The notes under the pieces: model-generated | The model's database searches: none | The model's input: only the letters and a program-made list of their open reading frames with translations | Told to the model about the DNA's origin: nothing | Assembly: GCA_963674935.2 (NCBI GenBank) | Contig: CAXXWZ010000007.1 | Location: 1,117,500-1,181,499 of the forward strand | Origin: Bacteroidales bacterium | GTDB taxonomy: Bacteria; Bacteroidota; Bacteroidia; Bacteroidales; GCA-2711565 | Reading direction: 5' to 3' | Length of the DNA stretch: 64,000 nucleotides | Position numbers and translations under genes: made by a program | Part shown: positions 1-64,000 of the stretch, one piece after another | Numbering within the stretch: position 1 is the first letter of the stretch | Layout of the letters: each line of letters starts with the position of its first letter

Positions 1-128
1 GCAAGTCGGCCACGCGATGGCTCAAAAATTTCATCATCAGATCCGGAAATAGTTTCACCCTTTTTATGGAGTGCGATAGCAAGGTTGTGCATGGCTGCAC
101 CACCAATTGCGATAAAATGAAGTTTCAT
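1..128 (-). CDS. Mur ligase family protein (Mpl-like UDP-N-acetylmuramate:tripeptide ligase), N-terminal fragment; gene continues beyond window start
   Basis: Reverse-strand translation from ATG at 126-128 reads MKLHFIAIGGAAMHNLAIALHKKGETISGSDDEIFEPSRGRL. This matches the nucleotide-binding N-terminus typical of Bacteroidota Mpl/MurC-like ligases. It is absent from the ORF track because it is truncated. Confidence 0.6.
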   Translation of the reverse strand, partial: MKLHFIAIGGAAMHNLAIALHKKGETISGSDDEIFEPSRGRL

Positions 129-195
129 TCTTTAAATATTGCTAAATCAAATGTACAATTATCTTTATATTTGCTTCTCATAAATATAGAGAATA

Positions 196-897
196 ATGAG
201 TTCAGATCAAATAAAAAAGCTAAATGCAGATTTAAAAGATGCAACTGCTACAGAAATTTTAGAGTTCTTTTTAAATAAGTTCGAAAAACGCATCGCATTT
301 GCTTCAAGTTTCGGTGCAGAGGATCAGGTTATTCTCCAAATGATTTCTTCAATAAATAAAAAAACAAAGGTATTTACGCTTGATACCGGGCGCTTATTTC
401 CTGAAACTTACGAATTAATTGATAAAAGTTACCATCGATATAAAATTCCTATTGATATTTATTTTCCAGATGCATTGGAGGTCGAAAGTATGGTAAAAGA
501 AAAAGGAATTAACCTCTTTTATGAAAGTATTGAAAATCGAAAATTGTGTTGTAATATCCGAAAAATAAATCCATTAAAACGCGCCATAAAAGATTTAGAT
601 GTATGGATCACCGGATTGAGAAGAGAACAGTCTCCAACGCGTACTACAATGGAAATTGTGGAATGGGATGCCTTAAACGGTTTAATTAAAATCAATCCAT
701 TAATTGAGTGGTCAGAGAAACAGATCTGGAATTATATCAAAAAAAACAATATTCCCTACAATAAACTACATGATACAGGTTTTTTAAGCATCGGATGCCA
801 ACCATGTACAAGAGCTATTCAAAAAGGAGAAGATAGTCGTGCTGGCAGATGGTGGTGGGAAAACCCCGACACCAAAGAATGTGGGCTGCATCAATGA
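196..897 (+). CDS. cysH: Phosphoadenosine/adenosine 5'-phosphosulfate reductase (thioredoxin-dependent, Fe-S type)
   Basis: The 233-aa ORF ends in the catalytic motif KECGLHQ. It also has the Cys pair RKLCCNIRK plus SIGCQPCT (CC...CxxC cluster ligands of APS-reductase-type CysH) and a PAPS_reduct-like FGAEDQVIL N-terminus. Confidence 0.9.
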   Translation: MSSDQIKKLNADLKDATATEILEFFLNKFEKRIAFASSFGAEDQVILQMISSINKKTKVFTLDTGRLFPETYELIDKSYHRYKIPIDIYFPDALEVESMVKEKGINLFYESIENRKLCCNIRKINPLKRAIKDLDVWITGLRREQSPTRTTMEIVEWDALNGLIKINPLIEWSEKQIWNYIKKNNIPYNKLHDTGFLSIGCQPCTRAIQKGEDSRAGRWWWENPDTKECGLHQ

Positions 898-927
898 TGA
901 ATTATTATTGAAAAATAATTAATAAAA

Positions 928-2153
928 TCAGTTAAATCTTATTGCTTTTAGCGGTGATATTTTCCCGATAATTAAAGATGGAATAATCAATATTAAACTA
1001 CAAACAACAAAAGTGAGTATGTTTATGATAATGATTGATAGAATATCAATATTGATAGGCACTACAGAAATATAATATGATTCCTGATCGAGACCAAAAG
1101 GCCTGTGTATTTTTGAAGAAAACAGAAAGCTAAACCTAATAAATTGCCCCAAAGCATTCCTTTCCCAATGATGTTAATCGCATTGTAAATAAAAAGTTTT
1201 CGGATTAAAATATTTTTGGCGCCGAAGGATTTTAAAATTCCGATCATATTGGTGCGTTCTAAAATCACGATTAACAGGATGGAAATCATAGTAATTCCTG
1301 AAACCAATATCATCAATGCAAGAATAATAATCACGTTCATATCCATAAGCTGCAGCCAATCAAAAATATGAGGGTAAATTTGCTTGATGCTGCTGGCATT
1401 CAAATCATAACCAATTTCTGAATAAACTAATTCTGTTAATCTATCAATTTCATTAAAGTCATCTAAAAGAATTTCAAATCCTGCAATTTGGTCAGGTTCC
1501 CAACGATTTAATCTTTGAATTTGAGAAATATCTCCAATCACAAATAATTCATCAAACTCGAATAGGCCAGTTTCATAGATTCCTTTTATTGCGAATTTCC
1601 TCCCTCTAACACCACTTTCTTCAGAAGATACAAAATACATTCTTAAATCATCGCCAACTTTTAGCTTCAATTTTGTAGCTAATAATTTAGAAATCAACAC
1701 ATCAGTCGATCGGGAATTATCATCGAGATGTAGTAATTCACCTTCAATTAAATTTTGTTTGAAAAATGAAAAATCAAAATCAGTTCCTATACCTTTTAAA
1801 ACTACCCCTTGAATTTGATCTTCTGTTTTAATAATTCCGGCCTTGTAAGCATAAGTTTGAATATGCCTAATCCCCTTATTATCTGTGATGTTTGGATAAA
1901 AGTGTTGATTCTTACTAATAGGCGCAGCCTCATACGAAGAATTAAAATCATATTTATTGATTTGTATATGCGAGCCAAAACCAATAACTTTATCTCTTAT
2001 TTGCGACTGAAAACCAGTAACAATGGCCACAGCAATTATCATTACAGCGATACCGAGACTTACACCTGCAATGGCAATTCGAATAATTGGCCGTGAAAAG
2101 CTATTTTTTCGTGAAGAACTAATTCTTTTGGCAATAAATAAAGCTGTATTCAC
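928..2153 (-). pseudogene. LolC/LolE/FtsX-family ABC transporter permease, reading frame interrupted (pseudogene or homopolymer sequencing error)
   Basis: ORFs 1062-2153 (363 aa) and 928-1152 (74 aa) are consecutive parts of one FtsX-type permease. The parts are an N-terminal TM (MNTALFIAKRISSSRKNSF...), a periplasmic domain and a C-terminal TM bundle ending GKISPLKAIRFN. The frame switches at the aaaa run 1096-1099 (...LQKYTGL / FGLDQESYY...). Confidence 0.75.
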
Positions 2154-2178
2154 ATTATTTTTTTTACAAAGATAGAAA

Positions 2179-3384
2179 ATGAAACTAATCCCAAAACTAC
2201 TAATCGCAATTAGCTTATTAAGCAGTTGTCATGCAGCTGAAATTGAGAAAAAACCTATAATTGTTTCTTATACTGATTTGGTTGTTGGAGCGGCGCGAAC
2301 TCAAATTTATCAGCCTTTGCTGAAAGACAAAAAAATAGCCATTGTTGCAAACCACACTTCATTAGTGAACGACATCCATATAGTTGATTTAATGATCAAT
2401 ACTGGCTTTAATCTAAAGAAAGTATTTAGCCCTGAACATGGCTTCAGAGGCAATAGGTCAGATGGTGCAATAATAGAAAATGATAGAGATACAAAAACCA
2501 ATTTGCCCATTATTTCATTGTATGGAAATCATAAAAAACCTACCAAAGAAGATTTAACCGGAATTGAAGTTATGATATTTGATATTCAAGATGTGGGTAT
2601 TAGGTTTTATACTTACCTCTCAACTATGACCTATGTAATGGAAGCCTGTGCCGAAAATAATATTCCTATCATTATTTTCGATCGACCTAATCCCAATGGT
2701 TTTTATGTGGATGGTCCGATTTTAAAGCGTGAACATAAATCTTTTGTCGGCATGCATCCAGTCCCCATAGTGCACGGAATGACCCCGGGTGAATTTGCAC
2801 TAATGATAAATGGAGAAGGCTGGCTGGCGAATAATGTGAAATGCGATTTAAATGTTATTAAAGTGGAGGATTATAACCACAACCAAACGATGGCATTGCC
2901 TGTAAAACCTTCCCCGAACCTACCAACTTTCTCCTCTATCCTGCTTTATCCATCCTTAGCTTTATTTGAAGGAACAACTGTAAGCGTTGGCAGAGGAACT
3001 CAGTTTCCTTTTCAAGTAATTGGTCATCCTGATTACAGCAAAAGATCATATTCATTCACACCTGTGAGTATCCCCGGTGCAAGTGCTAATCCACCATTAA
3101 AAGGGCAAAAATGCTATGGAATTGATCTCAGACAAAAAATTGATAAAAAAGCCATTATTAGTACCAAAATTGAATTGAAATGGATTAAAGAATTTTATGA
3201 GGAGATTGGTGGTGAAACAGAATTTTTCCTCCCCTATTTCACAAATCTAGTTGGGCAAAAGCTATTACAACAACAATTGATTGATGGTTTAAGTGAAGAT
3301 GAAATTCGAAAAACCTGGCAAAAGGGCTTAGATGAGTATAAAAAAATCAGGGTAAAATATTTACTTTACCCTGATTTTGAATAA
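2179..3384 (+). CDS. DUF1343 family protein (NamZ-like exo-beta-N-acetylmuramidase)
   Basis: 401 aa with a signal peptide. Characteristic DUF1343 strings are present: KIAIVANHTS, SPEHGFRG, LPIISLYG, FDIQDVGIRFYTYLSTM, DRPNPNG. Confidence 0.8.
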   Translation: MKLIPKLLIAISLLSSCHAAEIEKKPIIVSYTDLVVGAARTQIYQPLLKDKKIAIVANHTSLVNDIHIVDLMINTGFNLKKVFSPEHGFRGNRSDGAIIENDRDTKTNLPIISLYGNHKKPTKEDLTGIEVMIFDIQDVGIRFYTYLSTMTYVMEACAENNIPIIIFDRPNPNGFYVDGPILKREHKSFVGMHPVPIVHGMTPGEFALMINGEGWLANNVKCDLNVIKVEDYNHNQTMALPVKPSPNLPTFSSILLYPSLALFEGTTVSVGRGTQFPFQVIGHPDYSKRSYSFTPVSIPGASANPPLKGQKCYGIDLRQKIDKKAIISTKIELKWIKEFYEEIGGETEFFLPYFTNLVGQKLLQQQLIDGLSEDEIRKTWQKGLDEYKKIRVKYLLYPDFE

Positions 3385-3400
3385 CTTATTTTGTTCAGTT

Positions 3401-4600
3401 CTAAATTGTTCTGCCCGGATAAACTTTTAATGCTTGATCTAAGCATTTGATAGAACTCCTTAAATCATCACAATTTAAAACATAACTAATTCTAACTTCA
3501 TCCAGTCCCCTACCCTTTGATGAATAGAAACCTGAAGCTGGTGCTAACATTACTGTTTCATTTTTAAAACTAAAATCTTCGAGCAACCACTTGCAGAATT
3601 TATCAGAATCATCAATAGGCAACTTAGCCACCACGTAAAATGCACCTGCAGGATTTGGGCAAAAAGCACCTTCAATTTTATTGATTCCTTCAACAACTGC
3701 ATTTCTTCGTGCAATGTATTCAGCAGACACCTCTGTAAAATAAGATTTCGGCGTATCAATAGCTGCTTCTGAAGCAACCTGACCAAATGTTGGTGGGCTT
3801 AATCGAGCCTGGGCAAATTTAAGTGCCGTTTTCATTACTTCTTTATTCTTGGAAATCATGCATCCAATTCTTACACCACAGGCACTGTATCGCTTCGAAA
3901 CTGAATCGATTAATATTACATTATTCTCAATTTCTTTTAGATACATGGCTGAATAATGTTTATGCCCATCATAAACAAACTCCCGATACACTTCATCAGC
4001 AATTAAGTATAAATCATATTTTTTCACCAGTTCTTGTAAAACTTCGAGCTCAGCTTTAGAATACAGATAACCAGTTGGATTATTCGGATTACACACCATA
4101 ATGGCCTTGGTTTTTGGTGTGATGGCTTTTTCAAATTCTTCCATCTTTGGCAAAGCAAAACCACTGTCTATACTTGAAAAGATTGGCTTAACAGAAACAC
4201 CTGAATTAATTGCAAATCCGTTATAATTAGCATAGAAAGGTTCAGGGATGATAATCTCATCTCCCGGATCTAAACAGGTTTGCATGGCAAAAAGAATGGC
4301 TTCAGAAGCACCAGCTGATACGATAATATCATCAGCTGTTATATGAATATCATGTTTGGCATAATAGGTAACCATTTTTTGACGATAGGATAGTATTCCT
4401 GCCGAATGACTATAAGCAACAACTTTCTGATCATAATTTCTGATGGCATCAAGTGCAACTTCAGGAGTTTTTATATCAGGCTGACCGATATTGAGATGAT
4501 GAACTTTAATTCCTCTACTTTTAGCATTCTCTGCATAAGGCACCAATTTACGAATTGGAGACTCAGGCATTTGCTGCCCCTTTAATGAAATTTTTGGCAT
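3401..4600 (-). CDS. Pyridoxal-phosphate-dependent aminotransferase, class I/II (aspartate/aromatic type)
   Basis: 399 aa. It has the NIGQPD N-terminal motif, NPNNPTG, and the PLP-lysine context SVSKRYSACGVRIG. Confidence 0.9.
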   Translation of the reverse strand: MPKISLKGQQMPESPIRKLVPYAENAKSRGIKVHHLNIGQPDIKTPEVALDAIRNYDQKVVAYSHSAGILSYRQKMVTYYAKHDIHITADDIIVSAGASEAILFAMQTCLDPGDEIIIPEPFYANYNGFAINSGVSVKPIFSSIDSGFALPKMEEFEKAITPKTKAIMVCNPNNPTGYLYSKAELEVLQELVKKYDLYLIADEVYREFVYDGHKHYSAMYLKEIENNVILIDSVSKRYSACGVRIGCMISKNKEVMKTALKFAQARLSPPTFGQVASEAAIDTPKSYFTEVSAEYIARRNAVVEGINKIEGAFCPNPAGAFYVVAKLPIDDSDKFCKWLLEDFSFKNETVMLAPASGFYSSKGRGLDEVRISYVLNCDDLRSSIKCLDQALKVYPGRTI

Positions 4601-4656
4601 GTTAATCTAAAATTAAGTCCCGCTTTTGGGGCGGGATATAGGTTATTTTATTAGGT

Positions 4657-5105
4657 TTATTTACTGGTTGGTGCTAATCCGCCTGTTTTTGTTGGACTTC
4701 CTTCGGTAAGCTGATTTACGACTTCACCTTTTATACTTAGAACTACAATTGGATTTTTAGCATTCGACATTATTGTTACTGTTTTATTGAATGCACCAAC
4801 TCTGCTAGTCGCATAAGTTACACTAATAACTTCTGAATTACCGGGAAGAATAGGTTTCTTTGGCCAAGTTGGAACTGTGCATCCGCAAGAAGAACGTGGT
4901 CGTGACAAAATGAGAGGTTCTTTACCTGTATTGGTAAATTTAAACTCTGTTTTTCCATCACCATTTCTTAAAATCTGGCCATAATCATGTAATAATTTTC
5001 AAATTTAATTTGAGGTGCATTGGGGTTATCTTCTTTAACTTCCTGTGCATTCACCAATACTGATGAAAACAAAAACATGCTTAAAACAAATAATAACTTT
5101 TTCAT
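4657..5105 (-). pseudogene. DUF1573 domain secreted protein, frame interrupted between signal peptide and mature domain
   Basis: The signal peptide MKKLLFVLSMFLFSSVLVNAQ starts at ATG 5103-5105, and that frame stops at 4968-4970. The DUF1573 body (HDYGQILRNGDGKTEFKFTNTGKEPLILSRPRSSCGCTVPTWPKKPILPG...) lies in another frame, as listed ORF 4657-4908 plus its Met-less upstream extension. The 449-nt span is not a multiple of 3. The shift lies near 4986-5000. Confidence 0.7.
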
Positions 5106-5449
5106 TATACTAAAATTTAGTTCTTGAATAAAATACTTTCAATAATGAATTGAACATAAATTATTTTGATCGTACTCTTTTATAATTATATATGCAAATA
5201 TATTAAATAATTCAGCGAGCATAATAAATTCAACGCTAATTTTTAGTCATTGTTGAATATTTTATAATGATTTATTATATTTTAACGTTTAAAATTGTAA
5301 GTTGTTCTCAATATCGTACTTATATTTTACATCAGTTATCTAAATCGCTCAATAACTATAACTTATGATGAATGATAAAAATGCTTATTTTTAATTCCAT
5401 CATTTATCAATTTATTCATATCTAGTAATGTCATTATGAATCATTATAT

Positions 5450-7291
5450 TTGCAATACACTAAACAACTAAACTTGACTAATTTGCCTACATACATACCC
5501 AATAGTAAGGAGCTCGACGGAAAGCAATTATATTATAGTTTTCTGGCAGGAGCGCAACGAATATTTGATAATCAAACCTTGTTAAATAAGATTAATGTAT
5601 TTCCTGTAGCAGATGCAGATACGGGCACCAATTTGGCCTCAACCATGCGCGCCATTATTGATACTGATATCCCAACAGAGAACTTAAAACAAACTGCAGA
5701 CGCCATTGCCAATGCGGCTTTGGTTGGAGCCAGAGGAAATTCAGGAATCATTTTTGCTCAATTTCTATATGGTTTTAGTAATGAAATAAAGGTTGATCAT
5801 CCAATTAATGTTAATTCGTTTGCGGCCATTTTAGTTGAATCTGTAAAGTATGCTTATGAAGCGATTTCAAACCCTGTAGAAGGAACAATGATTACTGTTA
5901 TGCGCGAATGGGTGGAGCATATAGATAAAGTAAAATATAAATTTGATGATTTTAAAAAATTAATTTCAGCATCCATTCAATCAGCAAAACAATCATTAAA
6001 AGAAACACCTGAGAAATTAGCCGTGTTAAGAAAAGCGAATGTAGTTGATTCAGGAGCCAAAGGATTTGTTGTTTTTTTAGAAGGAATGATAGATTTTTTC
6101 AACCATGGAGAAATCAAGAAAATTTTGCCTGCTAGAAACATATTAAAAGTACAATCAACTGAAGCAGCGACTATTTCTCATGATGCTATTAATTTTAGGT
6201 ATTGTACTGAGGCCATGTTGGTTGGTGATAAAATTGATAAACTAAATTTGACGAAGAGAATCGGGCATCATGGTGATTCACTTGTTGTTGCAGGATCACC
6301 CTCAAAACTTAGAATCCATATTCATACAGATGATCCTGCAAAACTCTTCGAAGAATTACATGAGCATGGGGTAATTACCTACCAAAAGGTTGATGACATG
6401 GTCATGCAAAACAATGTGATGACTAATCGTAAAGCATCAATTGCACTAGTAACAGATTCTACCTGCGATTTACCAGATGAAATACTTGAAAAATATCAAA
6501 TTCATATGGTGCCTTTAAGTGTTCATATTGGTGATAGTTATTATCTTGATCGAATTACCTTGAATGCAGACAAATTTTATAAAATGTCTGCTCATTTAGA
6601 TAAAAACCCTACAACTGCGCAACCAACATTTGAATTATTTTCGAATAAATATTCTTACTTAAGCTCACATTATGATTCAATTATTAGCGTACAGTTAAGT
6701 AGTGCCTTGAGCGGAACATTTTCGAATAGTAAGAAGGCGGCAAAAACAATAGGTCTTCAACTTAAAAAAGAGATTTCAGTTCTTGATTCTAAGCGATTGA
6801 CAGCTAGTTTAGGATTAATTGTATTAAGATTAGCCAAGGCAATTGAATTGGATAAATTCACACATACACAGCTTATCGACATGACGAATGATTGGATCAA
6901 AAAATCAGACGTTTATGTGAGTGTAAACACTCTAAAATATATTGTTAGAAGTGGCCGCGTAAACCCACTAAAAGGTTTTATTGCAAAAGCACTCAATCTA
7001 AAACCAATAATTGGAGTAAATGATGAAGGTGAATCTGTATTAATGGAAAAATCTTTCACAATAAAAGGCAATAAGAAAAATTTATTGGCACATGCCAAAC
7101 GTATTGCCGAAAAAAATAATATTTGGGGATATGCCATCACCCATGCAGATAACCTGGAATCGGCTCAGTGGTTTGCAAAAGAACTCTTAAGTATTTTTAA
7201 AATGGAGCCAGAATTCATCCGCGAAGCGTCACCTGTATTGGGCGCAAATACCGGACCAGGTATCGTTGCCGTTTCTATCATGAGAAAATAA
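5450..7291 (+). CDS. DAK2 (DhaL/FakA-N-like) domain fused to DegV (FakB-like fatty-acid-binding) domain
   Basis: 613 aa. The N-terminal part has VFPVADADTGTNLASTM and GARGNSGIIFAQF (DhaL/Dak2 ATP-binding motifs). The middle has YCTEAML...GDSLVVAGSPSKLRIHIHTDDP (FakA/YloV middle domain). The C-terminal ~280 aa have IALVTDSTCDLP...TAQPT...SSALSGT (DegV). The start codon is uncertain: TTG at 5450, with no in-frame ATG nearby. Confidence 0.8.
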   Translation: MQYTKQLNLTNLPTYIPNSKELDGKQLYYSFLAGAQRIFDNQTLLNKINVFPVADADTGTNLASTMRAIIDTDIPTENLKQTADAIANAALVGARGNSGIIFAQFLYGFSNEIKVDHPINVNSFAAILVESVKYAYEAISNPVEGTMITVMREWVEHIDKVKYKFDDFKKLISASIQSAKQSLKETPEKLAVLRKANVVDSGAKGFVVFLEGMIDFFNHGEIKKILPARNILKVQSTEAATISHDAINFRYCTEAMLVGDKIDKLNLTKRIGHHGDSLVVAGSPSKLRIHIHTDDPAKLFEELHEHGVITYQKVDDMVMQNNVMTNRKASIALVTDSTCDLPDEILEKYQIHMVPLSVHIGDSYYLDRITLNADKFYKMSAHLDKNPTTAQPTFELFSNKYSYLSSHYDSIISVQLSSALSGTFSNSKKAAKTIGLQLKKEISVLDSKRLTASLGLIVLRLAKAIELDKFTHTQLIDMTNDWIKKSDVYVSVNTLKYIVRSGRVNPLKGFIAKALNLKPIIGVNDEGESVLMEKSFTIKGNKKNLLAHAKRIAEKNNIWGYAITHADNLESAQWFAKELLSIFKMEPEFIREASPVLGANTGPGIVAVSIMRK

Positions 7292-7393
7292 AAAATTTGC
7301 CATATTTTAAAATTTTATGTTTAAAAAATAGCTCTTTGTTCTAAAAAAGAAGGTATGGTTTTTGTTGATTTTCGATGACCTAATTTATCCAAA

Positions 7394-8425
7394 ATGATTA
7401 AAAAAATCTTTTTTGTACTAGCCATCTTTTTCTTTAGTAATACATTGTTTGCACAAAGATTAAATGGTCGCATTATAGACTTATCATCGGAGGATCCTGT
7501 AATTTATGCGAATATTTATTTAGAAGGAACAACGATTGGAACTGTTTCAGACGGAAATGGAAACTTTAGTTTAGATATTAGAAATTACAATGGTATTCCT
7601 ATAATCGTTAGTACAATCGGATACAAATCAAGACGGATCACAGAATATCCTGTTAATCAAAATCTTTGCATAGGTTTAGAAAAGGCAGAATATACACTTA
7701 CAGTAACTGAGGTAAAAGCGAAAAAATTGAACAGAGCTGCCAGAGCCAGATATTTAGCCGAATTTAAAAGAGAATTTCTAGGGGTATCAGGTAATGCATA
7801 TAGGTGCGAAATTTTAAATGAAAAAGATTTAATATATGATTATGACAAGGCTAGTAAAACTTTATTTGTAAATTCGAAAAAACCCTTAAAAATTAAAAAT
7901 AATGCACTTGGATATGAAGTGACCTATCATTTGGATAATTTTATAAGTGCCAGAGAATTTGTATTTTATGATGGCTACTATTTTTTCACAGAAATAGAAT
8001 CGAAATCTCAATTAGAGGTGGAAAAAATTGAAGATAATAGATATAGTGCATACCTTGGTTCAAGATTAGCACTTATTCGATCTATTTATGATAAAAATCT
8101 GAAGAATAATTTATTTACACTTTATGATACCAATTACACAGAAATAAAACTTAAGAAAATTATTGATGAATTGCCATCCGGAGACAAAATATTTTGTCCA
8201 GGTCAAGAATTAATTATACATTTCGGCTTTAATCAATTTCCTATAAAATCAAGGTTAATACCAATCGATTCATGTATTAGAATCACCAAAGAAGGATATT
8301 TTAATGCCAATTCTATAAAATGGGGAGATCGTATTTCTATTGACAGAGTTGCTGATTTACTGCCATTTGAATATAAGTTAAGCGAGAAACAAAAAACAGC
8401 TTTTGAGTTTATGAAGAAATTATAA
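7394..8425 (+). CDS. CarboxypepD_reg-like domain protein, function unknown
   Basis: 343 aa with a signal peptide. It has the N-terminal pattern GRIIDLSSEDPVIYANIYLEGTTIGTVSDGNGNFSL typical of carboxypeptidase-regulatory-like beta-sandwiches. The remainder is unrecognised. Confidence 0.6.
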   Translation: MIKKIFFVLAIFFFSNTLFAQRLNGRIIDLSSEDPVIYANIYLEGTTIGTVSDGNGNFSLDIRNYNGIPIIVSTIGYKSRRITEYPVNQNLCIGLEKAEYTLTVTEVKAKKLNRAARARYLAEFKREFLGVSGNAYRCEILNEKDLIYDYDKASKTLFVNSKKPLKIKNNALGYEVTYHLDNFISAREFVFYDGYYFFTEIESKSQLEVEKIEDNRYSAYLGSRLALIRSIYDKNLKNNLFTLYDTNYTEIKLKKIIDELPSGDKIFCPGQELIIHFGFNQFPIKSRLIPIDSCIRITKEGYFNANSIKWGDRISIDRVADLLPFEYKLSEKQKTAFEFMKKL

Positions 8426-8570
8426 CTTAAGCTGAATTAATAGTTTAATCATTATTGCTTTTTGCAAAATTGAAGATAAGGATACTTCTGAGTAATTGAT
8501 TTAATAATTATACACTAACCTATCAGTTACTTTATTGTAACCGATAAGCTAGTGTAACAGACTAAAAAGT

Positions 8571-8807
8571 TTATTCTGGTTTATTCATCATTTTACGATA
8601 CATACGCAGGTTATAGATGAAATACCCAAAATAAACAACCAAACTAAGGGCTATAAATGAACGAACAACCCAACAAAATGTTTCACAGAAATACTGATCT
8701 TCAGCACCTAGCAAGCAAGAGGCGCAACCAAAAATTGCAATAATTACATAATCGACGAATAGTAGAACTGTCAAAATAAGTCCGAATTTTATTAATAATT
8801 TTTTCAT
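8571..8807 (-). CDS. Small Cys-rich membrane protein, unknown function (last gene of the octaheme cytochrome operon)
   Basis: 78 aa with two to three hydrophobic helices and five cysteines (GCASCLLGAEDQYFCETFCW). It is co-directional with, and 58 nt downstream of, the rhodanese gene. Confidence 0.4.
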   Translation of the reverse strand: MKKLLIKFGLILTVLLFVDYVIIAIFGCASCLLGAEDQYFCETFCWVVRSFIALSLVVYFGYFIYNLRMYRKMMNKPE

Positions 8808-8865
8808 GACACTGTTCTTTAAATTATTTAAGATTAGTAATGCATTAAAATTAAGTTAAAAGAAG

Positions 8866-9393
8866 TTAGCAACCACCTTCATCTTTTACTTCAGGATGAG
8901 CATTAGCATCCAGGTTTTTATCATATAATAAAGGAAATTTCAATTCCCAAGCTTTCCAGCCACCTTCTAAATATTTGATATTTTTATACCCGATTTGTTT
9001 CAACAAATTCGCAGCAAGAACAGAACGCTTACCTTTCTTACAATATACAATAATTTCGTCAGTTAATTCAGGTTTATACATCATTTCACTTTCCCAAAAG
9101 GCTTCATTTCCTGTGTTAAAAATCACTAGCCCGCCAGGGATGTTTATTGAACTTGGGATGTATCCGAAGTTATGTTCAGCTGACTCCCTCACATCAATAA
9201 GAAAAATATAAGCATCCAAATCATCAAGTTTTAATTTCAGATCATCAACTGTAATTGATTTTAAATCAACCTTTAAATCATCAATCATCGCATCCGGCGA
9301 TTCATACGTTGTCGACTTTGTACATGAGCTAAACAAAAGCAATGCAACGATAAACATGGATAAATTATTCAACAATTTTTTCATTTTAAACAA
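8866..9393 (-). CDS. Rhodanese-like sulfurtransferase domain lipoprotein
   Basis: 175 aa with a lipoprotein signal (LLLFSSC). The rhodanese active-site loop context is IVYCKKGKRSVLAANLLKQIGYKNIKYLEGGWKAW. Confidence 0.8.
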   Translation of the reverse strand: MFKMKKLLNNLSMFIVALLLFSSCTKSTTYESPDAMIDDLKVDLKSITVDDLKLKLDDLDAYIFLIDVRESAEHNFGYIPSSINIPGGLVIFNTGNEAFWESEMMYKPELTDEIIVYCKKGKRSVLAANLLKQIGYKNIKYLEGGWKAWELKFPLLYDKNLDANAHPEVKDEGGC

Positions 9394-9412
9394 TATTTAA
9401 ATTTTTAATTTA

Positions 9413-10156
9413 TTAACTATTTTTTTTGTTTCCGTTATGTAGAATCAATTCCTCAACCATATCTTTGATTTTTTCTTTATTCTCACTTTTTCTGTTTTTA
9501 GGTTGAGTTCTAATAATTTTTTCTGCACTATTAATAACATCCTCTAACACATCATTTACTTCATCGTCACCTAATTCTTCCCAACCAGTTATCATGGCTT
9601 TCAGATTTGAAAAAACTGTATGGCCTGTAGTAATCAAATAAAGGTGAATTACTAAAAAACCAACAAGTAAATAAGCTCCTGCAACGTGCGCTAATGCAAC
9701 TATTTCAAGGCTGGCAACTTCAATTCCTGCTACCGGATAATGAAAAAACATATAGAATAATCCGCTTAAAACAGATAAAGGGATTAGAATTACCTTCAAT
9801 CCAAAATATGTCATGCGTTGTAACGGATTTAATTTGCTTAAAAGTCGTTTACCTGTTGGATGCGGACTATTTCTGAAAATTCCACCTAAATAGTATTCAA
9901 TTTGTGCTTTTAAATTTTTCACTGTCGGAACATATTGCACCCACTCACCTGTGGTAATATGCCAAAAAATTGCGAATATCATAAGCACCATAAACGACCA
10001 GGCCATTGTATTATGAATTACTATGGCATCTCGATACCCAAATAATTGGAAGGATCCGTGAATTTCAAACCCAGTTACCATCAGCATAATAATTAGTACA
10101 GATTGTGCCCAATGCCAGAACCGCTCAAATCCTTTGTATAAATAAACTTTTTTCAT
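9413..10156 (-). CDS. Membrane di-haem cytochrome b subunit (Ni/Fe-hydrogenase/thiosulfate-reductase cytochrome b family)
   Basis: 247 aa with four or more TM helices. It starts FERFWHWAQSVLIIMLMVTGFEIHG and has conserved His residues in the TM helices. It sits directly downstream of a multihaem cytochrome gene. Confidence 0.75.
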   Translation of the reverse strand: MKKVYLYKGFERFWHWAQSVLIIMLMVTGFEIHGSFQLFGYRDAIVIHNTMAWSFMVLMIFAIFWHITTGEWVQYVPTVKNLKAQIEYYLGGIFRNSPHPTGKRLLSKLNPLQRMTYFGLKVILIPLSVLSGLFYMFFHYPVAGIEVASLEIVALAHVAGAYLLVGFLVIHLYLITTGHTVFSNLKAMITGWEELGDDEVNDVLEDVINSAEKIIRTQPKNRKSENKEKIKDMVEELILHNGNKKNS

Positions 10157-10212
10157 TTCTTTAGTTTTATTGATTATTCAATTAATGACAAAATAATTTT
10201 GTCTGTTTTTCA

Positions 10213-11793
10213 TTAACAGTTTTTTCTTAAATATTTACGACATAGTGCATGTCCTGCACTTCCTGCTAGTGAGAGTAGAATGAACAAGATGCCTCCAAAT
10301 TCCAAATAGGCATTTACATCTCTGGCCGGAAGATAGAAATCTGCTAAATTCTCAAGCCTCCCTCCTTCTCTGGTATGGCAATCAATGCAGCTAAGCGATT
10401 GTTCTTTTGGTGCAACCTGATGATTAAGTGGCCAATACATTTCAGTACTTACGAAATCATATTCTCCGCTATATGGCAGATTTAAATATTCCATGCCTTT
10501 TTCAGATGCAATTCCCCAATCAAAATCTTTCCAATACGCACCTTCTCCTTTCACAGCAGAATGAAGCTTGGGTTGAATAAGCGTCATATTTACAGGATCA
10601 TAAATTTGACGTCCTCGATGAACTTTTACAGGCCAAATTTTTGATGGTGCATTTGACTCCTGGCAATCTCCTTTGTCAGCATAGCATCCCATTAAAGTAT
10701 TCATTTGAATCGGAATACTTTCAATTTTATCTTCGATTAACTGGTGGGATGCCAATCCATTAAACCAATAATACTCAGGAACTACATGATCATCCCAAAC
10801 AAAGGTTCCTTTTATCGACATATATTTATGGTTGAAGTCCTGATCATATTCATGAAGCTCTTCTCCGTGCTCATCTAAAACTCCGGCGGTTGACCAGTCC
10901 CAAATCATTTTGGTACTATTTGCTTTCGCGTAAGTTGGAATATGACAGGTTTGGCAAGCAATACGAATAATGTGATCATCTAAAATTTTATCTTTATGTG
11001 GTGCTTCACCATGACATTGTTCACAGGTAACTCTATCCTTATTTTCAGATGATAGTGCGTATAGCTTCCCGGTAATTTGATGGTTCTCTGTTAAGTGGCA
11101 TTGAACACAGGTCATATTTGCACCCTCAGTTGTCATGTGTACATCCACTTCACGGCTGCAATCAAGCATGGCTTTTTCCAGGTCACCATGTTTCACATTA
11201 TTTCCTCCGCCTCCCCAAAAGTGACAAACACCACAATTCTCTCTGGTTGGTGTTCCTACATTTTGCGCAACATAACTTAAATTTACCGATTCATCTGGAA
11301 CGCCTGCTCCCCCCTTTTTCTTTTTATAAGTTCCTGTATTATCATGGCACACCAAGCAATCGATATTCGTCGCTTCAGAAAAATCGAAATTTTTATTATC
11401 ATACCCATATCCAATATGACAACGTGTGCAACTTTCCTCACTTCCCGAAACACCAATACAGAAATTATTCAATATATTTTTTTTACCAAGAGGAACAATT
11501 CCCTTACCTTCTATATATTCTTCTCTTTCCCATTTCCAATGAGCAGTTTGCATAATTTCGTGTTGTCTTTTATTATGACAACCTAGGCATGCTGCTGTCA
11601 GTTCGGGACCAGAAGTGAACTCTTTTTGTAAAACTTCAAAATTTGAGTGATCAACAACTTTCGGGCTAGTCTTAATTAATGGTAACACCGATACATCATT
11701 TTCCAATACTTGTTTCTCTCTAAAAGATAGCAAAAAAACGACAATTAAAATAGGTGCCAAAATTCCAATTATGCTTATAAAATAGTTTCGCAT
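10213..11793 (-). CDS. otr: Octahaem c-type cytochrome, tetrathionate reductase (Otr) family
   Basis: 526 aa with eight CxxCH motifs: CLGCH, CTRCH, CLVCH, CGVCH, CVQCH, CEQCH, CQTCH, CIDCH. It contains the family-typical string CGVCHFWGGGGNNVKHGD. It has an N-terminal signal-anchor and an additional C-terminal hydrophobic helix. Confidence 0.85.
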   Translation of the reverse strand: MRNYFISIIGILAPILIVVFLLSFREKQVLENDVSVLPLIKTSPKVVDHSNFEVLQKEFTSGPELTAACLGCHNKRQHEIMQTAHWKWEREEYIEGKGIVPLGKKNILNNFCIGVSGSEESCTRCHIGYGYDNKNFDFSEATNIDCLVCHDNTGTYKKKKGGAGVPDESVNLSYVAQNVGTPTRENCGVCHFWGGGGNNVKHGDLEKAMLDCSREVDVHMTTEGANMTCVQCHLTENHQITGKLYALSSENKDRVTCEQCHGEAPHKDKILDDHIIRIACQTCHIPTYAKANSTKMIWDWSTAGVLDEHGEELHEYDQDFNHKYMSIKGTFVWDDHVVPEYYWFNGLASHQLIEDKIESIPIQMNTLMGCYADKGDCQESNAPSKIWPVKVHRGRQIYDPVNMTLIQPKLHSAVKGEGAYWKDFDWGIASEKGMEYLNLPYSGEYDFVSTEMYWPLNHQVAPKEQSLSCIDCHTREGGRLENLADFYLPARDVNAYLEFGGILFILLSLAGSAGHALCRKYLRKNC

Positions 11794-11994
11794 TTTTGTG
11801 TTTTATAGTTATTAATTTTGATTTTTGATTTATTGTTACTAAATTAACAGTACTTTTGATGCGAACAGATGCACAAATGATGACCTAAATATGGTTTGAA
11901 TATGATTTAGAACATAAATTGAAGTGTAATTTGTGTAATAGAATTTGAAGTATAGCAATATGAGTAATTTTAGTAACCAGAAAGAGAGTAGATT

Positions 11995-12690
11995 ATGAAC
12001 ACAATTGATATGAATTCAACATGTACAGTGGCAAAAAGTCATTGTAGATGTTTCGACCTATTAACAGATGAGCAGCTAGAATTATTGGAAAAAAAACAGG
12101 TTGAGGTAAAGTTTAATAAAGGTGAAATTATTGCAAAACAAGGAGCATTTGCAACCCATGTTATTTTCCTATGCGAAGGTCTTGTGAAAGTCTATTTAGA
12201 AGATAATGATGAAAAACTCATTCTAAAGATAATTGGCCCGGGTAATCTCGTGGGCTTGACATCACTAAGAGATGATGATGAAAAATTTAGTTATACGGCT
12301 GCATCTTACCAAAATTCTATTGTTAAGATGATTGACATTAATGTATTTAAAAAATTAATCAGAGAAAATGGACTGTTTGCTTCCAGAATTATTCAATTCA
12401 TGGGAGAAAATGCTGCTCAAATAAATAATCGATTTTTTTGTATGATACACCGGCAATCATATGGAAAGCTCGCTGATTTATTGCTTTGCCTGGCTGGATC
12501 GGTATTTAAATCTGATGAATTTGAACTGTTGCTAACCAGAAGAGAACTGGCTGAATTAGCCGGACTTTCAACCGAAAGTGTAATTCGTTTACTTAAAGAC
12601 TTTCAAAATGAAAAATTAATAAGTATCCAAGGAAAAAAGTTTATTATTCTCAATCATGAAGGTTTAAAAAAGATTTGCAAAATTGGCTAG
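11995..12690 (+). CDS. Crp/Fnr family transcriptional regulator
   Basis: 231 aa with a cNMP-binding-like beta-roll (GEIIAKQGAFATHVIFLCEGLVKVY) and a C-terminal HTH (RRELAELAGLSTESVIRLLKDF). An N-terminal Cys cluster (CTVAKSHCRC) is present. The gene is divergent from the otr operon. Confidence 0.85.
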   Translation: MNTIDMNSTCTVAKSHCRCFDLLTDEQLELLEKKQVEVKFNKGEIIAKQGAFATHVIFLCEGLVKVYLEDNDEKLILKIIGPGNLVGLTSLRDDDEKFSYTAASYQNSIVKMIDINVFKKLIRENGLFASRIIQFMGENAAQINNRFFCMIHRQSYGKLADLLLCLAGSVFKSDEFELLLTRRELAELAGLSTESVIRLLKDFQNEKLISIQGKKFIILNHEGLKKICKIG

Positions 12691-12746
12691 CTCTTCAATC
12701 GTTTGAATATTTCCACAAATTTAATTTACCCTGATTATAATGATGA

Positions 12747-12790
12747 AACCCTGAACAATATTGAGAAAAATATTGTTCAGGGTTCTTTTA
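12747..12790. terminator. Strong hairpin terminator between the convergent Crp/Fnr gene and the giant surface-protein gene
   Basis: Perfect 16-bp stem aaccctgaacaatatt (12747-12762) / aatattgttcagggtt (12769-12784) with a 6-nt loop, followed by cttttatt. Confidence 0.8.
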
Positions 12791-15700
12791 TTAGATCTTC
12801 ACCACTTTTTTACTTGCAACTATTTGGCCTTCATGGTTAGTAATTATGATATGGTATGAGCCATCGATGAGATGTTCGAGATTAAGTTGAACTTTGTGGT
12901 CGTTAAAAGATTTTGATAGTTTTATCTGTCTAACCAATGTTCCATTTGGATTAACGATTGAGACCAACCGTGCATCTATATCTCCACTTATTTCTAGGTT
13001 AATAATATTATTAGTTGGGTTAGGATAAAGTAAAATTAACCCTTCGTGTTCCTGTAAATCATTAATTCCTGTTGTTGTGGAAACATAAACCCTAACCGTG
13101 TCATAAGTACTTTCATACTCATCACTCACAAAAACAGTATAAAGTGTTGTTTGTGTAGGTTCAACATTTGCGTTAATTTCATTGCAAAATTCTCCTGTTT
13201 CATCTTGCCAACTGCAAGCAATGATTGAATTTGATTGGTTCACAAGCTCAACAGATAATTGCACACGCTGTCCGGCTATAATTGAATCGGGACTAGCCAT
13301 TGCAATCAAGTAAAAGGTTCCACCAATTTCTTCAGCAATGATATCTTCACCAACATTTATATATCCAATGCTGTCGGGCTCAAAAATATAGCCCGGCCTG
13401 GTTGGGATAGCCCAACCACAATATCCTGCCGGAACCATCATTGTGTATTCTCCTAGGTCATTGGTAGTTGTACTTTGCTCAATTTTGGTGAAAAAGATGT
13501 TTGTTGCAGGTAATGAACTTTTCAATCCAATGGTTTGCACCCTCCCTCTAATTTGATAAAACACTCCTGTTTCAACTTTAATAGTTATCTGATCTTCAAC
13601 AATACATCCTGTTTCGTTATCTGTTACTTGCAAAGTGAATGTGGTTGTTTGAGTAATCGGACTCGTAACCGGATTTAATATTGTTGGATCAGAAACTATT
13701 TCGGCAGGAGTCCAGGAATAAGAATAATTTCCACTTCCTTGAACACTTGCATTTAGCTGCACTTGGGTATTCTCATAAACTGTTAAATCAATTCCTGCAT
13801 CCACCTCTGGTGAATCATAAAATGAAAGAATCATTTGATCAGAAGCTACTATTTCACAAGGTAGAGCAGCAGTAACATTAATAGCCAATGTTACCGATCC
13901 ATGAGCCATATCATTCTCTCCGGGAGTGTAAATTGGGTTTAAAATATTTACATCATTAAAAATCCCATCACCTAAACTAATCCATGTCAACGATTCATAA
14001 TTTTGAGCAGTTGCAGTTAACTGATAACTTGCATTTGCACAAATCGTTGCTTCTTCTACACTAATATCCACTAAAGGTTGCACTTGAATTGTCATAGTTA
14101 CAACATTGGTTGTAAAACTACCACAGCTACTTGAAGAAGTTTGAACTTGCCTAAAATAAGTCTGGGAAATTAATTCGGCAGGTTGATAATTCAATGCTGT
14201 GGCACCAATAATATCAACAAACAAAATGCCATCAGAGGATTGTTGCCATTGATACGAATAAGGTTCGTTTCCACCAGTTGGAGCATTTCCGAGGAGTAAT
14301 TCAGGTGCTGAATTATAGCAAACAATTTGATCACTGGTAATAGAACCAACTACAAACTCTGGATAAACAGTGATAGTTACTAGATTGGTGGCTTTATCTG
14401 CATAATCAAAAGCAGAAGATTGAATTAACTGATAATAGGTTGTTTCCGTAAGAGCGGGTGGTTGATAATCCAGAGCTATAGCTCCTGTAAGATTAATAAA
14501 ATTAATGCTATCCGAAGAACTTTGCCATTGGTAAGCGTATGGTTGACATCCACCTCTTGGTGTAGTTGCTGTTAATTTCTCGGGAACTGAACCATAAACA
14601 ATCTGTTGATCAGATTCAATTGATCCTACGCTAAATTCAGGAAAAACAATAACTATTATTGTGTTGGTAAATTCATTTCCACAGCTTGAAGCAGAACTTT
14701 GCAAAAGTCTGAAATAAGTTGTTTTTGAAAGACGTCCGGCCTGATAATCCAATTGATTTCCTTGATAAATGATATCTGTAAAATTATAACCATCAGTAGA
14801 ACTTTGCCACTGATATATATAAGGCTCTGCTCCTCCTGTTGGATCAATACCTATGAATTTTTCAGGCAAAGCTTGGTAGTAAAGTGTTTGATTTTCGGAA
14901 ATTGAACCTACCTTAAATTCATCATAAACATGAATTTTAATAATATTTGTCGTTAAGGTTCCACATCCAGAACCTGAAATTTGAGCTAAGCGATAATAAG
15001 TAGTTGAGCTTAATGCAGGGGCTTGATAATTCAATTCTGTAGCACCAAGTACATCAATAAAAGTTATACCATCACTTGAACTTTGCCACTGGTAAGAATA
15101 GCCCGGTGATCCTCCAGTTGGAGCAATACCAAATAGCTTTGCTGGAGTAGCATTAAAACAAATGGATTGTGAACTAGAAATTGAACCGACAGTGAACTCT
15201 GGGTAAATAAATTCTTCAATAACATTTGATTCTAAAGCTCCCGACCAATCACTCTCACAATCGACACGGACTAATCGTTTAAACCAAGTTGTTTCGGTAA
15301 TTAGAGGCGGATCATATGTTGATGAATTACTAGCTGGGATGTCAGTAAACCCATCTGTACCGTTTATGATTGATTTTTGCCATTTATACTCTAGTGTTCC
15401 AGTATTCCCGGATGGTAAACTAAGACTAGTTATGGTTTCCGGATCAAAATTAGCGCAGCTCCATTGTGCATTGCCAATGCTTCCTGCTGAAGTAGGCATG
15501 ATACAATCTAAGGTTGTAAAAGTTACATTAGAACCTTCAGTAGTGCCTGATGAGTTTTCTCCAACAACGCGATAATGATAAGTTGTACTAGGTGTTAAAC
15601 CACTTATAGATTTACTCACACTTGTATTTGTATTCCCTGTAATAGGACTTTGATCAGCCGCAATTATAGCTCCATAGCCAGTTGTTAATCCGTACTCAAA

Positions 15701-18700
15701 TATAACAACAGTACTGTCTGAATTCGGATTAACAGTTCCGTTCATTGTAGCTGATTTTTGAACCACAGTTGTAGCAGCATCAGTACTTACGATAGGCACT
15801 GCAGAACCAATTCCCTGAATATTGAAATTATATGGATCTTCGTCGGAATCGTTATTGTCGATGCTAATATTTGCTTTACGAAGCCCTATTGCTGAAGGAT
15901 CAAATTGAACATTGAAAGTGCTTGTGCCACCTGCTGCAGCTAAAGAAACGGTTGGCAGCGCCGATATTGTGAAATCAGCTGCATGAATTCCTCCCACTTC
16001 AACTGTTGGTGTACCTCCCAAAGTTAAAGTTCCTGATCCGGGATTTGTAATAGCGAAAGTCTTGGTCACAATACCACCAGTTACCAGTACGACTCCAAAA
16101 TCAGTTGAATCTACAAGAGAAGGAATGGTATCCCCATCAGCAATTTCAATCGTATTGCCCGAAATAACTATTTCAGGTAATGTAATTCCAGTTCCTTTAA
16201 TAGCGAAAGTATAAGTGGAATCAGTTTCACGATCGTTATTATATATGCTAATTGTAGCATCTTTAACTCCGGCTGTTGTAGGATCAAAAACTATAGAGAA
16301 AGTTGTTGTTGCGCTGTCGATAGCAATTGAGGTTGTGGGTTGTATATTGACATTAAAATCTGCTGCATCAGCTCCACCAATTACAACCTTAACAGAATTA
16401 CTAGATAAAACAAGCGGCTTTTCGCCAACATTTCTAATGGTAAAAGTGCGAGTAACAGAACCAAGAAAGATTTCAGCATTCTCAAAGTCAGTATGATCAA
16501 TAGTGCTTGGGCTTGAATCTTCATCATCAATTATTTGACTGTTTCCCAAAACTTGCATTTTGGGGTTTCCATTCATCTCCCCGGGTGTAGGAAATTGCTG
16601 TGTATATGTGCTAGTATTTCTTGCATCTCCTGAACCATTCGTGATACGTTGGTTGGAGTGATTATCCTTATCCCCCCCCCCTGCTTCATTTACCTGAGGT
16701 TGACTGGCATTTAATAAAACTAATAGACCAGCGTCGTCAGCATCATCAGTATCATATATTAAAGCATCTACCAAATAAGTAGTTGTGACAGGCGTAGTGC
16801 TTGGAAAATTAGATGAACTGTCAGCATACATTGCAATAGCATCAGCTCCATTTTGCAAAGTATTATCAGTAAAACGAATGGAAGCGGCACCTGAAAATCC
16901 ATCTCCAGCAATTAAAAAATATCCATCTGAATCGGTCGAAAATCCATCTAAACTTATCGCATTGGTATGTCCCCCAATATCGTACGAATAATCAAAAGCT
17001 CCGTTATAAAACACAATGATTAATCCATCCAAACTGGTATTTCCAGTTCCACCGTCATAAAGCTCAATAAACTCTTGATCATCTGTTCCGGGGGTATCCG
17101 CATCAACCTCATTAATCATAATATTTTTCGTGAGTTGATTGGATGCATTACCTGTTGATTCCGTAGTTAGGTATTTTTCACATCCACTATCCTTGTTATA
17201 TTCACAAACCATAACCCGATAAGTTGTATTAGGCATTAACCCATTAACAATTACTGAATCGGCGGTTCCATTAGCTACACAATACCAACCTGAGCCTCCA
17301 ATTTGTGAACCTTTTTTAAAGTGAGTATTGGCTGTGTAAGTGTCGTAATTAACAGGCACAGCGGTTCCTGTTGTACCTTCTTTTATGAAAACGACTCGTT
17401 TTGATCCATTCCCATTGGTCCAATCAATTTCAAGTTGTACCGCTCCGGTATCTGAAAAAACTATAGAACTAGCTTGAATAGTAGGAGCCATAAAGTCGTC
17501 GATTATGGTAACGATATTGGTAGAATCGATACCACAACCCCAATCAGAACCTTGTAATTGTCGATAATAGGTAGTATCAGTAAGCGCTGGAGGTTGAAAA
17601 TTTATACTATTTGCTCCAGAAATATCAGAAAAAGTAGATCCATCGGTAGAATTTTGCCATTGATAAGCATAAGCTCCACCACCACCTGTTGGGGTAACTC
17701 CAATTAATTCATCGGCCACAGAATTGTAACAAACGGACTGACTAGCAGAAATTGAGCCAACTGCAAATGGTTCATAAACATTGATTGTTATCTTATTGGT
17801 TGTTAGAACTCCACAACCTGAAGCCGAACTTTGAATTAATTGATAGTACATGGTATCAGTTAAAACTCCCGGCTGATAATCCAAATTAGTTTCTCCTGAG
17901 ATATTTGAAAAAGTAGCATTATCCGTTGAGCTCTGCCATTGATAAGTATAGGGTCCTGTGCCACCTGTTGGGGCAACTCCTATTAATTTTGCAGGTGCAG
18001 TGTTATAACAAATATTTTGATTTGAAGAAATTGAACCAACAACAAATAGTGGATAAACTGTAATTTTGACCGAACTAGTTGTATCAATTCCACAACCCGA
18101 AGCAGAAGTTTGTTCTAAACGATAATAAGTTGTATCGGACAAAGCTCCCGCCTGATAATTCAAACTGGTAGCACCAGAAACATCAGAATAGCTCATTCCA
18201 TCAGTAGAACTAATCCATTGATAAGTGTAAGGTGTATCACCACCTGTAGGAGCCACACCAATAAGATTTGCTGGGGTAGTATTAAAACAGATAGATTGAT
18301 CAGAAGAAATTGTTCCAGCGGCAAATGCTGGAAAAACAGCCATTTCAATAACATTAGATTCCAGCGCTCCGGACCAATCAGGATGGCAATCAACCAGAAC
18401 CAGTCTTTTAAACCAAGTAGTATCAGATAAATTTGATGGATCAAAAGTTGCCGAATTACTGGATGCAATATCTGAAAAACCAGCTGTACTGCTTGTGGTT
18501 GATTGCTGCCATTTATATTCAAGTGTCCCTGAATGACCAGAAGGCAATGTTAGGCTTGTAATTGCAGTTGGATCAAATCCAAGGCAACCCTCCTGCGCAT
18601 TTCCAATAGTACCAGCTGCTGTGGGGTTAATACAATCTAAGGTGGTAAAAGTTTGATCTGATCCATTGGTAGTACCTATCGAATTTACACCTTTAACACG

Positions 18701-21076
18701 AAAATGATAAGTTGTACTAGGCGTTAAACTACTGATATTCTTACTAACAGATGTATTTGAAGTGCCTGTTACTGGACTTTCATCCGCTGTTATACTGGTT
18801 CCATAACTATCCGTTAGTCCATATTCAAATGTAACTGTTGTACTTAATGTATTGGCATTAATAGTTCCATTTAAAGTGGCTGATTGTTGAACGACGCTCG
18901 TTGCAGCATTTGTTGTCGCAGTTGGAACCGCAAAGCCTGTACCTTGGATATTAAAATTATAAGGATTTTCATCATCATCATCATTTGCAATGCTGAGGCT
19001 GGCAATTCGTGTTCCCGAAGCACTGGGATTGAATGTAATTCTAAAAATACTTGATCCTGAAGATGCGATACTATTTGAAGGTATTGTGGTCACACTAAAA
19101 TCACCAGCATGTGTTCCTGATATTGCAACATAAGGAGAACTATCTGTTAAGCTCAATGCAGCTCCTCCTGTATTTTCTATGGTGAAGGTTCTAATAACCG
19201 TTCCTCCATTCACATCCGCATTACCAAAGTCTGTATGATCGCTTAATGAAGGACTGGTATCGCCATCGGCAATTGAAACTGAGTTGCCTTTCACATCTAT
19301 TTCCGATCCATTGTAAATAATTGTGGCTGTTCCACCATTCCAACTTGTTACATTAGTCGGAGATGGGTCTTCATCATGATTGGCCGAATATCTGATATAG
19401 GTATCTGTATTCGTGTCATTATCGATATGCCAATACCGATCCCCACCGAAAAAACCATTATAGATATAATATTCTTCAGATTCGTGTTTCCAATACTCTA
19501 ATTCATTTAAGATACCTTGATAAGTATAAACGCCGTTCGCCGCTGCCGGTGAACTGATATTAGAAACAAGGAGTTCGTAAGCCGCCCCGCCCCAGCCTTC
19601 CACACTAAAATTATAATTAGCCTCATCGGCATCATTACTAGCAATATTTAATACTGCAGAATTTGTTCCCTCAACCGAAGGATCAAAAGTTACAATGAAT
19701 GTTGTATTCCCATATCCTGCAACAGATGAAGCCGGTGGTGTGGTTATACTAAAAGCGGCAGCACCTGAACCACTGATGGTAACATAAGGTGATGCACCAG
19801 ATAATGTTAGTGTTGCAGAACCTAAATTTTGAATTGTGAACGTACGGGTTCTACTTCCTGAAGCTATATTCAAAGAACCAAAAAATGTATGGTCATCAAA
19901 AGAAGGTGAACTATGTTCATCAAATATTGTTACACTATTGCCTAGTAAATTTATATCCGATTCAGGAGTAGCAGCTTCAACTGCAAGCGTGCCAGTTGCA
20001 GGAGCATTAGCTGCCCAGCCCGTAAGACCTATTGGGCTTGCTTCATCCGACGATTTACTAAAAATATGATCATCATCTGATCCGTCAATATCTACATCTA
20101 AGTGCCAATATAACGTGCCGGAGTTTATTTCATTATGAAGATAATAGTTTTGTGAGGAATGCTTCCAATATTCAAATCTATCGTCCGTACCTTGATGAAC
20201 ATAAGTTCCATTTGCTGCAGCAGGATTGCTGACTCCTGACACAATTATATTTTTAGGCGTAAAACCTGAGCCATGAATAGTAAAATTATAAGGGTCTTCA
20301 TCAGAATCACTATTGGCTATTGATACTGTTGCAGTTCGCCCCCCTATTGCACTTGGATTAAAAGTTATCACAAAAGTTGTTGAACCACCAGCACTAATTG
20401 GTGTTGTAGGAGTTGTAGTCACACTAAAATCTCCGGCATTAGTACCACTAATTGAAACATACGGAGAAGAACCATCAAGAGTTAGATTTACAGCGCCGGT
20501 ATTATAAATGACAAAACTACGTGTTAAAGTTCCCCCTGAAATGTTAGCAGAACCAAATTTAGTATGATCTTCAAATCTTGGGGTTCCATCTCCATCTGCA
20601 ATTGAAACTCCATTTCCTCTGATATCAATTTCCGCATCAACAGCAACTTCTGAAACGACTACCCCTCCCGTTGAAGTTCCGTCACTCGGCGTATAACTGG
20701 AGCCGGCAGGTGAAACATCACCATCAGCCTCATAATAAAAAAAAACTCTTGCATCATCATAATCATCATCAATATTCCAATAATAATGATGATCACCTCC
20801 ATCATATTGATGCTTATATACCATATAATTTCCTGAAGTATGTACCCAAAAAGAAAAAGTGTACATTGTTCCTGATTGCTTCACATAAGTTCCATTTGCC
20901 GCAGCAGGGGTTGTAATACCAGATATCAGTAAGTTTTGTGTATAAGCATCAAAGCATAGTAACATAAGAACTGGTAAAAGAATCCAGAAAATTTTAGTTC
21001 TGGATTTTGAATCTTTAGCTTTTGTAATCACTGACCGTGAATTACTTTGATTGAATTGCGGTTGTAGATGATTCAT
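12791..21076 (-). CDS. Giant (2761 aa) repetitive T9SS-secreted surface protein / putative adhesin
   Basis: One uninterrupted ORF with an N-terminal signal (IFWILLPVLMLLCFDAYTQ). Domains in order: three copies of an unnamed module plus a choice-of-anchor-D-like domain, an FN3-like domain, four YxWQ repeats, an FN3-like domain, a lamin-tail-like domain, two choice-of-anchor-D-like domains, an FN3-like domain, five YxWQ repeats, PKD-like and CarboxypepD_reg-like segments, and a C-terminal T9SS sorting domain. Confidence 0.85.
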   Translation of the reverse strand: MNHLQPQFNQSNSRSVITKAKDSKSRTKIFWILLPVLMLLCFDAYTQNLLISGITTPAAANGTYVKQSGTMYTFSFWVHTSGNYMVYKHQYDGGDHHYYWNIDDDYDDARVFFYYEADGDVSPAGSSYTPSDGTSTGGVVVSEVAVDAEIDIRGNGVSIADGDGTPRFEDHTKFGSANISGGTLTRSFVIYNTGAVNLTLDGSSPYVSISGTNAGDFSVTTTPTTPISAGGSTTFVITFNPSAIGGRTATVSIANSDSDEDPYNFTIHGSGFTPKNIIVSGVSNPAAANGTYVHQGTDDRFEYWKHSSQNYYLHNEINSGTLYWHLDVDIDGSDDDHIFSKSSDEASPIGLTGWAANAPATGTLAVEAATPESDINLLGNSVTIFDEHSSPSFDDHTFFGSLNIASGSRTRTFTIQNLGSATLTLSGASPYVTISGSGAAAFSITTPPASSVAGYGNTTFIVTFDPSVEGTNSAVLNIASNDADEANYNFSVEGWGGAAYELLVSNISSPAAANGVYTYQGILNELEYWKHESEEYYIYNGFFGGDRYWHIDNDTNTDTYIRYSANHDEDPSPTNVTSWNGGTATIIYNGSEIDVKGNSVSIADGDTSPSLSDHTDFGNADVNGGTVIRTFTIENTGGAALSLTDSSPYVAISGTHAGDFSVTTIPSNSIASSGSSIFRITFNPSASGTRIASLSIANDDDDENPYNFNIQGTGFAVPTATTNAATSVVQQSATLNGTINANTLSTTVTFEYGLTDSYGTSITADESPVTGTSNTSVSKNISSLTPSTTYHFRVKGVNSIGTTNGSDQTFTTLDCINPTAAGTIGNAQEGCLGFDPTAITSLTLPSGHSGTLEYKWQQSTTSSTAGFSDIASSNSATFDPSNLSDTTWFKRLVLVDCHPDWSGALESNVIEMAVFPAFAAGTISSDQSICFNTTPANLIGVAPTGGDTPYTYQWISSTDGMSYSDVSGATSLNYQAGALSDTTYYRLEQTSASGCGIDTTSSVKITVYPLFVVGSISSNQNICYNTAPAKLIGVAPTGGTGPYTYQWQSSTDNATFSNISGETNLDYQPGVLTDTMYYQLIQSSASGCGVLTTNKITINVYEPFAVGSISASQSVCYNSVADELIGVTPTGGGGAYAYQWQNSTDGSTFSDISGANSINFQPPALTDTTYYRQLQGSDWGCGIDSTNIVTIIDDFMAPTIQASSIVFSDTGAVQLEIDWTNGNGSKRVVFIKEGTTGTAVPVNYDTYTANTHFKKGSQIGGSGWYCVANGTADSVIVNGLMPNTTYRVMVCEYNKDSGCEKYLTTESTGNASNQLTKNIMINEVDADTPGTDDQEFIELYDGGTGNTSLDGLIIVFYNGAFDYSYDIGGHTNAISLDGFSTDSDGYFLIAGDGFSGAASIRFTDNTLQNGADAIAMYADSSSNFPSTTPVTTTYLVDALIYDTDDADDAGLLVLLNASQPQVNEAGGGDKDNHSNQRITNGSGDARNTSTYTQQFPTPGEMNGNPKMQVLGNSQIIDDEDSSPSTIDHTDFENAEIFLGSVTRTFTIRNVGEKPLVLSSNSVKVVIGGADAADFNVNIQPTTSIAIDSATTTFSIVFDPTTAGVKDATISIYNNDRETDSTYTFAIKGTGITLPEIVISGNTIEIADGDTIPSLVDSTDFGVVLVTGGIVTKTFAITNPGSGTLTLGGTPTVEVGGIHAADFTISALPTVSLAAAGGTSTFNVQFDPSAIGLRKANISIDNNDSDEDPYNFNIQGIGSAVPIVSTDAATTVVQKSATMNGTVNPNSDSTVVIFEYGLTTGYGAIIAADQSPITGNTNTSVSKSISGLTPSTTYHYRVVGENSSGTTEGSNVTFTTLDCIMPTSAGSIGNAQWSCANFDPETITSLSLPSGNTGTLEYKWQKSIINGTDGFTDIPASNSSTYDPPLITETTWFKRLVRVDCESDWSGALESNVIEEFIYPEFTVGSISSSQSICFNATPAKLFGIAPTGGSPGYSYQWQSSSDGITFIDVLGATELNYQAPALSSTTYYRLAQISGSGCGTLTTNIIKIHVYDEFKVGSISENQTLYYQALPEKFIGIDPTGGAEPYIYQWQSSTDGYNFTDIIYQGNQLDYQAGRLSKTTYFRLLQSSASSCGNEFTNTIIVIVFPEFSVGSIESDQQIVYGSVPEKLTATTPRGGCQPYAYQWQSSSDSINFINLTGAIALDYQPPALTETTYYQLIQSSAFDYADKATNLVTITVYPEFVVGSITSDQIVCYNSAPELLLGNAPTGGNEPYSYQWQQSSDGILFVDIIGATALNYQPAELISQTYFRQVQTSSSSCGSFTTNVVTMTIQVQPLVDISVEEATICANASYQLTATAQNYESLTWISLGDGIFNDVNILNPIYTPGENDMAHGSVTLAINVTAALPCEIVASDQMILSFYDSPEVDAGIDLTVYENTQVQLNASVQGSGNYSYSWTPAEIVSDPTILNPVTSPITQTTTFTLQVTDNETGCIVEDQITIKVETGVFYQIRGRVQTIGLKSSLPATNIFFTKIEQSTTTNDLGEYTMMVPAGYCGWAIPTRPGYIFEPDSIGYINVGEDIIAEEIGGTFYLIAMASPDSIIAGQRVQLSVELVNQSNSIIACSWQDETGEFCNEINANVEPTQTTLYTVFVSDEYESTYDTVRVYVSTTTGINDLQEHEGLILLYPNPTNNIINLEISGDIDARLVSIVNPNGTLVRQIKLSKSFNDHKVQLNLEHLIDGSYHIIITNHEGQIVASKKVVKI
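12794..13050 (-). other. T9SS type A C-terminal sorting domain of the giant protein
   Basis: The last ~85 aa read LILLYPNPTNNIINLEISGDIDARLVSIVNPNGTLVRQIKL...GSYHIIITNHEGQIVASKKVVKI. This is the classic Por_Secre_tail pattern (YPNPT near its start, hydrophobic K/V-I end). Confidence 0.8.
14075..15525 (-). repeat. Tandem coding repeats, second YxWQ block (5 units of ~280 nt)
   Basis: A ~93-aa unit recurs with the pattern VGSI.S.Q.ICY...P..L.G..PTGG..PY.YQWQSS.DG..F.DI.GAT.L.YQ...L..TTYYR..Q.S...CG. The QWQ-encoding ccactg/ccattg strings recur near 14250, 14525, 14805, 15085 and 15375. Confidence 0.8.
16560..17125 (-). other. Lamin-tail-like (LTD) domain inside the giant protein
   Basis: The string IMINEVDADTPGTDDQEFIELYDGGTGNTSLDGLIIVFYNG...DGYFLIAGDG...ADAIAMY matches the LTD signature INE...D.EFIEL.N...dL.G. 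Confidence 0.65.
16672..16681 (-). repeat. G10 homopolymer (C10 on + strand) in frame within the giant gene
   Basis: The read is tcccccccccc/ctgc across 16671-16684. On the coding strand this is gaa gca ggg ggg ggg gat = EAGGGD. It is the only G/C run longer than 6 that I found in the window. Confidence 0.95.
17495..18650 (-). repeat. Tandem coding repeats, first YxWQ block (4 units of ~280 nt)
   Basis: The unit is the same as in 14075-15525. The motifs are LEYKWQQS, YTYQWISS, YTYQWQSS and YAYQWQNS, with QW codons near 18500, 18215, 17935 and 17650. Confidence 0.8.
18940..20935 (-). repeat. Three tandem ~225-aa units, each an unnamed PAAANG.Y module plus a choice-of-anchor-D-like domain
   Basis: Units start near 20932, 20255 and 19580. 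Each begins [IL][IL].S..[ST].PAAANG.Y and ends with a beta-sandwich of the type I...GN..SI.DGD..PS..D.TDFG.....G....TF.I.N.G...L.L....PYV.ISG..A.DFSV....FNPS..G...A...I.N.D.DE.PYNF.I.G.G. Confidence 0.75.
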
Positions 21077-21495
21077 GGCCTTTCATTTTAAGTTTCTTAG
21101 CTCAATTATGGACAAAATGCCCTGACATCCGATAATGCTTTATTTAAAATACAAATCAATTATCCTCAGTCCCTTGCACAGGCATAATGCCGGCATAAAT
21201 GCCATCATAAAAACTATTTTTTCATTAAATGAAAAGATAGTTCCCTAATCTTAAAATGTAATTGGGGAGTGTATAAATAGTGTAGGCAAGTGTGTTTTGA
21301 ATCATTCTTAAAAAATAAGAGTAATTCAATGATTTTATAATTAATTGATTAGGGGTTATAAAAATATGATTATTTTCATAGAAATCAAAATTTGATAATA
21401 AACTGACGCCTAAAAGCTTGGTGATAAATTAAAATTTATTACATAAAACAAAGTTTTGATAGATTAATATTTTAAACTACATCAAAATATATTTA

Positions 21496-21972
21496 ATGGA
21501 TTATCAATTAAGACCAAGAAAATCGGAAGACGATAAATTTGTTATTAAATTGTTTTGTGAACATAAAGTGAAGGAATTAAATGCGGAGCAATGGCCGGAA
21601 GTAATGAGATTACAATTCTGTAATATACAATATCTTGCCTTCAATAGATCCATAATTCAGAAGTTCTATAATCTTGAAGATAATATCATTACCACAGAAG
21701 CAAAACCAATTGGGCGAATTATTCTAGCCAAAACAAAATCACAAATTAATATAATTTATTTATCCCTCTTATCTGAATTTCAGAATAAAAGAGTTGGAAA
21801 AAAAGTTATTAATACATTAATAAATGAAGCCAAATTAAATCAAAAAAATATTTTACTTCAAGTATCAAAAGAAAACCCTGCATTTCACTTATATAAAAAG
21901 TTAGGTTTTAAAGTAAGGTCAGATGATAGCGTTAAATATCAGATGGTCTACTCTCCTTCTACCGAATCCTGA
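21496..21972 (+). CDS. GNAT family N-acetyltransferase
   Basis: 158 aa. The acetyl-CoA motif-A-like stretch is LLSEFQNKRVGKKVINTLINEA, followed by LYKKLGFK, which is typical of GNAT C-termini. Confidence 0.65.
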   Translation: MDYQLRPRKSEDDKFVIKLFCEHKVKELNAEQWPEVMRLQFCNIQYLAFNRSIIQKFYNLEDNIITTEAKPIGRIILAKTKSQINIIYLSLLSEFQNKRVGKKVINTLINEAKLNQKNILLQVSKENPAFHLYKKLGFKVRSDDSVKYQMVYSPSTES

Positions 21973-22133
21973 TCTCAAGAAAATTAGCTTTAAAAATATT
22001 GGAGAAATAATTTTTTATTATCTTTAGACTGATTATCAAGCTCTCCCCTCACGATAATGCCTAATGCCTATTTTATTATTAAAATAAATTAAACCTATAA
22101 TTAACTTAATTATTAACCTTAAAAATTATTATT

Positions 22134-22661
22134 ATGGAAGGATTTATTGGAGAAGTAAAATTATTTGCTGGAACTTTTGCGCCCAGAAACTGGGTTTTTT
22201 GTGAAGGCCAATTATTAGCTATACAACAATACACAGCCCTTTTTTCGATAGTCGGGGATCAATTTGGCGGAGATGGTCGTACTAGCTTTGGTGTACCGGA
22301 CTTAAGAGGTCGGGTGCCTGTTGGAGTTGGCACCGGACCAGGGTTAACACCTATGTATGCCTCACAAAAAGGTGGTTTTGAGCAGGTTCATTTAACAGAA
22401 GCCAATTTACCTACGCACAACCATGCTGTTAATTGTGATATGACATCATCTGGAGATAGAGATTTATCAACCAACCCTGAAGGAAATGTTCCAGCTAAAT
22501 CTGCTGATAAGATTTATGGTGCCAAGTTAGATGGAGGACATAAAATGCATGCAAATATTGTTGGCAGTGCTGGTGGTAACCAACCTTTTTATAATATGCA
22601 ACCGTATTTAGGGATGCGTTATATCATGTGCACAGACGGGGAATACCCACAACGACCATAG
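22134..22661 (+). CDS. Phage-tail-collar domain protein (MdpB/microcystin-dependent-protein family)
   Basis: 175 aa. The N-terminus FIGEVKLFAGTFAPRNWVFCEGQLLAIQQYTALFSIVGDQFGGDGRTSFGVPDLRGRVPVG is the canonical Collar-domain signature. The C-terminus is PFYNMQPYLGMRYIMC. Confidence 0.85.
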   Translation: MEGFIGEVKLFAGTFAPRNWVFCEGQLLAIQQYTALFSIVGDQFGGDGRTSFGVPDLRGRVPVGVGTGPGLTPMYASQKGGFEQVHLTEANLPTHNHAVNCDMTSSGDRDLSTNPEGNVPAKSADKIYGAKLDGGHKMHANIVGSAGGNQPFYNMQPYLGMRYIMCTDGEYPQRP

Positions 22662-22712
22662 CACTTAATAAAAAACTATATAGAAGTCATTATTTTTTAA
22701 TGACTTCTTTCT

Positions 22713-23699
22713 TTAGTTCAAAATCTGGCACCTTATTCTAGGTTTTGCGGTGTAATCCAAATAAAACTCAGTTTCTTGAATTTTTTGAACCGATAAATCA
22801 TAAAATTGTCGAGAACAATTTAAACTACATTCTCTTTCATTTAGTTTTTCATCATCGAATACGGTAATAAATGTATCAATTATTAATTCCTTAAAATTTG
22901 CTGGGAGTTCCGGGATTTTTAAAATTTTCTTATCACCAAGTAATTTTAACGAATGCTTATTTAGTTTGATAAAATGACCTACAAATTTTTTGTATTCAAT
23001 ATCTTTCCCGATGTTTTTAGCTAAAATTTTCTCATTAAACAAATTGCGATCGGAAAGATAAAAATCTAAATTTATTTCCTCAGGTATAAAAATAGCCTCT
23101 GGTTTCATTTGAGGAATTAAATTATTCATGATATGCACCATGGGTTCATTTTCTAAACAGGCCTGCATTGTTTCTGAAATCACAATATCATAATCTGAAG
23201 TGAATTGAAATTTTGTGGCATCCGCTAAAATAAATTCATCAATGAAATTTTGGAAATTTAAATCAAAAGTTAATTTTTTAACTGATTGAAGGGATACCTT
23301 ATTTATATCGAGTAAAGTAATTTTGGCTTCATTGTTTTTTAGTAAACTCAAAAGTGGAGTTATCAGTGTTGCATATGGGCCACTTCCTGCATATAAAATT
23401 TTTATGGGTAGTTTAGTCTCAGCTATTTTTTTATCAATTGCCTTTTTAATCCCTCTTAAAAAGATGGCTGTCCTTTTAAATTCAACTAAACAATGAGCGG
23501 CCGTTGACGAAGAAAGTGCCCTCCCCGATTCCAGCTCAATATGATCATCTTGATTATTTTCAAAATATATTCCTGTAATCTTTGAAAAGATTTTGTACAA
23601 TTCATCCGCAGCATTTTTCATTATATAAATGTCATCGGCACATGTTAAGAGCTTTTCTGTATTATTTTTAATTTTTGAATTAATGGCGCTATTTGTCAT
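22713..23699 (-). CDS. Putative class I SAM-dependent methyltransferase (PRMT-like layout), function unknown
   Basis: 328 aa. The motif-I-like stretch is KILYAGSGPYATL. A post-motif stretch DIVISETMQACLENEPMVHIMNNLIPQMKPEAIFIP resembles the DIIISEWMGY...E.M...L.PgG...P of arginine methyltransferases. Confidence 0.45.
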   Translation of the reverse strand: MTNSAINSKIKNNTEKLLTCADDIYIMKNAADELYKIFSKITGIYFENNQDDHIELESGRALSSSTAAHCLVEFKRTAIFLRGIKKAIDKKIAETKLPIKILYAGSGPYATLITPLLSLLKNNEAKITLLDINKVSLQSVKKLTFDLNFQNFIDEFILADATKFQFTSDYDIVISETMQACLENEPMVHIMNNLIPQMKPEAIFIPEEINLDFYLSDRNLFNEKILAKNIGKDIEYKKFVGHFIKLNKHSLKLLGDKKILKIPELPANFKELIIDTFITVFDDEKLNERECSLNCSRQFYDLSVQKIQETEFYLDYTAKPRIRCQILN

Positions 23700-23743
23700 A
23701 ATTGGGTTGTTAGATTATAAATTTAAAAAATATTTTAAAAATA

Positions 23744-23775
23744 TTTGGATTTATTAAAATGATAATATACATTTG
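23744..23775 (+). promoter_or_regulatory. Candidate Bacteroidota sigma-A-type promoter of the efflux operon
   Basis: TTTG at 23744-23747 and TAcaTTTG (TAnnTTTG) at 23768-23775 are separated by 20 nt, about 170 nt upstream of the first ATG (23945). Short inverted repeats follow at 23777-23805. Confidence 0.35.
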
Positions 23776-23944
23776 CAGTGTACTAATATAGTAATACACT
23801 AGTACAATAAAATTTGTTTAGAAAAAATGTCAAAATAAATTGTAACGGAGAGCAAGATTAATCGTCTAAAAATTAATTGTCAAATATTCTAAAAAACTTC
23901 AATTCAGTACATCATTATTATTTGAAAAAAATTAATAACCTCAT

Positions 23945-24826
23945 ATGAAGATTGACATTCAAGGATTAAGTAAAACATACAAGAACGGTAAAACAGCACT
24001 GGAAAACATTAATCTGGAAATTGGAAATGGGATGTTTGGATTACTTGGGCCTAACGGTGCCGGTAAATCAAGTTTGATGCGAATCCTGGTAACTATTATG
24101 AAATCAACTTCTGGTAAGGTTAACGTTAATGGTTATGACCTAGTTAAAAACCGCAAGGAAATCCGAAAAATGTTAGGTTACTTACCACAAGATTTTCGAT
24201 TTTTCACAAAGCTGAAAACATGGGAATTTCTGGATTACGCAGCTGGACTTTCAGGTGTTAAAAGTAAAAAGATTCGATCAGCGAAAGTTGATGAGTGGCT
24301 CGAAAATGTTGGACTTTTTGATTCGAGAGAACGACAAGCCAACAACCTTTCGGGAGGGATGAAAAGACGATTAGGAATTGCCCAGGCACTCATTGGTGAT
24401 CCAAAAATTATTGTGGTTGATGAACCAACAACTGGTCTCGACCCCGAAGAAAGAATCCGATTCAGAAATATTCTTTCAGAGCTCAGTCAGAAAGATGTGA
24501 TCATTGTACTTTCAACGCATATCGTTGGTGACATATCCAGCGTTTGTAATGATCTCGCCTTATTGGATGAAGGCCGGCTTCAATTTAAAGGATCTCCTGA
24601 AGCATTAGTAAATAAAGCGAAAGGGCATGTATGGCAAGTAAATACTTCAGGTACTGAATATGATTTGATTAAAGAAAAGTATGCTGTGATTTCTACCATT
24701 CCAACAGACGAAGGTTGGGAAGTTCAATTAGTTGGTCAAAATATTGAAGCTAAAAATGCAATAGAAATTGAACCGAATTTGGAGCATGCTTATGTTTATT
24801 TTATGGAATATCTATCGAAACACTAA
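23945..24826 (+). CDS. ABC transporter ATP-binding protein (ABC-2/DrrA-like subfamily)
   Basis: 293 aa with Walker A GPNGAGKSS, Q-loop GYLPQDF, signature LSGGMKRR, Walker B IIVVDEPTTGLD and H-loop STHI. A C-terminal ~80-aa extension ends NLEHAY. Confidence 0.9.
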   Translation: MKIDIQGLSKTYKNGKTALENINLEIGNGMFGLLGPNGAGKSSLMRILVTIMKSTSGKVNVNGYDLVKNRKEIRKMLGYLPQDFRFFTKLKTWEFLDYAAGLSGVKSKKIRSAKVDEWLENVGLFDSRERQANNLSGGMKRRLGIAQALIGDPKIIVVDEPTTGLDPEERIRFRNILSELSQKDVIIVLSTHIVGDISSVCNDLALLDEGRLQFKGSPEALVNKAKGHVWQVNTSGTEYDLIKEKYAVISTIPTDEGWEVQLVGQNIEAKNAIEIEPNLEHAYVYFMEYLSKH

Positions 24827-24844
24827 AGGCAAAAGTTTAATAAT

Positions 24845-27800
24845 ATGTTTTCACTCCACGCCCTAAAAACGATCGCCCGCTATGAAATGCGCACTTTATT
24901 GCGAGGTTGGTTTTTCAGAATTTTTGCAGGATTAACCATACTTAGTTTGGGAGGTTTTAATTTAGCCGTCTTCCTTGCTCAAAGTGGTTCTCCATGGCTT
25001 TATAGAGCCTTGCCTGCATCAATGCCTTATGTAAATCTTATCGTTTTAAATTTGGGTCAAGCTATTGTTGCTGTTTTTCTTGCATCCGAATTTTTAAAAC
25101 AGGATCGGAAAAATGATACCGTTGAAGTGATTTATGTACGCTCAATGACAAATGCCGAATATATTTTGGGCAAAACCTTCGGTATTCTGGCAGTGTTTTT
25201 TATTTTGAATTTGGTTGTGCTACTCATTGGTATGGGATTTTCTTTTATCAGTAATGATGCAGCAAAGGGTATCAGTGAGTTTTTTTACTACCCACTTTTA
25301 ATTAGTTTACCTACCTTGATTTTTATTCTAGGTTTGGCTTTCTTTTTAATGACCATTTTTAAAAATCAGGCCATAACATTCATCGTTATTTTAGGTTATA
25401 TAGCCCTAACCATTTTTTACCTTAATAACCAATACTATCACATTTTCGATTATATCGCTTATCAAGTTCCCATGTTTAATTCAAGCATCGCCGGATTTGG
25501 AAACTTACAGGAAGTCCTCATTCATCGCGGTATCTATCTTTTTATAGGGATCGGAATGATTTTCTTTACCATTTTTAAACTGCAGCGATTGCCACAAGCT
25601 AAATTATTCAGTTCTTTTCCATTCATTATTGCTTTGCTTTGTGTGGTTGTTGGTGGATTATTGGCCAATAAATATATCGTATTAAAAAAATCGAATGTCG
25701 AGCTTAAACAGCAAATGATTAGTTTAAACAATCAATATGTTCATTTTCCAAAAGTAAAGGTGATTGATTCAAAGATTGAACTTGAACATTTAGGAGAAAA
25801 AATAAAAGCAAAGGTTGAAATGCAAATAGCTAATTTCAGCGATCAAAAAATTGACACCCTCCTATTTAGTTTAAATCCCTCATTAAATATAACTTCAGTT
25901 CTGATTAACGAGGTACCTACAAATTTCAGCCGGGATTTGCAATTGGTTAAAATAATTCCTGAGTCAAAGATTGAAAGAAGTAAGATTTACAATTTAAATA
26001 TTGAATATGCTGGTTCTATAAATGAAAACACCCATTTTTTAGATGCAGATTTAGAAAACTATGAGGATAATTTTTCCTTGGAAATTTTTCGAATTCGTAA
26101 GAGATACGCCTACTTAATGGAAGATTTTGTTTGCCTCACAAGTGAATCATTGTGGTATCCCATATCGGGAGTTGGATATTCCACGCAAGATCCATCTTTG
26201 TTTTATCCTGATTTTACAAATTTTCATTTAACAGTTAACACTAAAAAAGGATTATCTGCCATTTCACAAGGAAGAACTTCAGAATTAGAAAGTTCAACCT
26301 TTAAGTTTGAGCCTGAATTTGCATTACCAAAAATTAGCTTACTAATCGGGAATTACAATAAACTTTCTCTTAAAGTCGATTCTATCAATTATAATATTTA
26401 TACCATTGAGGGAAATGAATATTTCATTTCTCACTTTACCAATTTGACTGACAGTCTTCCTGGAATTATAAGAGGTCTGAAGAATGAGTATGAAAGTCAT
26501 ATTGGACTGGAATATCCTTTTGAGCGATTTACGTTGGCTGAGGTTCCGATTCATTTTGCCTTAGACAAACACAGCTATTCAATGACAAGTGATGCCATCC
26601 AACCAGAAATGGTTTTCTATTCAGAAAAAGGTGTGACCATGGAAGAAACTGATTTTAAAAAACGTAAAAACCGATCTGAACGTCAAATGAAGAGAGACAA
26701 TGAAGAGATTTCACCCGAGGAACTTCAATCAAGAATATTTAAAAGATTTGTAAGAGGGAACTTTATGGCCAACTCAAATGAATGGTATCAATATGGTGAT
26801 GTTGTGGATCGAAATACCTATTCAATTTTTCCCAATTATTATTCATTTATTACACAATTGCAATCGCCTAAATGGCCTATGCTTGATATCGCTCTTGGTA
26901 TTTATTTAAAAGATAGAAATGAAAATGCATTTTCAGCCAGCAGATGGTTTTTCGAAGGAATTAGTAAAGGTGAAAGAGTTAATTTAGAATTGAAAAAAAG
27001 CTCTTTAGAAGAATTAATGCTAAATGGAATTTCGGAGCAACCTACAAGTGATGAGGTAGATGAGGATGAAATTGTTAGGCTGAACGATGTAATTTTAGCA
27101 AAAGGCGATAATTTGTTCTCACTCTTTAATGCCAGATATGGGCATGATGAATTTAACAATTTTTTGAATGGAATAATCATACAAAACAGACATCAGCCAT
27201 TTTCTTTTGATTCATTTAATAAGGGCATGCAAAGCAGTTTTAATGATACCATATCAAATGAAATTAGCGATTGGTATTCGAAACAAAATCTACCCGGCTT
27301 TCTAGTTAAAGACATAGAAACTTATAAAGTGTTAGAAGGAGAATTTACTAAATATCAGTTAAAATTTAAAATTTCAAATCCAGAGGATATTGATGGTTTA
27401 GTAACCGTGAATGTAGATTTAGATAATCAAGAAATACGTGAAGATAACAATCAGATTAATGTTGATTTTGCCAAAGAAATTTATATTCCCGCACATTCTG
27501 CACGTGAAGTTGGTTTTGTATTTACAACCGAACCAAACAGAATGAATATCTATACTCACATCTCAGAAAACCTTCCCAATAACCTTATTTATGATTTTGA
27601 TTCGTTTGAAGAAATTAGGAAGGTAGCTTCTTTCGACAAAATCCAAACTACTGCCTTATTTACTAATATTGACGAGCCAAATGAAATTATCGTTGACAAT
27701 GAAGATGAAGGATTTGAATTCATCCAAACTACGAATAAAGCATTTCTAAAGGCTTTGGTTGATAAAAATAAGACACAACCCTATAAATATGTTGGAATCA

Positions 27801-28198
27801 GATACTGGAATCCTCCTGTGGAGTGGAAATCGGTTTTACGTTCTGGCTTTTATGGTAAATATGTTCGTTCAGCAATGTACACGAGTTCAGGTGGAGAAGA
27901 CCGAAAAGCTGTTTGGAAAGCACAGCTGGAAGAGGGTGCATTTTATGATGTGTATTGTCATCTTGAAAAAATTAATATCCGCAGAAGAAATCAAACCCGA
28001 AAATCTGATTATCACTTTAAAGTGCATCATGCTGATGGTGTTGAAGAAATACATCTTACAGATGAAGAATTAGAAAATGGATGGAATTATTTGGGATCTT
28101 ATTTTATAAATCCGGAAAATGCGAAAGTTGAATTAGCAAATAAATCAATCGGCCGAATGGTTTTTGCCGACGCCATGAAATGGGTTAAAAATGAATAA
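24845..28198 (+). CDS. ABC-2-type permease (N-terminal ~280 aa, about 6-7 TM) fused to an ~840-aa extracytoplasmic domain with an M1-peptidase-like layout but no HExxH
   Basis: 1117 aa with hydrophobic helices up to about residue 280. After that the protein is hydrophilic. Its strings follow the order of M1 aminopeptidase N-terminal and catalytic domains (..YNLNIEYAGSINEN.., SESLWYPISG, FHLTVNTKKGLSAISQG, IGLEYPFERFTLAEVP). I found no HExxH or GAMEN anywhere in the ORF. Confidence 0.6.
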   Translation: MFSLHALKTIARYEMRTLLRGWFFRIFAGLTILSLGGFNLAVFLAQSGSPWLYRALPASMPYVNLIVLNLGQAIVAVFLASEFLKQDRKNDTVEVIYVRSMTNAEYILGKTFGILAVFFILNLVVLLIGMGFSFISNDAAKGISEFFYYPLLISLPTLIFILGLAFFLMTIFKNQAITFIVILGYIALTIFYLNNQYYHIFDYIAYQVPMFNSSIAGFGNLQEVLIHRGIYLFIGIGMIFFTIFKLQRLPQAKLFSSFPFIIALLCVVVGGLLANKYIVLKKSNVELKQQMISLNNQYVHFPKVKVIDSKIELEHLGEKIKAKVEMQIANFSDQKIDTLLFSLNPSLNITSVLINEVPTNFSRDLQLVKIIPESKIERSKIYNLNIEYAGSINENTHFLDADLENYEDNFSLEIFRIRKRYAYLMEDFVCLTSESLWYPISGVGYSTQDPSLFYPDFTNFHLTVNTKKGLSAISQGRTSELESSTFKFEPEFALPKISLLIGNYNKLSLKVDSINYNIYTIEGNEYFISHFTNLTDSLPGIIRGLKNEYESHIGLEYPFERFTLAEVPIHFALDKHSYSMTSDAIQPEMVFYSEKGVTMEETDFKKRKNRSERQMKRDNEEISPEELQSRIFKRFVRGNFMANSNEWYQYGDVVDRNTYSIFPNYYSFITQLQSPKWPMLDIALGIYLKDRNENAFSASRWFFEGISKGERVNLELKKSSLEELMLNGISEQPTSDEVDEDEIVRLNDVILAKGDNLFSLFNARYGHDEFNNFLNGIIIQNRHQPFSFDSFNKGMQSSFNDTISNEISDWYSKQNLPGFLVKDIETYKVLEGEFTKYQLKFKISNPEDIDGLVTVNVDLDNQEIREDNNQINVDFAKEIYIPAHSAREVGFVFTTEPNRMNIYTHISENLPNNLIYDFDSFEEIRKVASFDKIQTTALFTNIDEPNEIIVDNEDEGFEFIQTTNKAFLKALVDKNKTQPYKYVGIRYWNPPVEWKSVLRSGFYGKYVRSAMYTSSGGEDRKAVWKAQLEEGAFYDVYCHLEKINIRRRNQTRKSDYHFKVHHADGVEEIHLTDEELENGWNYLGSYFINPENAKVELANKSIGRMVFADAMKWVKNE

Positions 28199-29708
28199 TC
28201 ATAACAACAATATAAAAGCAAAAAATAATATGAAACTTGCGAAAATACTGATAGTTGCAATAATGCTCCTATTTATGTCCAATGTAAGCTCAGCACAAAC
28301 AAGACTTACTTTAGAAAAGGCGATGGAAATTGCGTTGCAAAATAGCCCCGACATCACAAAATCACGACTGAATATGGAGCAGAACAAAGAATATTTAAAT
28401 GCTCAGCTCGCTGCATTAAAGTCCAGATTTTCTTTTGAAGTAACTCCGTTTTCTTATTCAAAAACAGATACTTATAACGATTATTTTTCTGAATGGTATA
28501 CCTCCGAAAATAAAGGAGCCAGCGGAAGTTTAACCATTTCACAGCCGGTAAAAATTTCTGACGGAACACTTATTCTTCGGAATGATTTTGGGTATCAGGA
28601 TAATTTTTCAGAATCGAGTAGTAATAATTATAAAGGTTATAATAATAACTTGTATTTACAATACACGCAACCCTTGTTTACCTACAACCGTACTAAGATG
28701 AATCTGACTAAGAACCAGCTTAATCTTGAAAATGCAACACTGGCCTATTCGATAGAAATGTTGAATCTGGAAAGATTGGTTAATCAGGCTTTTTATTCCA
28801 TTTACCAAAAACAAATGGCTTATGAAATTGCCAAGGAGGAATATGAAAATCAAAAAGTAAGTAAGGAAATAATTGAAAGCAAGGTTGAAGGTGATTTATC
28901 TGCGCGGGAAGAATTATATCAGGCAGAATTAAATTTAGCCACAAGTAAATCGAGTTTGGATAATAGCTTTGTTGATCTTGAAAATGCAGAAGATCAATTT
29001 AAGCAACTCATTGGAATGTCTTTGTATGAAGATGTGGAAGTTATTACCGATATAAAATATACTCCGGTTGTGGTCGATCTTGATAAAGCCATTGAAAATG
29101 GCTTAGCACAACGATTAGAATTGGTACAACGTCAGATTAGTTTGGATAATGCACAATTCAGCTTAATTGAAACTTCATCAACCAACGAATTTAGAGGTAA
29201 TCTGACCTTATCTGTAGGAATTATTGGCAATAATGAAAAGCTGACAGATGTTTATAACAGGCCAACTAAAAGTCCTCAGGTTGGATTAACTTTTTCAGTT
29301 CCAATTTTTGATTGGGGGGAGCGCAAAGCCAGAATTCGGGCAGCAGAACTTGAAATTGAGACCCGAGAAATTGATAAAAAATCGCTTGAAGATGATATCA
29401 TCATTAATATCCGGCAGGTATACAGAAACTTGAACAATTTAGTGATGCAAATTAATATTGCCGAGCAAAATGACAGAAATGCGCAATTAACTTACGATAT
29501 TAATCTTGAGCGCTATAGAAATGGTGATTTGACAAGTATTGATTTACAACGTTATCAAAATCAGCTTTCTTCTAAAAAAATGGAAATGTCAAATGCACTC
29601 ATCAATTACAAGTTAGAGTTGCTTAATTTAAAAATACAATCACTTTGGGATTTTGAAAATAACACTTCTTTTATTCCACAGAACTTGCAAAATAACATCA
29701 TCAAATAA
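28191..29708 (+). CDS. TolC-family outer membrane efflux protein
   Basis: 505 aa. A signal-like MKLAKILIVAIMLLFMSNVSSAQ gives a more likely start at 28230. The OEP-type internal duplication is visible (LTLEKAMEIALQNSPD... and ...AIENGLAQRLELVQ...). Long coiled segments are present, and the gene is followed by MFP and RND genes. Confidence 0.8.
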   Translation: MNNHNNNIKAKNNMKLAKILIVAIMLLFMSNVSSAQTRLTLEKAMEIALQNSPDITKSRLNMEQNKEYLNAQLAALKSRFSFEVTPFSYSKTDTYNDYFSEWYTSENKGASGSLTISQPVKISDGTLILRNDFGYQDNFSESSSNNYKGYNNNLYLQYTQPLFTYNRTKMNLTKNQLNLENATLAYSIEMLNLERLVNQAFYSIYQKQMAYEIAKEEYENQKVSKEIIESKVEGDLSAREELYQAELNLATSKSSLDNSFVDLENAEDQFKQLIGMSLYEDVEVITDIKYTPVVVDLDKAIENGLAQRLELVQRQISLDNAQFSLIETSSTNEFRGNLTLSVGIIGNNEKLTDVYNRPTKSPQVGLTFSVPIFDWGERKARIRAAELEIETREIDKKSLEDDIIINIRQVYRNLNNLVMQINIAEQNDRNAQLTYDINLERYRNGDLTSIDLQRYQNQLSSKKMEMSNALINYKLELLNLKIQSLWDFENNTSFIPQNLQNNIIK

Positions 29709-29741
29709 CAAACGAAAATTAACCATACAAACAGTATATTT

Positions 29742-30884
29742 ATGAAACGAGCATGTATTAACCAGCGCAGAACCCAAAATTTAAACAGTTGCGTGCACGT
29801 TGCATCTGCAACTCTTACTTCAAATTTCTTACGGATAAAACGATTTTTGATCTTTATTTTTGCTGGAATACTTCTGGCATCCTGTAATGATAACAGCACC
29901 GAACTTAATAAGGATATTTCTGTTCCTGTTTCGGTGTTGGAAATCAAACCTTCATCTATTGAAAAATACATCAGTACCACAGGAACTGTAAGGCCGGTTA
30001 AGGAAGTAACCTTAACAGCCGAAATTAATGGTTTATATCAGTTACAAACCAATCCAAGAACAAAAAAGCCTTATGCCTTAGGTGATTATATAAGCGCTGG
30101 GGAAGCCATTGTTGGAATTATAAACCCTGAATATAAGAATGGAATTCAAAATAACTCAGTTGAACTGCAGCTTGAAACTACCAAACAAACTTATGATAAG
30201 CAAAAGAGCCTTTACGAAAAAGGTGGCGTTACACTCAGTGATATGAAAAATGCTGAGATTAACTATATGAATGCCAAGTATGCTTTGGAAGATGCTGCGA
30301 TTAAACTTCGAAAAATGACCGTACTCTCCCCTATTTCAGGTGTTATTGTTGAGTTACCTTATCAAACACAAAATACTCCGTTATTAACCGGTACCGCACT
30401 TGCAAAAGTGATGGATTACAGTCAGTTATTGATGGAAATTAATTTGGCCGAGAAAAACATTAATGAGGTTAAAAGAAATCAAGATGTTCGGATCATGAAT
30501 TACACCATCCCTGATGATACTTTGACTGGTATAATTAGTCAAATCTCTCCAGCCATTGATGCAGATACCCGTTCTTTCAGAGCAGTATTAACCATTGAGA
30601 ATCCAAAGCTATTGCTTAGGCCCGGGATGTTTGCCAAAGGAGAAATTGTGGTCGCATCTGTTGATCATACCATCGTAATTCCGAAAGAAGTTATTCTTTC
30701 AAAACAAAAAGGAAATACGGTTTATGTGATCGACAAAGGATTAGCAGTTGAACGCATTCTTGCATTTGGCCTGGAAAATCCAAATGAAGTTCAAATTATT
30801 TCTGGTTTAAATATGAACGAACGTCTTGTTACAAAAGGATTTGAGACCTTAAGAAATCGATCGAAAGTAAAAGTAGTTAAGTAG
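29742..30884 (+). CDS. Efflux RND periplasmic adaptor subunit (HlyD/MFP family lipoprotein)
   Basis: 380 aa with lipobox FAGILLASC. It has a coiled-coil hairpin region (QLETTKQTYDKQKSLYEKGGVTLSDMKNAEINYMNAKYALEDA), lipoyl-like halves (V.P..EV.L.AEI.G / V.SPISGVI) and a beta-barrel with C-terminal domain. The start codon is uncertain. Confidence 0.85.
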   Translation: MKRACINQRRTQNLNSCVHVASATLTSNFLRIKRFLIFIFAGILLASCNDNSTELNKDISVPVSVLEIKPSSIEKYISTTGTVRPVKEVTLTAEINGLYQLQTNPRTKKPYALGDYISAGEAIVGIINPEYKNGIQNNSVELQLETTKQTYDKQKSLYEKGGVTLSDMKNAEINYMNAKYALEDAAIKLRKMTVLSPISGVIVELPYQTQNTPLLTGTALAKVMDYSQLLMEINLAEKNINEVKRNQDVRIMNYTIPDDTLTGIISQISPAIDADTRSFRAVLTIENPKLLLRPGMFAKGEIVVASVDHTIVIPKEVILSKQKGNTVYVIDKGLAVERILAFGLENPNEVQIISGLNMNERLVTKGFETLRNRSKVKVVK

Positions 30885-30945
30885 CAGGTATTAAAATTCA
30901 TTGCATGGTTAATGCAGCTACTTTTCAAATACTAAATAGAACATA

Positions 30946-33900
30946 ATGAAGAAAATTACGCGTTTTTCAGTACAGTATCCGGTTACCGTTACCATGATTG
31001 TTATTGCAATCATCTTACTGGGTTATATATCGTTCGGGAAACTTAGTGTCGACTTATTTCCCGACATGAATGCACCCCGGATTTTTGTAGAAATAAAGGC
31101 AGGTGAACGTCCTCCAGAGGAAGTCGAAAAACAATATATCGAAAACATTGAAGCTCAAGCTATTCGCCAAAAAGGGGTTACTCAAGTCTCCTCTGTTTGT
31201 ATGGTTGGCTCAGCAAGAGTTACTGTTGAATATGCCTGGGGAAGGGACATGGATGAAGCATTTCTGGATTTACAAAAAGCATTAACAACCTATAGTCAGA
31301 ATTCCGATTTAGAAGAGTTCACTATTACGCAACATGATCCGAATGCCGCGCCTGTAATGATTATCGGCATGTTCCATTCTGAAAATTCCGACATGGATGA
31401 GTTACGGAAAATTGGTGAAAATTATATCAGAAATGAATTGGTTCGTTTAGAGGGAATTGCCGACGTTACCTTAACAGGAACTGAAGAAAAAGAAATTTTG
31501 ATTGAAACAAGCCCTTACATGCTTGATGCCTTCGGGTTAACTTCAGATGATATTGTGGCTCAGATTCAAAACATGAACCGCAATGTTTCGGGTGGAAGCA
31601 TTGTTGAAATGGGCAAAAAATATATCATTAAGGGAGCCGGATTAATTAAAAATTTGGATGATCTAAAAAACATGGTCATCACTTACAAACAGGTCGGTGC
31701 AGCCGCGAATCCACAAGCAGCACAAAGTATTTCAAAGAAAGTTCCTGTGTACTTAAAAGACATTGCAGAAGTTAGTTTTGTAAATAAAGATCCGTTAAAC
31801 ATTGTGAGAATTAACGGTAAAAGATGTGTTGGATTATCCATTTATAAAGAAACCGGATTCAATACCGTATCTGCAGTTAATAATCTGAATGAAACCTTAG
31901 AATCCATCAAAAAAGCCTTACCAGGATACGAATTTATTGTAGTTCAAAACCAAGGAGACTTTATTCAAAATTCAATTTCCGAGGTCGAAGAAACCGCCTT
32001 AATCGGAATCATCATCGCGGTAATAGTGCTATTCATATTTTTGAGAAGATTAAAAGTTACGCTCATTATCAGTTTTGCCATTCCAATTTCCATCATTGCA
32101 ACATTTAACTTAATGTACTTTAACGGGCTAAGCCTGAATATCATGACTTTAGGTGGGTTGGCACTTGGAGCCGGAATGCTTGTGGATAATGCCATTGTGG
32201 TTGTAGAAAATATCTTCAGAAATATGGAACAAGGCATGAGCGTTAAAGAAGCAGCCATTACCGGAACCGCTGAAGTGGGCGGAGCTATAACGGCTTCAAC
32301 TTTAACAACCATAGTGGTGTTTTTGCCCATTGTTTATTTACAAGGCGTTTCAGGTGCCTTATTTAAAGATCAGGCATGGACAGTCGCATTTTCTTTGCTT
32401 GCATCTTTATTTGTAGCAATTTTAGTAATTCCAATGCTCTTTAATTTTGCTTATGGTAAGAAGAAAGTTAAAACGGTTGTTAAATCAATTAAAATTGGTT
32501 GGTACGGTCAACTATTAGCAAAATTATTAAATTATAGATATGTGGTTATCTTGATCGCAGCAATTATGCTTGCAATCACAGTTTATATTTATCCTTTGGT
32601 AGGAAGTGAATACTTACCAAAAACTGAAACCAGTGAATTCAATCTTGATATCGTTCTTACTGAGGGAACAGAATTAAATAGAACTGCTTCAACGGTTGAT
32701 GCCATCGAACAAATGATTGCGTTAGTACTTGAAGGTAAAACAGAAACCATTTTTAGTCAAATAGGTCCTGCCACTTCAATTAGTTCGGATAAATCAGTAT
32801 TTAAAAACGAGAACAGTGCCTCAATTAAAGTAAAATTAAAGCCTGAGGTTGTGCCATTTTCAGAAAGCATTATTTCAACTATTACTGAATTGGTTAGTGG
32901 AATTCCGGATGCAGAAATTACAGTACAACGGGATGAAACTGCTTTGCAATCAACTGTTGGTGCTGATGAGGCACCATTAATTGTTGAGCTTAAAGGTAGA
33001 GATTTGGCGATGCTGGAGAGTATTTCTGAAACCATTAAAACTAACCTGAAAGAAGTACCTGAATTATTTAATTTAAAAACTTCCATCGAAGCAGGAGCTC
33101 CTGAAATTGATGTCGTAATTGATCGGTATAAAGCCAGTTTATTTAACCTTTCAGCGGATGGTATTGCATCGCAGCTCAATGAACTTTTAATGGGCAAAAA
33201 TGCAGGGAAATATGAGAAGTCAGGTGAGATGAGTGACATTACGGTTAAGATGCCCGACATCAGCCTTTACGAATTTTCATCCATCAAATTAAAAAGTGGT
33301 ACGATGGAAGTTCCTCTTTACGAAGTGGCAAATATCAAACGATCTACTTCACCTAAGCAATTGCTACGACGAAATCAAAATCGGATCACAAAAATTACAG
33401 CTGATATTGACAGAAGTATTGCTTTCGATAAAGTAATTGAAAGGGTTAATAACCAACTTAGTGCATTGGTATTACCCGACGGATACACAACAGAAATTGT
33501 AGGGGTTGAGAAAAAACGTCAGGATGCCATGTCGAATTTAAGTTTCGCACTTATTTTATCAGTCATTTTGGTTTACATGGTGATGGCTTCACAATTTGAA
33601 TCCATCATTCATCCATTCACAATTTTGTTAACCATACCTCTAGCTGGTGTGGGTGCAATTTGGGCATTTTTCATTATCGGAACTTCACTAAATATAATGG
33701 CCTTTATTGGAATCATTATGCTGGCTGGGATAGCAGTGAACGACTCAATTATTCTTGTGGATGCCATAAATCAGTTTAAATCGAAAGGCCATTCACTAAA
33801 AGACTCCATCATGAGGGCAGGTGAAAATCGAATAAGGCCAATAGTGATGACCAGTATTACTACAATTTTAGCCTTATTACCATTAACAATTGGTATTGGA

Positions 33901-34065
33901 GAAAGTGCATCACTGCGCTCTCCTATGGCTATTGCAGTAATTGCTGGACTTGTTACGAGTACAATTCTCACATTGATCGTTATTCCTTGCGTGTATTACA
34001 TTTTTGAAACTATGAAGGATGCCATCATGGGGAAAGAAGATCAACCAGAGCTAACAAATTTATAA
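30946..34065 (+). CDS. Efflux RND transporter permease subunit (AcrB/CzcA superfamily)
   Basis: 1039 aa of canonical length. It shows the N-terminal TM followed by a large loop, and the conserved TM4 region GGLALGAGMLVDNAIVVVENIFR. The second-half repeat has GIIMLAGIAVNDSIILVDAI and RPIVMTSITTILALLPL. Confidence 0.9.
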   Translation: MKKITRFSVQYPVTVTMIVIAIILLGYISFGKLSVDLFPDMNAPRIFVEIKAGERPPEEVEKQYIENIEAQAIRQKGVTQVSSVCMVGSARVTVEYAWGRDMDEAFLDLQKALTTYSQNSDLEEFTITQHDPNAAPVMIIGMFHSENSDMDELRKIGENYIRNELVRLEGIADVTLTGTEEKEILIETSPYMLDAFGLTSDDIVAQIQNMNRNVSGGSIVEMGKKYIIKGAGLIKNLDDLKNMVITYKQVGAAANPQAAQSISKKVPVYLKDIAEVSFVNKDPLNIVRINGKRCVGLSIYKETGFNTVSAVNNLNETLESIKKALPGYEFIVVQNQGDFIQNSISEVEETALIGIIIAVIVLFIFLRRLKVTLIISFAIPISIIATFNLMYFNGLSLNIMTLGGLALGAGMLVDNAIVVVENIFRNMEQGMSVKEAAITGTAEVGGAITASTLTTIVVFLPIVYLQGVSGALFKDQAWTVAFSLLASLFVAILVIPMLFNFAYGKKKVKTVVKSIKIGWYGQLLAKLLNYRYVVILIAAIMLAITVYIYPLVGSEYLPKTETSEFNLDIVLTEGTELNRTASTVDAIEQMIALVLEGKTETIFSQIGPATSISSDKSVFKNENSASIKVKLKPEVVPFSESIISTITELVSGIPDAEITVQRDETALQSTVGADEAPLIVELKGRDLAMLESISETIKTNLKEVPELFNLKTSIEAGAPEIDVVIDRYKASLFNLSADGIASQLNELLMGKNAGKYEKSGEMSDITVKMPDISLYEFSSIKLKSGTMEVPLYEVANIKRSTSPKQLLRRNQNRITKITADIDRSIAFDKVIERVNNQLSALVLPDGYTTEIVGVEKKRQDAMSNLSFALILSVILVYMVMASQFESIIHPFTILLTIPLAGVGAIWAFFIIGTSLNIMAFIGIIMLAGIAVNDSIILVDAINQFKSKGHSLKDSIMRAGENRIRPIVMTSITTILALLPLTIGIGESASLRSPMAIAVIAGLVTSTILTLIVIPCVYYIFETMKDAIMGKEDQPELTNL

Positions 34066-34089
34066 CTCATTAAAAAAGAACATAAGTTT

Positions 34090-37000
34090 ATGAGTTTCAT
34101 AATAAAAAGAAAAGTCTTAATAGCCATGCTGTTTACCAGCTTGAGCTTACTGGGATATTATTCATATAAGCGATTACCGGTTGAATTGATTCCGAATGCG
34201 CAACTTCCATTTCTATTTGTGCAGGTTGGTAGCTCAATCGAAGTTGATCCACGCTACATGGAAAGTCAGGCCATCATTCCTCTTGAAGGTGCAATTGGCA
34301 CCCTCGAAGGTGTTGATAAAATCGAGTCAAATGCCGGGCAGCGACAAGGGAGTATCAGAATTTCTTATCAACCAGATGCAAATATCAAATTTGCTTACTT
34401 AAAATTAGCCGAAAAAGTTGATGAAGTTAAGCGAACTTTACCACAAGGCTTTTTTGTTCAGGTATTTAAGTTTGATTTGGAGCAGATTAACAACATGTTC
34501 ATGACCATACAGGCACGTGGAAGTGGTGGCGTTGATCGCGTTAGACAAATGGTAGATAAGGAAATTCTTAATCCATTAAAAAATATCGATGGTATTGCAA
34601 ATGCACAGGTTTTTGGTGGACGAGAAAAATCGATAGAAATACGATTGGATGAAGAGGTTTTAAAAAGTCATGGCCTCTCCCCTGCTGATGTAAGAACTGC
34701 GATTAACCAAAATCAAATGTCGCGTACTTTTGCGGGTAAAGTAAACGAGCATAATCAAATCTATTTCGTTAATGTTGTTTCTGAATTTAAGGATATCAAT
34801 GATCTTTATGAATTAGTTGTTCTTCAAAAAGGCCCTGTTAAACTTAAAGATATAGCTGACATACATTATGGAGTAAAGGAGGAAGTTTCTTACAGTCGTG
34901 TGAATGGGAAAGAATCGGTAACCATTGAATTAACAAGGGATGCACAAGCAAACATCATCAATCTGTCAAATGAGGTCATCAAACGCATTGACCAATTTAA
35001 CAATGAACTGGCAGAGAAAGATCTCGAACTGGTGGTCGAATTTAATTCGGCTGAAACCATGGAGAAAAATATTGACCTGATTATCAATTTAGCACTTGTT
35101 GGTGGAGTTTTAGCCATTTTCATTTTATGGATTTTTCTTAAAAATTTCCGTTTGGTAGTTGCCGTGGCTTTGGCCATTCCAATTTCAGTTTATACAGCAT
35201 TTAATTTTTTCTATGCCTTCGATATTTCAATAAACACGCTAACCCTGTTGGGTATGGCACTAGCCATTGGAATGTTATTGGATAACAGTGTAGTTGTTTT
35301 AGAAAATATCTATCGCTTGGCAGGAAAAAAAGTGAATCCTGATCAAGCAGTAATTCAGGGAACCAAAGAAGTGTGGCGCTCAATATTTGCGGCTACACTC
35401 ACAACTATAACAGTCTTCCTTCCTTTTGTGTTTTCAACTAATTTCTTTATAAGTTTGTTGGGAAAACATATTGGGGTTTCAATTATTTCAACGCTTCTAG
35501 TTTCATTGGTTGTTGCCTTACTTTTAATTCCGATGATTACGCATGCTTTTCTTAAAAAGCGAAATCCACTCAAGCCCATACGTTTTGAAAGCATTTCCTA
35601 TCACAATCGCCTCATTCAGATTTACAGAGTTTTGCTTAAAACTTGTATGCGAAATCCTGGAAAAACCATTATGGGTGCCTTGGGTATTTTCTTCCTCACT
35701 TTAATCATTAGCCTTGGTGTAAGTGCCATTTCATCGCAAGAAGCAGAATTGACTGAGATGAAGCTATACGTTACCCTTCCGAGCGGAACAACATTAGCAA
35801 ATACAGACCTTATCGTTAGAGAAGTTGAAAATAAACTTGTTGATTTGGAAGAAAAGAAGGATATCATCAGTCAGGTTTATGAAGAAGAGGCAATTATTAC
35901 TATTTCTTTGGTTGAAGATTTTAAAAAAATTAGAAATTATTCTGTTCCCGGAATTAAAAATGAAATCATTGATAAATTGGAAGAATTGCGTCAGGCTGAA
36001 TTTAGCTGGGATCCACCGGCTACAGGGCAACGATTTGGCAGTGGTGGTTTTGAAAATGATGATGGCTTTTCAAGAATGCTTGGAATAGGTACACAACAAG
36101 AAAAAGTCGTAATCAAAGGTCAGGATTTTGATCGAATGCTTGATTTAGCCAAAGATGTTGAGTACTATTTGAAACAGCTGAACTCAATGGAGCGGGTAAG
36201 AATTAATACGCCGGCTAAGCGTCCTGAACTGATGCTAAGTTTTGATAAACAACTCATGTCGCTTTTCGATATTCCAATTACTTCCGTTTTATCAGAACTA
36301 AATTCATTTCCAAAAGAATTTTCAAGCGGGATTATTTTTAAACAAGGTACAGATGAATACGATATTCAAATTATTACTGAACTAACTGAAAAACAAAAGT
36401 CGCGGAATGTTTATGACTTAAAACATCTAAATGTTAAGAACAGTCAAAATGCGCGTTTTGAGATTCAAAATATTAGTGAATTTAATTTTACTGAAGGGCT
36501 TTCTACCATTAACAGAACGAATCAGGAAAAACAACTTACGCTTAGATATGAATTTATTTCTGAGGTATCGGACGATAATGATTTATTAAACGCTTCCAGA
36601 ATTGAAGTAGATGAACTAATTGCAAGTATCAATCTTCCATCCGATATTGCGGTTGAAGTAATCCATGAAGAGAATGATTTAGGTGAATTTGGATTTTTAT
36701 TAACGATGGCCTTCATCTTAATTTTCATGATTCTGGCATCTGTTTTTGAATCTTTCAGTGTACCATTCGTCATGATGTTTTCTATCCCGATGGCTGGTAT
36801 AGGCTCTTTAATCGCTTTAGTACTAACAGGTACTTCTATCATGAACGCCAACGTGTTTATTGGTTTCCTAATCCTTTTAGGAATAGTGGTGAACAATGGA
36901 ATCATTATGATCGATTATACGCGCGTACTTCAAAAAAGAGGTTATTCTGAATCGCGTGCCATGATGATGGCCGGACTCGCCAGAGTTCGTCCAATCTTAA

Positions 37001-38805
37001 TTACAGCAATCACAACCATCATAGCATTAATACCTTTGGCACTTGGAAAAGCTGAATTTGTTACGCAGATTGGTGTACCATTCGCCATTACAGTAATAGG
37101 TGGTTTGGCAGTTAGCACCTTGCTCACATTGGTTTTTATTCCTACCGTCAATTCAGGTTTACAAACATCTTTAAAATGGATCAGATCACAATCGATTTTG
37201 ATTAAAGCAATTTTGATTATAATCTGGTCAGGTGGCTCAATTTATATTTTCCTAGAAGTTGATAGTAGAATTTGGCAAATTATTGAATTTATTTTACTGA
37301 TTATTCTTGTTCCTGCTACAATTTATTTTATCAAACATTCTTTACGGCAAGCTAATGAAAAGCTTATTGATTCTAAAACGCCACTTCGAATTGAAATCAG
37401 AAATTTGGTAAAGATTTATGATTGGGACAGTCGTTTTGTGAGAGAGTGGAAATCTGGTTTAAAAACCCGTAAACGACTTGGTTTAGATAAAGAAATTTCT
37501 TCAATAAAAGATTTGGATGGACTTATGTGGCAACTTCCACTCATCGGTTTTGCGATCTATTTTATCTATTTCCATCTTGAAAGTGGATTCTGGTTTTTCA
37601 TACTTCCGGTTGCGCTTTATATTATGCTAACTGGAATGTTAAAACCATTAAGATTATACACGACTCATCTTAAAGAGGCCGAGAAAAAGAAGTGGATGAG
37701 GAGACTACTTTTTACATGCTTAGGGCTCGTGCGTTGGTTATTTCCATTAATTGCACTTGTCATTATTTTCAATAAATATGAATTACTTGGATTAATAATC
37801 CCATTTGGCTTCTTCTGGTATCTAGCCATTCTAATAAAGGTGACCTCTGATAAAATTTACAAAGAGAAAATCAATATCAATAGAATAACAGGAAGATTTA
37901 AAGGAATTAGAAAAGCGTTTAGTCGCTTTGTCCTCATCATTCCTATCATTGGAAAGAAAAAAACGCCATTCAAAGCAGTTAAAGGGGTTTCATTCAATAT
38001 TGAACACGGGATGTTTGGTTTGCTTGGCCCAAATGGTGCGGGTAAATCAACGCTGATGAGAATCATTTGTGGGATTTTGGATCAAAGTTATGGCCAAATT
38101 ACAATTAACGGAATTGATGTTAGAGAGAAACGTGAAGAACTCCAGAGTTTAATTGGATACCTCCCACAGGAATTTGGGATGTACGAAAACATGACCGCAT
38201 GGGAGTTCCTTCATTATATGGGTTTATTAAAGAAACTGCATAATACTGAAGAACGAAATAAAAGAGTTGAGTATGTTTTGAATGCAGTTCACATGTGGGA
38301 TAGCCGTGATACAAAAATTGGTTCCTTCTCTGGAGGAATGAAGCAAAGAATCGGTATCGCACAAATTTTACTTCATTTACCTCGTATACTGGTGGTTGAT
38401 GAACCTACAGCAGGACTTGATCCTAGAGAAAGGATTCGTTTCAGAAATCTCTTGGTAGAATTAAGTAAAGAAAGAATTGTTATTTTTTCTACACACATTA
38501 TTGAGGATGTTGCCAGCTCATGTAATCACGTGGCAGTTATGAAATCCGGTTATCTGCAATATTTAGGAAAACCAATAGAGATGGCTAAAATTGCCGAAGG
38601 TAAAATTTGGAATTTACAATTACACCATCAAGAGTTTGATAAAATTAAGGATAGCCTGAAAATTATTCATCACATGCGGGATGGTGAAACAATTAGAATG
38701 AGGTGTTTATCGAATAAACAACCTCATGCTGCAGCAAATCTGGTTAAAGCTAACCTGGAGGATGCATACTTATGCCTTTTACATCAGGAAGACAAGATTG
38801 AGTAA
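34090..38805 (+). CDS. RND transporter permease fused via six extra predicted TM helices to a C-terminal ABC ATPase domain (1571 aa)
   Basis: Residues 1 to ~1025 are a full RND permease (GMALAIGMLLDNSVVVLENIYR; GFLILLGIVVNNGIIMIDYT; RPILITAITTIIALIPLALG). Two hydrophobic helices follow, then an NBD-beta1-like strand PLRIEIRNLVKIYD (37381-37422), then four more hydrophobic helices. The ORF ends in a complete NBD with Walker A GPNGAGKS (38026-38049), GYLPQEF, FSGGMKQR, ILVVDEPTAGLD and STHI, ending NLEDAY. It is one continuous frame with no internal stop and no in-frame ATG at the junction. Confidence 0.8.
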   Translation: MSFIIKRKVLIAMLFTSLSLLGYYSYKRLPVELIPNAQLPFLFVQVGSSIEVDPRYMESQAIIPLEGAIGTLEGVDKIESNAGQRQGSIRISYQPDANIKFAYLKLAEKVDEVKRTLPQGFFVQVFKFDLEQINNMFMTIQARGSGGVDRVRQMVDKEILNPLKNIDGIANAQVFGGREKSIEIRLDEEVLKSHGLSPADVRTAINQNQMSRTFAGKVNEHNQIYFVNVVSEFKDINDLYELVVLQKGPVKLKDIADIHYGVKEEVSYSRVNGKESVTIELTRDAQANIINLSNEVIKRIDQFNNELAEKDLELVVEFNSAETMEKNIDLIINLALVGGVLAIFILWIFLKNFRLVVAVALAIPISVYTAFNFFYAFDISINTLTLLGMALAIGMLLDNSVVVLENIYRLAGKKVNPDQAVIQGTKEVWRSIFAATLTTITVFLPFVFSTNFFISLLGKHIGVSIISTLLVSLVVALLLIPMITHAFLKKRNPLKPIRFESISYHNRLIQIYRVLLKTCMRNPGKTIMGALGIFFLTLIISLGVSAISSQEAELTEMKLYVTLPSGTTLANTDLIVREVENKLVDLEEKKDIISQVYEEEAIITISLVEDFKKIRNYSVPGIKNEIIDKLEELRQAEFSWDPPATGQRFGSGGFENDDGFSRMLGIGTQQEKVVIKGQDFDRMLDLAKDVEYYLKQLNSMERVRINTPAKRPELMLSFDKQLMSLFDIPITSVLSELNSFPKEFSSGIIFKQGTDEYDIQIITELTEKQKSRNVYDLKHLNVKNSQNARFEIQNISEFNFTEGLSTINRTNQEKQLTLRYEFISEVSDDNDLLNASRIEVDELIASINLPSDIAVEVIHEENDLGEFGFLLTMAFILIFMILASVFESFSVPFVMMFSIPMAGIGSLIALVLTGTSIMNANVFIGFLILLGIVVNNGIIMIDYTRVLQKRGYSESRAMMMAGLARVRPILITAITTIIALIPLALGKAEFVTQIGVPFAITVIGGLAVSTLLTLVFIPTVNSGLQTSLKWIRSQSILIKAILIIIWSGGSIYIFLEVDSRIWQIIEFILLIILVPATIYFIKHSLRQANEKLIDSKTPLRIEIRNLVKIYDWDSRFVREWKSGLKTRKRLGLDKEISSIKDLDGLMWQLPLIGFAIYFIYFHLESGFWFFILPVALYIMLTGMLKPLRLYTTHLKEAEKKKWMRRLLFTCLGLVRWLFPLIALVIIFNKYELLGLIIPFGFFWYLAILIKVTSDKIYKEKININRITGRFKGIRKAFSRFVLIIPIIGKKKTPFKAVKGVSFNIEHGMFGLLGPNGAGKSTLMRIICGILDQSYGQITINGIDVREKREELQSLIGYLPQEFGMYENMTAWEFLHYMGLLKKLHNTEERNKRVEYVLNAVHMWDSRDTKIGSFSGGMKQRIGIAQILLHLPRILVVDEPTAGLDPRERIRFRNLLVELSKERIVIFSTHIIEDVASSCNHVAVMKSGYLQYLGKPIEMAKIAEGKIWNLQLHHQEFDKIKDSLKIIHHMRDGETIRMRCLSNKQPHAAANLVKANLEDAYLCLLHQEDKIE

Positions 38806-38826
38806 ACAAAAAATTAATTGGAATAA

Positions 38827-39534
38827 ATGAAAACATACGATAGATTTCAGATTGTTTGGAAAAGTATTACTTATAACTTAAAGATTATTTTTGCTAATAA
38901 ATTTATTTTCTTTTTGTTCGCGGCAGTAGCTTTTTACCTGATGGTGATAGGAATTATGCTTTTTGAGGATGGTGCAGTTGATGGCTCCGATATATTTAAC
39001 ACACTACTATTTCCAGGCGTTTTAATACTTTTTTATCCTGTCATTTTTAATATTCAGAACGATAAAGATGCCCGTATGCTTGAAATCATATTTGGAATTC
39101 CTAATTATCGTTATAAAGTTTATTTATTACGATTTGGATTAACAATGATGATGATGTTTGTATTTTTAATGTTGATGGGTTGGTTCGCTGTTTTTGCTGT
39201 GGCCAGAATCCCAATACTTCCCATCGTTTATCAGCTTATGTATCCTTTATTATTTTTATCAGGTTTGTCATTTATGTTTGCCACACTAATAAAAAATGCT
39301 AATTCCACAGCTGCTATTATGGTGATTATTGGACTAACTTTTTTTATTCTTGCTGAACCCTTGCAATATAGCAAATGGAATATTTTTCTCGATCCTTTTG
39401 GAGCACCTTCTGATATGAGCCAAACCATATGGGCAAATGTTATTCGAGAAAACAGAATTATTTTATTGGTAGGCACAATTATTTCAATTTTATGGAGTCT
39501 AATAAATTTACAAAGAAGAGAGCGCTTTGTTTAA
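38827..39534 (+). CDS. Small ABC-2-type membrane permease (about 6 TM)
   Basis: 235 aa with six hydrophobic segments and a long first external loop. It lies 21 nt downstream of the NBD-containing fusion gene. Confidence 0.6.
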   Translation: MKTYDRFQIVWKSITYNLKIIFANKFIFFLFAAVAFYLMVIGIMLFEDGAVDGSDIFNTLLFPGVLILFYPVIFNIQNDKDARMLEIIFGIPNYRYKVYLLRFGLTMMMMFVFLMLMGWFAVFAVARIPILPIVYQLMYPLLFLSGLSFMFATLIKNANSTAAIMVIIGLTFFILAEPLQYSKWNIFLDPFGAPSDMSQTIWANVIRENRIILLVGTIISILWSLINLQRRERFV

Positions 39535-39594
39535 TTAGTTATTCTTTTGAATAATTTTTGGATGAATTCAGTGCTGTATAGGCCAGAAAGTGTT

Positions 39595-39686
39595 CCGTCA
39601 TTCTGAACCTGCCTACCGCAGGCAAGCTGGTTTCAGAATCTTTACCTATTTGATAATGAGATGCTGAAAGCAATTCAGTAAGACGG
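39595..39686. repeat. MITE/REP-like palindromic intergenic element
   Basis: The imperfect terminal inverted repeats are ccgtcattctgaa (39595-39607) and ttcagtaagacgg (39674-39686). The internal partner is ggtttcagaat (39629-39639), and a nested hairpin tgcct-accgc-aggca sits at 39610-39624. It resembles the cattctgaa...ttcagaatg / gatgctgaaa...ttcag repeat family common in Bacteroidota intergenic regions. Confidence 0.55.
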
Positions 39687-39776
39687 TTTTTGTTTCACAA
39701 AATGCTTTTTTGACAGCATTAGTAATTATCCTATTTTAACATTGCCAATCTTCAAATTTATTTTTAAGTTTACCGT

Positions 39777-40442
39777 ATGATGGCAAAGAAATTTATAAAG
39801 TCGGTTAAGGAGAATAGCAGTATTATCCTTATATTTTTCATTCTACTCTCAATTTTATTCAGAGTTACTGGTTTTTCATTTGTTTCTGAAATTGTTTTGT
39901 GGGCAATTTATACATTGTTTGCCATTTTCTTTATCACTTTTTTTATTCAGGCCAATTCACAAAAACTGGAGATTCCGGGTAAAATGATTATCATTCTCAT
40001 ACCATTTTTGCCTCTCTTTAAATTCATGGATGCTTTTTTAATTAAATCCATCATGAGTTTATGCATCGTAATTATTTACCTCATTTCAAGTGACAGGATC
40101 TTGTGGCTCAATAAAAAGAACTGGCAATATTCATTTCTTATCATCTTTTTATATATTATTTCAATTGTATTTTCTTTCGTTTCACTTAAATATAGTGGGA
40201 ATACCAAATTAAAAGTAATTGATGAACTTGCATCCCCAAACGAAAAAAACAAATTGGTTACCAAGCGTGAAGTTTCAGGATCAGCTGTTGGTGATACTTA
40301 CGTATACCTCGAGAAATATTACTTAAACATAATTAAAAAGAGTGAAGTAAAACACAGTTCTGCCTGGACAGGAATCCCTGTGTTACTTTGGGTGAATGAT
40401 AATCAATACAAGATTGATCATAAGGAGTTTAGTATAAAATAA
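39777..40442 (+). CDS. Hypothetical membrane protein
   Basis: 221 aa with about five hydrophobic helices and then a ~80-aa hydrophilic tail. No recognisable motif. Confidence 0.4.
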   Translation: MMAKKFIKSVKENSSIILIFFILLSILFRVTGFSFVSEIVLWAIYTLFAIFFITFFIQANSQKLEIPGKMIIILIPFLPLFKFMDAFLIKSIMSLCIVIIYLISSDRILWLNKKNWQYSFLIIFLYIISIVFSFVSLKYSGNTKLKVIDELASPNEKNKLVTKREVSGSAVGDTYVYLEKYYLNIIKKSEVKHSSAWTGIPVLLWVNDNQYKIDHKEFSIK

Positions 40443-40453
40443 CGATTAAAAGT

Positions 40454-40810
40454 ATGAAAAACGCAAATATCCCATTCCAAAATATCCATTGGGATAAAGT
40501 TGAAAAAACCGAACATAAAGGAGAAACAGGAATTGCTTATTGGCGAACAATTCAGTTTGAAGGCTTGCGAGTGAGAATGGTTGAATACTCACCCAATTAC
40601 ATTGCCGATCATTGGTGTCAAAAAGGCCATATCATTTATTGTCTTGAAGGAAGACTAACCACTGAATTTGAAGATGGCAGAAGTACTCCACTCAAAAAAG
40701 GTGAATCTTATATCGTTTCTGATGAACTTAGTTCGCATCGTTCAGTTACAGCAGATGAAGGCGCCACCCTATTTATTATTGATGGTGATTTCTTGAAACA
40801 TCAGGTTTAA
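40454..40810 (+). CDS. Small cupin-fold protein (DHCW-motif cupin-like)
   Basis: 118 aa. It has a cupin beta-barrel pattern with ADHWCQKGHIIYCLEG and later SYIVSDELSSHRS. Confidence 0.55.
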   Translation: MKNANIPFQNIHWDKVEKTEHKGETGIAYWRTIQFEGLRVRMVEYSPNYIADHWCQKGHIIYCLEGRLTTEFEDGRSTPLKKGESYIVSDELSSHRSVTADEGATLFIIDGDFLKHQV

Positions 40811-40840
40811 AATTAATTTCTTAAAATAAATAATACCTTA

Positions 40841-41956
40841 ATGCCTGATTTTAAAATTAAACAAATTGAAATTTACAAATCACCTATTAAATTAAAAGAT
40901 CCATTTATAATCTCCTTAGGAAAGTACACCCATGCAAACAATGTCGTAATTGTAATCCGAACGGATCAGGGAATTTATGGTTTTGGTGAGTGTAGCCCCT
41001 TCTTCACAATCAATGGTGAAAACATGGATACGGCATTTGTTGCTGCTCAATATTTAGCCAAAGGACTCATGGGTGCAGATCCACTTGATATTGAAAATTG
41101 TCACCGCAAGATGGATGAGATCATGTATGGCAACTCCAGCATTAAGAGTGCTTTTGATATTGCGTTATACGACATTGCTTCCCAGAGTGCCAAATTACCT
41201 CTTTACGAATTTTTAGGTGGAAATAATACGAAGAAACTTTATACGGATTATACGGTAAGCATTGGATTACCAACAAAAATGGCTGATAATGCGCTAAAAA
41301 TTAAGCAAGACAGTTATCAGGCGATTAAGGTAAAATTAGGACGAAGTTTTGATGAAGATGTTGAAAGCATTCGCTTAATTCGTGAAAAAGTGGGAATGGA
41401 AATTCCATTGCGCCTTGATGCAAATCAAGGCTGGGATGTAGACACTGCAATTAAAATTTTAAAAACGCTTGAACCATTTAATATCGAAAGTTGTGAAGAA
41501 CCCATTCCAAGATGGGATTTTATGGAACTTCGAAAAGTAAAAGATGAAAGCCCAATACCTATTATGGCCGACGAAACTTGTGGTGATCATCATGATGCCA
41601 AACGACTTATTAATTTGAAAGCTTGTGATACCATCAATATTAAACTTGGCAAATCATCAGGTATTTTTAAGGCGTTAAAAATAATAGAATTGGCAGAAAA
41701 AAATCAAATTAAGCTTCAGGTTGGCGGGTTTTTGGAATCAAGGCTGGCGTTTACTGCTTCAGCACATCTGGCTTTAGCAAGTGAAAATATTATTTATTTT
41801 GATTTTGATACCCCATTGATGTTTACTGAAGACCCTGTGCGTGGAGGCATTAAATATGACAAAAAAGGTAATATTACTATCCCTGATCAAATTGGTTTGG
41901 GTGCTTGGATGGAAGATGATTATTTACAAACGCTGGAAAAAGTTATCATTACTTAG
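40841..41956 (+). CDS. Dipeptide epimerase (enolase superfamily, L-Ala-D/L-Glu epimerase-like)
   Basis: 371 aa with the enolase-superfamily landmarks AIKVKLG, LRLDANQGW, CEEP and IMADE, plus a KLGK catalytic-lysine context. Confidence 0.8.
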   Translation: MPDFKIKQIEIYKSPIKLKDPFIISLGKYTHANNVVIVIRTDQGIYGFGECSPFFTINGENMDTAFVAAQYLAKGLMGADPLDIENCHRKMDEIMYGNSSIKSAFDIALYDIASQSAKLPLYEFLGGNNTKKLYTDYTVSIGLPTKMADNALKIKQDSYQAIKVKLGRSFDEDVESIRLIREKVGMEIPLRLDANQGWDVDTAIKILKTLEPFNIESCEEPIPRWDFMELRKVKDESPIPIMADETCGDHHDAKRLINLKACDTINIKLGKSSGIFKALKIIELAEKNQIKLQVGGFLESRLAFTASAHLALASENIIYFDFDTPLMFTEDPVRGGIKYDKKGNITIPDQIGLGAWMEDDYLQTLEKVIIT

Positions 41957-41983
41957 TTCTCCCTAAAAATTGACACATAAAAC

Positions 41984-42010
41984 AAAAGGCAACCCGTCGG
42001 GTTGCCTTTT
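41984..42010. terminator. Bidirectional intrinsic terminator between convergent genes
   Basis: The sequence reads aaaa-ggcaaccc-gtc-gggttgcc-tttt. It has a perfect 8-bp GC-rich stem (41988-41995 / 41999-42006) flanked by an A-run and a T-run. Confidence 0.85.
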
Positions 42011-42034
42011 GTTTATATTCATATTAATCATTTA

Positions 42035-45000
42035 TTATCGTTCCTCTTCAAAGAATCTTCGTTGAGAACCACTATTCGTATAAAGCTTCCCTCCTACATC
42101 TTCAAACTCTTTTTCAAGTGCAGGTAGTTTAATTTTAAATAAACTATTAATCAGTGATTTCTGACCATCAAAAGCTTCTTTTGCTAAAGCATATTGTTCT
42201 TTCTGAGCACCTGTAATATCAACTTCTGCAGAAGAAGTAGTATACATGGCAAAACGAACACGACTTGCAACAGAATTCTTGGCTCCAAATCCACCAATAA
42301 CAACTTTTGCTACTCCATCAATTTCTTTCTGAAGAGCATCCATTTTCTGAACCAATACATTGGCTTCAACGGCAGTGCTTTCTAAAATACTTTTCATGTT
42401 TGTAATTCGTGTATTCATGTCTTGGATCTTAGCTCTTGCAGCCGTCGCATCAGCATTTAGATCACTAACTTCTTTTAAGAAGCTGAAATTAGCAACATAA
42501 TTTGGCGTACCCAAAGCATTTGGCATTGAGTTTACTTTAAATGGCGTAGGTTCAATCAATCGGGTAAATTCACCATTTAAGTTTTTATCAATTGCAACCT
42601 TGTATTCTCCCGGAGGAACAACTGGTCCACGATTAGAAAGATATCTTAAATTCCATTCTTCACTATTGTATCCGCTACGTAGTGGAGCTGTAATTTTCCT
42701 CATTACATTATTTTCTCCATCATAAATGGTGAATACCAAGTCAGGTCTCACTTCATCGGATTCTGCTCTCAGCTCATCTTCTGTTGGATAAGGATAAGCA
42801 CCACCGGATTTTTCAGCATCCTTTTGAGCTTTTACCCTTTTTTGTTTCAGTGTTTCGAAACCATTCTTAATAAAATATTCAAATTTAGCTTCAGGTGAAG
42901 GATTTGGCGTAGTAAAATGAACATCTCCCTGATAGTTTAAATTGCTTGATGGATAGTAGAAAAGGACATCATTAATGCCAAACATATGTGCTTCTTTTTT
43001 AGCAATATCTGCACTAATTTCTCTTAACATTGAATAATCATCCATGATATAAAAACCACGTCCAAAAGTTGCAACAACCAAATCGTTTTCACGTTCTTGA
43101 ATAGTCAAATCTTTAACCTGAATTGGTGGAATTCCATTTTTAAGCTGAACCCAATTGGCTCCACCATCAATGGTAGTCCACACGCCCCATTCAGTTCCAA
43201 TAAATAATATATTTGGATTCTTGAAATCTTCCTGTATGCAATAAACAGTTCCTGAAGGAAGGTTTGAAGCAATTGAAGTCCAGGTTTTTCCTTTATCAGT
43301 ACTCTTTATTAAATAAGGTGTGAAATCGCTACTGTTTTTACGACCATCAAAACAAGCATACACAGTACCTTCTTCATGCCGCGATGGTAAAACATAATTA
43401 ACAAAAGTCATATCAGGTACACCAGGAAATGAACTGTACTTCGTCCAATCGGCACCATCATTTTCTGTAATCCAAATTAATCCATCATCTGTACCAACAT
43501 ATAACATTCCTTGCTTTAGTGAAGATTCGTTAAGCGCAAAAATGTTTCCGAATTTTGAAGTTGACATATTTTTAGCAACAGCTTCGGGTGGCCACATTTT
43601 ACCCATCATAGGTAAAGTATTTTGATCAATTTGCCGTGTTAAATCAGCACTGATTTTTTTCCAGGTTCCTCCCATATCAGTACTCTTTAAAACATATTGT
43701 CCACCAATATAGAGTGTTTTTGAATTAAAAGGACTTAATATATAAGGTGTGTTCCAATTCCAATTATACTCCTCATCAATGGTGGGTTGAGGTTGGATAG
43801 AAACACTATTATTTGTAGTTCTGTCGTATCTTCTAATTCCACAATATTGCGATTCGCAATAAGAAATATCAGGATTATTTGGATCAGGAATTGATAAATA
43901 TCCGTCTCCACCAATGGTATATGTCCAATCTGCATTAACCAAGTCGCGACGATGAGTTTGCGATGGGCCAAACCAAGAACCATTATCCTGCGCACCACCA
44001 TAAACATTATAGAAAGGGAAATCATTATCTACCCTGGCATGGTAATACTGAGTGATAGGTAAATTATTAGAAAACTTCCAGGTTTCTGCACCATCATAAG
44101 TTTCATAAAGTCCTCCATCACAACCCATGATATAATGATCTGTATCATCAGGATTAATCCAAATAGCATGGTTATCAACATGTTTGTTGCGACCTTCAAT
44201 ATTCTCCCATGTTTTTCCACCATCTTTTGAGCGTGCAGCACGAGTGTCCATTAAAATAATCAAATCAGGGTTAATAGGATCAGCATATAATTCATTATAA
44301 TATTGAGGACTACCTGAAACCTTATTACTTCTTTTTTCCCAACTCTCACCCATATCTGTTGATCTGTATGTTCCTCCTTTGTTTCCTGGAAGTTCAATTA
44401 CAGCATAAAGAATGTTTGGATTGGCATGAGAAAGTGCAAGCCCGATTCGTCCAACATCACCACCCGGTAAACCTTTTTTAAGCTTTGTCCATGTAGCACC
44501 TGCATCAACAGATTTATAAATGGCCGATTCTGGTCCACCATCAATTTTAGAATAAACTCTTCTTTCTCGTTGGTGAGATGTGGCGTATAAAATATCAGGA
44601 TTTCTTGGATCCATTTCTAAATCAGAAACACCAGTGTATTCTCCAATTTCCAGAATTCGATCCCAGGTTTTGCCACCATCAATGGTTTTATAAAGACCGC
44701 GCTCCCCGCCTGGTCCCCAGGCTTGTCCTTGAGCTGCAACATAAACCACATTGCTATTGCGTGGATCAATCATAATTTTACCAATCTGAGAGCTGGTTTT
44801 CAATCCCATATTGGTGAACGATTTTCCACCATCTGTAGTTTTATATACTCCGTCGCCATAGGACAGGTTACGTTGGGTATTATTTTCACCTGTTCCAACC
44901 CAAACCACATTCGAATTATTTGGATCCATGGCCAAACAACCAATCGAATAAACCGGTTGGTCATCGAATATAGGTTCAAAAGTTGTTCCGTGATTAATGG

Positions 45001-45292
45001 TTTTCCATAAACCACCCGAGGCAACCCCTACATAATATTCAGAAATATTTGCTGGATTTACTGCAATGTCAGAAATACGGCCTGAATAGGCAGCAGGACC
45101 TATACTTCTAAACTTTAAAGTTTTTACCATTTGGCTGGTAAGTTGAAACTGCTTCGCCGCAGTTGTCGTTTTCTTTTTCCTTTGTGCATTGACCTGCATT
45201 GAAGGAATCATAAATACAATAGCAAGGATAAGTACAATTATCCAGGTTTTATTTTTCGTTTTGTGCATGATATAAGTTTTAGTTGATTTCAA
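42035..45292 (-). CDS. Sortilin/VPS10-like BNR (Asp-box) repeat protein, secreted
   Basis: 1085 aa with a signal peptide and at least ten Asp-box-like repeats (TTDGGKSF, TIDGGKTW, SVDAGATW, STDMGESW, SKDGGKTW, YDGAETW, STDMGGTW, ENDGADW, STDKGKTW, TIDGGANW). The C-terminal ~250 aa include a coiled region. Confidence 0.75.
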   Translation of the reverse strand: MKSTKTYIMHKTKNKTWIIVLILAIVFMIPSMQVNAQRKKKTTTAAKQFQLTSQMVKTLKFRSIGPAAYSGRISDIAVNPANISEYYVGVASGGLWKTINHGTTFEPIFDDQPVYSIGCLAMDPNNSNVVWVGTGENNTQRNLSYGDGVYKTTDGGKSFTNMGLKTSSQIGKIMIDPRNSNVVYVAAQGQAWGPGGERGLYKTIDGGKTWDRILEIGEYTGVSDLEMDPRNPDILYATSHQRERRVYSKIDGGPESAIYKSVDAGATWTKLKKGLPGGDVGRIGLALSHANPNILYAVIELPGNKGGTYRSTDMGESWEKRSNKVSGSPQYYNELYADPINPDLIILMDTRAARSKDGGKTWENIEGRNKHVDNHAIWINPDDTDHYIMGCDGGLYETYDGAETWKFSNNLPITQYYHARVDNDFPFYNVYGGAQDNGSWFGPSQTHRRDLVNADWTYTIGGDGYLSIPDPNNPDISYCESQYCGIRRYDRTTNNSVSIQPQPTIDEEYNWNWNTPYILSPFNSKTLYIGGQYVLKSTDMGGTWKKISADLTRQIDQNTLPMMGKMWPPEAVAKNMSTSKFGNIFALNESSLKQGMLYVGTDDGLIWITENDGADWTKYSSFPGVPDMTFVNYVLPSRHEEGTVYACFDGRKNSSDFTPYLIKSTDKGKTWTSIASNLPSGTVYCIQEDFKNPNILFIGTEWGVWTTIDGGANWVQLKNGIPPIQVKDLTIQERENDLVVATFGRGFYIMDDYSMLREISADIAKKEAHMFGINDVLFYYPSSNLNYQGDVHFTTPNPSPEAKFEYFIKNGFETLKQKRVKAQKDAEKSGGAYPYPTEDELRAESDEVRPDLVFTIYDGENNVMRKITAPLRSGYNSEEWNLRYLSNRGPVVPPGEYKVAIDKNLNGEFTRLIEPTPFKVNSMPNALGTPNYVANFSFLKEVSDLNADATAARAKIQDMNTRITNMKSILESTAVEANVLVQKMDALQKEIDGVAKVVIGGFGAKNSVASRVRFAMYTTSSAEVDITGAQKEQYALAKEAFDGQKSLINSLFKIKLPALEKEFEDVGGKLYTNSGSQRRFFEEER

Positions 45293-45437
45293 TTAAGTGA
45301 GGAATAAAAATAGCAAATTCTGTTCTCTTCTCATATTATTTTCTACCAAAGGGGCAAATAACAAGACCTACATTAAAGATAAATAGCGGAATCATCATAA
45401 AGCTCAATTCGTATATTTTTTGATATTTAGAACGACC

Positions 45438-45472
45438 TTATCCTTAATACTAAGGATAATTTCTTAATTTTG
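45438..45472 (+). promoter_or_regulatory. Perfect 9-bp inverted repeat abutting a TAnnTTTG box upstream of the acyl-CoA synthetase gene
   Basis: The repeat is TTATCCTTA-atac-TAAGGATAA at 45438-45459. TAatTTTG follows at 45465-45472. The ATG is at 45671. Confidence 0.35.
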
Positions 45473-45670
45473 CCTGAAAGGAAATTTAAACATCATTATT
45501 ATGAGTTTGTGTAATATTTCATTGTCATTCGACACGCTTCCACACGCTCTTGTTGGATTTCATAGCATACAAATTCCTTATAGCAATACCTGGAGGTAGA
45601 AGTTTATTTAATTATCGTGAATCCGGTCGGATTCAATTCACATTTTTATGATACTTAAATATATAACTTT

Positions 45671-47728
45671 ATGATTACAAAAGAACTGATTGAACCCCGA
45701 AGCATAGTAGTTATAGGTGGTTCAGCAGATATTCAAAAACCAGGTGGAAAGGTTCTTAAAAATATTTTAGATGGCAATTTTAAAGGTGATTTATTTGTTA
45801 CCAATTTAAAAGAAGACAAAGTTCAAGGTATTAAGAGCTTTAAAAGTCCTGGTGATCTCCCTAAGGTTGATCTTGCCATTATCGCCATCGCCGCTCCTTA
45901 TATATTAGAAACTGTAAAGACTCTGGCTAAGGAAAAGGAAACCAAAGCATTTATTATTTTGTCTGCCGGATTTAGTGAATTAAACGAAGAAGGAAAAAAA
46001 CTGGAACAAGAAATTGTTAACATTGTTAACAGTGTGAATGGAAGTCTTATTGGTCCAAATTGCATTGGAGCGATGTTACCAGCTTACCAAGGAGTATTCA
46101 CCTTACCTATTCCAAAGTTAGATCCAAAAGGGTGTGACTTTATTTCAGGATCAGGAGCAACCGCTTGTTTCATACTAGAATCAGCAATTCCAAAAGGCTT
46201 AACATTCGCAAGTGTATTTTCTGTTGGAAACAGTGCTCAAATGGGTGTTGAAGAAGTACTACAATATTTCGACGAAACTTTTGATCCATACAGAAGCTCC
46301 AGAGTAAAGCTTCTTTATCTTGAAGACATTGCCAAACCAGAATTATTGCTCAAACACGCATCTTCTTTAATAAGAAAAGGTTGTAAAATTGCTGCGATAA
46401 AAGCAGGAGGATCAGTAGCCGGAAGTAGAGCAGCTTCATCTCACACAGGTGCTTTGGCCAGTTCTGATGTAGCTGTGGATGCTTTATTTAAAAAAGCCGG
46501 TATCGTCAGGTGTTATGGTCGCGATGAATTAATGACAGTGGCTTCCGTTTTTAAGCACCTCGAATTAACTGGTAAAAACATTGCCATCATCACCCATGCA
46601 GGTGGCCCTGCAGTAATGCTAACTGATGCCTTATCAAACGGAGGACTGGAAGTTCCAACAATTGAAGGAATTGACGCCAATGAACTCTTGGAAAAACTTT
46701 ATCCTGGTTCATCAGTGAGTAATCCAATAGATTTTTTGGCAACAGGAACAGCTGAACAACTTGGGACTATCATCGATTATGTAGATCAGAAATTTAATCA
46801 GATTGATGCTATGATTGTGATTTTTGGAACACCAGGCTTATTTGATATTTCTGATGTTTACGAGGTACTTGATCAAAAAATGAAAACGGTTAAAAAACCT
46901 TTATTCCCTGTGCTTCCATCAATCCAAACCGCCGACAAAGAAGTTAAAGAATTTTTAGCAAAAGGCCGCATAAATTTTTCTGATGAAGTTACACTTGGAA
47001 ACGCCTTGGTTAAAGTTTACAATACGCCAAAACCTTCTCCTGAAAAAATTGAACTTCCAAAAATAAATACCAATGAAATAAGAAAAGTAATTGATACTGC
47101 GGAGAATGGATATCTTTCACCAGTACAAATAGGCAAGCTAATCGATGCTTCCGGAATTAGTCGGTCGAACGAAAGAGTTACAAATACTGAATCAGAAGCG
47201 ATTAATTTTGCTAAAGAAGTAGGTTTTCCTTTGGTAATGAAAGTAGTTGGACCTGTTCATAAATCTGATGTTGGCGGGGTTGTTTTAAATATAAACGATC
47301 TTGAAACAGTCACCCGTGAATTTGATCGCTTAATGAAGATCAAAGACACAACTGCAGTTTTAATCTATCCAATGCTTTTTGGTACAGAAGTTTTTATTGG
47401 AGCTAAAAGAGATGACAAATTTGGTCATCTGGTGATGTGTGGTTTGGGAGGTATTTTTATTGAGGTACTGAAAGATGTCAATACGGGTCTCGCTCCCATT
47501 TCAAAAGATGAAGCTGTTCAGATGATTCAACAATTGAAAGGTTATGGAATTATTAAAGGTGCAAGAAAACAAGATCCTGTTAACGAAGAACTTTTTGCTG
47601 ATGCAGTGATGCGTGTTGGAGCCCTCATGGTAACAGCACCTGAAATCTTCGAAATGGATCTTAATCCACTTCTTGGAACAAGTACCAGCCTCACCGCTGT
47701 TGATGCAAGAATCAGAATTGAAAAATAA
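45671..47728 (+). CDS. ADP-forming acetyl/acyl-CoA synthetase (fused alpha-beta; acetate--CoA ligase family)
   Basis: 685 aa. It has an N-terminal CoA-binding fold (SIVVIGGSADIQKPGG), a succinyl-CoA-synthetase-like His region (AASSHTGALASS) and a C-terminal ATP-grasp (FPLVMKVVGPVHKSDVGGV). Confidence 0.85.
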   Translation: MITKELIEPRSIVVIGGSADIQKPGGKVLKNILDGNFKGDLFVTNLKEDKVQGIKSFKSPGDLPKVDLAIIAIAAPYILETVKTLAKEKETKAFIILSAGFSELNEEGKKLEQEIVNIVNSVNGSLIGPNCIGAMLPAYQGVFTLPIPKLDPKGCDFISGSGATACFILESAIPKGLTFASVFSVGNSAQMGVEEVLQYFDETFDPYRSSRVKLLYLEDIAKPELLLKHASSLIRKGCKIAAIKAGGSVAGSRAASSHTGALASSDVAVDALFKKAGIVRCYGRDELMTVASVFKHLELTGKNIAIITHAGGPAVMLTDALSNGGLEVPTIEGIDANELLEKLYPGSSVSNPIDFLATGTAEQLGTIIDYVDQKFNQIDAMIVIFGTPGLFDISDVYEVLDQKMKTVKKPLFPVLPSIQTADKEVKEFLAKGRINFSDEVTLGNALVKVYNTPKPSPEKIELPKINTNEIRKVIDTAENGYLSPVQIGKLIDASGISRSNERVTNTESEAINFAKEVGFPLVMKVVGPVHKSDVGGVVLNINDLETVTREFDRLMKIKDTTAVLIYPMLFGTEVFIGAKRDDKFGHLVMCGLGGIFIEVLKDVNTGLAPISKDEAVQMIQQLKGYGIIKGARKQDPVNEELFADAVMRVGALMVTAPEIFEMDLNPLLGTSTSLTAVDARIRIEK

Positions 47729-47814
47729 AATATTAATTAAATTAAACATCCATATTCCCATATCAAACAATAGTTATAATTTTGTGAAAACGGAGTTTAT
47801 TTAAATTCAACCAT

Positions 47815-49158
47815 ATGCTTAACAAAACAATTGATTATAAAGAATATACACCCATTGATACAGAAATTATCAATCGTAATTTAGAAAAAAACTTAATTAC
47901 GGACATTAGTACAGCACCTATCAGAGTTATTAAAAAACTGGTAAATAATATTGAAGACGAAACCGGCATCAAATTCGTAAGAATGGAAATGGGAATACCA
48001 GGTTTGCCTCCTACACAAATTGGAGTTGACGCCGAAATTGAAGCATTGCGTAAAGGAGTTGCCGCCATCTATCCTGATATTTATGGAACCGCTGAATTAA
48101 AAACAGAAATCTCCCGATTTGTCAAACTTTTTATGGATGTAGATGTTTCTACTGAAGGATGCATCCCTACTGTAGGAACTATGCAAGCAGGTTTCGCCGC
48201 TTTCATGACCATTCATCGCATCGATCCTAAAAAAGACACTACTTTATTTATTGATCCGGGTTTTCCTGTACATAAAATGCAGCACAAAGTTTTAGATCTT
48301 AAATTTGAAGCCTTTGATGTGTATAATTACCGTGGCGATAAATTAGAAGCCAAATTAGAAACTTATCTTCAAAAAGGGAATATTTCGTCAATATTATATT
48401 CAAACCCAAACAATCCTTCATGGATTTGTTTTACGGAAAAAGAACTTGAGATTATCGGAAAATTAGCAACAAAATATGGGGTGATTGTGATTGAAGATTT
48501 GGCCTATTTCGGGATGGATTTCAGAGTTGATATCTCAATTCCTGGTCAGGCACCTTATCAACCTTCTGTTGCAAAATATACTGATAACTATATTTTGTTT
48601 ATTTCCAGTTCAAAAGCTTTTAGTTATGCAGGACAAAGAATTGGAATGATGGTACTTTCTGATCATGTTTTTAATATTCAATCCGATCATCTCCTTAACA
48701 ATTATATGTATAATAAGTTTGGAATGGCCATGATTTTTGGAAGTATTTATACCCTGAGTGCAGGAACAGCTCATTCATCTCAATATGCTTTAGCCGCCAT
48801 TTTAAAAGCTGCCAATGATGGGCATTTCAATTTCGTTGATAATGTGAAAGAATATGGAGCTAAAGCCAAAATCATGAAGAAACTATTTACAGATAACGGC
48901 TTTGTAATTGTTTACGACAAAGATGAAGATGAGCCTATCGCAGATGGATTTTATTTCACGGTATCATATCCTGGACTGGATGGAGGAGAATTACTTAAGG
49001 AATTATTAGCCTACGGAGTAAGTGCAATATCACTAAAAATTACCGGTAGCGAACGAATTGAGGGAATACGGGCTTGTACTTCACTCCCACAACGATCTGA
49101 GTTTCCTGATTTGGAATTACGACTCAAAAAGTTTCACGAAAATCATCCTATTAATTAA
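47815..49158 (+). CDS. PLP-dependent aminotransferase, class I/II fold
   Basis: 447 aa with the NPNNPS motif and the PLP-lysine context SSSKAFSYAGQRIG. Confidence 0.75.
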   Translation: MLNKTIDYKEYTPIDTEIINRNLEKNLITDISTAPIRVIKKLVNNIEDETGIKFVRMEMGIPGLPPTQIGVDAEIEALRKGVAAIYPDIYGTAELKTEISRFVKLFMDVDVSTEGCIPTVGTMQAGFAAFMTIHRIDPKKDTTLFIDPGFPVHKMQHKVLDLKFEAFDVYNYRGDKLEAKLETYLQKGNISSILYSNPNNPSWICFTEKELEIIGKLATKYGVIVIEDLAYFGMDFRVDISIPGQAPYQPSVAKYTDNYILFISSSKAFSYAGQRIGMMVLSDHVFNIQSDHLLNNYMYNKFGMAMIFGSIYTLSAGTAHSSQYALAAILKAANDGHFNFVDNVKEYGAKAKIMKKLFTDNGFVIVYDKDEDEPIADGFYFTVSYPGLDGGELLKELLAYGVSAISLKITGSERIEGIRACTSLPQRSEFPDLELRLKKFHENHPIN

Positions 49159-49165
49159 ACATCCT

Positions 49166-49199
49166 AACCCATCAAAATAATTGATGGGTTATTTTTTTA
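49166..49199 (+). terminator. Intrinsic-terminator-like hairpin in the 47-nt gap before the decarboxylase gene
   Basis: The 9-bp stem aacccatca (49166-49174) / tgatgggtt (49182-49190) is followed by a T7 run (49192-49198). The next ATG is at 49206. Confidence 0.55.
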
Positions 49200-49205
49200 T
49201 TCATT

Positions 49206-50645
49206 ATGCCTAAGGATATTATTAAAAAAGCTTACAACCCGGAGTCATTCAGAAAAGAAGGACACCTTTTAGTTGATTTACTTGCAGACTACTTACAAGA
49301 CTGTTTAACACAAAAGGATATGCCGGTTCTTCCGTGGATAAACCCCGATGACCATCATCAGGATTGGAAAGAATTTCTTGATAAAGAAAGTAATCCAACA
49401 GAATTTTATAAAAAATTTATCACTCAATCTAACCACCTCCATCATCCAAATTATATTGGACATCAGGTGGTTCCACCTTTACCCATTGCTGCCTTAACAG
49501 ATTTAATGGCCACCTTTTCAAATAATGGCATGGCTATTTACGAAATGGGGCCTGCTGCAACTGCCATTGAGCGAAATGTAATTGAATGGCTTTTAGCCTT
49601 CTTTGGCTGGGGAGAAAACGCAAATGGCTTGCTTACTTCCGGTGGTTCATTAGGTAATCTGACAGGTTTGCTGGCAGCGCGTCAGGCAGTAAAAGAATAT
49701 GATGTTTGGGAATCAGGTGTTGATGGGAATTTGGCGGTCATGGTTTCGGCTGAATCGCATTATAGCGTCGATCGTAGCGTCCGGATAATGGGATTAGGCG
49801 ATAAAGGAATAATCAAGCTTCCAGTTGATGATCAGCATCGTATCAAAGTTGACTTACTACCAGGCATCCTCAGTAATGCAAAAAATGAAGGTAAAATTGT
49901 GATGGCATTGGTTGGCAATGCTTGCTCAACTTCGACCGGTATTTATGATCACAACGATGAGATGGCTAATTTTTGTGCTGAAAATAATATTTGGTTTCAC
50001 ATTGATGGAGCTCATGGAGGTGCTGCTATCATTTCTGATAAATATCGATACTTAACCAAGGGGATTGAAAAAGCTGATTCGGTAGTTATTGATTTTCATA
50101 AAATGATGTTAACACCTGCGTTAACAACAGCTGTGATTTTCAAAAATGGCAAGACCTCTTATGAAGCATTTACCCAAAAAGCATCCTATCTTTTAAATAA
50201 AAAAGGTGAGATTAATTGGTATGATGGTGCCGGAAGAACAATAGAATGCACCAAGAAAGCAATGGGGCTTAAAGTTTATTTGATGATAAAAACCTATGGC
50301 ACCGAATTGTTTTCATCTTATGTTGATCAAACTTATGATCTTTCGCGCGAATTTGCCGAGTTGATAAAAAACACTGATGATTTTGAACTTGCCATTTCTC
50401 CGGATTCAAATATTTTATGTTTCCGAATAGTTGATAAAAATATTTCTGAAGATAAAATGAACACTATCAATGCTCAAATTCGTGAGCAGCTTAAACTAGA
50501 TGGAAAGTTTTATATTGTGCAGACTGTTGTAAACGGAAAAGTTTATTTCAGAATAACAATCATGAACCCATTTACCTCAATAGAAATTCTGAATGAACTA
50601 ATAACTACAATTCGAAAGCATTTTACCAAAATAAGAATCAATTAA
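49206..50645 (+). CDS. Group II pyridoxal-dependent amino-acid decarboxylase
   Basis: 479 aa with SGGSLGNLTGL, the HIDGAHGG stretch and the PLP-lysine motif DFHKMM. Confidence 0.85.
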   Translation: MPKDIIKKAYNPESFRKEGHLLVDLLADYLQDCLTQKDMPVLPWINPDDHHQDWKEFLDKESNPTEFYKKFITQSNHLHHPNYIGHQVVPPLPIAALTDLMATFSNNGMAIYEMGPAATAIERNVIEWLLAFFGWGENANGLLTSGGSLGNLTGLLAARQAVKEYDVWESGVDGNLAVMVSAESHYSVDRSVRIMGLGDKGIIKLPVDDQHRIKVDLLPGILSNAKNEGKIVMALVGNACSTSTGIYDHNDEMANFCAENNIWFHIDGAHGGAAIISDKYRYLTKGIEKADSVVIDFHKMMLTPALTTAVIFKNGKTSYEAFTQKASYLLNKKGEINWYDGAGRTIECTKKAMGLKVYLMIKTYGTELFSSYVDQTYDLSREFAELIKNTDDFELAISPDSNILCFRIVDKNISEDKMNTINAQIREQLKLDGKFYIVQTVVNGKVYFRITIMNPFTSIEILNELITTIRKHFTKIRIN

Positions 50646-50713
50646 GCATAAATCATAGGATAATAATTGAAATTTAAAGCATGTAGATCACCTCAAAATA
50701 GCAAATTTTTTCT

Positions 50714-50721
50714 TAATTTTG
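50714..50721 (+). promoter_or_regulatory. Candidate -7 box (TAnnTTTG) for the 2-oxoacid oxidoreductase genes
   Basis: TAatTTTG lies at 50714-50721, about 45 nt upstream of the ATG at 50766. It is embedded in the inverted repeat cctcaaaat...attttgagg. Confidence 0.3.
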
Positions 50722-50765
50722 AGGCTTAAGAATAAATAAAAGTTACGAATAAATACCGACTAATA

Positions 50766-51002
50766 ATGGCAAAAGTTAAAGGAGTAATTATTGTTGACAA
50801 TGAAAAATGTAAAGGATGCGAAATATGCGTTGGTGCATGCCCTACAAATGTTATTGCAATGTCAGCAAATGTAAACGGAAAAGGATATCATTACGCATAT
50901 TCGGCTCAAGCAGATGCTTGTACAGGGTGTTCAAATTGCGCCATTGTTTGCCCCGATGGCGTAATTACAGTTTATAGAAAAAAAATGGCCGTAGAAGCTT
51001 AA
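50766..51002 (+). CDS. 4Fe-4S dicluster ferredoxin-type subunit (delta) of 2-oxoacid:ferredoxin oxidoreductase
   Basis: 78 aa with two cluster motifs, CKGCEICVGACP and CTGCSNCAIVCP. It is the first gene of a delta-alpha-beta-gamma set. Confidence 0.85.
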   Translation: MAKVKGVIIVDNEKCKGCEICVGACPTNVIAMSANVNGKGYHYAYSAQADACTGCSNCAIVCPDGVITVYRKKMAVEA

Positions 51003-51035
51003 CCTAAGTTTAACCTAAATAAATATTAAAGTATA

Positions 51036-52121
51036 ATGGGTGAATTAAAATTAATGAAAGGTAACGAAGCCATCGCAGAGGCTGCTATCAGAGCAGGAGT
51101 TGATGCCTATTTTGGTTACCCTATCACACCTCAAACAGAAATTATAGAATACTTAATGGCTGAAAAACCTCATGAAAGAACAGGTATGGTGGTTTTGCAA
51201 GCCGAAAGTGAAGTTGCTGCCATTAATATGGTTTATGGGGCAGCAGGAGTAGGAAAAAAAGCAATGACTTCTTCTTCTAGTCCTGGAATAAGTTTAAAAA
51301 TGGAAGGGATTTCATATTTAGCTGGAGCCGAACTTCCGGCAGTAATTGTAAATGTTGCACGTGGTGGACCAGGTTTAGGAACAATCCAGCCGTCGCAAGC
51401 TGATTATTTTCAAGCTACGAAAGGTGGTGGTCATGGCGATTATCGCATGGTTGTGCTTGCACCAGCCTCTGTTCAGGAAATGTCTGATTTTGTTTCATTA
51501 GCTTTTGATTTAGCTTTTAAATACAGTAATCCGGTTATGATTTTAAGCGATGGAGTGATCGGTCAAATGATGGAAAAAGTTGAATTAAAAGATGCTGTTC
51601 CAAGATGGACTGATGAGGAAATAAAAAAGATATCACCTTGGGCAACAATTGGAAAACCTAAGGCACGCGAACATAACATTATCACTTCTCTTGATCTGGA
51701 TTCATCACGACAGGAAAAACATAATGAAAAATTACTGGCCAAATACAATGAGATGAGAGCCAAAGAAATTCGATTTGAAAAAATTGAGTGTGATGATGAT
51801 ATAGATTATCTATTTGTTGCCTATGGTTCAAGTGCGCGTATTGCACAAAAATCAATCCAATTATTGAAAGAAAAAGGCATTAAAGCCGGCCTTTTCCGTT
51901 TAATCACACTTTTCCCATTTCCTTACGAAGAAATCGAAAAACTGTCTGCCAATGTTAAAGGCATTTTAGCAGTAGAGTTAAGTTCTGGGCAAATGGTTGA
52001 AGACGTATTACTTGCTGTTAAAGGTAAAGTAAAAGTTGAGCATTACGGTCGAATGGGAGGTATGATTCATTCACCACTTGAGGTAGCTAATGCATTGGAA
52101 AAAAAATTAATAGGAGGATAA
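51036..52121 (+). CDS. 2-oxoacid:ferredoxin oxidoreductase alpha subunit (KorA/VorB-like)
   Basis: 361 aa. It starts LMKGNEAIAEAAIRAGVDAYFGYPITPQTEI and contains GISLKMEG and the NVARGGPGLG pattern. Confidence 0.85.
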   Translation: MGELKLMKGNEAIAEAAIRAGVDAYFGYPITPQTEIIEYLMAEKPHERTGMVVLQAESEVAAINMVYGAAGVGKKAMTSSSSPGISLKMEGISYLAGAELPAVIVNVARGGPGLGTIQPSQADYFQATKGGGHGDYRMVVLAPASVQEMSDFVSLAFDLAFKYSNPVMILSDGVIGQMMEKVELKDAVPRWTDEEIKKISPWATIGKPKAREHNIITSLDLDSSRQEKHNEKLLAKYNEMRAKEIRFEKIECDDDIDYLFVAYGSSARIAQKSIQLLKEKGIKAGLFRLITLFPFPYEEIEKLSANVKGILAVELSSGQMVEDVLLAVKGKVKVEHYGRMGGMIHSPLEVANALEKKLIGG

Positions 52122-52125
52122 TCTG

Positions 52126-52917
52126 ATGAGAGACGAAATATATAATGAAATTGTTCAACCTGAAAACTTAGTTTATAAAAAAACTGAGTTAATGACTGAA
52201 AAGGTATTAAGTTATTGCCCTGGTTGCGGTCATGGAACGGCCCATCGAATTATTATGGAAGCCATTGAGGAATTAGACATTCAGGAAGATACAATCGCAG
52301 TAGCACCTGTTGGTTGCTCTGTTTTGGCTTATGAATTTATGAATGTTGATATTCAACAGGCAGCTCATGGGCGCGCTCCGGCAGTTGCAACAGGAATAAA
52401 AAGATGTTGGCCAGAAAAGATTGTCTTTACTTATCAGGGTGATGGTGATCTTGCTGCGATTGGAACTGCTGAAACCATTCATGCTGTTAATCGTGGAGAA
52501 AATATCGTAATCATTTTTGTTAATAACGGAATTTACGGGATGACCGGTGGACAAATGGCACCTACAACCCTACCCGGAATGAAATCTTCAACTTCACCTT
52601 ACGGAAGAGATGTTCAAATGATGGGAAGCCCGATAAAAATGACTGAGTTAATTTCACATTTAGATGGTGCATACTTTGTAACTCGCCAAGCAGTGCACAC
52701 ACCTGCTCACGTTCGTAAAACAAAGAAAGCCATTAAAATGGCATTCCAAAACCAGATTGATAAAAAGGGTGGAGTTTCCTTCGTAGAAATTGTATCTAAT
52801 TGTAATTCTGGTTGGAAGATGACACCTGTTCATGCTAATGAATGGATGGTTGATAACATGTTTCCATTTTATCCTTTAGGAGATATTAAAGTTGACGGTG
52901 AAATGGTAACGAAATAA
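52126..52917 (+). CDS. 2-oxoacid:ferredoxin oxidoreductase beta subunit (TPP-binding)
   Basis: 263 aa with YCPGCGHG and the TPP motif YQGDGDLAAIG...NNGIYGMTGGQ. Confidence 0.85.
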   Translation: MRDEIYNEIVQPENLVYKKTELMTEKVLSYCPGCGHGTAHRIIMEAIEELDIQEDTIAVAPVGCSVLAYEFMNVDIQQAAHGRAPAVATGIKRCWPEKIVFTYQGDGDLAAIGTAETIHAVNRGENIVIIFVNNGIYGMTGGQMAPTTLPGMKSSTSPYGRDVQMMGSPIKMTELISHLDGAYFVTRQAVHTPAHVRKTKKAIKMAFQNQIDKKGGVSFVEIVSNCNSGWKMTPVHANEWMVDNMFPFYPLGDIKVDGEMVTK

Positions 52918-52952
52918 TTGATCAAATCAAAAATGATTTAAAATTTAAAATA

Positions 52953-53495
52953 ATGACAGAAGAAATTATCATTGCAGGTTTTGGTGGACAAGGTGTTTTA
53001 TCGATGGGTAAAATTCTTGCCTATTCCGGAATTATGCAAGATCAGGAAGTTAGTTGGATGCCCTCTTATGGCCCTGAAATGCGTGGAGGAACTGCAAATG
53101 TTACTGTTATCATTAGTGACGAAAGAGTAAGTTCACCAATTTTAACTGAGTTTGACACAGCGGTTATCCTGAATCAACAATCAATGGATAAGTTTGAAAA
53201 GACAGTAAAGCCAGGTGGTTATCTTTTATACGATCCAAATGGAATTTCACGGCATCCCGAACGTAAAGACATTAATATTTTTAAAATTGAAGGAAATAAA
53301 CTTGCTTCAGAAATGGGCAATACCAAAATTTTCAATATGGTGGTATTAGGTGCCTATATGAAGATGCGGCCGATTGTAAAAATTGAAAATGTGATTAAGG
53401 GTTTAAAAAAATCGTTGCCCGAAAGATACCATTCAATGATTCCACTGAATGAATCTGCTATTAACAAAGGTATGGAGAATATTATAAATGCTTAG
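52953..53495 (+). CDS. 2-oxoacid:ferredoxin oxidoreductase gamma subunit
   Basis: 180 aa. It starts IIIAGFGGQGVLSMGKILA and contains SYGPEMRGGTANV. Confidence 0.85.
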   Translation: MTEEIIIAGFGGQGVLSMGKILAYSGIMQDQEVSWMPSYGPEMRGGTANVTVIISDERVSSPILTEFDTAVILNQQSMDKFEKTVKPGGYLLYDPNGISRHPERKDINIFKIEGNKLASEMGNTKIFNMVVLGAYMKMRPIVKIENVIKGLKKSLPERYHSMIPLNESAINKGMENIINA

Positions 53496-53568
53496 TAAAG
53501 CGATATAAGACTTGAAGGCCTTCTCTCATTTAAACATGATTGAAGGCTTTTTTTTATAAATTTAATTC

Positions 53569-54144
53569 ATGATGAAGCAAAATTATATTGAAGAATTACT
53601 GAAATCAAATCAACAATTTATTGATCGAACCGGGAAAGATTTTTTCGAAGGTCATAAGGAACAACAAACTCCATTTATGACATTGGTCACCTGCTCCGAT
53701 TCGAGAGTTCAAACGGAAGCTTTTCAGAATGATCCATTCAATGATATCTTTGTAATTCGGAATATAGGTAATCAGATTTATTCAAATGAAGGATCTGTAG
53801 ATTATGGAATCTTTCACCTAAAGACACCTATTTTATTCATCCTTGGTCATACTGATTGTGGTGCTATTAAAGCATTTATTGCAGGATATGAGTCAGAACC
53901 TGATTCCATTGCACAAGAATTAGATCATCTCATTCCGGCAATTGCAAATGTGAATAAATCATTAATTGAACAAATTGCTGGAAATATCCACTATCAGGCT
54001 AACCTTGCTGCCGAAAAATATGCTGATTTAGTAGATGAAAACAAATTAATAATTTTAGGTGGGCTTTACGATTTCAGAAATGAACTTAACCAAGGTTACG
54101 GGAGAATAAAAATTATTAATATAAACGGTAAAAAAGAAGAATAA
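53569..54144 (+). CDS. Beta-class carbonic anhydrase
   Basis: 191 aa. The zinc ligand motifs are CSDSR and GHTDCGA. Confidence 0.8.
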   Translation: MMKQNYIEELLKSNQQFIDRTGKDFFEGHKEQQTPFMTLVTCSDSRVQTEAFQNDPFNDIFVIRNIGNQIYSNEGSVDYGIFHLKTPILFILGHTDCGAIKAFIAGYESEPDSIAQELDHLIPAIANVNKSLIEQIAGNIHYQANLAAEKYADLVDENKLIILGGLYDFRNELNQGYGRIKIININGKKEE

Positions 54145-54148
54145 ATAA

Positions 54149-54919
54149 ATGAAGTTTGAACATAACGAACTTTATGAATTGCTAGAAACCAAATACAAGC
54201 AATACAACCAAGCTGAATTTATCGACACTGATCCGATTAAAATCCCTCACCAATTTTCGAAAAAACAAGATATTGAAATAGCAGGATTCCTCTCCGCCAC
54301 CCTTGCCTGGGGACAACGCAAGACCATTTTAAAAAATGCCTCTCAAATAATAGAGTGGATGGATCATTCCCCTCATGATTTCATTCTAAATTTTGAAGAA
54401 TCCGACTTATTAGCTTTTGAGAACTTTAAACACCGTACGTTTAACGGAATTGACTGTGTTTTCTTTTTAAAATCATTACAAGAAATTTATCTAAAATCAC
54501 CCAGCTTAGAAGACGTATTCTTTCCAGAATACTCTAACATAAGCGTGGCCGAAGATATTTCAAATTTTAAAAAGTTATTCTTTTCGCTGCCACATCAAAA
54601 TAGAACAGAAAAACATTTAGCTGATCCCCTTAAAGGTTCAGCAGCTAAACGGCTCAATATGTTTTTAAGATGGATGGTTCGCAAAGATGAACACGGGATT
54701 GATTTTGGGATTTGGAAAAAAGTAAAACCTTCAGTGCTTTATTGCCCGCTTGATGTACACTCCGGAAATGTAGCCAGAAAATTGGGAATCCTTAGTCGTA
54801 AACAAAGTGATTGGAAAGCGGTCGAAGAATTAACCTCACAACTTCAAAAATTTGACAATAACGATCCTGTTAAATACGATTATGCTTTATTCGGTTTGGG
54901 TGTTTTTGAAAGATTTTAG
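54149..54919 (+). CDS. TIGR02757/DUF2400 family protein
   Basis: 256 aa. It has DPIKIPHQF...EIAGFLSATLAWGQRKTIL and a later PLDVHSGNVARKLGIL, as I recall for this family. The start is 4 nt after the carbonic anhydrase stop. Confidence 0.55.
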   Translation: MKFEHNELYELLETKYKQYNQAEFIDTDPIKIPHQFSKKQDIEIAGFLSATLAWGQRKTILKNASQIIEWMDHSPHDFILNFEESDLLAFENFKHRTFNGIDCVFFLKSLQEIYLKSPSLEDVFFPEYSNISVAEDISNFKKLFFSLPHQNRTEKHLADPLKGSAAKRLNMFLRWMVRKDEHGIDFGIWKKVKPSVLYCPLDVHSGNVARKLGILSRKQSDWKAVEELTSQLQKFDNNDPVKYDYALFGLGVFERF

Positions 54920-55034
54920 AGAATCAATAGTAAACAAAAATAAAAATGATTAGTCAGATCGAGTTGATCGAGATCTGATTTCTATAATTCTAGCATCTCA
55001 TCAGATTAAATATCCTATCAGCTAAAATTCATCT

Positions 55035-56270
55035 TTAGAAATACTTCAGAAGTTCATTCAACATCAAATAGGCAAAAATAATCAATGAAAATATTAAGAT
55101 TAATTTTGTTATTAATGAGTTTTTGTACTCTTTTAACCACTTGAATTGATTGTTTAAATAAAGCAATGTCATTGCTAAAAATGGCATAAAAAAAGCTCCT
55201 GCAACCGCATATAAAATTACAATCCAAACGGGTTTTCCCATAAAAAGTAGGATGATTGGAGGCAGCGCAAGATAAAGCACATAATATTTATAAAATTTAC
55301 TTTGAGCCAGTTTCGATTGCTCAAGTTTTCCTTTTTTAAATTTCAGTTGTATAAAATCAGCAAACAGATAAGGAATGCCATGCCATACTCCAATCATCGA
55401 TGAAAATACGGCTCCCCAAAAGCCAACCAGAAAAATCCATTTTCCACCATTACCTGTAACTTCTCCCATTTTATTGGCAAGTTCTAACACCATTAAATTT
55501 CCCTGCATCACATCTGGTTTTGTTCCTGCCGCAACAATCATAATGGCAAGCCCAAATAAACCTGTTAGTATATATGCAAAACCTAAGTCAATTCTACTCT
55601 GCTTAAGAAATGTACTCCCTTTCCATTTCTTTTCACTAATCCAATACCCATAACTTAAAAGCGTAACACTACCTCCTACTCCACCAATAACACCAAAAAT
55701 AAATTTTAATGAACCGGGAGGAATGCTAGGAATAAAAATGGATTTTAAAATTTCTAACAGATCAGGCTTAATCAATACCGCACTTGTAATTGTAATAACA
55801 AACATCAAGGCAATAAAGAACTTCATCATTTTTTCAATCAAACGATATTTACCTGCAATAACCAAAAACGCTGCTAAAACAGAATGCAAAACTCCCCATT
55901 GTGCTACGCTTAAATCAGGGATTATGGCATGTGCCGCCAAACCACAAGCTGCCATCAATGCAGCCGCTACAATAAATGACCAGATAATCAAATAAACAAA
56001 AAAATACCAACTAAATAGAGCGTTTAATTTCTCTGTCCAGGCTTGCATCAAGCTTGAGCCATTTACCAATTGCCATCTCGAAACACCTTCATTTAAAACA
56101 TATTTTAAAATAGCTCCAATTATCGCAGCCCAGAGTAAAGCGTAACCATATTGAGCTCCTGAAACTGCTGCCGCAATTAAATCACCGGCACCAATACCTG
56201 TAGCTGCTACCACAATTCCCGGTCCTAAAATTTTAAAAATATCTTTGGGTTTAAAACTCATAATCAACAA
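55035..56270 (-). CDS. NRAMP-related membrane transporter lacking the canonical DPGN/MPH metal-site motifs
   Basis: 411 aa with about 11 TM helices. The N-terminus LGPGIVVAATGIGAGDLIAAAVSGAQYGYALLW aligns with the MntH LGPG....DPGN....GA.fGY.LLW region, but it reads GAGD where DPGN is expected. Confidence 0.6.
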   Translation of the reverse strand: MLIMSFKPKDIFKILGPGIVVAATGIGAGDLIAAAVSGAQYGYALLWAAIIGAILKYVLNEGVSRWQLVNGSSLMQAWTEKLNALFSWYFFVYLIIWSFIVAAALMAACGLAAHAIIPDLSVAQWGVLHSVLAAFLVIAGKYRLIEKMMKFFIALMFVITITSAVLIKPDLLEILKSIFIPSIPPGSLKFIFGVIGGVGGSVTLLSYGYWISEKKWKGSTFLKQSRIDLGFAYILTGLFGLAIMIVAAGTKPDVMQGNLMVLELANKMGEVTGNGGKWIFLVGFWGAVFSSMIGVWHGIPYLFADFIQLKFKKGKLEQSKLAQSKFYKYYVLYLALPPIILLFMGKPVWIVILYAVAGAFFMPFLAMTLLYLNNQFKWLKEYKNSLITKLILIFSLIIFAYLMLNELLKYF

Positions 56271-57643
56271 CTATCAGATTTCGTAGTGGATATCGAAATG
56301 GATTCACGTTTATAGGACCAAACCATGATAAAAATGCTCATTAAAACAAATACAATTGATAATCCAAATGTAGCTGTAAATCCAAACAATTCGTAAAAAA
56401 AGATGCCAAATAGCGGACCTATCATTGCGCGAAGACCAACCAGCGATAAATGTAATGATTGATAGGTTCCTGCTTCTTCGGGTTTACAAAAGTAGGATGA
56501 ACCAATATTCCAAAGTAAAACCATAGATGCCGCAAATACGCCATGAAACACTACATATCCCAATAATGAATAATACATTCTGATATTAAAAATATCGAAG
56601 TAAAATGGAAGGTATGAAGTTAATGCCAGAAAGAAAATATACAAACCTAAGGAAGTGTATGTAAGTACTCCAAATAGCCGAGGGTCAGTTCGTCCCATCA
56701 ATTTACCAAACCAAGGCAACAATAATATGGCAATGATATTATAAGCATTTCGATAAAATGCCACGCTAAAATAATTCAGGTTTAATTCTTCATAAAAATA
56801 GATAAACAATATGGGTGTGGTGAACATAAATGCAAATCCATAGAGCATAAAGCCAACCTCAAAATGACGATAAGGAACATTATCCTTTAAAATGCAATAC
56901 ATATTTTTTGCTGATTGAAAAACCGACTGAAAAACACTCTTTCGGATTGTAATTGGCTTCTCCACAGGAAAATTTATACTGGTTAACAAGTAAACTGAAC
57001 CTACACCCAAAACAGCCATCACCGGAAATACATAAACAAAAATATAATTATCTACATCAAGCCATAAACCATAAACCAAGGTAACAACCAGCATTACAAT
57101 TTTATTTAATGAAGTAGAAATGCTGTATAAATGTGCGAAATTGTGTGCCTGGTAATTTGCCTTTAATAAATAATTGATGTTCGGAAAAATGATTGGATTA
57201 CCCAGAAAATAGATGAGGAAAATAAACAGAAAAATATAGTGATATACGGAATCGGCCTGAAATGAGGCTGCCGATCGCGGAAAAAAGATGAGCAACAGCA
57301 ATGGTAATCGCGTAATGAGTCCAGTAAATTGAAGTAATTTTTTTCGATTCTTAATTCGTCTCAGAAACTCATTTACAAAAAGTAAAAAAACAAAAACAAC
57401 TGCACTAAACTGAAATAAAAAACCAAGCTGATAATTTGACCCGAATAAACTTTTTAAAAACACAAACTCATTCAAAGCCAGCACTCCTAAAATTACACCT
57501 TCAATCAAAGTATAAATTGTGTGAAGTTTAAATGTTCGCCTTTCGAGAGGATTTAAATTAAGTTTCCGAAGTTTTAACATAAGCTTAAAATGCAACTGCA
57601 AATGTAATTCAAATATTGGGTTTTTATAAGAACTGTTAATCAA
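56264..57643 (-). CDS. MFS-type transporter
   Basis: 459 aa with about 12 hydrophobic helices in a 6+6 layout and a central basic loop. It overlaps the downstream NRAMP-like gene by 7 nt. The start is uncertain. Confidence 0.6.
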   Translation of the reverse strand: MINSSYKNPIFELHLQLHFKLMLKLRKLNLNPLERRTFKLHTIYTLIEGVILGVLALNEFVFLKSLFGSNYQLGFLFQFSAVVFVFLLFVNEFLRRIKNRKKLLQFTGLITRLPLLLLIFFPRSAASFQADSVYHYIFLFIFLIYFLGNPIIFPNINYLLKANYQAHNFAHLYSISTSLNKIVMLVVTLVYGLWLDVDNYIFVYVFPVMAVLGVGSVYLLTSINFPVEKPITIRKSVFQSVFQSAKNMYCILKDNVPYRHFEVGFMLYGFAFMFTTPILFIYFYEELNLNYFSVAFYRNAYNIIAILLLPWFGKLMGRTDPRLFGVLTYTSLGLYIFFLALTSYLPFYFDIFNIRMYYSLLGYVVFHGVFAASMVLLWNIGSSYFCKPEEAGTYQSLHLSLVGLRAMIGPLFGIFFYELFGFTATFGLSIVFVLMSIFIMVWSYKRESISISTTKSDSC

Positions 57644-57717
57644 TTGTTAATTCTATTTAGAGCTATTCCAAATAATATGTTTTAGTATATCTTTGTACTT
57701 CATTCTAAAATAGAAAC

Positions 57718-58257
57718 ATGAAAAAAATATTTATATCAATCATCCTAATAAGCATTGTAGGTATGACCAGCGCACAAGAAAAAAGCTTTCACGATTTTAA
57801 AGCTGAGAGTATCACAGGTGAACTTATTGATTTTTCAATATTTAAGGGAAAGAAAATCCTGGTTGTTAACACTGCATCAAAATGTGGACTAACTCCTCAA
57901 TACGAAGAATTGCAAGAACTTTATGAAACTTATGGTGGCGAAGGTTTCGAAATTGTAGGTTTTCCGGCAAATAATTTTGGCAAACAAGAGCCTGGAACCA
58001 ATGCAGAAATAAAAACATTTTGTGAGCAAAACTATGGTGTTAGCTTCACCATGATGAACAAGATTTCGGTAAAAGGAGATGATATTCATCCCATTTATGC
58101 ATGGTTAACGCAAAAAAACCAAAATGGGGTTAAAGATTCGGAAGTTACCTGGAATTTTCAAAAATACTTTATTAACGAAGATGGCCATTTAGTAGATTTT
58201 GTTACTCCAAAAACAAAACCTTTCGATAAAAAAATTACAGCTTGGTTGGAAGAATAA
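57718..58257 (+). CDS. Glutathione peroxidase family protein (Cys type) with signal peptide
   Basis: 179 aa with VVNTASKCGLTPQY, FPANNFGKQEPG and WNFQKYFI. Confidence 0.9.
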   Translation: MKKIFISIILISIVGMTSAQEKSFHDFKAESITGELIDFSIFKGKKILVVNTASKCGLTPQYEELQELYETYGGEGFEIVGFPANNFGKQEPGTNAEIKTFCEQNYGVSFTMMNKISVKGDDIHPIYAWLTQKNQNGVKDSEVTWNFQKYFINEDGHLVDFVTPKTKPFDKKITAWLEE

Positions 58258-58343
58258 TGCCTTCCTGATTTTGAATTATAAATTACAAGAGAAAATAAAT
58301 TCATTTTATTAACTTTTAACTTATAATTCATAAATTTACATTC

Positions 58344-59060
58344 ATGAATCAAGAAGCATTATTTAAAATCACTTATGGTTTGTATGTTGTAAGTGCAACG
58401 GACGGACAGCAAATGACCGGACATATTTCCAATACCGCATTTCAAATAACCGCCGATCCGGTTAGGTTTGCAGTAGCTTCGAATAAAGATAATCTCACAA
58501 CCGATTTTATCATTAAGAACAAAGCCTTTAGTATTTCTGTATTAGCCCAGGATGTTGATTTAAATTTTTTGGGTCCATGGGGCTTTAAGTCGGGACGTGA
58601 AGTTAGCAAATTTGATGCGGTTCAACATAAAATTGGTGAACTAGGATCTCCAATATTATTAGAAAAAACAGTAGCCTATTTCGATTGTAAACTAGCTGAA
58701 ACCATTGATACCGGAACCCATTTACTTTTTATAGGAGATGTGATTGACATGGATGTGGTGGCTGAAAATGCAACTCCGCTCACATACGAATATTACCGCA
58801 GTGTTATCAAAGGGATTTCACCAAAGAACGCTCCTACTTATATCGCCGATCATGATGAAAGTATTGAAGCCAAAGCTGAAAAAAAAGATCCGAAAAAACG
58901 ATGCTACCAATGTACGGTTTGTGGTTTAATTTATGACCCCGAAGAAGGTGATCCTGATTCAGGAATTGCCCCCGGAACTTCATTTGAGGATATCCCAGAC
59001 AATTGGACCTGCCCAGTATGCGGAGTTACCAAAGATGACTTTAAGGCTATCGACAGCTAA
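58344..59060 (+). CDS. Flavin reductase-like domain fused to a C-terminal rubredoxin (Hrb-like high-molecular-weight rubredoxin)
   Basis: 238 aa with an N-terminal FMN-binding split-barrel pattern ([13 protein letters not shown]...). The C-terminal part [41 protein letters not shown] is the classic rubredoxin CxxCG...CPxCG. Confidence 0.85.
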
Positions 59061-59189
59061 AAATTTTCAATTTCCGATTTTCAATTTATTTTTTATTTAC
59101 TCATCTTTCTATTATATTTGATGTGAAATTTCGCTTGACTCATCCTATATGAAGTTTCAATTAATGCCAAATATCAAAATAATAAAATC

Positions 59190-59576
59190 ATGAAAAAAAC
59201 AACTTATTTACTCGCAATCAGCGTGTTCCTTCTTGTTTCTTGTGGTGGAAGTTCATCAGAATCAAATGACAAAAATTCTACAACTGATGAAAAAACAGAA
59301 ATTTCAACTAAAAGTGAAACACAAAATTGTGATGACTTTCTGGAAGATTACGAGAAGTGGACCGACAAAAGCATTAAGCTTTTAGAAGCGTACATGAAAA
59401 ATCCGATGGATATGGAACTTGCTGGAAAATACATGGCACTAGCTCAGGAAGGTATGGACTGGGCAACTAAATGGACAAATTTTTATGGCTGTGCCGCTGA
59501 AGAAAAATATCAAAAAAAGTTTGATGAAATTTCTGAAAGAACAGATAAAAAACTAAAAGAATTAGGGCTTGATTAA
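59190..59576 (+). CDS. Small lipoprotein, unknown function
   Basis: 128 aa with lipobox LLVSCGG. The mature part is helical and acidic. Confidence 0.5.
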   Translation: MKKTTYLLAISVFLLVSCGGSSSESNDKNSTTDEKTEISTKSETQNCDDFLEDYEKWTDKSIKLLEAYMKNPMDMELAGKYMALAQEGMDWATKWTNFYGCAAEEKYQKKFDEISERTDKKLKELGLD

Positions 59577-59672
59577 CTAAAATCACATCCTTTTAAATTT
59601 GGATGTTTTTATGATCTACCATTATTGCTACCATGTTAATTTGTATTTTTATACTTTAAAGCAATCTCGTAG

Positions 59673-60407
59673 ATGAAAAAATTACTATCTCATATTTTTA
59701 CACCTTTATACTTTATAGTTTTTGGGCTGATACTGCTCGTTTTTCATCCTATTCAGGTTATTTGTAAAAACATATGGGGTTATAATTGTCATAAAAAATC
59801 AGTAAGTATTTTAAATTTATTGATATTCAAAAGCCTGAAAATCATTGGGGCAAAAATTATAGTTCAAGGATCATACAATTTACCAACTGATCGACCACTC
59901 ATAATTGTATCAAACCATCAAAGCACTTATGATATTCCGGCCATATTATGGTTGTTCCGAAAAAATCATCCCAAATTTATTTCCAAAAAGAGTTTGGGGA
60001 AACACATTCCTAGCATTTCTTATAACCTGCGACATAGTGGTTCAGCCATCATCGATCGTAAAAACCCTACCCAAGCCATTAAAGAAATCATCAGACTTGG
60101 ACAATTCATCGAAAAAAATAATTATTCCGCTTGTATTTTCCCTGAAGGAACCCGCACCAGAACTGGAAAACTCAGGACCTTTCAATCCGGTGGAATTAAA
60201 ACCTTACTAAAAGTTTCGCCTTCGGCATTAATTGTTCCATTTGCCATCAAGGGGAATCATAATTTACTCAGGTTTGGAGCCTATCCATTAAGTTTTGGAG
60301 AAAAGCTGAAATTTACTGTCTTAGATCCGATTGAACCCCAAGGTCATTCCGCAGAAGAATTAGTCCTCAGAATTCAAAATCTCATTGATCAGGAAATTAT
60401 TAGTTAA
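59673..60407 (+). CDS. plsC: 1-acyl-sn-glycerol-3-phosphate (lysophospholipid) acyltransferase
   Basis: 244 aa with the HX4D motif NHQSTYD and the FPEGTRT motif. Confidence 0.85.
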   Translation: MKKLLSHIFTPLYFIVFGLILLVFHPIQVICKNIWGYNCHKKSVSILNLLIFKSLKIIGAKIIVQGSYNLPTDRPLIIVSNHQSTYDIPAILWLFRKNHPKFISKKSLGKHIPSISYNLRHSGSAIIDRKNPTQAIKEIIRLGQFIEKNNYSACIFPEGTRTRTGKLRTFQSGGIKTLLKVSPSALIVPFAIKGNHNLLRFGAYPLSFGEKLKFTVLDPIEPQGHSAEELVLRIQNLIDQEIIS

Positions 60408-60523
60408 TATCGGCAGAACACTCAGTGTGCTGCGAAGAAAAGGAAATTGAGTATTATCAACTGATGATTGATAACAAAAAAACTTTCCCCTATATTTACA
60501 TTTCAAATCAATATTTATACCTC

Positions 60524-61924
60524 ATGAAAAAAATCATATTAAGCCTTTTAGTTACACTGGTATTTATTTCTTGCCAAAATAATTCTTCAAAAAAAACAAT
60601 TGATCAGACTGAAAATAATCAACTCGCACAAGAGGTGATTAATGAAACCCTCCGATCATGGAAAGCTTACAAAGAATATGCTTGGGGCCATGATGCCCTT
60701 GCGCCACTTTCAAAATCATTTACCGATTGGTATGACGAGCCACTTTATATTTCACCTATTGATGCTTATAGCACACTCCATTTAATGGGATTAATGGAAG
60801 AAACCAAGGAAATTGAAAAGTATGTGGTTGATTCATTAAACTTCGATAAAAACATTGATGCAAAAATATTTGAGGTTAATATTCGCATTTTAGGAGGATT
60901 ACTCGCCATGTATGAATTATCGAATAATCCATTGATTTTGGATAAAGCCCGAGATTTTGCCGACCGCATGATGCCTGCTTTTGATACAAAAACAGGGATT
61001 CCGAAATACTGGGTTAACCTTAAAACAGGAATAGCCCGAGGAGATACGGTAAATGTTGCCGAAGCAGGAACGTATACGTTTGAGATGGGGATTTTAAGTT
61101 ATTATACCAAAGACCCCAAATACTATCAGGCAGGAAAAAGGGCAACATTAGCAATATATGAGCGACGCTCCCCCATTGGCTTAATTGGCGATGTAATTGA
61201 TGTGCAAACGGGTGAATGGGTTTCAGAAACCAGTCATATTTGTGCAGGAGTAGACTCTTATTACGAATATTTATACAAAAGTTTTTTGATGTTTGGAGAT
61301 CCTGAAATGGGTGAGATTTGGGATGAAAGTATTGCTGGCATTCATCAATATTTAGCTGAACAATACGATGAAAAATTATGGTACGGAAGGGTAAACATGA
61401 ATACCGGCGAACGCACCAGTTCGGTGGTTACACTGTATGATGCTTTCTTCCCTGCAATACTTGCCTTATCGGGCGATATGGAGCGAGCTGAAAGTCATCA
61501 ACAAACCTGGAGCTGGCTCTGGAATAAATACGGTTTAGAGCCATCAGGTTATGATTACAAACTAGAAAAACCTACTTATCCGGCTTATAATTTAAATCCT
61601 GAGATTATCGAATCGGCCTATTATTTATATCATTTAAACGGCGACAATAGTTATCTGGCTATGAATAAACAATTTTGGGCTGACCTGAAAGCATATTGCC
61701 AAACCGAAGTAGCATTCACCTCAGTAGCCAATGTAGAAACCATGGAGAAAAAAGATTATATGCCAACCTTTTTCTTTGCTGAAACCATGAAGTATTTATT
61801 TCTCACGTTCTCGCATCATCAAAATAATTTTGATTTCGACGATCATCTTTTTAACACCGAGGCACATCCCTTTCGTAGAAGTGGGATTGATAAAACGGAA
61901 GCTCAAATCAGATTGGGATTTTAA
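60524..61924 (+). CDS. Glycoside hydrolase family 47 (class I alpha-1,2-mannosidase-like), secreted
   Basis: GH47 landmarks are present: FEVNIRILGGLLAMYELS, GVDSYYEYLYKSF, NPEIIESAYYLYHLNGD and AETMKYLFLTFS. I place the start at the ATG at 60524 (MKKIILSLLVTLVFISCQ) rather than the GTG at 60425 listed in the ORF track. Confidence 0.8.
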   Translation: MKKIILSLLVTLVFISCQNNSSKKTIDQTENNQLAQEVINETLRSWKAYKEYAWGHDALAPLSKSFTDWYDEPLYISPIDAYSTLHLMGLMEETKEIEKYVVDSLNFDKNIDAKIFEVNIRILGGLLAMYELSNNPLILDKARDFADRMMPAFDTKTGIPKYWVNLKTGIARGDTVNVAEAGTYTFEMGILSYYTKDPKYYQAGKRATLAIYERRSPIGLIGDVIDVQTGEWVSETSHICAGVDSYYEYLYKSFLMFGDPEMGEIWDESIAGIHQYLAEQYDEKLWYGRVNMNTGERTSSVVTLYDAFFPAILALSGDMERAESHQQTWSWLWNKYGLEPSGYDYKLEKPTYPAYNLNPEIIESAYYLYHLNGDNSYLAMNKQFWADLKAYCQTEVAFTSVANVETMEKKDYMPTFFFAETMKYLFLTFSHHQNNFDFDDHLFNTEAHPFRRSGIDKTEAQIRLGF

Positions 61925-61938
61925 GGTCAGTAATAATC

Positions 61939-62121
61939 GGACATTGAGTGATCTCGCCAAAATCGAGATGCCTGTGCTGAGTTTATCGAAGTATATTGAA
62001 TTGTCACCCTTCGATGCTTCGACAGGCTCAGCACAAGTACCCTTCGCAAATCACTCAGGGTGCATAAACCCAGAGGACATTGAGTAATCAAGACGAAGTC
62101 GAAGATTTTATCGAAATGTCA
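61939..62121. repeat. Composite palindromic intergenic repeat element (REP/MITE-like)
   Basis: The flanking direct repeats are ggacattgagtgatc (61939-61953) and ggacattgagtaatc (62075-62089). The internal inverted repeats are cctgtgctgagtttatcgaag (61971-61991) and cttcgacaggctcagcacaag (62017-62037). The tcgacaggctcag / cccttcg strings resemble a repeat family widespread in Bacteroidota. Confidence 0.5.
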
Positions 62122-62232
62122 TCTGTACCCTTTATTTTAATTTTGTAAAATCAAACAAAAAAAACGATACTTTTATTGTTAGTATTATTAAACCATAGAA
62201 TCAAACCAAACTATTTCCAAAATCAAAATTTT

Positions 62233-63012
62233 ATGAAAAATTTAAAACTATTATGCGTCGCATTAATTGTAGTTTTTTCGACACAAATCAATGCGCAAAC
62301 AGTGGATGAAATTATTGCCAACTATTTCGAAAATACCGGAGGAATAGACCAATGGAATAAGGTGGAAGGTATAAAAATGAATACCAAAGTAAACCAGGGT
62401 GGAATGGAAATTCCTGTAGAAATGGTTCAGCTAAAAAATGGCAAACAAATGACTACCATTACCTTTCAGGGTAAAGAAATTAAACAAGGCGTTTTTAACG
62501 GAGAAGTTTTATGGAGCAGCAATTTTATGACCCAAAAAGCTGAAAAAGCCGACCAGGAAACCACTGATAACATGAAACTTCAAATGAACGATTTTCCTGA
62601 TCCATTTCTGAACTATAAAAAAAATGGATATGCTCTTGAGTTAATGGGTAAAGAAACCATTGATGGAACTGAGACTTTTAAAATGAAGCTTACCAAAACC
62701 CCTATCACTGTTGATGGAATTAAAGTAGATGATATCATATACTATTTCTTCGATGCCGAAAATTTTGTTCCTTTGGTGGCACACACTGAGATTAAATCAG
62801 GTCCGATGAAAGGTCAAATGTCTGAATCAAAAATGAGCGACTATGAAGAAGTTGACGGTCTGTTTCTGCCCCATTCATTAACACAAGGAATAAAAGGTCA
62901 GCCCGGTCAAACTATCACCATCGATAAAATTGAGCTAAATCCTCAAATTGATGAAAAGGAATTTGAATTTCCGGAAGAGGTTGCCGTAGAAGCAGATCCT
63001 GTCATAAAATAG
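62233..63012 (+). CDS. LolA-fold outer-membrane lipoprotein-sorting-like protein
   Basis: The signal MKNLKLLCVALIVVFSTQINAQ starts at the ATG at 62233. The GKETIDGTETFKMKLTK... pattern is typical of this ~260-aa Bacteroidota family. The upstream extension to 62176 is unlikely. Confidence 0.5.
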   Translation: MKNLKLLCVALIVVFSTQINAQTVDEIIANYFENTGGIDQWNKVEGIKMNTKVNQGGMEIPVEMVQLKNGKQMTTITFQGKEIKQGVFNGEVLWSSNFMTQKAEKADQETTDNMKLQMNDFPDPFLNYKKNGYALELMGKETIDGTETFKMKLTKTPITVDGIKVDDIIYYFFDAENFVPLVAHTEIKSGPMKGQMSESKMSDYEEVDGLFLPHSLTQGIKGQPGQTITIDKIELNPQIDEKEFEFPEEVAVEADPVIK

Positions 63013-63161
63013 TTTTCTAAAAGCCTCCATTCTATCAAAATTGGAGGTTTTCTTTTTTGAATCAAACCATAGTAAAATGAAACAAGTATGTTTGATAAAA
63101 ACAGCTTTTTTAAAAATCTTTCATGTAAGTTTCATCTAACCGCTAATTAAAACATATTTCG

Positions 63162-64000
63162 ATGAAAAAAATATATTATGCATTGATTTTTACTTTTGGT
63201 ATTTTACCATTGTTTATAAATGCCCAAACTCCCGAACCCATCAAAGCCAATGATTTATTTGGCGATTTAAATGCACGACATATCGGCCCTGCATTAATGA
63301 GTGGCAGAATCAACGATATGGAAGTTCACCCAACCAACCCACGGATTATTTATACCGGAACAGCAGGTGGTGGGGTTTGGAAATCGAATGATGCAGGCAC
63401 AACTTTCAATCCTATTTTTGATGATTATTGCCAGTCGATAGGTGCCGTAGCACTTGATCCGAACGATCCTGATAATGTAATTTATGTTGGTACGGGCGAA
63501 ACATGGCCACGTAATAGTGTTTCGATAGGCGATGGATTGTACAAGTCAAAAGATGGTGGAGCCAATTGGGAAAAAATAGGTTTTGAAAAATCAGAACGTA
63601 TCGGAAATATTATTGTGAATCCTAAAAACTCAAATGAGATTTATGTTGCCGTTTTAGGTGCACTTTGGTCAGATAGCGACGAAAGAGGTGTTTATAAAAC
63701 AACAGACGGCGGAGCTACCTGGGAAAAAGCACTCTATATCAATGAAAAAACAGGAGCTGCTGATTTAGCCATGGATCCAACAAATCCAAATATCCTTTAT
63801 GCTTCGATGTGGGAATTTAGACGTACTGCATGGTCATTTGAATCGGGAGGTGAGTATAGTGCCCTCTATAAATCAACAGATGCAGGTAAAACATGGAAAA
63901 AAATTCACAATGGATTCCCTGCGGGGAAATTAGGTCGACTGGCCATTGCTGTTGCACCTTCCAATCCAAAAGTCCTTTATACCATTATTGAAGCTGAAGA
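63162..64000 (+). CDS. Sortilin/VPS10-like BNR repeat protein, 5' part (paralogue of 42035-45292); continues beyond window end
   Basis: The ATG at 63162 gives MKKIYYALIFTFGILPLFINAQ... followed by RHIGPALMSGRINDMEVHP, SNDAGTTF, SKDGGANW, TTDGGATW and STDAGKTW. It is colinear with the N-terminus of the 1085-aa protein. It is not in the ORF track because it is open-ended. Confidence 0.75.
   Translation, partial: MKKIYYALIFTFGILPLFINAQTPEPIKANDLFGDLNARHIGPALMSGRINDMEVHPTNPRIIYTGTAGGGVWKSNDAGTTFNPIFDDYCQSIGAVALDPNDPDNVIYVGTGETWPRNSVSIGDGLYKSKDGGANWEKIGFEKSERIGNIIVNPKNSNEIYVAVLGALWSDSDERGVYKTTDGGATWEKALYINEKTGAADLAMDPTNPNILYASMWEFRRTAWSFESGGEYSALYKSTDAGKTWKKIHNGFPAGKLGRLAIAVAPSNPKVLYTIIEAE

Follow-up and report, generated by a model that had tools for sequence, protein, structure and literature searches.

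A run of ten guanines (G10) on the coding strand of a giant surface-protein gene in an uncultured Bacteroidales bacterium is probably a real, mutable and lineage-specific but incidental homopolymer, which arose as a chance spelling of a conserved glycine loop. The three glycines encoded by the run belong to a constrained, glycine-rich loop, and G10 is therefore simply one codon spelling of that loop. The assembly shows the tract at its in-frame (ON) length, which gives the loop length of the whole protein family. An earlier note on this DNA read the tract as a candidate contingency switch. Nothing indicates that selection built the tract or maintains it for this purpose, and a slippage-prone coding homopolymer is an ordinary, already known kind of thing.

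The tract and its host gene

The window, that is, the whole stretch of 64,000 nucleotides that was analyzed, has a GC content of 35.0% (put at about one-third in the earlier note) and comes from an assembly of 3,798,184 bp in 8 contigs with 34.6-35.6% GC. It contains exactly ten consecutive C on the + strand, which correspond to G10 on the coding strand (Table 1). The coding strand at this site, GTA AAT GAA GCA GGG GGG GGG GAT AAG GAT AAT CAC, is translated as V N E A G G G D K D N H, in which AGGGD represents codons 1465-1469 of the ORF. The earlier note had described an in-frame G10 within NEAGGGDKDNH and no other G/C run longer than 6; sequence and ORF translation agree with the former in all details, and a census of the window agrees with the latter, since the only other G/C runs of at least 6 are three 6-mers. 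In the whole assembly, G10 is the single longest G/C run. A contingency locus is expected to have, in its reading frame or promoter, a homopolymeric G/C run of 7-8 nt or more, and this gene has one. G10 starts at nt 4396 of the 8286 nt of the ORF, 53% along the gene and not near the 5' end or promoter.

Table 1. Coordinates, within the window, of the G10 tract, its host gene and domains, and the stop codons entered after computed slips
Feature	Coordinates	Strand	Details
Multi-domain surface-protein gene, 2761 aa	12791..21076	-	sole long ORF across the tract; Pfam
T9SS C-terminal sorting domain (Por_Secre_tail, PF18962), residues 2683-2759	12800..13030	-	39 bits (cut-off 27)
Lamin-tail-like (LTD) domain, residues about 1319-1502	16571..17122	-	Pfam, homologue alignment, AF2, Foldseek
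G10 homopolymer (C10 on +)	16672..16681	-	codons 1466-1468 (GGG GGG GGG) and first base of codon 1469 (GAT)
TAA	16667..16669	-	entered after a +1 (G11) or -2 (G8) slip
TGA	16573..16575	-	entered after a -1 (G9) or +2 (G12) slip; aberrant tail IRIITPTNVSRMVQEMQEILAHIHSNFLHPGR

Pfam analysis of the 2761-aa protein revealed several HYDIN/VesB-like Ig domains, FN3 domains and Ig repeats of the SprB and CHU_C types, along with an LTD match below the cut-off, DUF1573/ASH-type Ig and PKD-like domains, and a T9SS C-terminal sorting domain (CTD). A hydrophobic stretch, KIFWILLPVLMLLCF, was noticed by eye at residues about 28-42. The T9SS machinery is represented in the genome by SprA, the only component sought, with a SprA_N match (PF14349, 583 bits) in an intact frame of 2479 aa. 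With both the sorting domain and the machinery present, the protein is predicted to be a T9SS cargo with a type A CTD. The nearest named relative is a MAG, "Bacteroidales bacterium" OY775914.1, a single chromosome with 75% identity over a 433-aa query; because this closest relative is itself a MAG at such a distance, the organism is regarded as uncultured.

A conserved glycine loop and its codon spelling

The tract lies in a domain related to the tails of lamins. The Pfam match to LTD (PF00932) covers residues 1316-1419 and, at 27.8 bits, falls under the gathering cut-off (34.3). Of the homologues listed, with identities of 42-64%, the majority have a precomputed PF00932 match. Homology to LTD proteins of many phyla extends further, to a PTPG motif near residue 1500. 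In an AlphaFold2 model of residues 1316-1515 (pLDDT 88.4, pTM 0.87), the residues AGGG are in a loop, behind which the domain continues with two beta strands. When this model was compared with the PDB by Foldseek, the top 7 matches were the Ig-like tails of lamin A/C and B1 (probability 0.97-1.00, target-normalised TM-score 0.41-0.53), and the domain is thus predicted to adopt the Ig-like beta-sandwich fold of lamin tails. According to the earlier note, a slip would truncate the protein after the lamin-tail-like domain. This placement has to be corrected, as the homology up to about residue 1500 and the two modelled strands behind the loop put the tract inside the domain.

Within the domain, the tract encodes part of a conserved loop, QVNE-AGGG-DKDNHSNQR, ahead of the final pair of beta strands. 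When 60 LTD homologues are aligned, the three positions are each occupied most often by Gly (in 39, 26 and 50 of the 60 sequences, respectively). The motif QVNE-[GD]G[Ax]G-DKDN was found in 90 homologous loops from Bacteroidota, Chloroflexota, Actinomycetota, Gemmatimonadota, Gammaproteobacteria and others, and the gap between NE and DKDN is four residues in all of them, as it is here.

The residues of the loop are thus widely shared, but their spelling as an unbroken run of G is not. Among the 89 other homologous loops, no G run exceeds 7, a length reached at two loci (GAG GGG GGG AGT), and runs of 2-3 are usual. Six orthologues or paralogues from the same genus, none nearer than 75% amino acid identity, are tract-free, and the closest of them have G runs of 2-4. 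The site reads AAT GAT AAC GGA in G003 (75% identity to the query), GAT GGA AAT GGA in G011 (67%) and AAT GGA CGG GGA in G005 (61%), and in the compared stretches of the orthologous genes, G/C runs do not exceed 5. Relative to an orthologue with near-identical flanking codons, 7 of 12 bases differ, forming a dense cluster in which every change is toward G.

Sequences from the same species were also sought. The exact flanks of the tract, separated by a variable gap, had 0 matches in metagenome contigs. A protein-guided scan of metagenome contigs reached a best identity of 64% and genome contigs one of 75%, neither yielding a same-species sequence. The 90%-identity protein cluster of the 2761-aa protein is a singleton, and a fragment-sized search of 5.8e9 protein clusters gave nothing above 64% identity. 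Across these metagenome contigs, genome contigs and protein clusters, the species is known from one assembly alone. The earlier note had suggested that interruption or absence of the tract in all orthologues, together with a uniform tract length in reads, would speak against a switch. It is indeed absent from every orthologue compared, but all of these come from other species at 75% identity or less. Since the tracts of Campylobacter jejuni are weakly conserved even between strains, absence in other species is only mild evidence.

A different explanation is that the run is an assembly or sequencing miscall, so that its true length differs and the gene is perhaps broken, or that the consensus hides a mixture of lengths. 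Long-read platforms err mainly at homopolymers of at least 10, and this MAG, being in 8 contigs, was probably built from long reads; moreover, the nearest relative is a single-chromosome MAG and in one member of the genus, G011, the short contigs abound in poly-G artefacts. Against this, G10 is exactly in frame and its four-residue loop length matches the 90 homologous loops. Genome-wide, 352 long homopolymers are found within unbroken reading frames, and most of the 16 places where two frames seem to meet at an A/T run of at least 8 are natural KKK-stop/ATG gene boundaries. The 2761-aa and 2479-aa ORFs are likewise unbroken. A general homopolymer frameshift problem is thus not seen in this assembly. 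In addition, sequencing errors alter the length of a run and cannot make one out of GGA AAT GGA. We consider a miscall improbable. The G10 call is probably right, given that it is in frame, has the loop length of the family and is accompanied by intact frames elsewhere, with the reservation that minority lengths are invisible in a consensus. Future assemblies of the species may show the gene split at the tract, whether spuriously or genuinely.

Long G/C runs in the genome and the genus

If the incidental homopolymer is a matter of codon spelling, its occurrence can be set against what codon usage alone would give. Over the whole assembly, the numbers of G/C runs decay monotonically with length: 33100 of length 3, 5314 of length 4, 764 of length 5, 91 of length 6, 12 of length 7, 3 of length 8, 2 of length 9 and 1 of length 10. 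In 2663 long ORFs, GGG makes up 11.5% of Gly codons, and from this usage 0.7 occurrences of GGG-GGG-GGG are expected in the 463 Gly-Gly-Gly windows, compared with the 1 seen, which is the present tract. As a null model, synonymous codons were shuffled 60 times within each of the 2663 ORFs, keeping the protein and the per-gene codon usage. Runs of at least 10 numbered 1 in the real genome versus a mean of 0.37 in the shuffles, 32% of which had at least one. Codon usage, shuffling and length distribution agree that G10 is not beyond chance.

The same shuffles show that coding G/C runs are depleted 3-4-fold, with 10 real versus 36 shuffled runs of length 7 and 2 versus 8.5 of length 8. Because runs of 7-8 fall so far below the shuffled counts, the genome appears to suppress coding G/C homopolymers rather than recruit them, and the over-representation of long tracts that would be a mark of selected hypermutation is not observed. 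Suppression of G/C homopolymers in coding sequence is a general prokaryotic pattern (Lin and Kussell, PMC3315296). The other five G/C tracts of at least 8 in the genome, among them the two G9 runs at C2:813585-813593 and C6:6468-6476, are intergenic, located at the last codons of a gene, or in frame, and none of them joins two long frames as a gene in the OFF state would. Some observations count against the incidental reading: the longest G/C run of a run-suppressing genome sits in a surface-protein gene, on the coding strand, and the base changes that separate the tract from the orthologue with near-identical flanks are clustered and all directed toward G. If the depletion reflects selection against such runs, the survival of G10 would need either recency or tolerance.

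These statistics depart from those of C. jejuni, in which phase variation through poly-G tracts is established. Strain NCTC11168 has 303 runs of G5, 18 of G6, 0 of G7 and 4 of G8, followed by a mode at G9-G10, and the eight genomes analyzed contain 11-29 tracts of at least 7 each (PMC3401435). Unlike C. jejuni, with 11-29 tracts per 1.6 Mb, few runs of G6-G8 and a mode at G9/G10, the present genome contains a single G10 and two G9 over its 3.8 Mb, with monotonic decay and a 3-4-fold depletion of coding G/C runs; mutS and mutL are also intact here, with frames of 878 aa for MutS and 617 aa for MutL.

In the genus, the genomes other than G011 have 0-7 G9 sites each. The 121 G9 matches of G011 were considered as a possible repertoire and rejected; they are overlapping windows, many of which fall in extremely long runs close to where short contigs end, and look like sequencing artefacts. 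G004, a sister species, has seven G9 tracts, each of which is in frame and spells Gly3 or Pro3. One of them encodes DTGGGI, which by eye we take to be a His-kinase ATP-binding box, and another NGGGKIVN, presumably a short-chain dehydrogenase motif. As the tracts of this species are all in-frame Gly3 or Pro3, long G runs in the genus appear to be by-products of Gly3 motifs. Like these G9 runs, at least two of which lie in recognisable conserved housekeeping motifs, the tract studied here is in frame, single and Gly3-coding; it differs in being one base longer and in its host gene, which encodes a surface protein and not an enzyme or a sensor.

Slippage at the tract and the case for a switch

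The products of slippage were computed in silico by changing the length of the tract. With G11, a TAA comes into frame directly past the tract and the product has 1469 aa; G8 leads to the same TAA and gives 1468 aa. With G9, 32 aberrant residues are added before a TGA, for a total of 1500 aa, and G12 gives 1501 aa with an aberrant tail as for G9. G7 and G13 keep the frame, with one Gly less and one Gly more, respectively. All out-of-frame forms lose about 1292 native residues, including the Por_Secre_tail CTD. The computed frames and the Pfam match to the CTD therefore bear out the expectation that a +/-1 slip would remove about 1290 residues along with the T9SS signal. A one-repeat change that abolishes the functional product and can be reversed, as in a contingency locus, is thus found in silico (G9, 1500 aa; G11, 1469 aa; both without the CTD).

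Even as an incidental homopolymer, the tract would have consequences for the cell. Across prokaryotes, the indel variability of runs climbs steeply as their length increases from 6 to 10 nt, and G10, like any such run, is presumably a hot spot of replication slippage. With a one-base indel, translation would end within the LTD domain, at residue 1469 or 1500, and about 1290 residues would be missing, the CTD among them. From what is known of T9SS biology, the remaining fragment of about 1470-1500 residues would reach the periplasm and not the cell surface, because passage through the T9SS needs the CTD. Null variants would probably arise and revert at a raised rate. C. jejuni is without MutS/MutL-type repair, and for its G10 tracts the switching rate is about 4-18 x 10^-4 per division; longer tracts switch faster. 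For the present organism, with mismatch repair, we would guess 10^-5 to 10^-4 per division, one to two orders of magnitude under repair-deficient C. jejuni. Slippage at G10 would therefore mean that large populations probably always include some non-displaying cells.

The switch proposed in the earlier note would, if genuine, be a slipped-strand contingency locus. In such a locus, selection would keep the hypermutable G10 so that cells with and without the surface protein always coexist, for example as an escape from phages or grazers to which the protein serves as a receptor. The tract fits this proposal in several ways: it is carried by the coding strand of a gene for a T9SS surface protein, no other G/C run in the genome is as long, and its out-of-frame lengths are, in silico, clean and reversible nulls without the CTD. 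There is also a precedent in C. jejuni, whose G8-G11 tracts switch at 10^-4 to 4 x 10^-3 per division and are individually poorly conserved between strains. The tract resembles capA G11, cj1139 G8 and cj0031 G9 of that organism (Bayliss et al. 2012, PMC3401435) as an intragenic coding-strand poly-G of 8-11 in a surface-protein gene, with a one-base slip that shifts the frame and abolishes the product (here in silico) and with poor conservation between genomes.

However, the tract occurs in none of the orthologues and homologues compared, neither in the same genus nor in the 89 other loops, and the genome lacks a repertoire of such tracts, its G/C runs being depleted and their length distribution monotonic. 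Chance spelling of a conserved Gly loop accounts for the tract, and both MutS and MutL are present. The mid-gene site, at 53% of the ORF, means that the OFF state wastes the synthesis of about 1470 residues; phase-variation SSRs are over-represented close to N-termini, and in mid-gene positions SSRs are usually suppressed (PMC3315296). Furthermore, the phase variation described in Bacteroides is driven by invertases (PMC11868660). With no counterpart in orthologues, no excess of long tracts, a mid-gene position and mismatch repair genes in place, the reading as a contingency switch does not find support, and we regard it as unlikely. A narrower form of it, in which the tract would be a contingency locus of recent, lineage-specific origin, born by codon drift in a length-constrained Gly loop of a Bacteroidales bacterium proficient in mismatch repair, seems to us a slightly longer shot still.

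Our literature search on SSR phase variation in Bacteroidales or in T9SS proteins found nothing specific. The Bacteroides systems, in which invertases switch the invertible promoters of capsule and SusC/D loci (PMC11868660), belong to the same order and share the purpose of stochastic surface variation, but they work by site-specific inversion between inverted repeats. An invertible promoter was considered for the present gene and set aside: upstream of it there are only weak AT-rich inverted repeats, and so there is no sign of inversion of the Bacteroides type. A true switch at G10 would represent SSR phase variation of a T9SS adhesin in an order in which only invertase switching is documented, and a young contingency locus would bring SSR-based surface variation into a phylum known for its invertase switches. 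On the preferred reading of an incidental homopolymer, the tract is instead a caution that a G run in a surface gene of AT-rich Bacteroidales can be the chance spelling of a Gly-Gly-Gly loop. Calling a contingency locus needs a genome-wide census of tracts, a codon-shuffle null, and tract lengths in reads or strains.

The tract might also act without any change in the DNA. RNA polymerase could stutter on G10, so that a fixed fraction of the mRNA would encode a truncated N-terminal isoform through transcriptional slippage or recoding. Homopolymer runs of at least 9 can cause reiterative transcription (PMC3711429), and the shifted frames here end soon, which would give defined short products. 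On the other hand, the known bacterial cases of reiterative transcription use A/T runs (PMC3711429), the G10 run is not conserved in orthologues or homologous loops, and a fragment without the CTD would be left without an obvious destination. Such a mechanism is very improbable; the alternative frames downstream of the tract extend for 0 or 32 codons, and neither of them is meaningful.

Depletion of G/C homopolymers in coding sequence

Across the whole genome of the Bacteroidales bacterium (G000), 10 coding G/C 7-mers were observed vs 36 in synonymous-codon shuffles, and 2 coding G/C 8-mers were observed vs 8.5. This strong depletion relative to the shuffles indicates selection against mutable G/C runs in this genome.

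G9 tracts within the genus

In the complete sister genome G004 (contig C1; loci L100-L106), all seven G9 tracts (7/7) are read in frame as Gly3 or Pro3, and they exemplify incidental G9 runs within the genus. One is found in DTGGGI, which we take, by eye, to be a histidine-kinase ATP-binding box, and one in NGGGKIVN, presumably (on a similar visual reading) a short-chain dehydrogenase motif. The draft genome G011, of the same genus and in 1050 contigs, gave 121 G9 pattern matches, many of which are overlapping windows in very long poly-G/C runs; these runs, such as those at C772:15-41 and C772:2861-2897, occur close to the termini of short contigs and look like sequencing artefacts of the draft.

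Two species of the genus, G000 and G003, keep one G9 tract at orthologous sites, with 92% identity between them over the 450 bp around it. On the minus strand, a 138-aa His/Cys-rich ORF has its final codons (…RAPPLA-stop) in this tract; the ORF adjoins a 470-aa lipoprotein-like gene. The effect of a slip here would be limited to the last few residues of the ORF.

Other features of the giant gene and A/T runs

The loop of the lamin-tail-like (LTD-like) domain, part of which is encoded by the G10 tract, is strikingly conserved in many phyla, including Chloroflexota, Actinomycetota, Gemmatimonadota, Gammaproteobacteria, and Bacteroidota, and its acidic and glycine pattern looks like a putative metal-binding loop.

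The giant gene also contains a second slippage-prone homopolymer, T9, which is far closer to the 5' end than G10. A/T9 runs are frequent in G000 (n=155). In addition, numerous co-directional gene junctions in this genome consist of …AAAAAAAAA-TAA followed by ATG within a few bases; the A8-A9 run at such junctions combines the KKK-stop end of the upstream gene with the A-rich leader of the next gene.

Coordinates of homopolymers, gene junctions and the conserved loop
Feature	Location	Remark
G9 tract	G000 C2:813585-813593 (L087:1501-1509)	orthologous site in G003
G9 tract	G003 C1:900128-900136 (L097)	orthologous site in G000
T9 run, coding strand	window 20737-20745	codons ~111-114 (…RVFFYY…) of giant gene
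…AAAAAAAAA-TAA/ATG junctions, examples	G000 C2:841563, C2:1532777, C7:285687	
Loop QVNE-GGxG-DKDN-HSxQR-(C/I)PNG	LTD-like domain, window 16571-17122	conserved; loci L013-L079

Follow-up and report, generated by a model that had tools for sequence, protein, structure and literature searches.

Does an operon that encodes both an ABC transporter and a tripartite RND efflux system specify several pumps, or one? The question is raised by a 64,000-nucleotide stretch of a Bacteroidales genome (contig CAXXWZ010000007.1; hereafter, the window), in which seven co-directional open reading frames, g1 to g7, occupy positions 23945-39534 of the + strand. In order, they encode an ABC ATPase (NBD), a large ABC-2 permease, an outer-membrane factor (OMF), a periplasmic adaptor (MFP), an RND permease, an RND-NBD fusion and a small ABC-2 permease, with junctions of 18, -8 (31 from the second ATG), 33, 61, 24 and 21 nt. 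A sequence-only reading had listed the same parts, coordinates and junctions; all seven frames were recovered, and domain mapping by HMM gives matching assignments. Five products were tested (g1, g2, g5, the 1571-aa g6 and g7), and each is an independently called gene on a 1.24 Mb public contig.

The middle of the operon is conventional. Together with aa 1-1025 of g6, the following three genes make up a standard set of OMF, MFP and two RND paralogues:

28191-29708, + strand: g3, TolC-family outer-membrane factor (OEP, E 7e-42; TolC family, E 1e-26)
29742-30884, + strand: g4, RND-type periplasmic adaptor (TIGR01730 RND_mfp, 175 bits)
30946-34065, + strand: g5, RND permease A, 1039 aa, unfused (ACR_tran, E 5e-216)

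The adaptor scores above the RND_mfp cut-off of 94.9 bits, also matches HlyD_D23 and carries a lipobox-like LLASC. The first ATG is probably not the true start of g3 or g4, whose starts should lie further downstream, since alignments with orthologues begin only at about residue 8-32 (about 25-32 for g4); for g3, whose N-terminus is signal-peptide-like, the ATG at 28230 is the likely true start. The two RND sequences share only 28% identity, and the closest solved structure to g5 is MdtB (9lyq, E 6e-94). Like MdtABC-TolC and MuxABC-OpmB, the locus combines an MFP and two adjacent RND paralogues with an outer-membrane factor. However, g5 and g6 belong to another RND clade, in which TM4 reads D-N and N replaces the TM10 Lys, and the operon adds a second ATPase and two ABC-2 permeases. 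Moreover, unlike in MdtABC and MuxABC, one paralogue is fused to six more transmembrane helices and an ABC ATPase. Given the low identity, and a clade that lacks D408 and K940 of AcrB, the MdtBC-style heteromeric pump of the sequence-only reading is no more than possible.

This fusion protein, g6, has 18 transmembrane helices in total, and its parts are as follows:

34090-37164, + strand: RND part, aa 1-1025, 12 transmembrane helices (ACR_tran, E 6e-157)
37195-37356, + strand: predicted TM13-TM14 hairpin, aa 1036-1089 (AF2 model and hydropathy)
37384-37425, + strand: predicted strand 1 of the NBD, aa 1099-1112, LRIEIRNLVKIYDW (beta strand in the AF2 model)
37504-37863, + strand: predicted four-helix transmembrane bundle, aa 1139-1258 (AF2 model and hydropathy)
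37960-38805, + strand: NBD-B core and C-terminal R-like domain, aa 1291-1571 (ABC_tran, E 3e-31)

ACR_tran covers residues 2-1019 and ABC_tran residues 1298-1441, so that about 270 residues with six extra helices separate the RND part from the bulk of the NBD. In the AF2 model, which covers aa 860-1571 (pLDDT 77.5), two helices (177-197 and 201-230 in model numbering, in agreement with hydropathy) form the hairpin that is predicted to bring the chain back to the cytoplasm. There, strand 1 of the NBD appears to be detached, with the four-helix bundle inserted between strands 1 and 2. The strand carries a motif, I-x-[IV]-[RQ]-N-L-V-K-I-Y, that is invariant in 67 g6 orthologues; when it was spliced to aa 1290-1571, the start of the alignment to the GldA model moved from model position 16 to 3, with a gain of 4.3 bits. 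The bundle is kept in all fused orthologues and shows no profile similarity to the membrane domains of g7 or g2. Its even helix count is what the topology demands (two helices, strand 1, four helices, rest of the NBD). Because the bundle splits strand 1 from the rest, a catalytically intact NBD is permanently anchored in the membrane next to the RND transmembrane domain. NBD1 of CFTR tolerates a regulatory insertion at the same site, but that insertion is soluble and disordered, a loop some 30 residues long, whereas the one in g6 has about 180 residues and four transmembrane helices. The six extra helices and the split NBD are absent from the sequence-only reading.

Could the 1571-aa frame be an error of sequencing or assembly, with separate RND and ABC genes run together? 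The g6 gene is in pieces at a few loci (L001, L002, L047 and L165), but these look error-prone, because their neighbouring genes also carry many frameshifts. In 78 of 80 loci, a single ORF holds RND part, linker and NBD; the other two are a contig end and a frameshift-ridden assembly. Among the 120 best protein homologues (1481-1591 aa), which include cultured Marinifilum, Labilibaculum and Ancylomarina, every one has both PF00873 and PF00005. Single-ORF loci and full-length database proteins from independent assemblies and isolates refute the artefact, to which we give a negligible chance; the fusion is real.

Gene order is conserved as well. At least 523 species-representative genomes encode a relative of the g6 linker, and at least 435-523 genomes or contigs keep the seven-gene linkage, with identities as low as 35-40%. 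The order g3-g4-g5-g6 is kept in 63 of 63 loci, g7 lies directly 3' of g6 in 77 of 80, and g1 lies directly upstream of g2 in all 67 loci with enough flank, down to 35% g2 identity. The operon is shared by hundreds of Bacteroidales species, and the recurrence of fused ORF and gene order in hundreds of genomes is far beyond chance. A second intact NBD (g1) and the two ABC-2-type permeases always accompany the fusion, and a locus with only a subset of the seven genes was seen once, at L097, which is probably a rearrangement or misassembly. The unit is self-contained, as no other neighbouring gene is conserved beside the seven; no linked biosynthetic genes were found beside the operon.

The free ATPase of the operon is a paralogue of the fused one:

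23945-24826, + strand: g1, free ABC ATPase NBD-A, 293 aa (ABC_tran, E 9e-31)

Identity between the two NBDs is 41% over 271 residues, a span that takes in the C-terminal extension (about 90 aa in g1). This bears out the view that they are paralogous along their length, and all the shared motifs quoted for them were found. The top NCBIfam model for g1 is drrA and the second-best for both NBDs is GldA; scores are under the cut-offs in each case (drrA 197 bits for g1 against 312; GldA 193 bits for g1 and 182 bits for the g6 NBD against 402.6). Walker A, signature, Walker B-Glu and H-loop are invariant in 66 g1 orthologues, and the catalytic motifs of the g6 NBD are likewise invariant in its orthologues; from these intact motifs, both NBDs look active. 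The best Foldseek matches of the g6 NBD are TM_1403 (4yer), ABCA4/7/1/3 and NosF (7osf_B, 7o14_B); by class, the NBD is type V and has an R-domain, as do NosF and the ABCA proteins.

The two permeases are unequal:

24845-25738, + strand: g2 membrane part, aa 1-298 (seven transmembrane helices by hydropathy; helices in the AF2 model)
25751-27289, + strand: g2 ectodomain, predicted M1-aminopeptidase fold, aa ~303-815 (Foldseek)
27302-28198, + strand: g2 C-terminal beta domains (Golvesin_C / Xly-CBD-like domain, aa 994-1113)
38827-39534, + strand: g7, small 6-TM ABC-2-type permease, 235 aa (six hydrophobic segments)

Both appear ABC-2-like, with low profile scores. ABC2_membrane_2 matches g2 at E 2.5e-3, under the Pfam cut-off, and matches 13 of 18 orthologues; JGI labels g2 homologues as NosY-type permeases. 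g7 itself has no Pfam match, while eight of its 18 orthologues match ABC2_membrane_3 (best E 5e-8) and three match ABC2_membrane_2. No significant profile similarity was found between g7 and the g2 membrane part. The description of g2 as an ABC-2 permease with an external domain stands, and the membrane part is more than a bare six-helix core: an N-terminal amphipathic helix and the ABC-2-type core are followed by a predicted seventh helix, which puts the rest of the protein outside.

The g2 ectodomain resembles IRAP, ERAP1 and PepN (Foldseek E 3e-17 to 1e-14), in alignments of about 650 columns at 9-13% identity and with a model of only moderate quality (pLDDT 65). Peptidase_M1 also matches weakly, in 13 of 18 orthologues, and neither HEXXH nor GxMEN occurs in any of the 18 members. 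This points to an M1-aminopeptidase fold that is catalytically dead. Golvesin_C (E 8e-12) is found in 18 of 18 orthologues, and the AF2 model has beta strands in this C-terminal region. The sequence-only reading had missed the peptidase-like nature of the ectodomain.

What do these parts do together? One answer is a regulatory or quality-control module. The ABC part would act as a sensor of a ligand or of cellular ATP, or would build and dismantle the tripartite pump, and would thereby keep a proton-consuming channel closed except at times of need. The R-domain-like C-terminal extensions on both NBDs suit this, as they are regulatory in NosF and the ABCA proteins, and no linked regulator gene was seen within the window. 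However, two permeases and an 840-residue ectodomain would be left without a reason, and the invariant catalytic Glu and H-loop argue for turnover over mere nucleotide sensing. We consider this very unlikely.

Another answer, somewhat less improbable although still unlikely, is that two or three separate transporters, a (g1)2(g2)2 ABC-2 transporter, a second one from the g6 NBD and g7, and the RND pump, act on a shared pathway or stress and stay together only for co-expression or co-localisation, with no mechanistic link between them. A permease gene comes right after each NBD gene, as is usual for a complete ABC-2 pair, and other Bacteroidota loci are two-gene units in which a fusion of ABC-2 permease and M1 peptidase has an ATPase of its own. 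Since both NBDs are fully canonical, lacking the degenerate site seen in many obligate heterodimers, they might form homodimers. Against this, co-expression alone hardly explains an exceptionless fusion with a membrane-split NBD over such divergence, and all seven genes are co-inherited, with L097 as the sole subset locus. Furthermore, a homodimerising NBD on a three-fold RND trimer leaves one NBD unpaired unless the stoichiometry is special.

With the fusion and the seven-gene linkage conserved, it is natural to conclude that the ABC and RND machineries are coupled both functionally and physically, as the sequence-only reading had proposed; physical coupling is very likely. Our preferred reading, at a probability of about 0.5, is that the seven genes encode one self-contained envelope-spanning exporter composed of a type V (ABC-2) ABC transporter and a tripartite RND pump. 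The g6-tethered NBD would pair with g1 over a g2/g7 membrane heterodimer. As only one RND paralogue carries an NBD, a (g5)2(g6)1 trimer would set one ABC dimer beside one RND trimer, and would thereby resolve the mismatch between three-fold and two-fold symmetry. Two-step cooperation is known between inner-membrane pumps and RND tripartite pumps, and the exporter, if real, would be a hard-wired form of it that may use two energy sources, proton and ATP. RND pumps capture substrate from the periplasm or the outer leaflet (reviewed in PMC8277102). We infer a hand-off from ABC to RND: ATP hydrolysis by the ABC unit would extract an amphipathic and possibly glycosylated substrate from the inner leaflet or cytoplasm, or flip it, and present it on the periplasmic side, where the dead M1-fold/Golvesin_C ectodomain may serve as its dock or binding chamber. 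From the periplasm or outer leaflet, the RND trimer would then pick the substrate up and pass it out via the adaptor and TolC-like duct.

A tentative alternative is that the ABC part transports nothing. Its ATP cycle would instead drive, prime or gate the RND trimer through the six extra helices and the g2 ectodomain, the ABC part being a motor or switch that works, like MacB or NosDFY, by mechanotransmission. Membrane helices tie the NBD covalently and rigidly to RND TM12, and the NBD has a transmembrane bundle inside it, which suits force transmission; g2 has a huge ectodomain and g7 almost no periplasmic loops. NosF, whose ABC unit is reported to drive a periplasmic conformational change and not transport, is among the closest structural relatives of the NBD. 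In addition, D408 and K940 of AcrB are missing in both RND paralogues. However, the resulting pattern is not special: of 152 sequences among the nearest RND representatives, almost all with the usual length of an unfused protein, 97 are D-N/N-N and 19 are D-N/N-D. As unfused relatives share it, the pattern is no sign of replaced proton coupling, and the idea that the RND halves have lost such coupling was rejected. TM4 is D-N in both paralogues and TM10 is N-D/N in g5 and N-N in g6, with the TM4 Asp and the TM11 Arg and Thr (equivalents of R971 and T978) invariant in 101 g5 and 67 g6 sequences, as expected of a working proton path. Because the charged transmembrane residues are the same as in 150 relatives, most of them unfused, the trimer is presumably still proton-driven. 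A pure switch would also make two dedicated ABC-2 permeases superfluous. We regard this alternative as possible, though doubtful.

No description of such a system was found in the literature, where the sources carry generic names only, in line with the earlier claim that no characterised system has this organisation. Partial precedents exist. In Mycobacterium tuberculosis, PDIM export needs both an ABC and an RND transporter, which are encoded in one locus (PMC11539658): DrrABC, which is of type V and has a single ATPase and two different permeases, and MmpL7 (with LppX). At the level of function, this is a precedent for cooperation between a type V ABC and an RND-superfamily transporter in export of one lipid; however, the proteins there are unfused, there is a single NBD gene, and MmpL7 is an MMPL-type RND with no MFP or OMF. 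NosDFY and GldAFG couple a large periplasmic domain to an ABC-2 core, and the NBD and R-domain fold of NosF matches that of g6. In contrast, the permease here carries its periplasmic part as a fused domain, an apparent pseudo-peptidase of M1 fold, in place of NosD or GldG, and those systems have no RND, MFP or OMF. MacAB-TolC and DevBCA-HgdD join an ABC ATPase to an MFP and a TolC-like duct; the membrane domains here, however, are ABC-2/type V-like and not of MacB/FtsX type VII, the adaptor scores as RND-type, and the operon adds a full RND pair. It is from such ATP-driven tripartite pumps that the idea of mechanotransmission to the periplasm stems (PMC5985334).

The sequence-only reading holds as to parts, fusion, linkage and novelty, but its statement that tripartite ABC pumps use only MacB-type membrane domains was too strong. 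The permeases of E. coli YbhFSR are of ABC-2 type. This transporter, with its two different permeases, pairs with the MFP YbhG, encoded in the same ybiH-ybhGFSR operon (PMC7190983). The likeness to the present locus is the MFP-family protein encoded with an ABC transporter; unlike here, there is no RND and no large ectodomain, and the two NBDs are fused to each other.

Upstream of g1 lies one further feature:

23763-23806, + strand: weak candidate promoter/operator, TACATTTG plus palindrome AGTGTACTAATA/TAGTAATACACT

TACATTTG fits the Bacteroidetes -7 type TAnnTTTG (at 23768-23775), and the palindrome follows just after it at 23777-23800. In a comparison of two sequences, the block is near-identical in the relative L101 (protein identity about 80%), whereas the flanking intergenic DNA has diverged.

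Proton-driven RND pumps and ATP-driven ABC pumps are regarded as alternative engines of tripartite efflux. In the operon analysed here, one of the two RND paralogues continues at its C-terminus into an intact ABC ATPase, which is thereby fixed permanently in the membrane. This fusion is always co-inherited with a second intact ATPase, two ABC-2-like permeases, an adaptor of the RND type and a TolC-like duct. A covalent and widely conserved union of RND and ABC would mean either a dual-currency pump or an RND pump controlled by ATP. The boldest reading, with a probability of roughly 45%, is a new class of bacterial envelope exporter energised twice, in which a type V ABC heterodimer and a proton-driven RND heterotrimer would work in a single supercomplex.

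The seven ORFs described by the sequence-only reading were all found, on the + strand, and the junctions that it had claimed (18, -8, 33, 61, 24 and 21 nt) were confirmed on the sequence. HMM domain mapping of the seven proteins, which it had proposed as a check, gave the same parts list.

Genes of the operon and its flanks (window coordinates)
g1, 23945-24826, + strand: ABC ATPase (NBD)
g2, 24845-28198, + strand: large permease with a weak ABC2_membrane_2 match and a Golvesin_C domain
g3, 28191-29708, + strand: TolC-family OEP (outer-membrane factor)
g4, 29742-30884, + strand: RND-type adaptor
g5, 30946-34065, + strand: RND permease, full-length ACR_tran
g6, 34090-38805, + strand: RND-NBD fusion, ACR_tran at residues 2-1019 and ABC_tran at residues 1298-1441
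g7, 38827-39534, + strand: small permease, no Pfam match for g7 itself
Upstream flank: T9SS-sorted giant adhesin, GNAT, tail-collar-domain protein, divergent methyltransferase
Downstream flank: hypothetical protein, cupin, enolase-superfamily enzyme

The database names of the operon proteins are generic, and g1, g2, g5, the 1571-aa g6 and g7 are independently called, nameless genes on a 1.24 Mb public contig. Since orthologues align only from residue ~8-15 of g3 and ~25-32 of g4, the first ATGs of g3 (window 28191-28229) and g4 (window 29742-29830) probably lie upstream of the true starts; the spacing would then come to +31 nt for g2/g3 and to more than 33 nt for g3/g4.

The sequence-only reading had staked its case mainly on conservation of the gene order and of the fusion, and both are clearly conserved in genome, metagenome and protein searches. 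When one genome per GTDB species was scanned with a profile limited to the g6 linker (residues 1026-1304, alignment A1), relatives of the linker were found encoded in at least 523 species-representative genomes. For the 80 best-matching loci among them, every stop-to-stop ORF was translated and compared with g1-g7. The RND permease, linker and NBD form one ORF in 78 of the 80, which argues against the fusion being an artefact, a reading whose chances are next to negligible; the two others are L031, which lies at a contig end, and L047, whose assembly is rich in frameshifts. The order g3-g4-g5-g6 is kept at all 63 of the best loci that reach g3, and g7 directly follows g6 at 77 of the 80, the remaining three being loci that appear to end too soon. 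Among these best 80 loci, fusion and order are kept down to ~40% linker identity. Loci of this kind occur in the cultured species Labilibaculum filiforme, L. euxinus, Marinifilum breve, M. fragile, Ancylomarina euxinus and Sunxiuqinia indica.

The metagenome scan, for which g2 was the query (alignment A2), returned at least 435 relatives of g2. The ATPase gene g1 lies immediately 5' of g2 at every locus with enough flank (67/67, a count that includes four loci outside the distance filter, for which adjacency was read from the locus listing), and g3-g6 are found downstream of g1-g2 down to 35% g2 identity. In the protein search with full-length g6, the best 120 matches are 1481-1591 aa long and all carry both PF00873 and PF00005. 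Their names are limited to 'efflux RND transporter permease subunit', 'ABC transporter ATP-binding protein' and, at JGI, 'multidrug efflux pump subunit AcrB/ABC-type multidrug transport system ATPase subunit'. Four protein matches that might have been natural unfused forms of linker plus NBD (P0045, P0065, P0028 and P0064) were rejected as contig ends or frameshifted assemblies.

Several loci depart from this layout. In L007, an extra 331-aa ORF (5911-6906) lies between g5 and g6, and similar gaps of 0.5-1.3 kb are present in L005, L006, L009, L019, L021, L024, L049, L058 and L059. The g5/g6 junction tolerates insertions, with the downstream fusion gene retained. L097 (16000-23348) is the sole locus where g5-g7 do not come after g1-g4; there, g4 is followed by a 388-aa ORF and then by unrelated minus-strand genes. 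In its sister contig, L096, 1.4 kb is inserted at this site and g5 and g6 come next; L097 looks like a mobile-element insertion with a rearrangement or a misassembly. Fragments of the fusion protein (P0058, P0068 and L048) also turn up on short contigs in bins assigned to Krumholzibacteriota, Spirochaetales and Neomarinimicrobiota, either because the system has spread laterally outside Bacteroidota or because the bins are contaminated.

The ATPase domains of g1 and g6 are paralogues, as had been claimed, with 41% identity over 271 residues that include the C-terminal extension, and all the NBD motifs quoted in support of that claim are present. Both domains have Walker A, the Q-loop (read on the window sequences), the signature, Walker B with the catalytic Glu, and the H-loop. 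Walker A, the signature, Walker B-Glu and the H-loop are invariant in 66-67 orthologues of each, and neither NBD looks degenerate in its ATP sites. A merely regulatory or assembly role for the ABC part is, in our estimate, very improbable. In Foldseek searches, the NBD with its C-terminal domain found its best structural matches in TM_1403 (4yer, E 3e-17), ABCA proteins (ABCA4/7/1/3; ABCA4 at E 5e-15) and NosF (E 2e-14), and these matches place the NBDs in the type V class with an R-domain.

Against the ABC2_membrane families, the permease g2 scores 17.6 bits (cut-off 27.2), and 13 of 18 orthologues match weakly. No such match is obtained for g7 itself, and 8 of its 18 orthologues match ABC2_membrane_3 (best E 5e-8). 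Aligned with the membrane part of g2 by hhalign, g7 gives a non-significant E of 0.04, with a local LSF..T.IKN match only. Seven TM helices are predicted in g2, and the two ABC-2-like permeases have 6-7.

The ectodomain of g2 (~840 residues) matches the M1 aminopeptidases IRAP, ERAP1 and PepN in Foldseek at E ~1e-16 (best 3e-17) over ~650 columns, with 9-13% identity. The four-domain M1 fold is recognised on a moderate model (pLDDT 65), and weak Peptidase_M1 matches occur in 13 of 18 g2 orthologues. M1 aminopeptidases are zinc enzymes, whereas neither the HEXXH-(18)-E zinc site nor the GxMEN exopeptidase motif is present in g2 or its 17 aligned homologues (0/18). The ectodomain is a pseudo-peptidase, an M1 fold with neither motif, and it draws attention to a family of ABC-2 permeases that carry a fused, catalytically dead M1-peptidase ectodomain. 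Past the M1 fold lie beta domains, of which the last is Golvesin_C in 18/18 orthologues.

The remaining genes encode the parts of a tripartite RND pump. The 12-TM RND parts of g5 and g6 match ACR_tran at full length (E 5e-216 over profile positions 1-1020 and E 6e-157 over positions 3-1015, respectively), g4 is an RND-type periplasmic adaptor (TIGR01730, 175 bits against a cut-off of 94.9), and g3 is an outer-membrane factor (OEP E 7e-42; TolC family E 1e-26, below the subfamily cut-off). The RND parts of g5 and g6 are 28% identical, and the nearest solved structure to g5 is MdtB (E 6e-94). Their genes are invariably adjacent among the loci examined, and it is this adjacency that speaks for a putative MdtB2C-like heterotrimer of the two paralogues. 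They fall outside the curated families RND_permease_1/2, MdtB and MdtC; the best scores, 596 bits for g5 and 450 bits for g6, are to RND_permease_2, with a cut-off of 1250.

Both paralogues lack the D407/D408/K940 triad of AcrB. TM4 has Asp-Asn and the K940 position has Asn, a pattern invariant in 101 g5 and 67 g6 sequences, as are the Arg and Thr equivalent to R971 and T978 of TM11. The idea that proton coupling had been lost, or replaced by ATP, in the fused RNDs was dropped, because the same pattern dominates unfused relatives. Out of 1.84 billion proteins, the 150 representatives at 50% identity that lie nearest to g5 (P0241-P0390) are almost all of normal unfused length. In the 152 sequences that include g5 and the g6 RND part, the TM4/TM10 patterns are D-N/N-N in 97, D-N/N-D in 19 and D-D/K-N in four. 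Thus, the pattern marks a large RND clade and is not evidence for lost proton coupling. This clade of ordinary-length RND proteins, with Asp-Asn in TM4 and Asn-Asn/Asp in TM10, poses the question of proton coupling in its own right. Its six long representatives (1347-1509 aa) were searched for further RND-ABC fusions, and an ABC domain was found in 0/6; one carries an OEP domain and one a DeoR HTH.

The connection between the two halves of g6 was modelled with AlphaFold2 (residues 860-1571, 53-sequence alignment, pLDDT 77.5). After TM12 of the RND part, the model has a TM hairpin (1036-1089), a beta strand (1101-1110) and a short helix, then four TM helices (1139-1258), one more helix, and the strand preceding Walker A. 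The detached strand, LRIEIRNLVKIYDW, is invariant across 67 orthologues and resembles the first strand of g1 (KIDIQGLSKTY). When it was spliced onto g6 residues 1290-1571, the start of the alignment to the GldA model moved from model position 16 to position 3, with a gain of 4.3 bits. By the order of elements in the model, together with the splicing result, g6 has 18 TM helices and a four-helix membrane bundle is inserted within its NBD, between strands 1 and 2; the helix parity (2, 4) is that required by topology. In CFTR NBD1, this strand 1-2 loop is the site of the soluble 'regulatory insertion'. The arrangement bears on which membrane insertions the ABC NBD fold tolerates. The six extra helices were also considered as a cryptic ABC-2 permease, and this was rejected (hhalign against the g7 and g2 membrane-domain profiles, E 0.15 and 0.3). 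An ATPase anchored in this manner might be a motor or gate that works on the RND permease through mechanotransmission, a reading that we consider unlikely.

It is highly probable that the parts are physically coupled as one machine; separate transporters that are merely tethered would be a rather improbable outcome. In the twice-energised exporter, the covalent join would be the NBD with its built-in transmembrane bundle, and the tethered g6 NBD would pair with g1 atop the g2/g7 membrane pair. With an NBD on only one RND paralogue, a putative (g5)2(g6)1 trimer would give each RND trimer a single ABC dimer, and three-fold symmetry would thereby be reconciled with two-fold. The ATP-driven ABC unit would flip or extract an amphipathic substrate so that it comes to lie on the periplasmic side, perhaps bound by the g2 ectodomain, and the RND permease, presumably still proton-driven, would push it out via g4 and then g3. 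ATP and the proton-motive force would be spent in successive steps of one cycle across both membranes. For the hand-off mechanism specifically, we put the odds at about even. Its logic has two precedents, namely the capture of substrates by RND pumps from the periplasm or the outer leaflet (reviewed in PMC8277102) and the requirement for both DrrABC and MmpL7 in PDIM export (PMC11539658). Such a machine would bear on the route by which substrates on the cytoplasmic side arrive at RND entry sites, and on the coupling of three-fold- and two-fold-symmetric machines. Because its hosts include cultured and genetically approachable marine Bacteroidales (Marinifilum, Labilibaculum, Ancylomarina and Sunxiuqinia), these hypotheses are open to direct mutagenesis and cryo-EM.

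Among known systems, the operon resembles an MdtABC-type tripartite RND pump to which an ABC stage has been added. The likeness to DrrABC/MmpL7 is one of functional analogy only: g1 scores 197.5 bits against a drrA cut-off of 312.45, and g5 and g6 are ACR_tran proteins with weak partial MMPL matches, whereas the RND of that system is of the MMPL type. The operon also differs from GldAFG, since g1 and g6 score 193 and 182 bits against a GldA cut-off of 402.6, and none of the seven proteins is GldG-like. Nor is the operon of the MacB type: MacB-type (type VII) pumps have a 4-TM FtsX/MacB permease with a periplasmic domain between TM1 and TM2, and no match to FtsX or MacB_PCD domains was obtained on any of the seven proteins. 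The YbhFSR permeases of E. coli are of the ABC-2 type. The statement of the sequence-only reading that tripartite ABC pumps are of the MacB type only was too strong, as ybiH-ybhGFSR of E. coli pairs an MFP with YbhFSR (PMC7190983). Full-text literature searches returned no description of an RND-ABC fusion, of this operon or of ABC-permease/M1 fusions, and for Golvesin they returned Dictyostelium papers only.

Candidate control elements lie on both sides of the operon. Upstream of g1, an intergenic block (window 23763-23806) is near-identical in L101, a relative with ~80% protein identity, and the DNA around it has diverged. The block contains the Bacteroidetes -7-like element TACATTTG and, downstream of it, the palindrome AGTGTACTAATA/TAGTAATACACT. 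This block could be the promoter of the operon together with an operator for an unlinked regulator. No RNA leader or riboswitch was found upstream of g1 by Rfam matches at the gathering threshold in the whole window, and a U6 match in the g1 leader was rejected as a chance match. A scan for sigma-70 promoters and intrinsic terminators gave fewer sites than in shuffles and was uninformative. A compound hairpin, ATTCTGAACC...GGTTTCAGAAT with an inner TGCCT/AGGCA stem, lies 65 nt past the g7 stop (window 39600-39639). With a folding energy of -15.1 kcal/mol (z -1.76, not significant) and no T-run, it is at best a weak terminator candidate.

The window genes flanking the operon are unrelated, and no conserved neighbour that hints at the substrate was found beyond the operon, the flanks differing among the window, L001, L002 and L083. 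A 175-aa protein (window 22134-22661, + strand) that matches the phage Tail Collar domain (E 7.5e-26) and, weakly, Gp10_C sits alone between the GNAT and methyltransferase genes, with no other phage genes nearby. The 2761-aa protein at window 12791-21076 (- strand) has HYDIN/VesB-like Ig, SprB-repeat, Fn3, LTD and PKD-like domains and a C-terminal Por_Secre_tail, and is a giant type IX secretion system cargo or adhesin.

What the first reader, a model, noticed from the sequence alone, without database searches (positions are those of the whole stretch)
34090..38805. Translational fusion of a full RND permease to an ABC ATPase domain in one 1571-aa ORF
Seen: residues 1 to ~1025 have every landmark of an AcrB/CzcA-type permease. 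These include both halves' conserved TM4/TM10-like DN motifs (LLDNSVVVLENIYR; VVNNGIIMIDYT). Where the neighbouring paralogue (30946-34065) stops about 25 residues after its last TM, this ORF runs on. It continues in the same frame for about 545 more residues, comprising six further hydrophobic helices and a complete NBD (Walker A 38026-38049, Q-loop, signature FSGGMKQR, Walker B, H-loop). There is no stop, and no in-frame ATG between about 37160 and 37520, so a separate downstream gene has no obvious start. Topology is self-consistent: RND termini are cytoplasmic (established), and 2 + 4 extra helices return the chain to the cytoplasm both at the beta1-like strand and at the NBD. Inference: a proton-driven and an ATP-driven module are covalently coupled. 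RND pumps are trimers and NBDs act as dimers, so a heteromeric RND assembly with the unfused paralogue could present a single fused NBD to the free ATPase (23945-24826). Caveat: this assembly shows two apparent indel breaks elsewhere. However, an indel would change the frame, whereas both sides of this junction and the 800-nt linker are in one frame.
Basis: partly seen in the sequence, partly recalled or inferred. Interest (0 to 1): 0.9.

Follow-up and report, generated by a model that had tools for sequence, protein, structure and literature searches.

The report
RND efflux pump fused to ABC ATPase
One 1571-residue protein really does join a complete RND efflux permease to a complete ABC ATPase, and this fusion, with its seven-gene operon, is conserved across several bacterial phyla but appears undescribed, suggesting an export machine that uses two energy sources.

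Summary
ORF 34090-38805 (+) encodes 1571 aa: a full ACR_tran RND permease (residues 2-1019), a two-helix hairpin, the first beta-strand of an ABC ATPase, a ~175-aa insertion with four more TM helices, then the rest of a motif-complete ABC-2-type NBD.

It is not an assembly artefact. In 23 of 24 related genomes with enough upstream DNA, one 1554-1616-aa frame spans both parts. These include isolates of Prolixibacter, Draconibacterium, Parabacteroides and Marivirga. A syntenic relative aligns without a single indel, with saturated synonymous sites and dN/dS about 0.04-0.07 across the junction.

Best reading (inferred): a type V ABC exporter hard-wired to an RND tripartite pump for two-stage export.

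A rival reading is an ATP-driven or ATP-gated RND. Both RNDs lack AcrB's D408 and K940, but the proton-driven ZneA is similarly reduced.

No paper describing this was found. I rate it a new variant of a known kind, interest 0.75.

The parts
23945..24826 (+). Free ABC-2/DrrA-GldA-type ATPase (NBD-A, 293 aa), first gene of the operon and a paralogue of the fused NBD
   Evidence: Pfam ABC_tran E 9e-31. Best NCBIfam matches are drrA and GldA, both below their cut-offs. It is 40% identical to the spliced fused NBD over its full length. Orthologues (63-69% identity) precede the same gene series in L045, L053, L069, L074, L077 and L081.
24845..28198 (+). 1117-aa membrane protein: N-terminal ABC-2-type TMD (~270 aa, 6-7 TM), then ~850 aa extracytoplasmic region ending in a Golvesin_C domain
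   Evidence: Pfam ABC2_membrane_3 and ABC2_membrane_2 are weak (E 4e-5 and 7e-4). Golvesin_C is E 8e-12. It is conserved upstream of the OMF in nearly all loci. The L033 counterpart carries a Peptidase_M1-like stretch. No HEXXH or GxMEN motif is present here.
28191..29708 (+). Outer-membrane factor (TolC-like, 505 aa)
   Evidence: Pfam OEP E 7e-42; conserved position.
29742..30884 (+). Periplasmic adaptor / membrane-fusion protein (380 aa)
   Evidence: Pfam HlyD_D23 and HlyD_3; conserved position.
30946..34065 (+). Unfused RND permease paralogue (RND-1, 1039 aa)
   Evidence: ACR_tran E 5e-216. It is about 28% identical to the fused RND and 38-56% identical to its orthologues in other genomes. 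TM4 reads D-N and TM10 reads N-D.
34090..38805 (+). RND::ABC fusion ORF, 1571 aa
   Evidence: It is conserved as one frame in 23 of 24 loci. Fourteen full-length (1550-1585 aa) 50%-identity cluster representatives are found.
34093..37146 (+). RND permease domain (residues 2-1019, TM1-12 and two periplasmic loops)
   Evidence: Pfam ACR_tran 3-1015 of 1021. Best solved homologues are MdtB 9lyq and ZneA 4k0e.
35275..35307 (+). TM4 motif LLDNSVVVLEN: D398 corresponds to AcrB D407, and N399 replaces D408
   Evidence: Alignment to MdtB. D-N (D-S in two) in all 24 fused orthologues and D-N in 23 of 24 unfused orthologues (one, L008, has D-D).
36880..36918 (+). TM10 motif GIVVNNGIIMIDY: N935 replaces AcrB K940. 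TM11 R965 and T972 (nt 36982-37005) keep R971 and T978
37195..37356 (+). TM13-TM14 hairpin linking the cytoplasmic RND C-terminus to beta1
   Evidence: AF2 helices 46-66 and 70-99 of the model, pLDDT 86-95. The 3-residue periplasmic turn has no Lys or Arg.
37384..37419 (+). Displaced first beta-strand of the NBD (LRIEIRNLVKIY), followed by a basic cytoplasmic helix (nt 37432-37476)
   Evidence: AF2 strand 111-120, pLDDT about 91. All other strands in the model lie in the NBD. Splice test. I111, V117, K118 and Y120 are invariant in 82 sequences.
37504..37866 (+). Four-TM insertion (TM15-18) between beta1 and beta2 of the NBD
   Evidence: AF2 helices 149-172, 178-204, 208-240 and 243-269. The loops follow the positive-inside rule. 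No structural match in PDB. Sequence relatives occur only in this fusion family: 98 clusters among 1.84 billion.
37969..38802 (+). NBD core plus C-terminal domain. Walker A 38026-38049 (K1319), Q-loop 38158-38178, signature 38326-38349, Walker B 38386-38421 (E1438), H-loop 38485-38502
   Evidence: Pfam ABC_tran. The motifs are invariant in 82 homologues. Foldseek best hits are TM_1403 4yer, TM0544 1vpl and LptB.
38827..39534 (+). 235-aa six-TM ABC-2 (type V) permease, 21 nt downstream of the fusion; the likely membrane partner of the fused NBD
   Evidence: Always immediately downstream in related loci. About a third of the listed homologues carry PF12698 ABC2_membrane_3. The AF2 model (pLDDT 83.8) matches essentially only ABCG/ABCA, PmtCD and NosY membrane domains, TM-score 0.52-0.65.

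Best explanation
Shown:
- The ORF is a genuine, conserved single polypeptide. It consists of a 12-TM RND permease, a two-helix hairpin, and a catalytically complete ABC-2-type ATPase whose first beta-strand is separated from the rest of the domain by a four-helix membrane insertion.
- It belongs to a conserved seven-gene operon: free ATPase, ABC-2 permease with a large periplasmic domain, outer-membrane factor, membrane-fusion protein, unfused RND, RND::ABC fusion, small ABC-2 permease.

Inferred mechanism:
- The fused NBD docks on the adjacent 235-aa ABC-2 permease and, as a dimer, forms a type V ABC exporter. This exporter is held against an RND trimer by the fusion and its six extra helices.
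- The ABC module uses ATP to move or extract the substrate from the cytoplasm or inner leaflet to the periplasmic face.
- The RND-adaptor-OMF module then takes the substrate from there across the outer membrane.
- This would be a hard-wired version of the two-step cooperation known between single-component inner-membrane pumps and tripartite RND pumps.

The 3-versus-2 symmetry problem is most simply solved by a heterotrimer of the two RND paralogues, as in MdtB2C. One option is two fused plus one unfused subunit, giving an NBD-B homodimer. The other is one fused plus two unfused, giving a heterodimer of NBD-B with the free ATPase. I cannot tell which applies. The substrate is unknown.
For: Reality and constraint of the fusion:
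- One frame of 1554-1616 aa in 23 of 24 loci, including four cultured isolates.
- Fourteen full-length cluster representatives.
- Window versus L084: no indel in 1568 codons, pS 0.72-0.85, amino-acid identity 70-92% across the linker, dN/dS about 0.04-0.07.

NBD catalytic competence:
- Walker A, Q-loop, signature, Walker B with Glu, D-loop and H-loop are invariant in 82 homologues.

Split NBD:
-.

Partner permease:
- The 235-aa permease is always adjacent, has the ABC-2 fold, and the NBD is of the DrrA/GldA type that serves ABC-2 permeases.

Co-inheritance of the parts:
- All seven components co-occur in the same order in Bacteroidota, Latescibacterota and Zixibacteria loci.
- In the short-linker variant L033, the components recovered in the fetched locus (the two ABC-2 permease types, both RNDs and the OMF) recur in a different order, so it is the set of parts that is kept.

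What selection holds together:
- In L033 the NBD follows TM12 by about 50 residues with no TM hairpin. Selection therefore acts on RND-NBD proximity, not on the linker as such.

Precedents (PMC8277102, read):
- MdtBC is a known RND heterotrimer.
Against: - No experiment exists; no interaction, stoichiometry or substrate is shown.
- Sequence similarity of the 235-aa protein to ABC-2 families is weak. Pfam gives no hit for the window copy, and Foldseek E-values are 0.016 or worse despite good TM-scores.
- The six extra helices match nothing known, so their role as a tether or interface is conjecture.
- Both RNDs lack AcrB D408 and K940. This leaves room for a different energy-coupling scheme.
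- One lineage appears to encode the RND and NBD parts separately. The covalent link may therefore add little beyond co-assembly.
Confidence: 0.5

Rival explanations
1. ATP-driven or ATP-gated RND. The NBD dimer acts on the RND membrane domain itself, through TM13-18 and the C-terminus of TM12. ATP binding and hydrolysis then drive or license the RND conformational cycle, replacing or supplementing proton coupling. The ABC-2 permeases would serve only as the NBD docking scaffold.
For: - Both RNDs of the operon lack two residues of the AcrB relay triad in essentially all orthologues: D408 to N, and K940 to N. The one exception is the unfused RND of L008, which keeps D-D in TM4 and has S at the K940 position.
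- According to PMC8277102, substitution of these residues abolishes AcrB transport, and D408 is the residue that is protonated during the cycle.
- In the short-linker variant the NBD is only about 50 residues from TM12. That places it directly under the RND membrane domain.
Against: - D398 (D407), R965 (R971) and T972 (T978) are kept.
- The proton-dependent ZneA has D-G in TM4 and L at the K940 position. MexK and TriC have R there. A reduced or altered relay is therefore not evidence of lost proton coupling.
- The trait is shared by the unfused paralogue.
- NBDs are always accompanied by canonical ABC-2 permease genes. An NBD acting on the RND alone would not need them.
- RNDs have no known coupling helix for an NBD.
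Confidence: 0.2
2. Co-assembly or stoichiometry fusion without mechanistic coupling. The RND pump and the ABC-2 exporter are independent transporters of one pathway. The fusion only guarantees co-localisation or equal expression.
For: - A lineage with four distinct sequences in five or six contigs encodes a 1099-aa RND (with TM13-14) and a 478-aa beta1-4TM-NBD as separate overlapping ORFs. Both are intact and conserved.
- Linker sequence is the least conserved part, at 30-49% versus 65-71% for the NBD.
Against: - The fusion persists across phyla and in two linker architectures.
- The linker is under strong purifying selection and has invariant Trp, Pro and Arg positions.
- The split lineage cuts exactly between TM14 and beta1 and keeps every helix. 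This fits a non-covalent version of the same assembly rather than independence.
Confidence: 0.15
3. Assembly artefact or pseudogene. Two adjacent genes were joined by a sequencing indel or a lost stop codon in this assembly.
For:
- Some long-read metagenome assemblies of relatives are visibly frameshifted (L002, L027).
Against: - The same single frame is found in 23 of 24 independent genomes, including isolates and complete chromosomes.
- There is no indel against L084 over 1568 codons, with saturated synonymous sites.
- The linker has homologues only inside such fusions.
- There is no plausible separate start for the NBD, whose beta1 lies upstream of four TM helices.
Confidence: 0.02

Closest known systems
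MdtABC-type tripartite RND pump with two paralogous RND subunits (MdtB2C heterotrimer)
   Same: Two paralogous full-length RND genes lie in tandem in one operon with a single adaptor. The best solved homologue of the fused RND is MdtB (9lyq). PMC8277102 documents heterotrimers for MdtBC.
   Different: - Not orthologous. NCBIfam MdtB and MdtC scores are 270-278 bits against cut-offs of 1584-1774.
- The OMF is encoded in the operon.
- One paralogue carries six extra TM helices and an ABC ATPase.
- The relay triad is D-N/N instead of D-D/K.
Type V (ABC-2) exporters: DrrAB, Wzm-Wzt, TarGH, NosFY, PmtCD, ABCG
   Same: - The NBD is of DrrA/GldA type with a C-terminal domain.
- The adjacent 6-TM permease has the ABCG/PmtCD/NosY fold, and its homologues hit PF12698.
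   Different: - The NBD is C-terminally fused to an RND permease.
- Its beta1 strand is separated from beta2 by a 4-TM insertion.
- The operon contains a second NBD-permease pair plus RND, adaptor and OMF.
MacAB-TolC, the ABC-driven tripartite efflux pump
   Same: An ABC ATPase, a HlyD-family adaptor and a TolC-like OMF work in one envelope-spanning export system.
   Different: - MacB is a type VII ABC protein (N-terminal NBD, 4 TM, FtsX-type periplasmic domain). No FtsX or MacB_PCD domain is found here.
- Here the periplasmic pump body is an RND protein.
E. coli YbhGFSR (ABC-2 exporter with a HlyD-like adaptor)
   Same: ABC-2 permeases and a DrrA-like ATPase are encoded with a membrane-fusion protein. 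This is recalled from the literature; PMC7190983 appeared but was not read.
   Different: YbhGFSR has no RND component and no fusion. YbhF has tandem NBDs.
SecDF acting with SecA-SecYEG
   Same: An RND-superfamily, proton-driven module acts on the periplasmic side of a substrate that an ATPase drives from the cytoplasmic side (PMC8277102). It is a conceptual precedent for ATP plus proton-motive force in one export path.
   Different: The proteins are separate, the families are different (SecA is not an ABC protein), the substrate is protein, and there is no adaptor or OMF.
Functional cooperation of single-component inner-membrane pumps with AcrAB-TolC
   Same: Two-step logic. One pump delivers substrate to the periplasm or outer leaflet, and the RND tripartite pump takes it from there (PMC8277102).
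   Different: In that case the pumps are unlinked and diffusion-coupled. Here the two modules are in one polypeptide and one operon.

Membership tests
RND superfamily permease (Pfam ACR_tran, HAE-like) | Full-length 12-TM fold with two large periplasmic loops | tested here: met
   ACR_tran positions 3-1015 of 1021, E 6e-157. Full-length alignments to ZneA and AdeB-type structures. Hydropathy.
RND superfamily permease (Pfam ACR_tran, HAE-like) | AcrB-type proton relay: D407, D408 (TM4), K940 (TM10), R971, T978 (TM11) | tested here: not met
   D398, R965 and T972 are present, but N399 replaces D408 and N935 replaces K940. The same holds in 24 fused orthologues and, with one exception (L008: D-D in TM4, S at the K940 position), in the 24 unfused orthologues. 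ZneA, MexK and TriC also deviate at these positions, so this excludes the AcrB-type triad, not RND membership.
RND superfamily permease (Pfam ACR_tran, HAE-like) | Encoded with a periplasmic adaptor and an outer-membrane factor | tested here: met
   HlyD_D23 and HlyD_3 protein at 29742-30884 and OEP protein at 28191-29708; conserved in related loci.
RND superfamily permease (Pfam ACR_tran, HAE-like) | Trimeric (homo- or hetero-) assembly | not testable with these tools
   No multimer prediction or experiment is available.
ABC ATPase (ABC_tran) | Walker A, Q-loop, LSGGQ-type signature, Walker B with catalytic Glu, D-loop, H-loop | tested here: met
   GPNGAGKS, LPQEF, FSGGMKQR, VVDEPTAGLD and STH; invariant in 82 homologues.
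ABC ATPase (ABC_tran) | Contiguous NBD polypeptide (beta1 directly followed by beta2) | tested here: not met
   About 175 residues with four TM helices lie between beta1 (1099-1110) and beta2 (about 1294). The short-linker variant has a soluble insert of about 55 aa at the same place.
ABC ATPase (ABC_tran) | ATP hydrolysis | not testable with these tools
   Needs biochemistry.
Type V / ABC-2 exporter | DrrA/GldA-like NBD paired with an adjacent 6-TM ABC-2 permease | tested here: met
   The NBD best matches GldA and drrA models. The 235-aa neighbour has six TM helices, its homologues hit PF12698, and its AF2 model matches essentially only type V membrane domains, TM-score 0.52-0.65. Direct sequence evidence for the window copy is weak.
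Type V / ABC-2 exporter | NBD2-TMD2 assembly in which the NBD docks on the permease | not testable with these tools
   Inferred from gene adjacency only.
GldA (gliding-motility ABC ATPase, TIGR03522) | Score above the equivalog cut-off | tested here: not met
   181.7 bits for the fused NBD and 193 bits for the free ATPase, against a cut-off of 402.6.
MdtB/MdtC | Score above the equivalog cut-offs | tested here: not met
   MdtC 277.7 bits against 1774; MdtB 269.8 bits against 1584.
MacB-type (type VII) tripartite ABC transporter | FtsX-type 4-TM domain with a MacB periplasmic core domain | tested here: not met
   No FtsX or MacB_PCD hit in any protein of the operon.

The most novel reading that the evidence does not exclude
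The NBD dimer, anchored by TM13-18 under the RND membrane domain, drives or gates the RND conformational cycle with ATP. This would be the first primary-active, or dual ATP-plus-proton-motive-force, RND pump. The loss of the D408 and K940 relay residues in both RND paralogues would then be its signature.
Probability: 0.17. Interest if true: 0.92.

Novelty: new variant of a known kind. Interest (0 to 1): 0.75.

Why it matters
RND pumps are the textbook proton-driven efflux machines, and ABC transporters are the textbook ATP-driven ones. Tripartite pumps are described as using one or the other.

Here the two are joined in one protein, inside an operon that also carries a second ATPase, two ABC-2 permeases, a second RND, an adaptor and an outer-membrane channel. 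This is conserved across phyla. It would provide:
- a natural test case for how substrate is handed from an inner-membrane exporter to an RND pump;
- a natural solution to a 3-fold versus 2-fold symmetry mismatch;
- possibly an RND whose cycle is coupled to ATP.

It also shows an ABC ATPase fold interrupted by a membrane insertion between its first two strands.

The family occurs in cultivable bacteria (Prolixibacter, Draconibacterium, Marivirga, Parabacteroides), so it can be tested directly. Databases currently label these proteins only as 'efflux RND transporter permease subunit' or 'ABC-type multidrug transport system ATPase subunit', which hides the architecture.

Tried and rejected
- **Artefact hypothesis:** rejected by the comparative data.
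- **Foldseek of the junction-linker-NBD model:** only the NBD matched. The six helices match nothing; whole-chain alignments to type IV exporters have rmsd 23-27 Å and are meaningless.
- **Profile search of the 235-aa permease family against PDB sequences:** no hit. Pfam on the window copy gave nothing useful.
- **BLASTP of the 235-aa permease against the 1117-aa protein:** no detectable similarity. Paralogy of the two membrane domains is therefore not shown.
- **Promoter and terminator scans of 22500-41000:** counts at shuffle level, uninformative.
- **Exact look-ups of the window's fusion and permease proteins in the contig index:** not on record, so the source record was not identified.
- **The word-index protein search:** it listed only proteins under 1000 aa, so its hits are contig-edge or frameshift fragments. 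Full-length relatives came from genome loci and the exhaustive search.
- **Stand-alone linker-NBD proteins:** P0259 and P0328 start inside TM13/TM14 and look truncated. They are not evidence of a free ancestor.
- **'Relay lost, therefore ATP-driven' argument:** weakened by ZneA, MexK and TriC.
- **GldA, MdtB/C and MacB membership:** rejected.
- **Literature:** six searches and a targeted read of the 2021 Chem Rev review found no description of an RND-ABC fusion. The library holds open-access papers only.
Full report
**1.

The window has one ATG-to-stop ORF at 34090-38805 (+) of 1571 codons. Pfam places a full-length ACR_tran domain on residues 2-1019 (model 3-1015 of 1021, E 6e-157). It places an ABC_tran domain on residues 1298-1441 (E 3e-31) of the same protein.

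- Walker A GPNGAGKS at nt 38026-38049.
- Signature FSGGMKQR at nt 38326-38349.
- Walker B ILVVDEPTAGLD at nt 38386-38421.
- H-loop at nt 38485-38502.
- The TM4 and TM10 motifs at nt 35275-35307 and 36880-36918.
- No in-frame Met between residues about 1024 and 1146.

**2. Anatomy of the C-terminal 550 residues**

I predicted residues 991-1571 with AlphaFold2 on an 82-sequence alignment (pLDDT 85.3, pTM 0.71). In order, the model gives:
- RND TM12.
- Two helices forming a tight hairpin (TM13 1036-1056, TM14 1060-1089).
- A ten-residue beta-strand (1101-1110, pLDDT about 91).
- A basic cytoplasmic helix.
- Four long helices (TM15-18, 1139-1259).
- A further short amphipathic helix (1271-1283), then the NBD.

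All other strands in the model belong to the NBD, so the isolated strand must pair with it.

I tested this by splicing out the insertion. LRIEIRNLVKIY joined to the core NBD aligns with the operon's free ATPase from that protein's residue 1 to its end (40% identity, E 5e-82). The GldA profile match then begins at position 3 instead of 14. The NBD is therefore split: beta1, then about 175 residues with four TM helices, then beta2 onward.

Loop charges fit the topology. Cytoplasmic loops carry 2, 3, 8, 6 and 12 Lys+Arg, and periplasmic turns carry none.

Foldseek against the PDB matches only the NBD and its C-terminal domain (TM_1403 4yer, TM0544 1vpl, LptB). The six helices resemble nothing solved.

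**3. It is not an assembly artefact**

A pattern scan of one genome per species returned 28 loci matching the whole junction-linker-NBD query. In 23 of the 24 loci with enough upstream DNA, a single open frame of 1554-1616 aa spans RND, linker and NBD. These include:
- Prolixibacter bellariivorans ATCC BAA-1284.
- Draconibacterium mangrovi GM2-18.
- Parabacteroides massiliensis SN4.
- The complete Marivirga tractuosa ac6 chromosome.
- A Latescibacterota chromosome.

An exhaustive phmmer search with the 277-aa linker alone, against 1.84 billion cluster representatives, found only 98 proteins (61 at E 1e-10 or better). All 14 full-length ones are 1550-1585 aa with the linker at about 1020-1300. 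The rest are fragments, and three checked ones are N-truncated RND-linker-ABC.

A syntenic close relative on a 4.1-Mb contig (L084) has a 1568-aa gene call with both domains. The window aligns to it over 1568 codons without one indel. Synonymous differences are saturated (pS 0.72-0.85). Amino-acid identity is:

| Region | Identity |
|---|---|
| RND | 87% |
| TM13-14 | 76% |
| beta1 / cytoplasmic helix | 92.5% |
| TM15-18 | 70% |
| NBD | 88% |

Where it can be computed, dN/dS is 0.036 (RND), 0.065 (junction and TM13-14) and 0.035 (NBD). The junction and linker are therefore translated in this frame and are under purifying selection.

**4. Context: a conserved seven-gene operon**

Upstream and downstream on the same strand, with gaps of about 20-60 nt or short overlaps, lie:

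| Coordinates | Product |
|---|---|
| 23945-24826 | Free DrrA/GldA-like ABC ATPase |
| 24845-28198 | 1117-aa protein: N-terminal ABC-2 membrane domain, about 850 extracytoplasmic residues, Golvesin_C domain |
| 28191-29708 | OEP outer-membrane factor |
| 29742-30884 | HlyD-family adaptor |
| 30946-34065 | Unfused RND |
| 34090-38805 | RND::ABC fusion |
| 38827-39534 | 235-aa six-TM protein |

tblastn shows the series big protein, OMF, adaptor, RND, fusion, 235-aa protein in essentially every related locus. Six further loci were fetched through the free ATPase. They show that ATPase (63-69% identity) at the head of the same series, including in a Zixibacteria genome.

The 235-aa protein is an ABC-2 permease, on three grounds:
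- About a third of its listed homologues carry PF12698.
- Some are named ABC-2 permease by UniRef.
- Its AlphaFold2 model (pLDDT 83.8, pTM 0.81) matches essentially only type V membrane domains (ABCG25, ABCG2, ABCG5/8, PmtCD, NosY), with TM-scores 0.52-0.65.

It is the obvious membrane partner for the fused NBD.

**5. Variants**

*Short-linker class.* L033 encodes a 1438-aa fusion with ACR_tran 5-1041 and ABC_tran 1159-1301. TM12 is followed by about 50 residues, then beta1 (LVIVTKNLTRIY), a soluble insert of about 55 aa, and beta2. It has no extra TM helices. P0345, P0346 and P0349 are of this kind. Its operon contains the same kinds of parts in another order: a 235-aa-like permease, RND-1, a 919-aa ABC-2 plus M1-like protein, the fusion, and the OMF. 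Its fused RND and NBD are about equidistant from both window paralogues, so I cannot say whether the fusion arose once or twice.

*Long-linker class outside Bacteroidota.* It is also seen in proteins labelled Acidobacteria, Latescibacterota, Krumholzibacteria and Spirochaetales.

*Split lineage.* L001 and L083 (3.7-Mb contigs) encode a 1099-aa RND with TM13-14 and a 478-aa beta1-4TM-NBD as ORFs overlapping by 17 nt. Four distinct 478-aa sequences exist on five or six contigs, and the junction DNA is the same in two of them. This looks like a real split, or a programmed frameshift, exactly at the TM14/beta1 boundary. A systematic sequencing error is not excluded.

**6. Energy-coupling residues**

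Aligned to MdtB and AcrB numbering, the fused RND compares as follows:

| AcrB residue | Fused RND residue |
|---|---|
| D407 | D398 |
| D408 | N399 |
| K940 | N935 |
| R971 | R965 |
| T978 | T972 |

The unfused paralogue has D-N and N-D at the TM4 and TM10 positions. The pattern D-N (rarely D-S) with N at the K940 position holds in all 24 fused orthologues and in 23 of the 24 unfused ones; the unfused RND of L008 has D-D in TM4 and S at the K940 position.

PMC8277102 states that D407, D408 and K940 form the relay triad, that substitutions abolish transport, and that D408 is the residue protonated in the cycle. This could mean a changed coupling mode.

However, the alignments to solved RNDs show D-G and L at these positions in ZneA, and R at the K940 position in MexK and TriC. 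The deviation therefore does not prove loss of proton coupling, and it is not specific to the fused paralogue.

**7. Mechanism**

*Shown.* A conserved covalent RND::ABC protein; a motif-complete NBD (all catalytic motifs invariant in 82 homologues); an adjacent ABC-2 permease; and co-inheritance of two NBDs, two ABC-2 membrane domains, two RNDs, one adaptor and one OMF.

*Inferred (confidence about 0.5).* The fused NBD works with the 235-aa permease as a type V ABC exporter that is physically tethered to an RND tripartite pump. ATP-driven movement of substrate to the periplasmic face is then followed directly by RND-adaptor-OMF expulsion.

[quoted passage not shown] It also echoes SecA plus SecDF.

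The trimer-versus-dimer mismatch can be solved by an MdtB2C-like heterotrimer. The two NBDs are 40% identical paralogues with the same C-terminal domain, and both are canonical. My data do not decide between these.

*Rivals.* An ATP-driven or ATP-gated RND (about 0.2); a fusion that only secures co-assembly (about 0.15); an artefact (about 0.02).

**8. Comparison with the known, and novelty**

The system shares:
- Tandem RND paralogues with MdtABC.
- NBD and permease type with ABC-2 exporters.
- The ABC-adaptor-OMF idea with MacAB-TolC and YbhGFSR.

It fails the specific membership tests for GldA, MdtB/C and MacB.

Public databases hold these proteins under generic automatic names: 'efflux RND transporter permease subunit' and 'ABC-type multidrug transport system ATPase subunit'. 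Six full-text searches, and a targeted read of the 2021 Chem Rev review of tripartite systems, found no description of an RND-ABC fusion. That library covers open-access papers and bioRxiv only.

I rate it a new variant of a known kind. It is real, conserved, unreported, and testable in cultured bacteria.

Noticed in passing
L001:6718-11437 and L083:718-5437: One lineage (3.7-Mb contigs from ERZ21831104 and ERZ21862665) has the same operon, but the RND (with TM13-14, 1099 aa) and beta1-4TM-NBD (478 aa) are separate ORFs overlapping by 17 nt. Four distinct 478-aa sequences exist. This is a real split, a programmed frameshift or a systematic error.
   Followed up: partly
L033:6539-10855 (also P0345, P0346, P0349): A second architecture of RND::ABC fusion has a linker of about 115 aa and no extra TM helices, but still has an insert of about 55 aa between beta1 and beta2. 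Its operon has the same kinds of parts in a different order.
   Followed up: partly
window 24845-28198: The 1117-aa protein combines an ABC-2 membrane domain with about 850 extracytoplasmic residues ending in a Golvesin_C domain. Its counterpart in L033 has a Peptidase_M1-like stretch. The window copy has no HEXXH or GxMEN motif, so any peptidase-like domain would be inactive.
   Followed up: partly
window 35275-35307, 36880-36918; 30946-34065: Both RND paralogues of the operon carry D-N in TM4 and N at the AcrB K940 position in nearly all orthologues examined (one unfused orthologue, L008, has D-D and S). Whether unrelated RNDs of the same subfamily share this was not determined.
   Followed up: partly
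L019:3822-7000 (Marivirga tractuosa ac6, complete genome): The unfused RND paralogue is broken into two ORFs (494 and 574 aa) in this complete genome, while the fusion next to it is intact.
   Followed up: no
window 12791-21076 (-): A 2761-aa protein with HYDIN/VesB-like Ig, SprB repeat, fn3, LTD and PKD-like domains and a C-terminal Por_Secre_tail. It is probably a type IX-secreted cell-surface adhesin.
   Followed up: no
window 22134-22661 (+): A 175-aa protein with a phage Tail Collar domain (E 8e-26) and a weak Gp10_C match, with no other obvious phage genes nearby.
   Followed up: no
window 39777-45292 and L084:10808-16377: The genes downstream of the operon (221-aa protein with no family match, cupin, enolase-superfamily enzyme, Sortilin/BNR protein on the minus strand, acetyl-CoA synthetase-like ATP-grasp protein) are syntenic in L084 but absent from more distant loci. 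They are probably not part of the system.
   Followed up: partly
tool behaviour: The word-index protein search returned only proteins under 1000 aa for this query. All its RND+ABC hits are therefore fragments. The full-length 1550-1616-aa proteins appeared only in genome loci and in the exhaustive representative search.
   Followed up: yes
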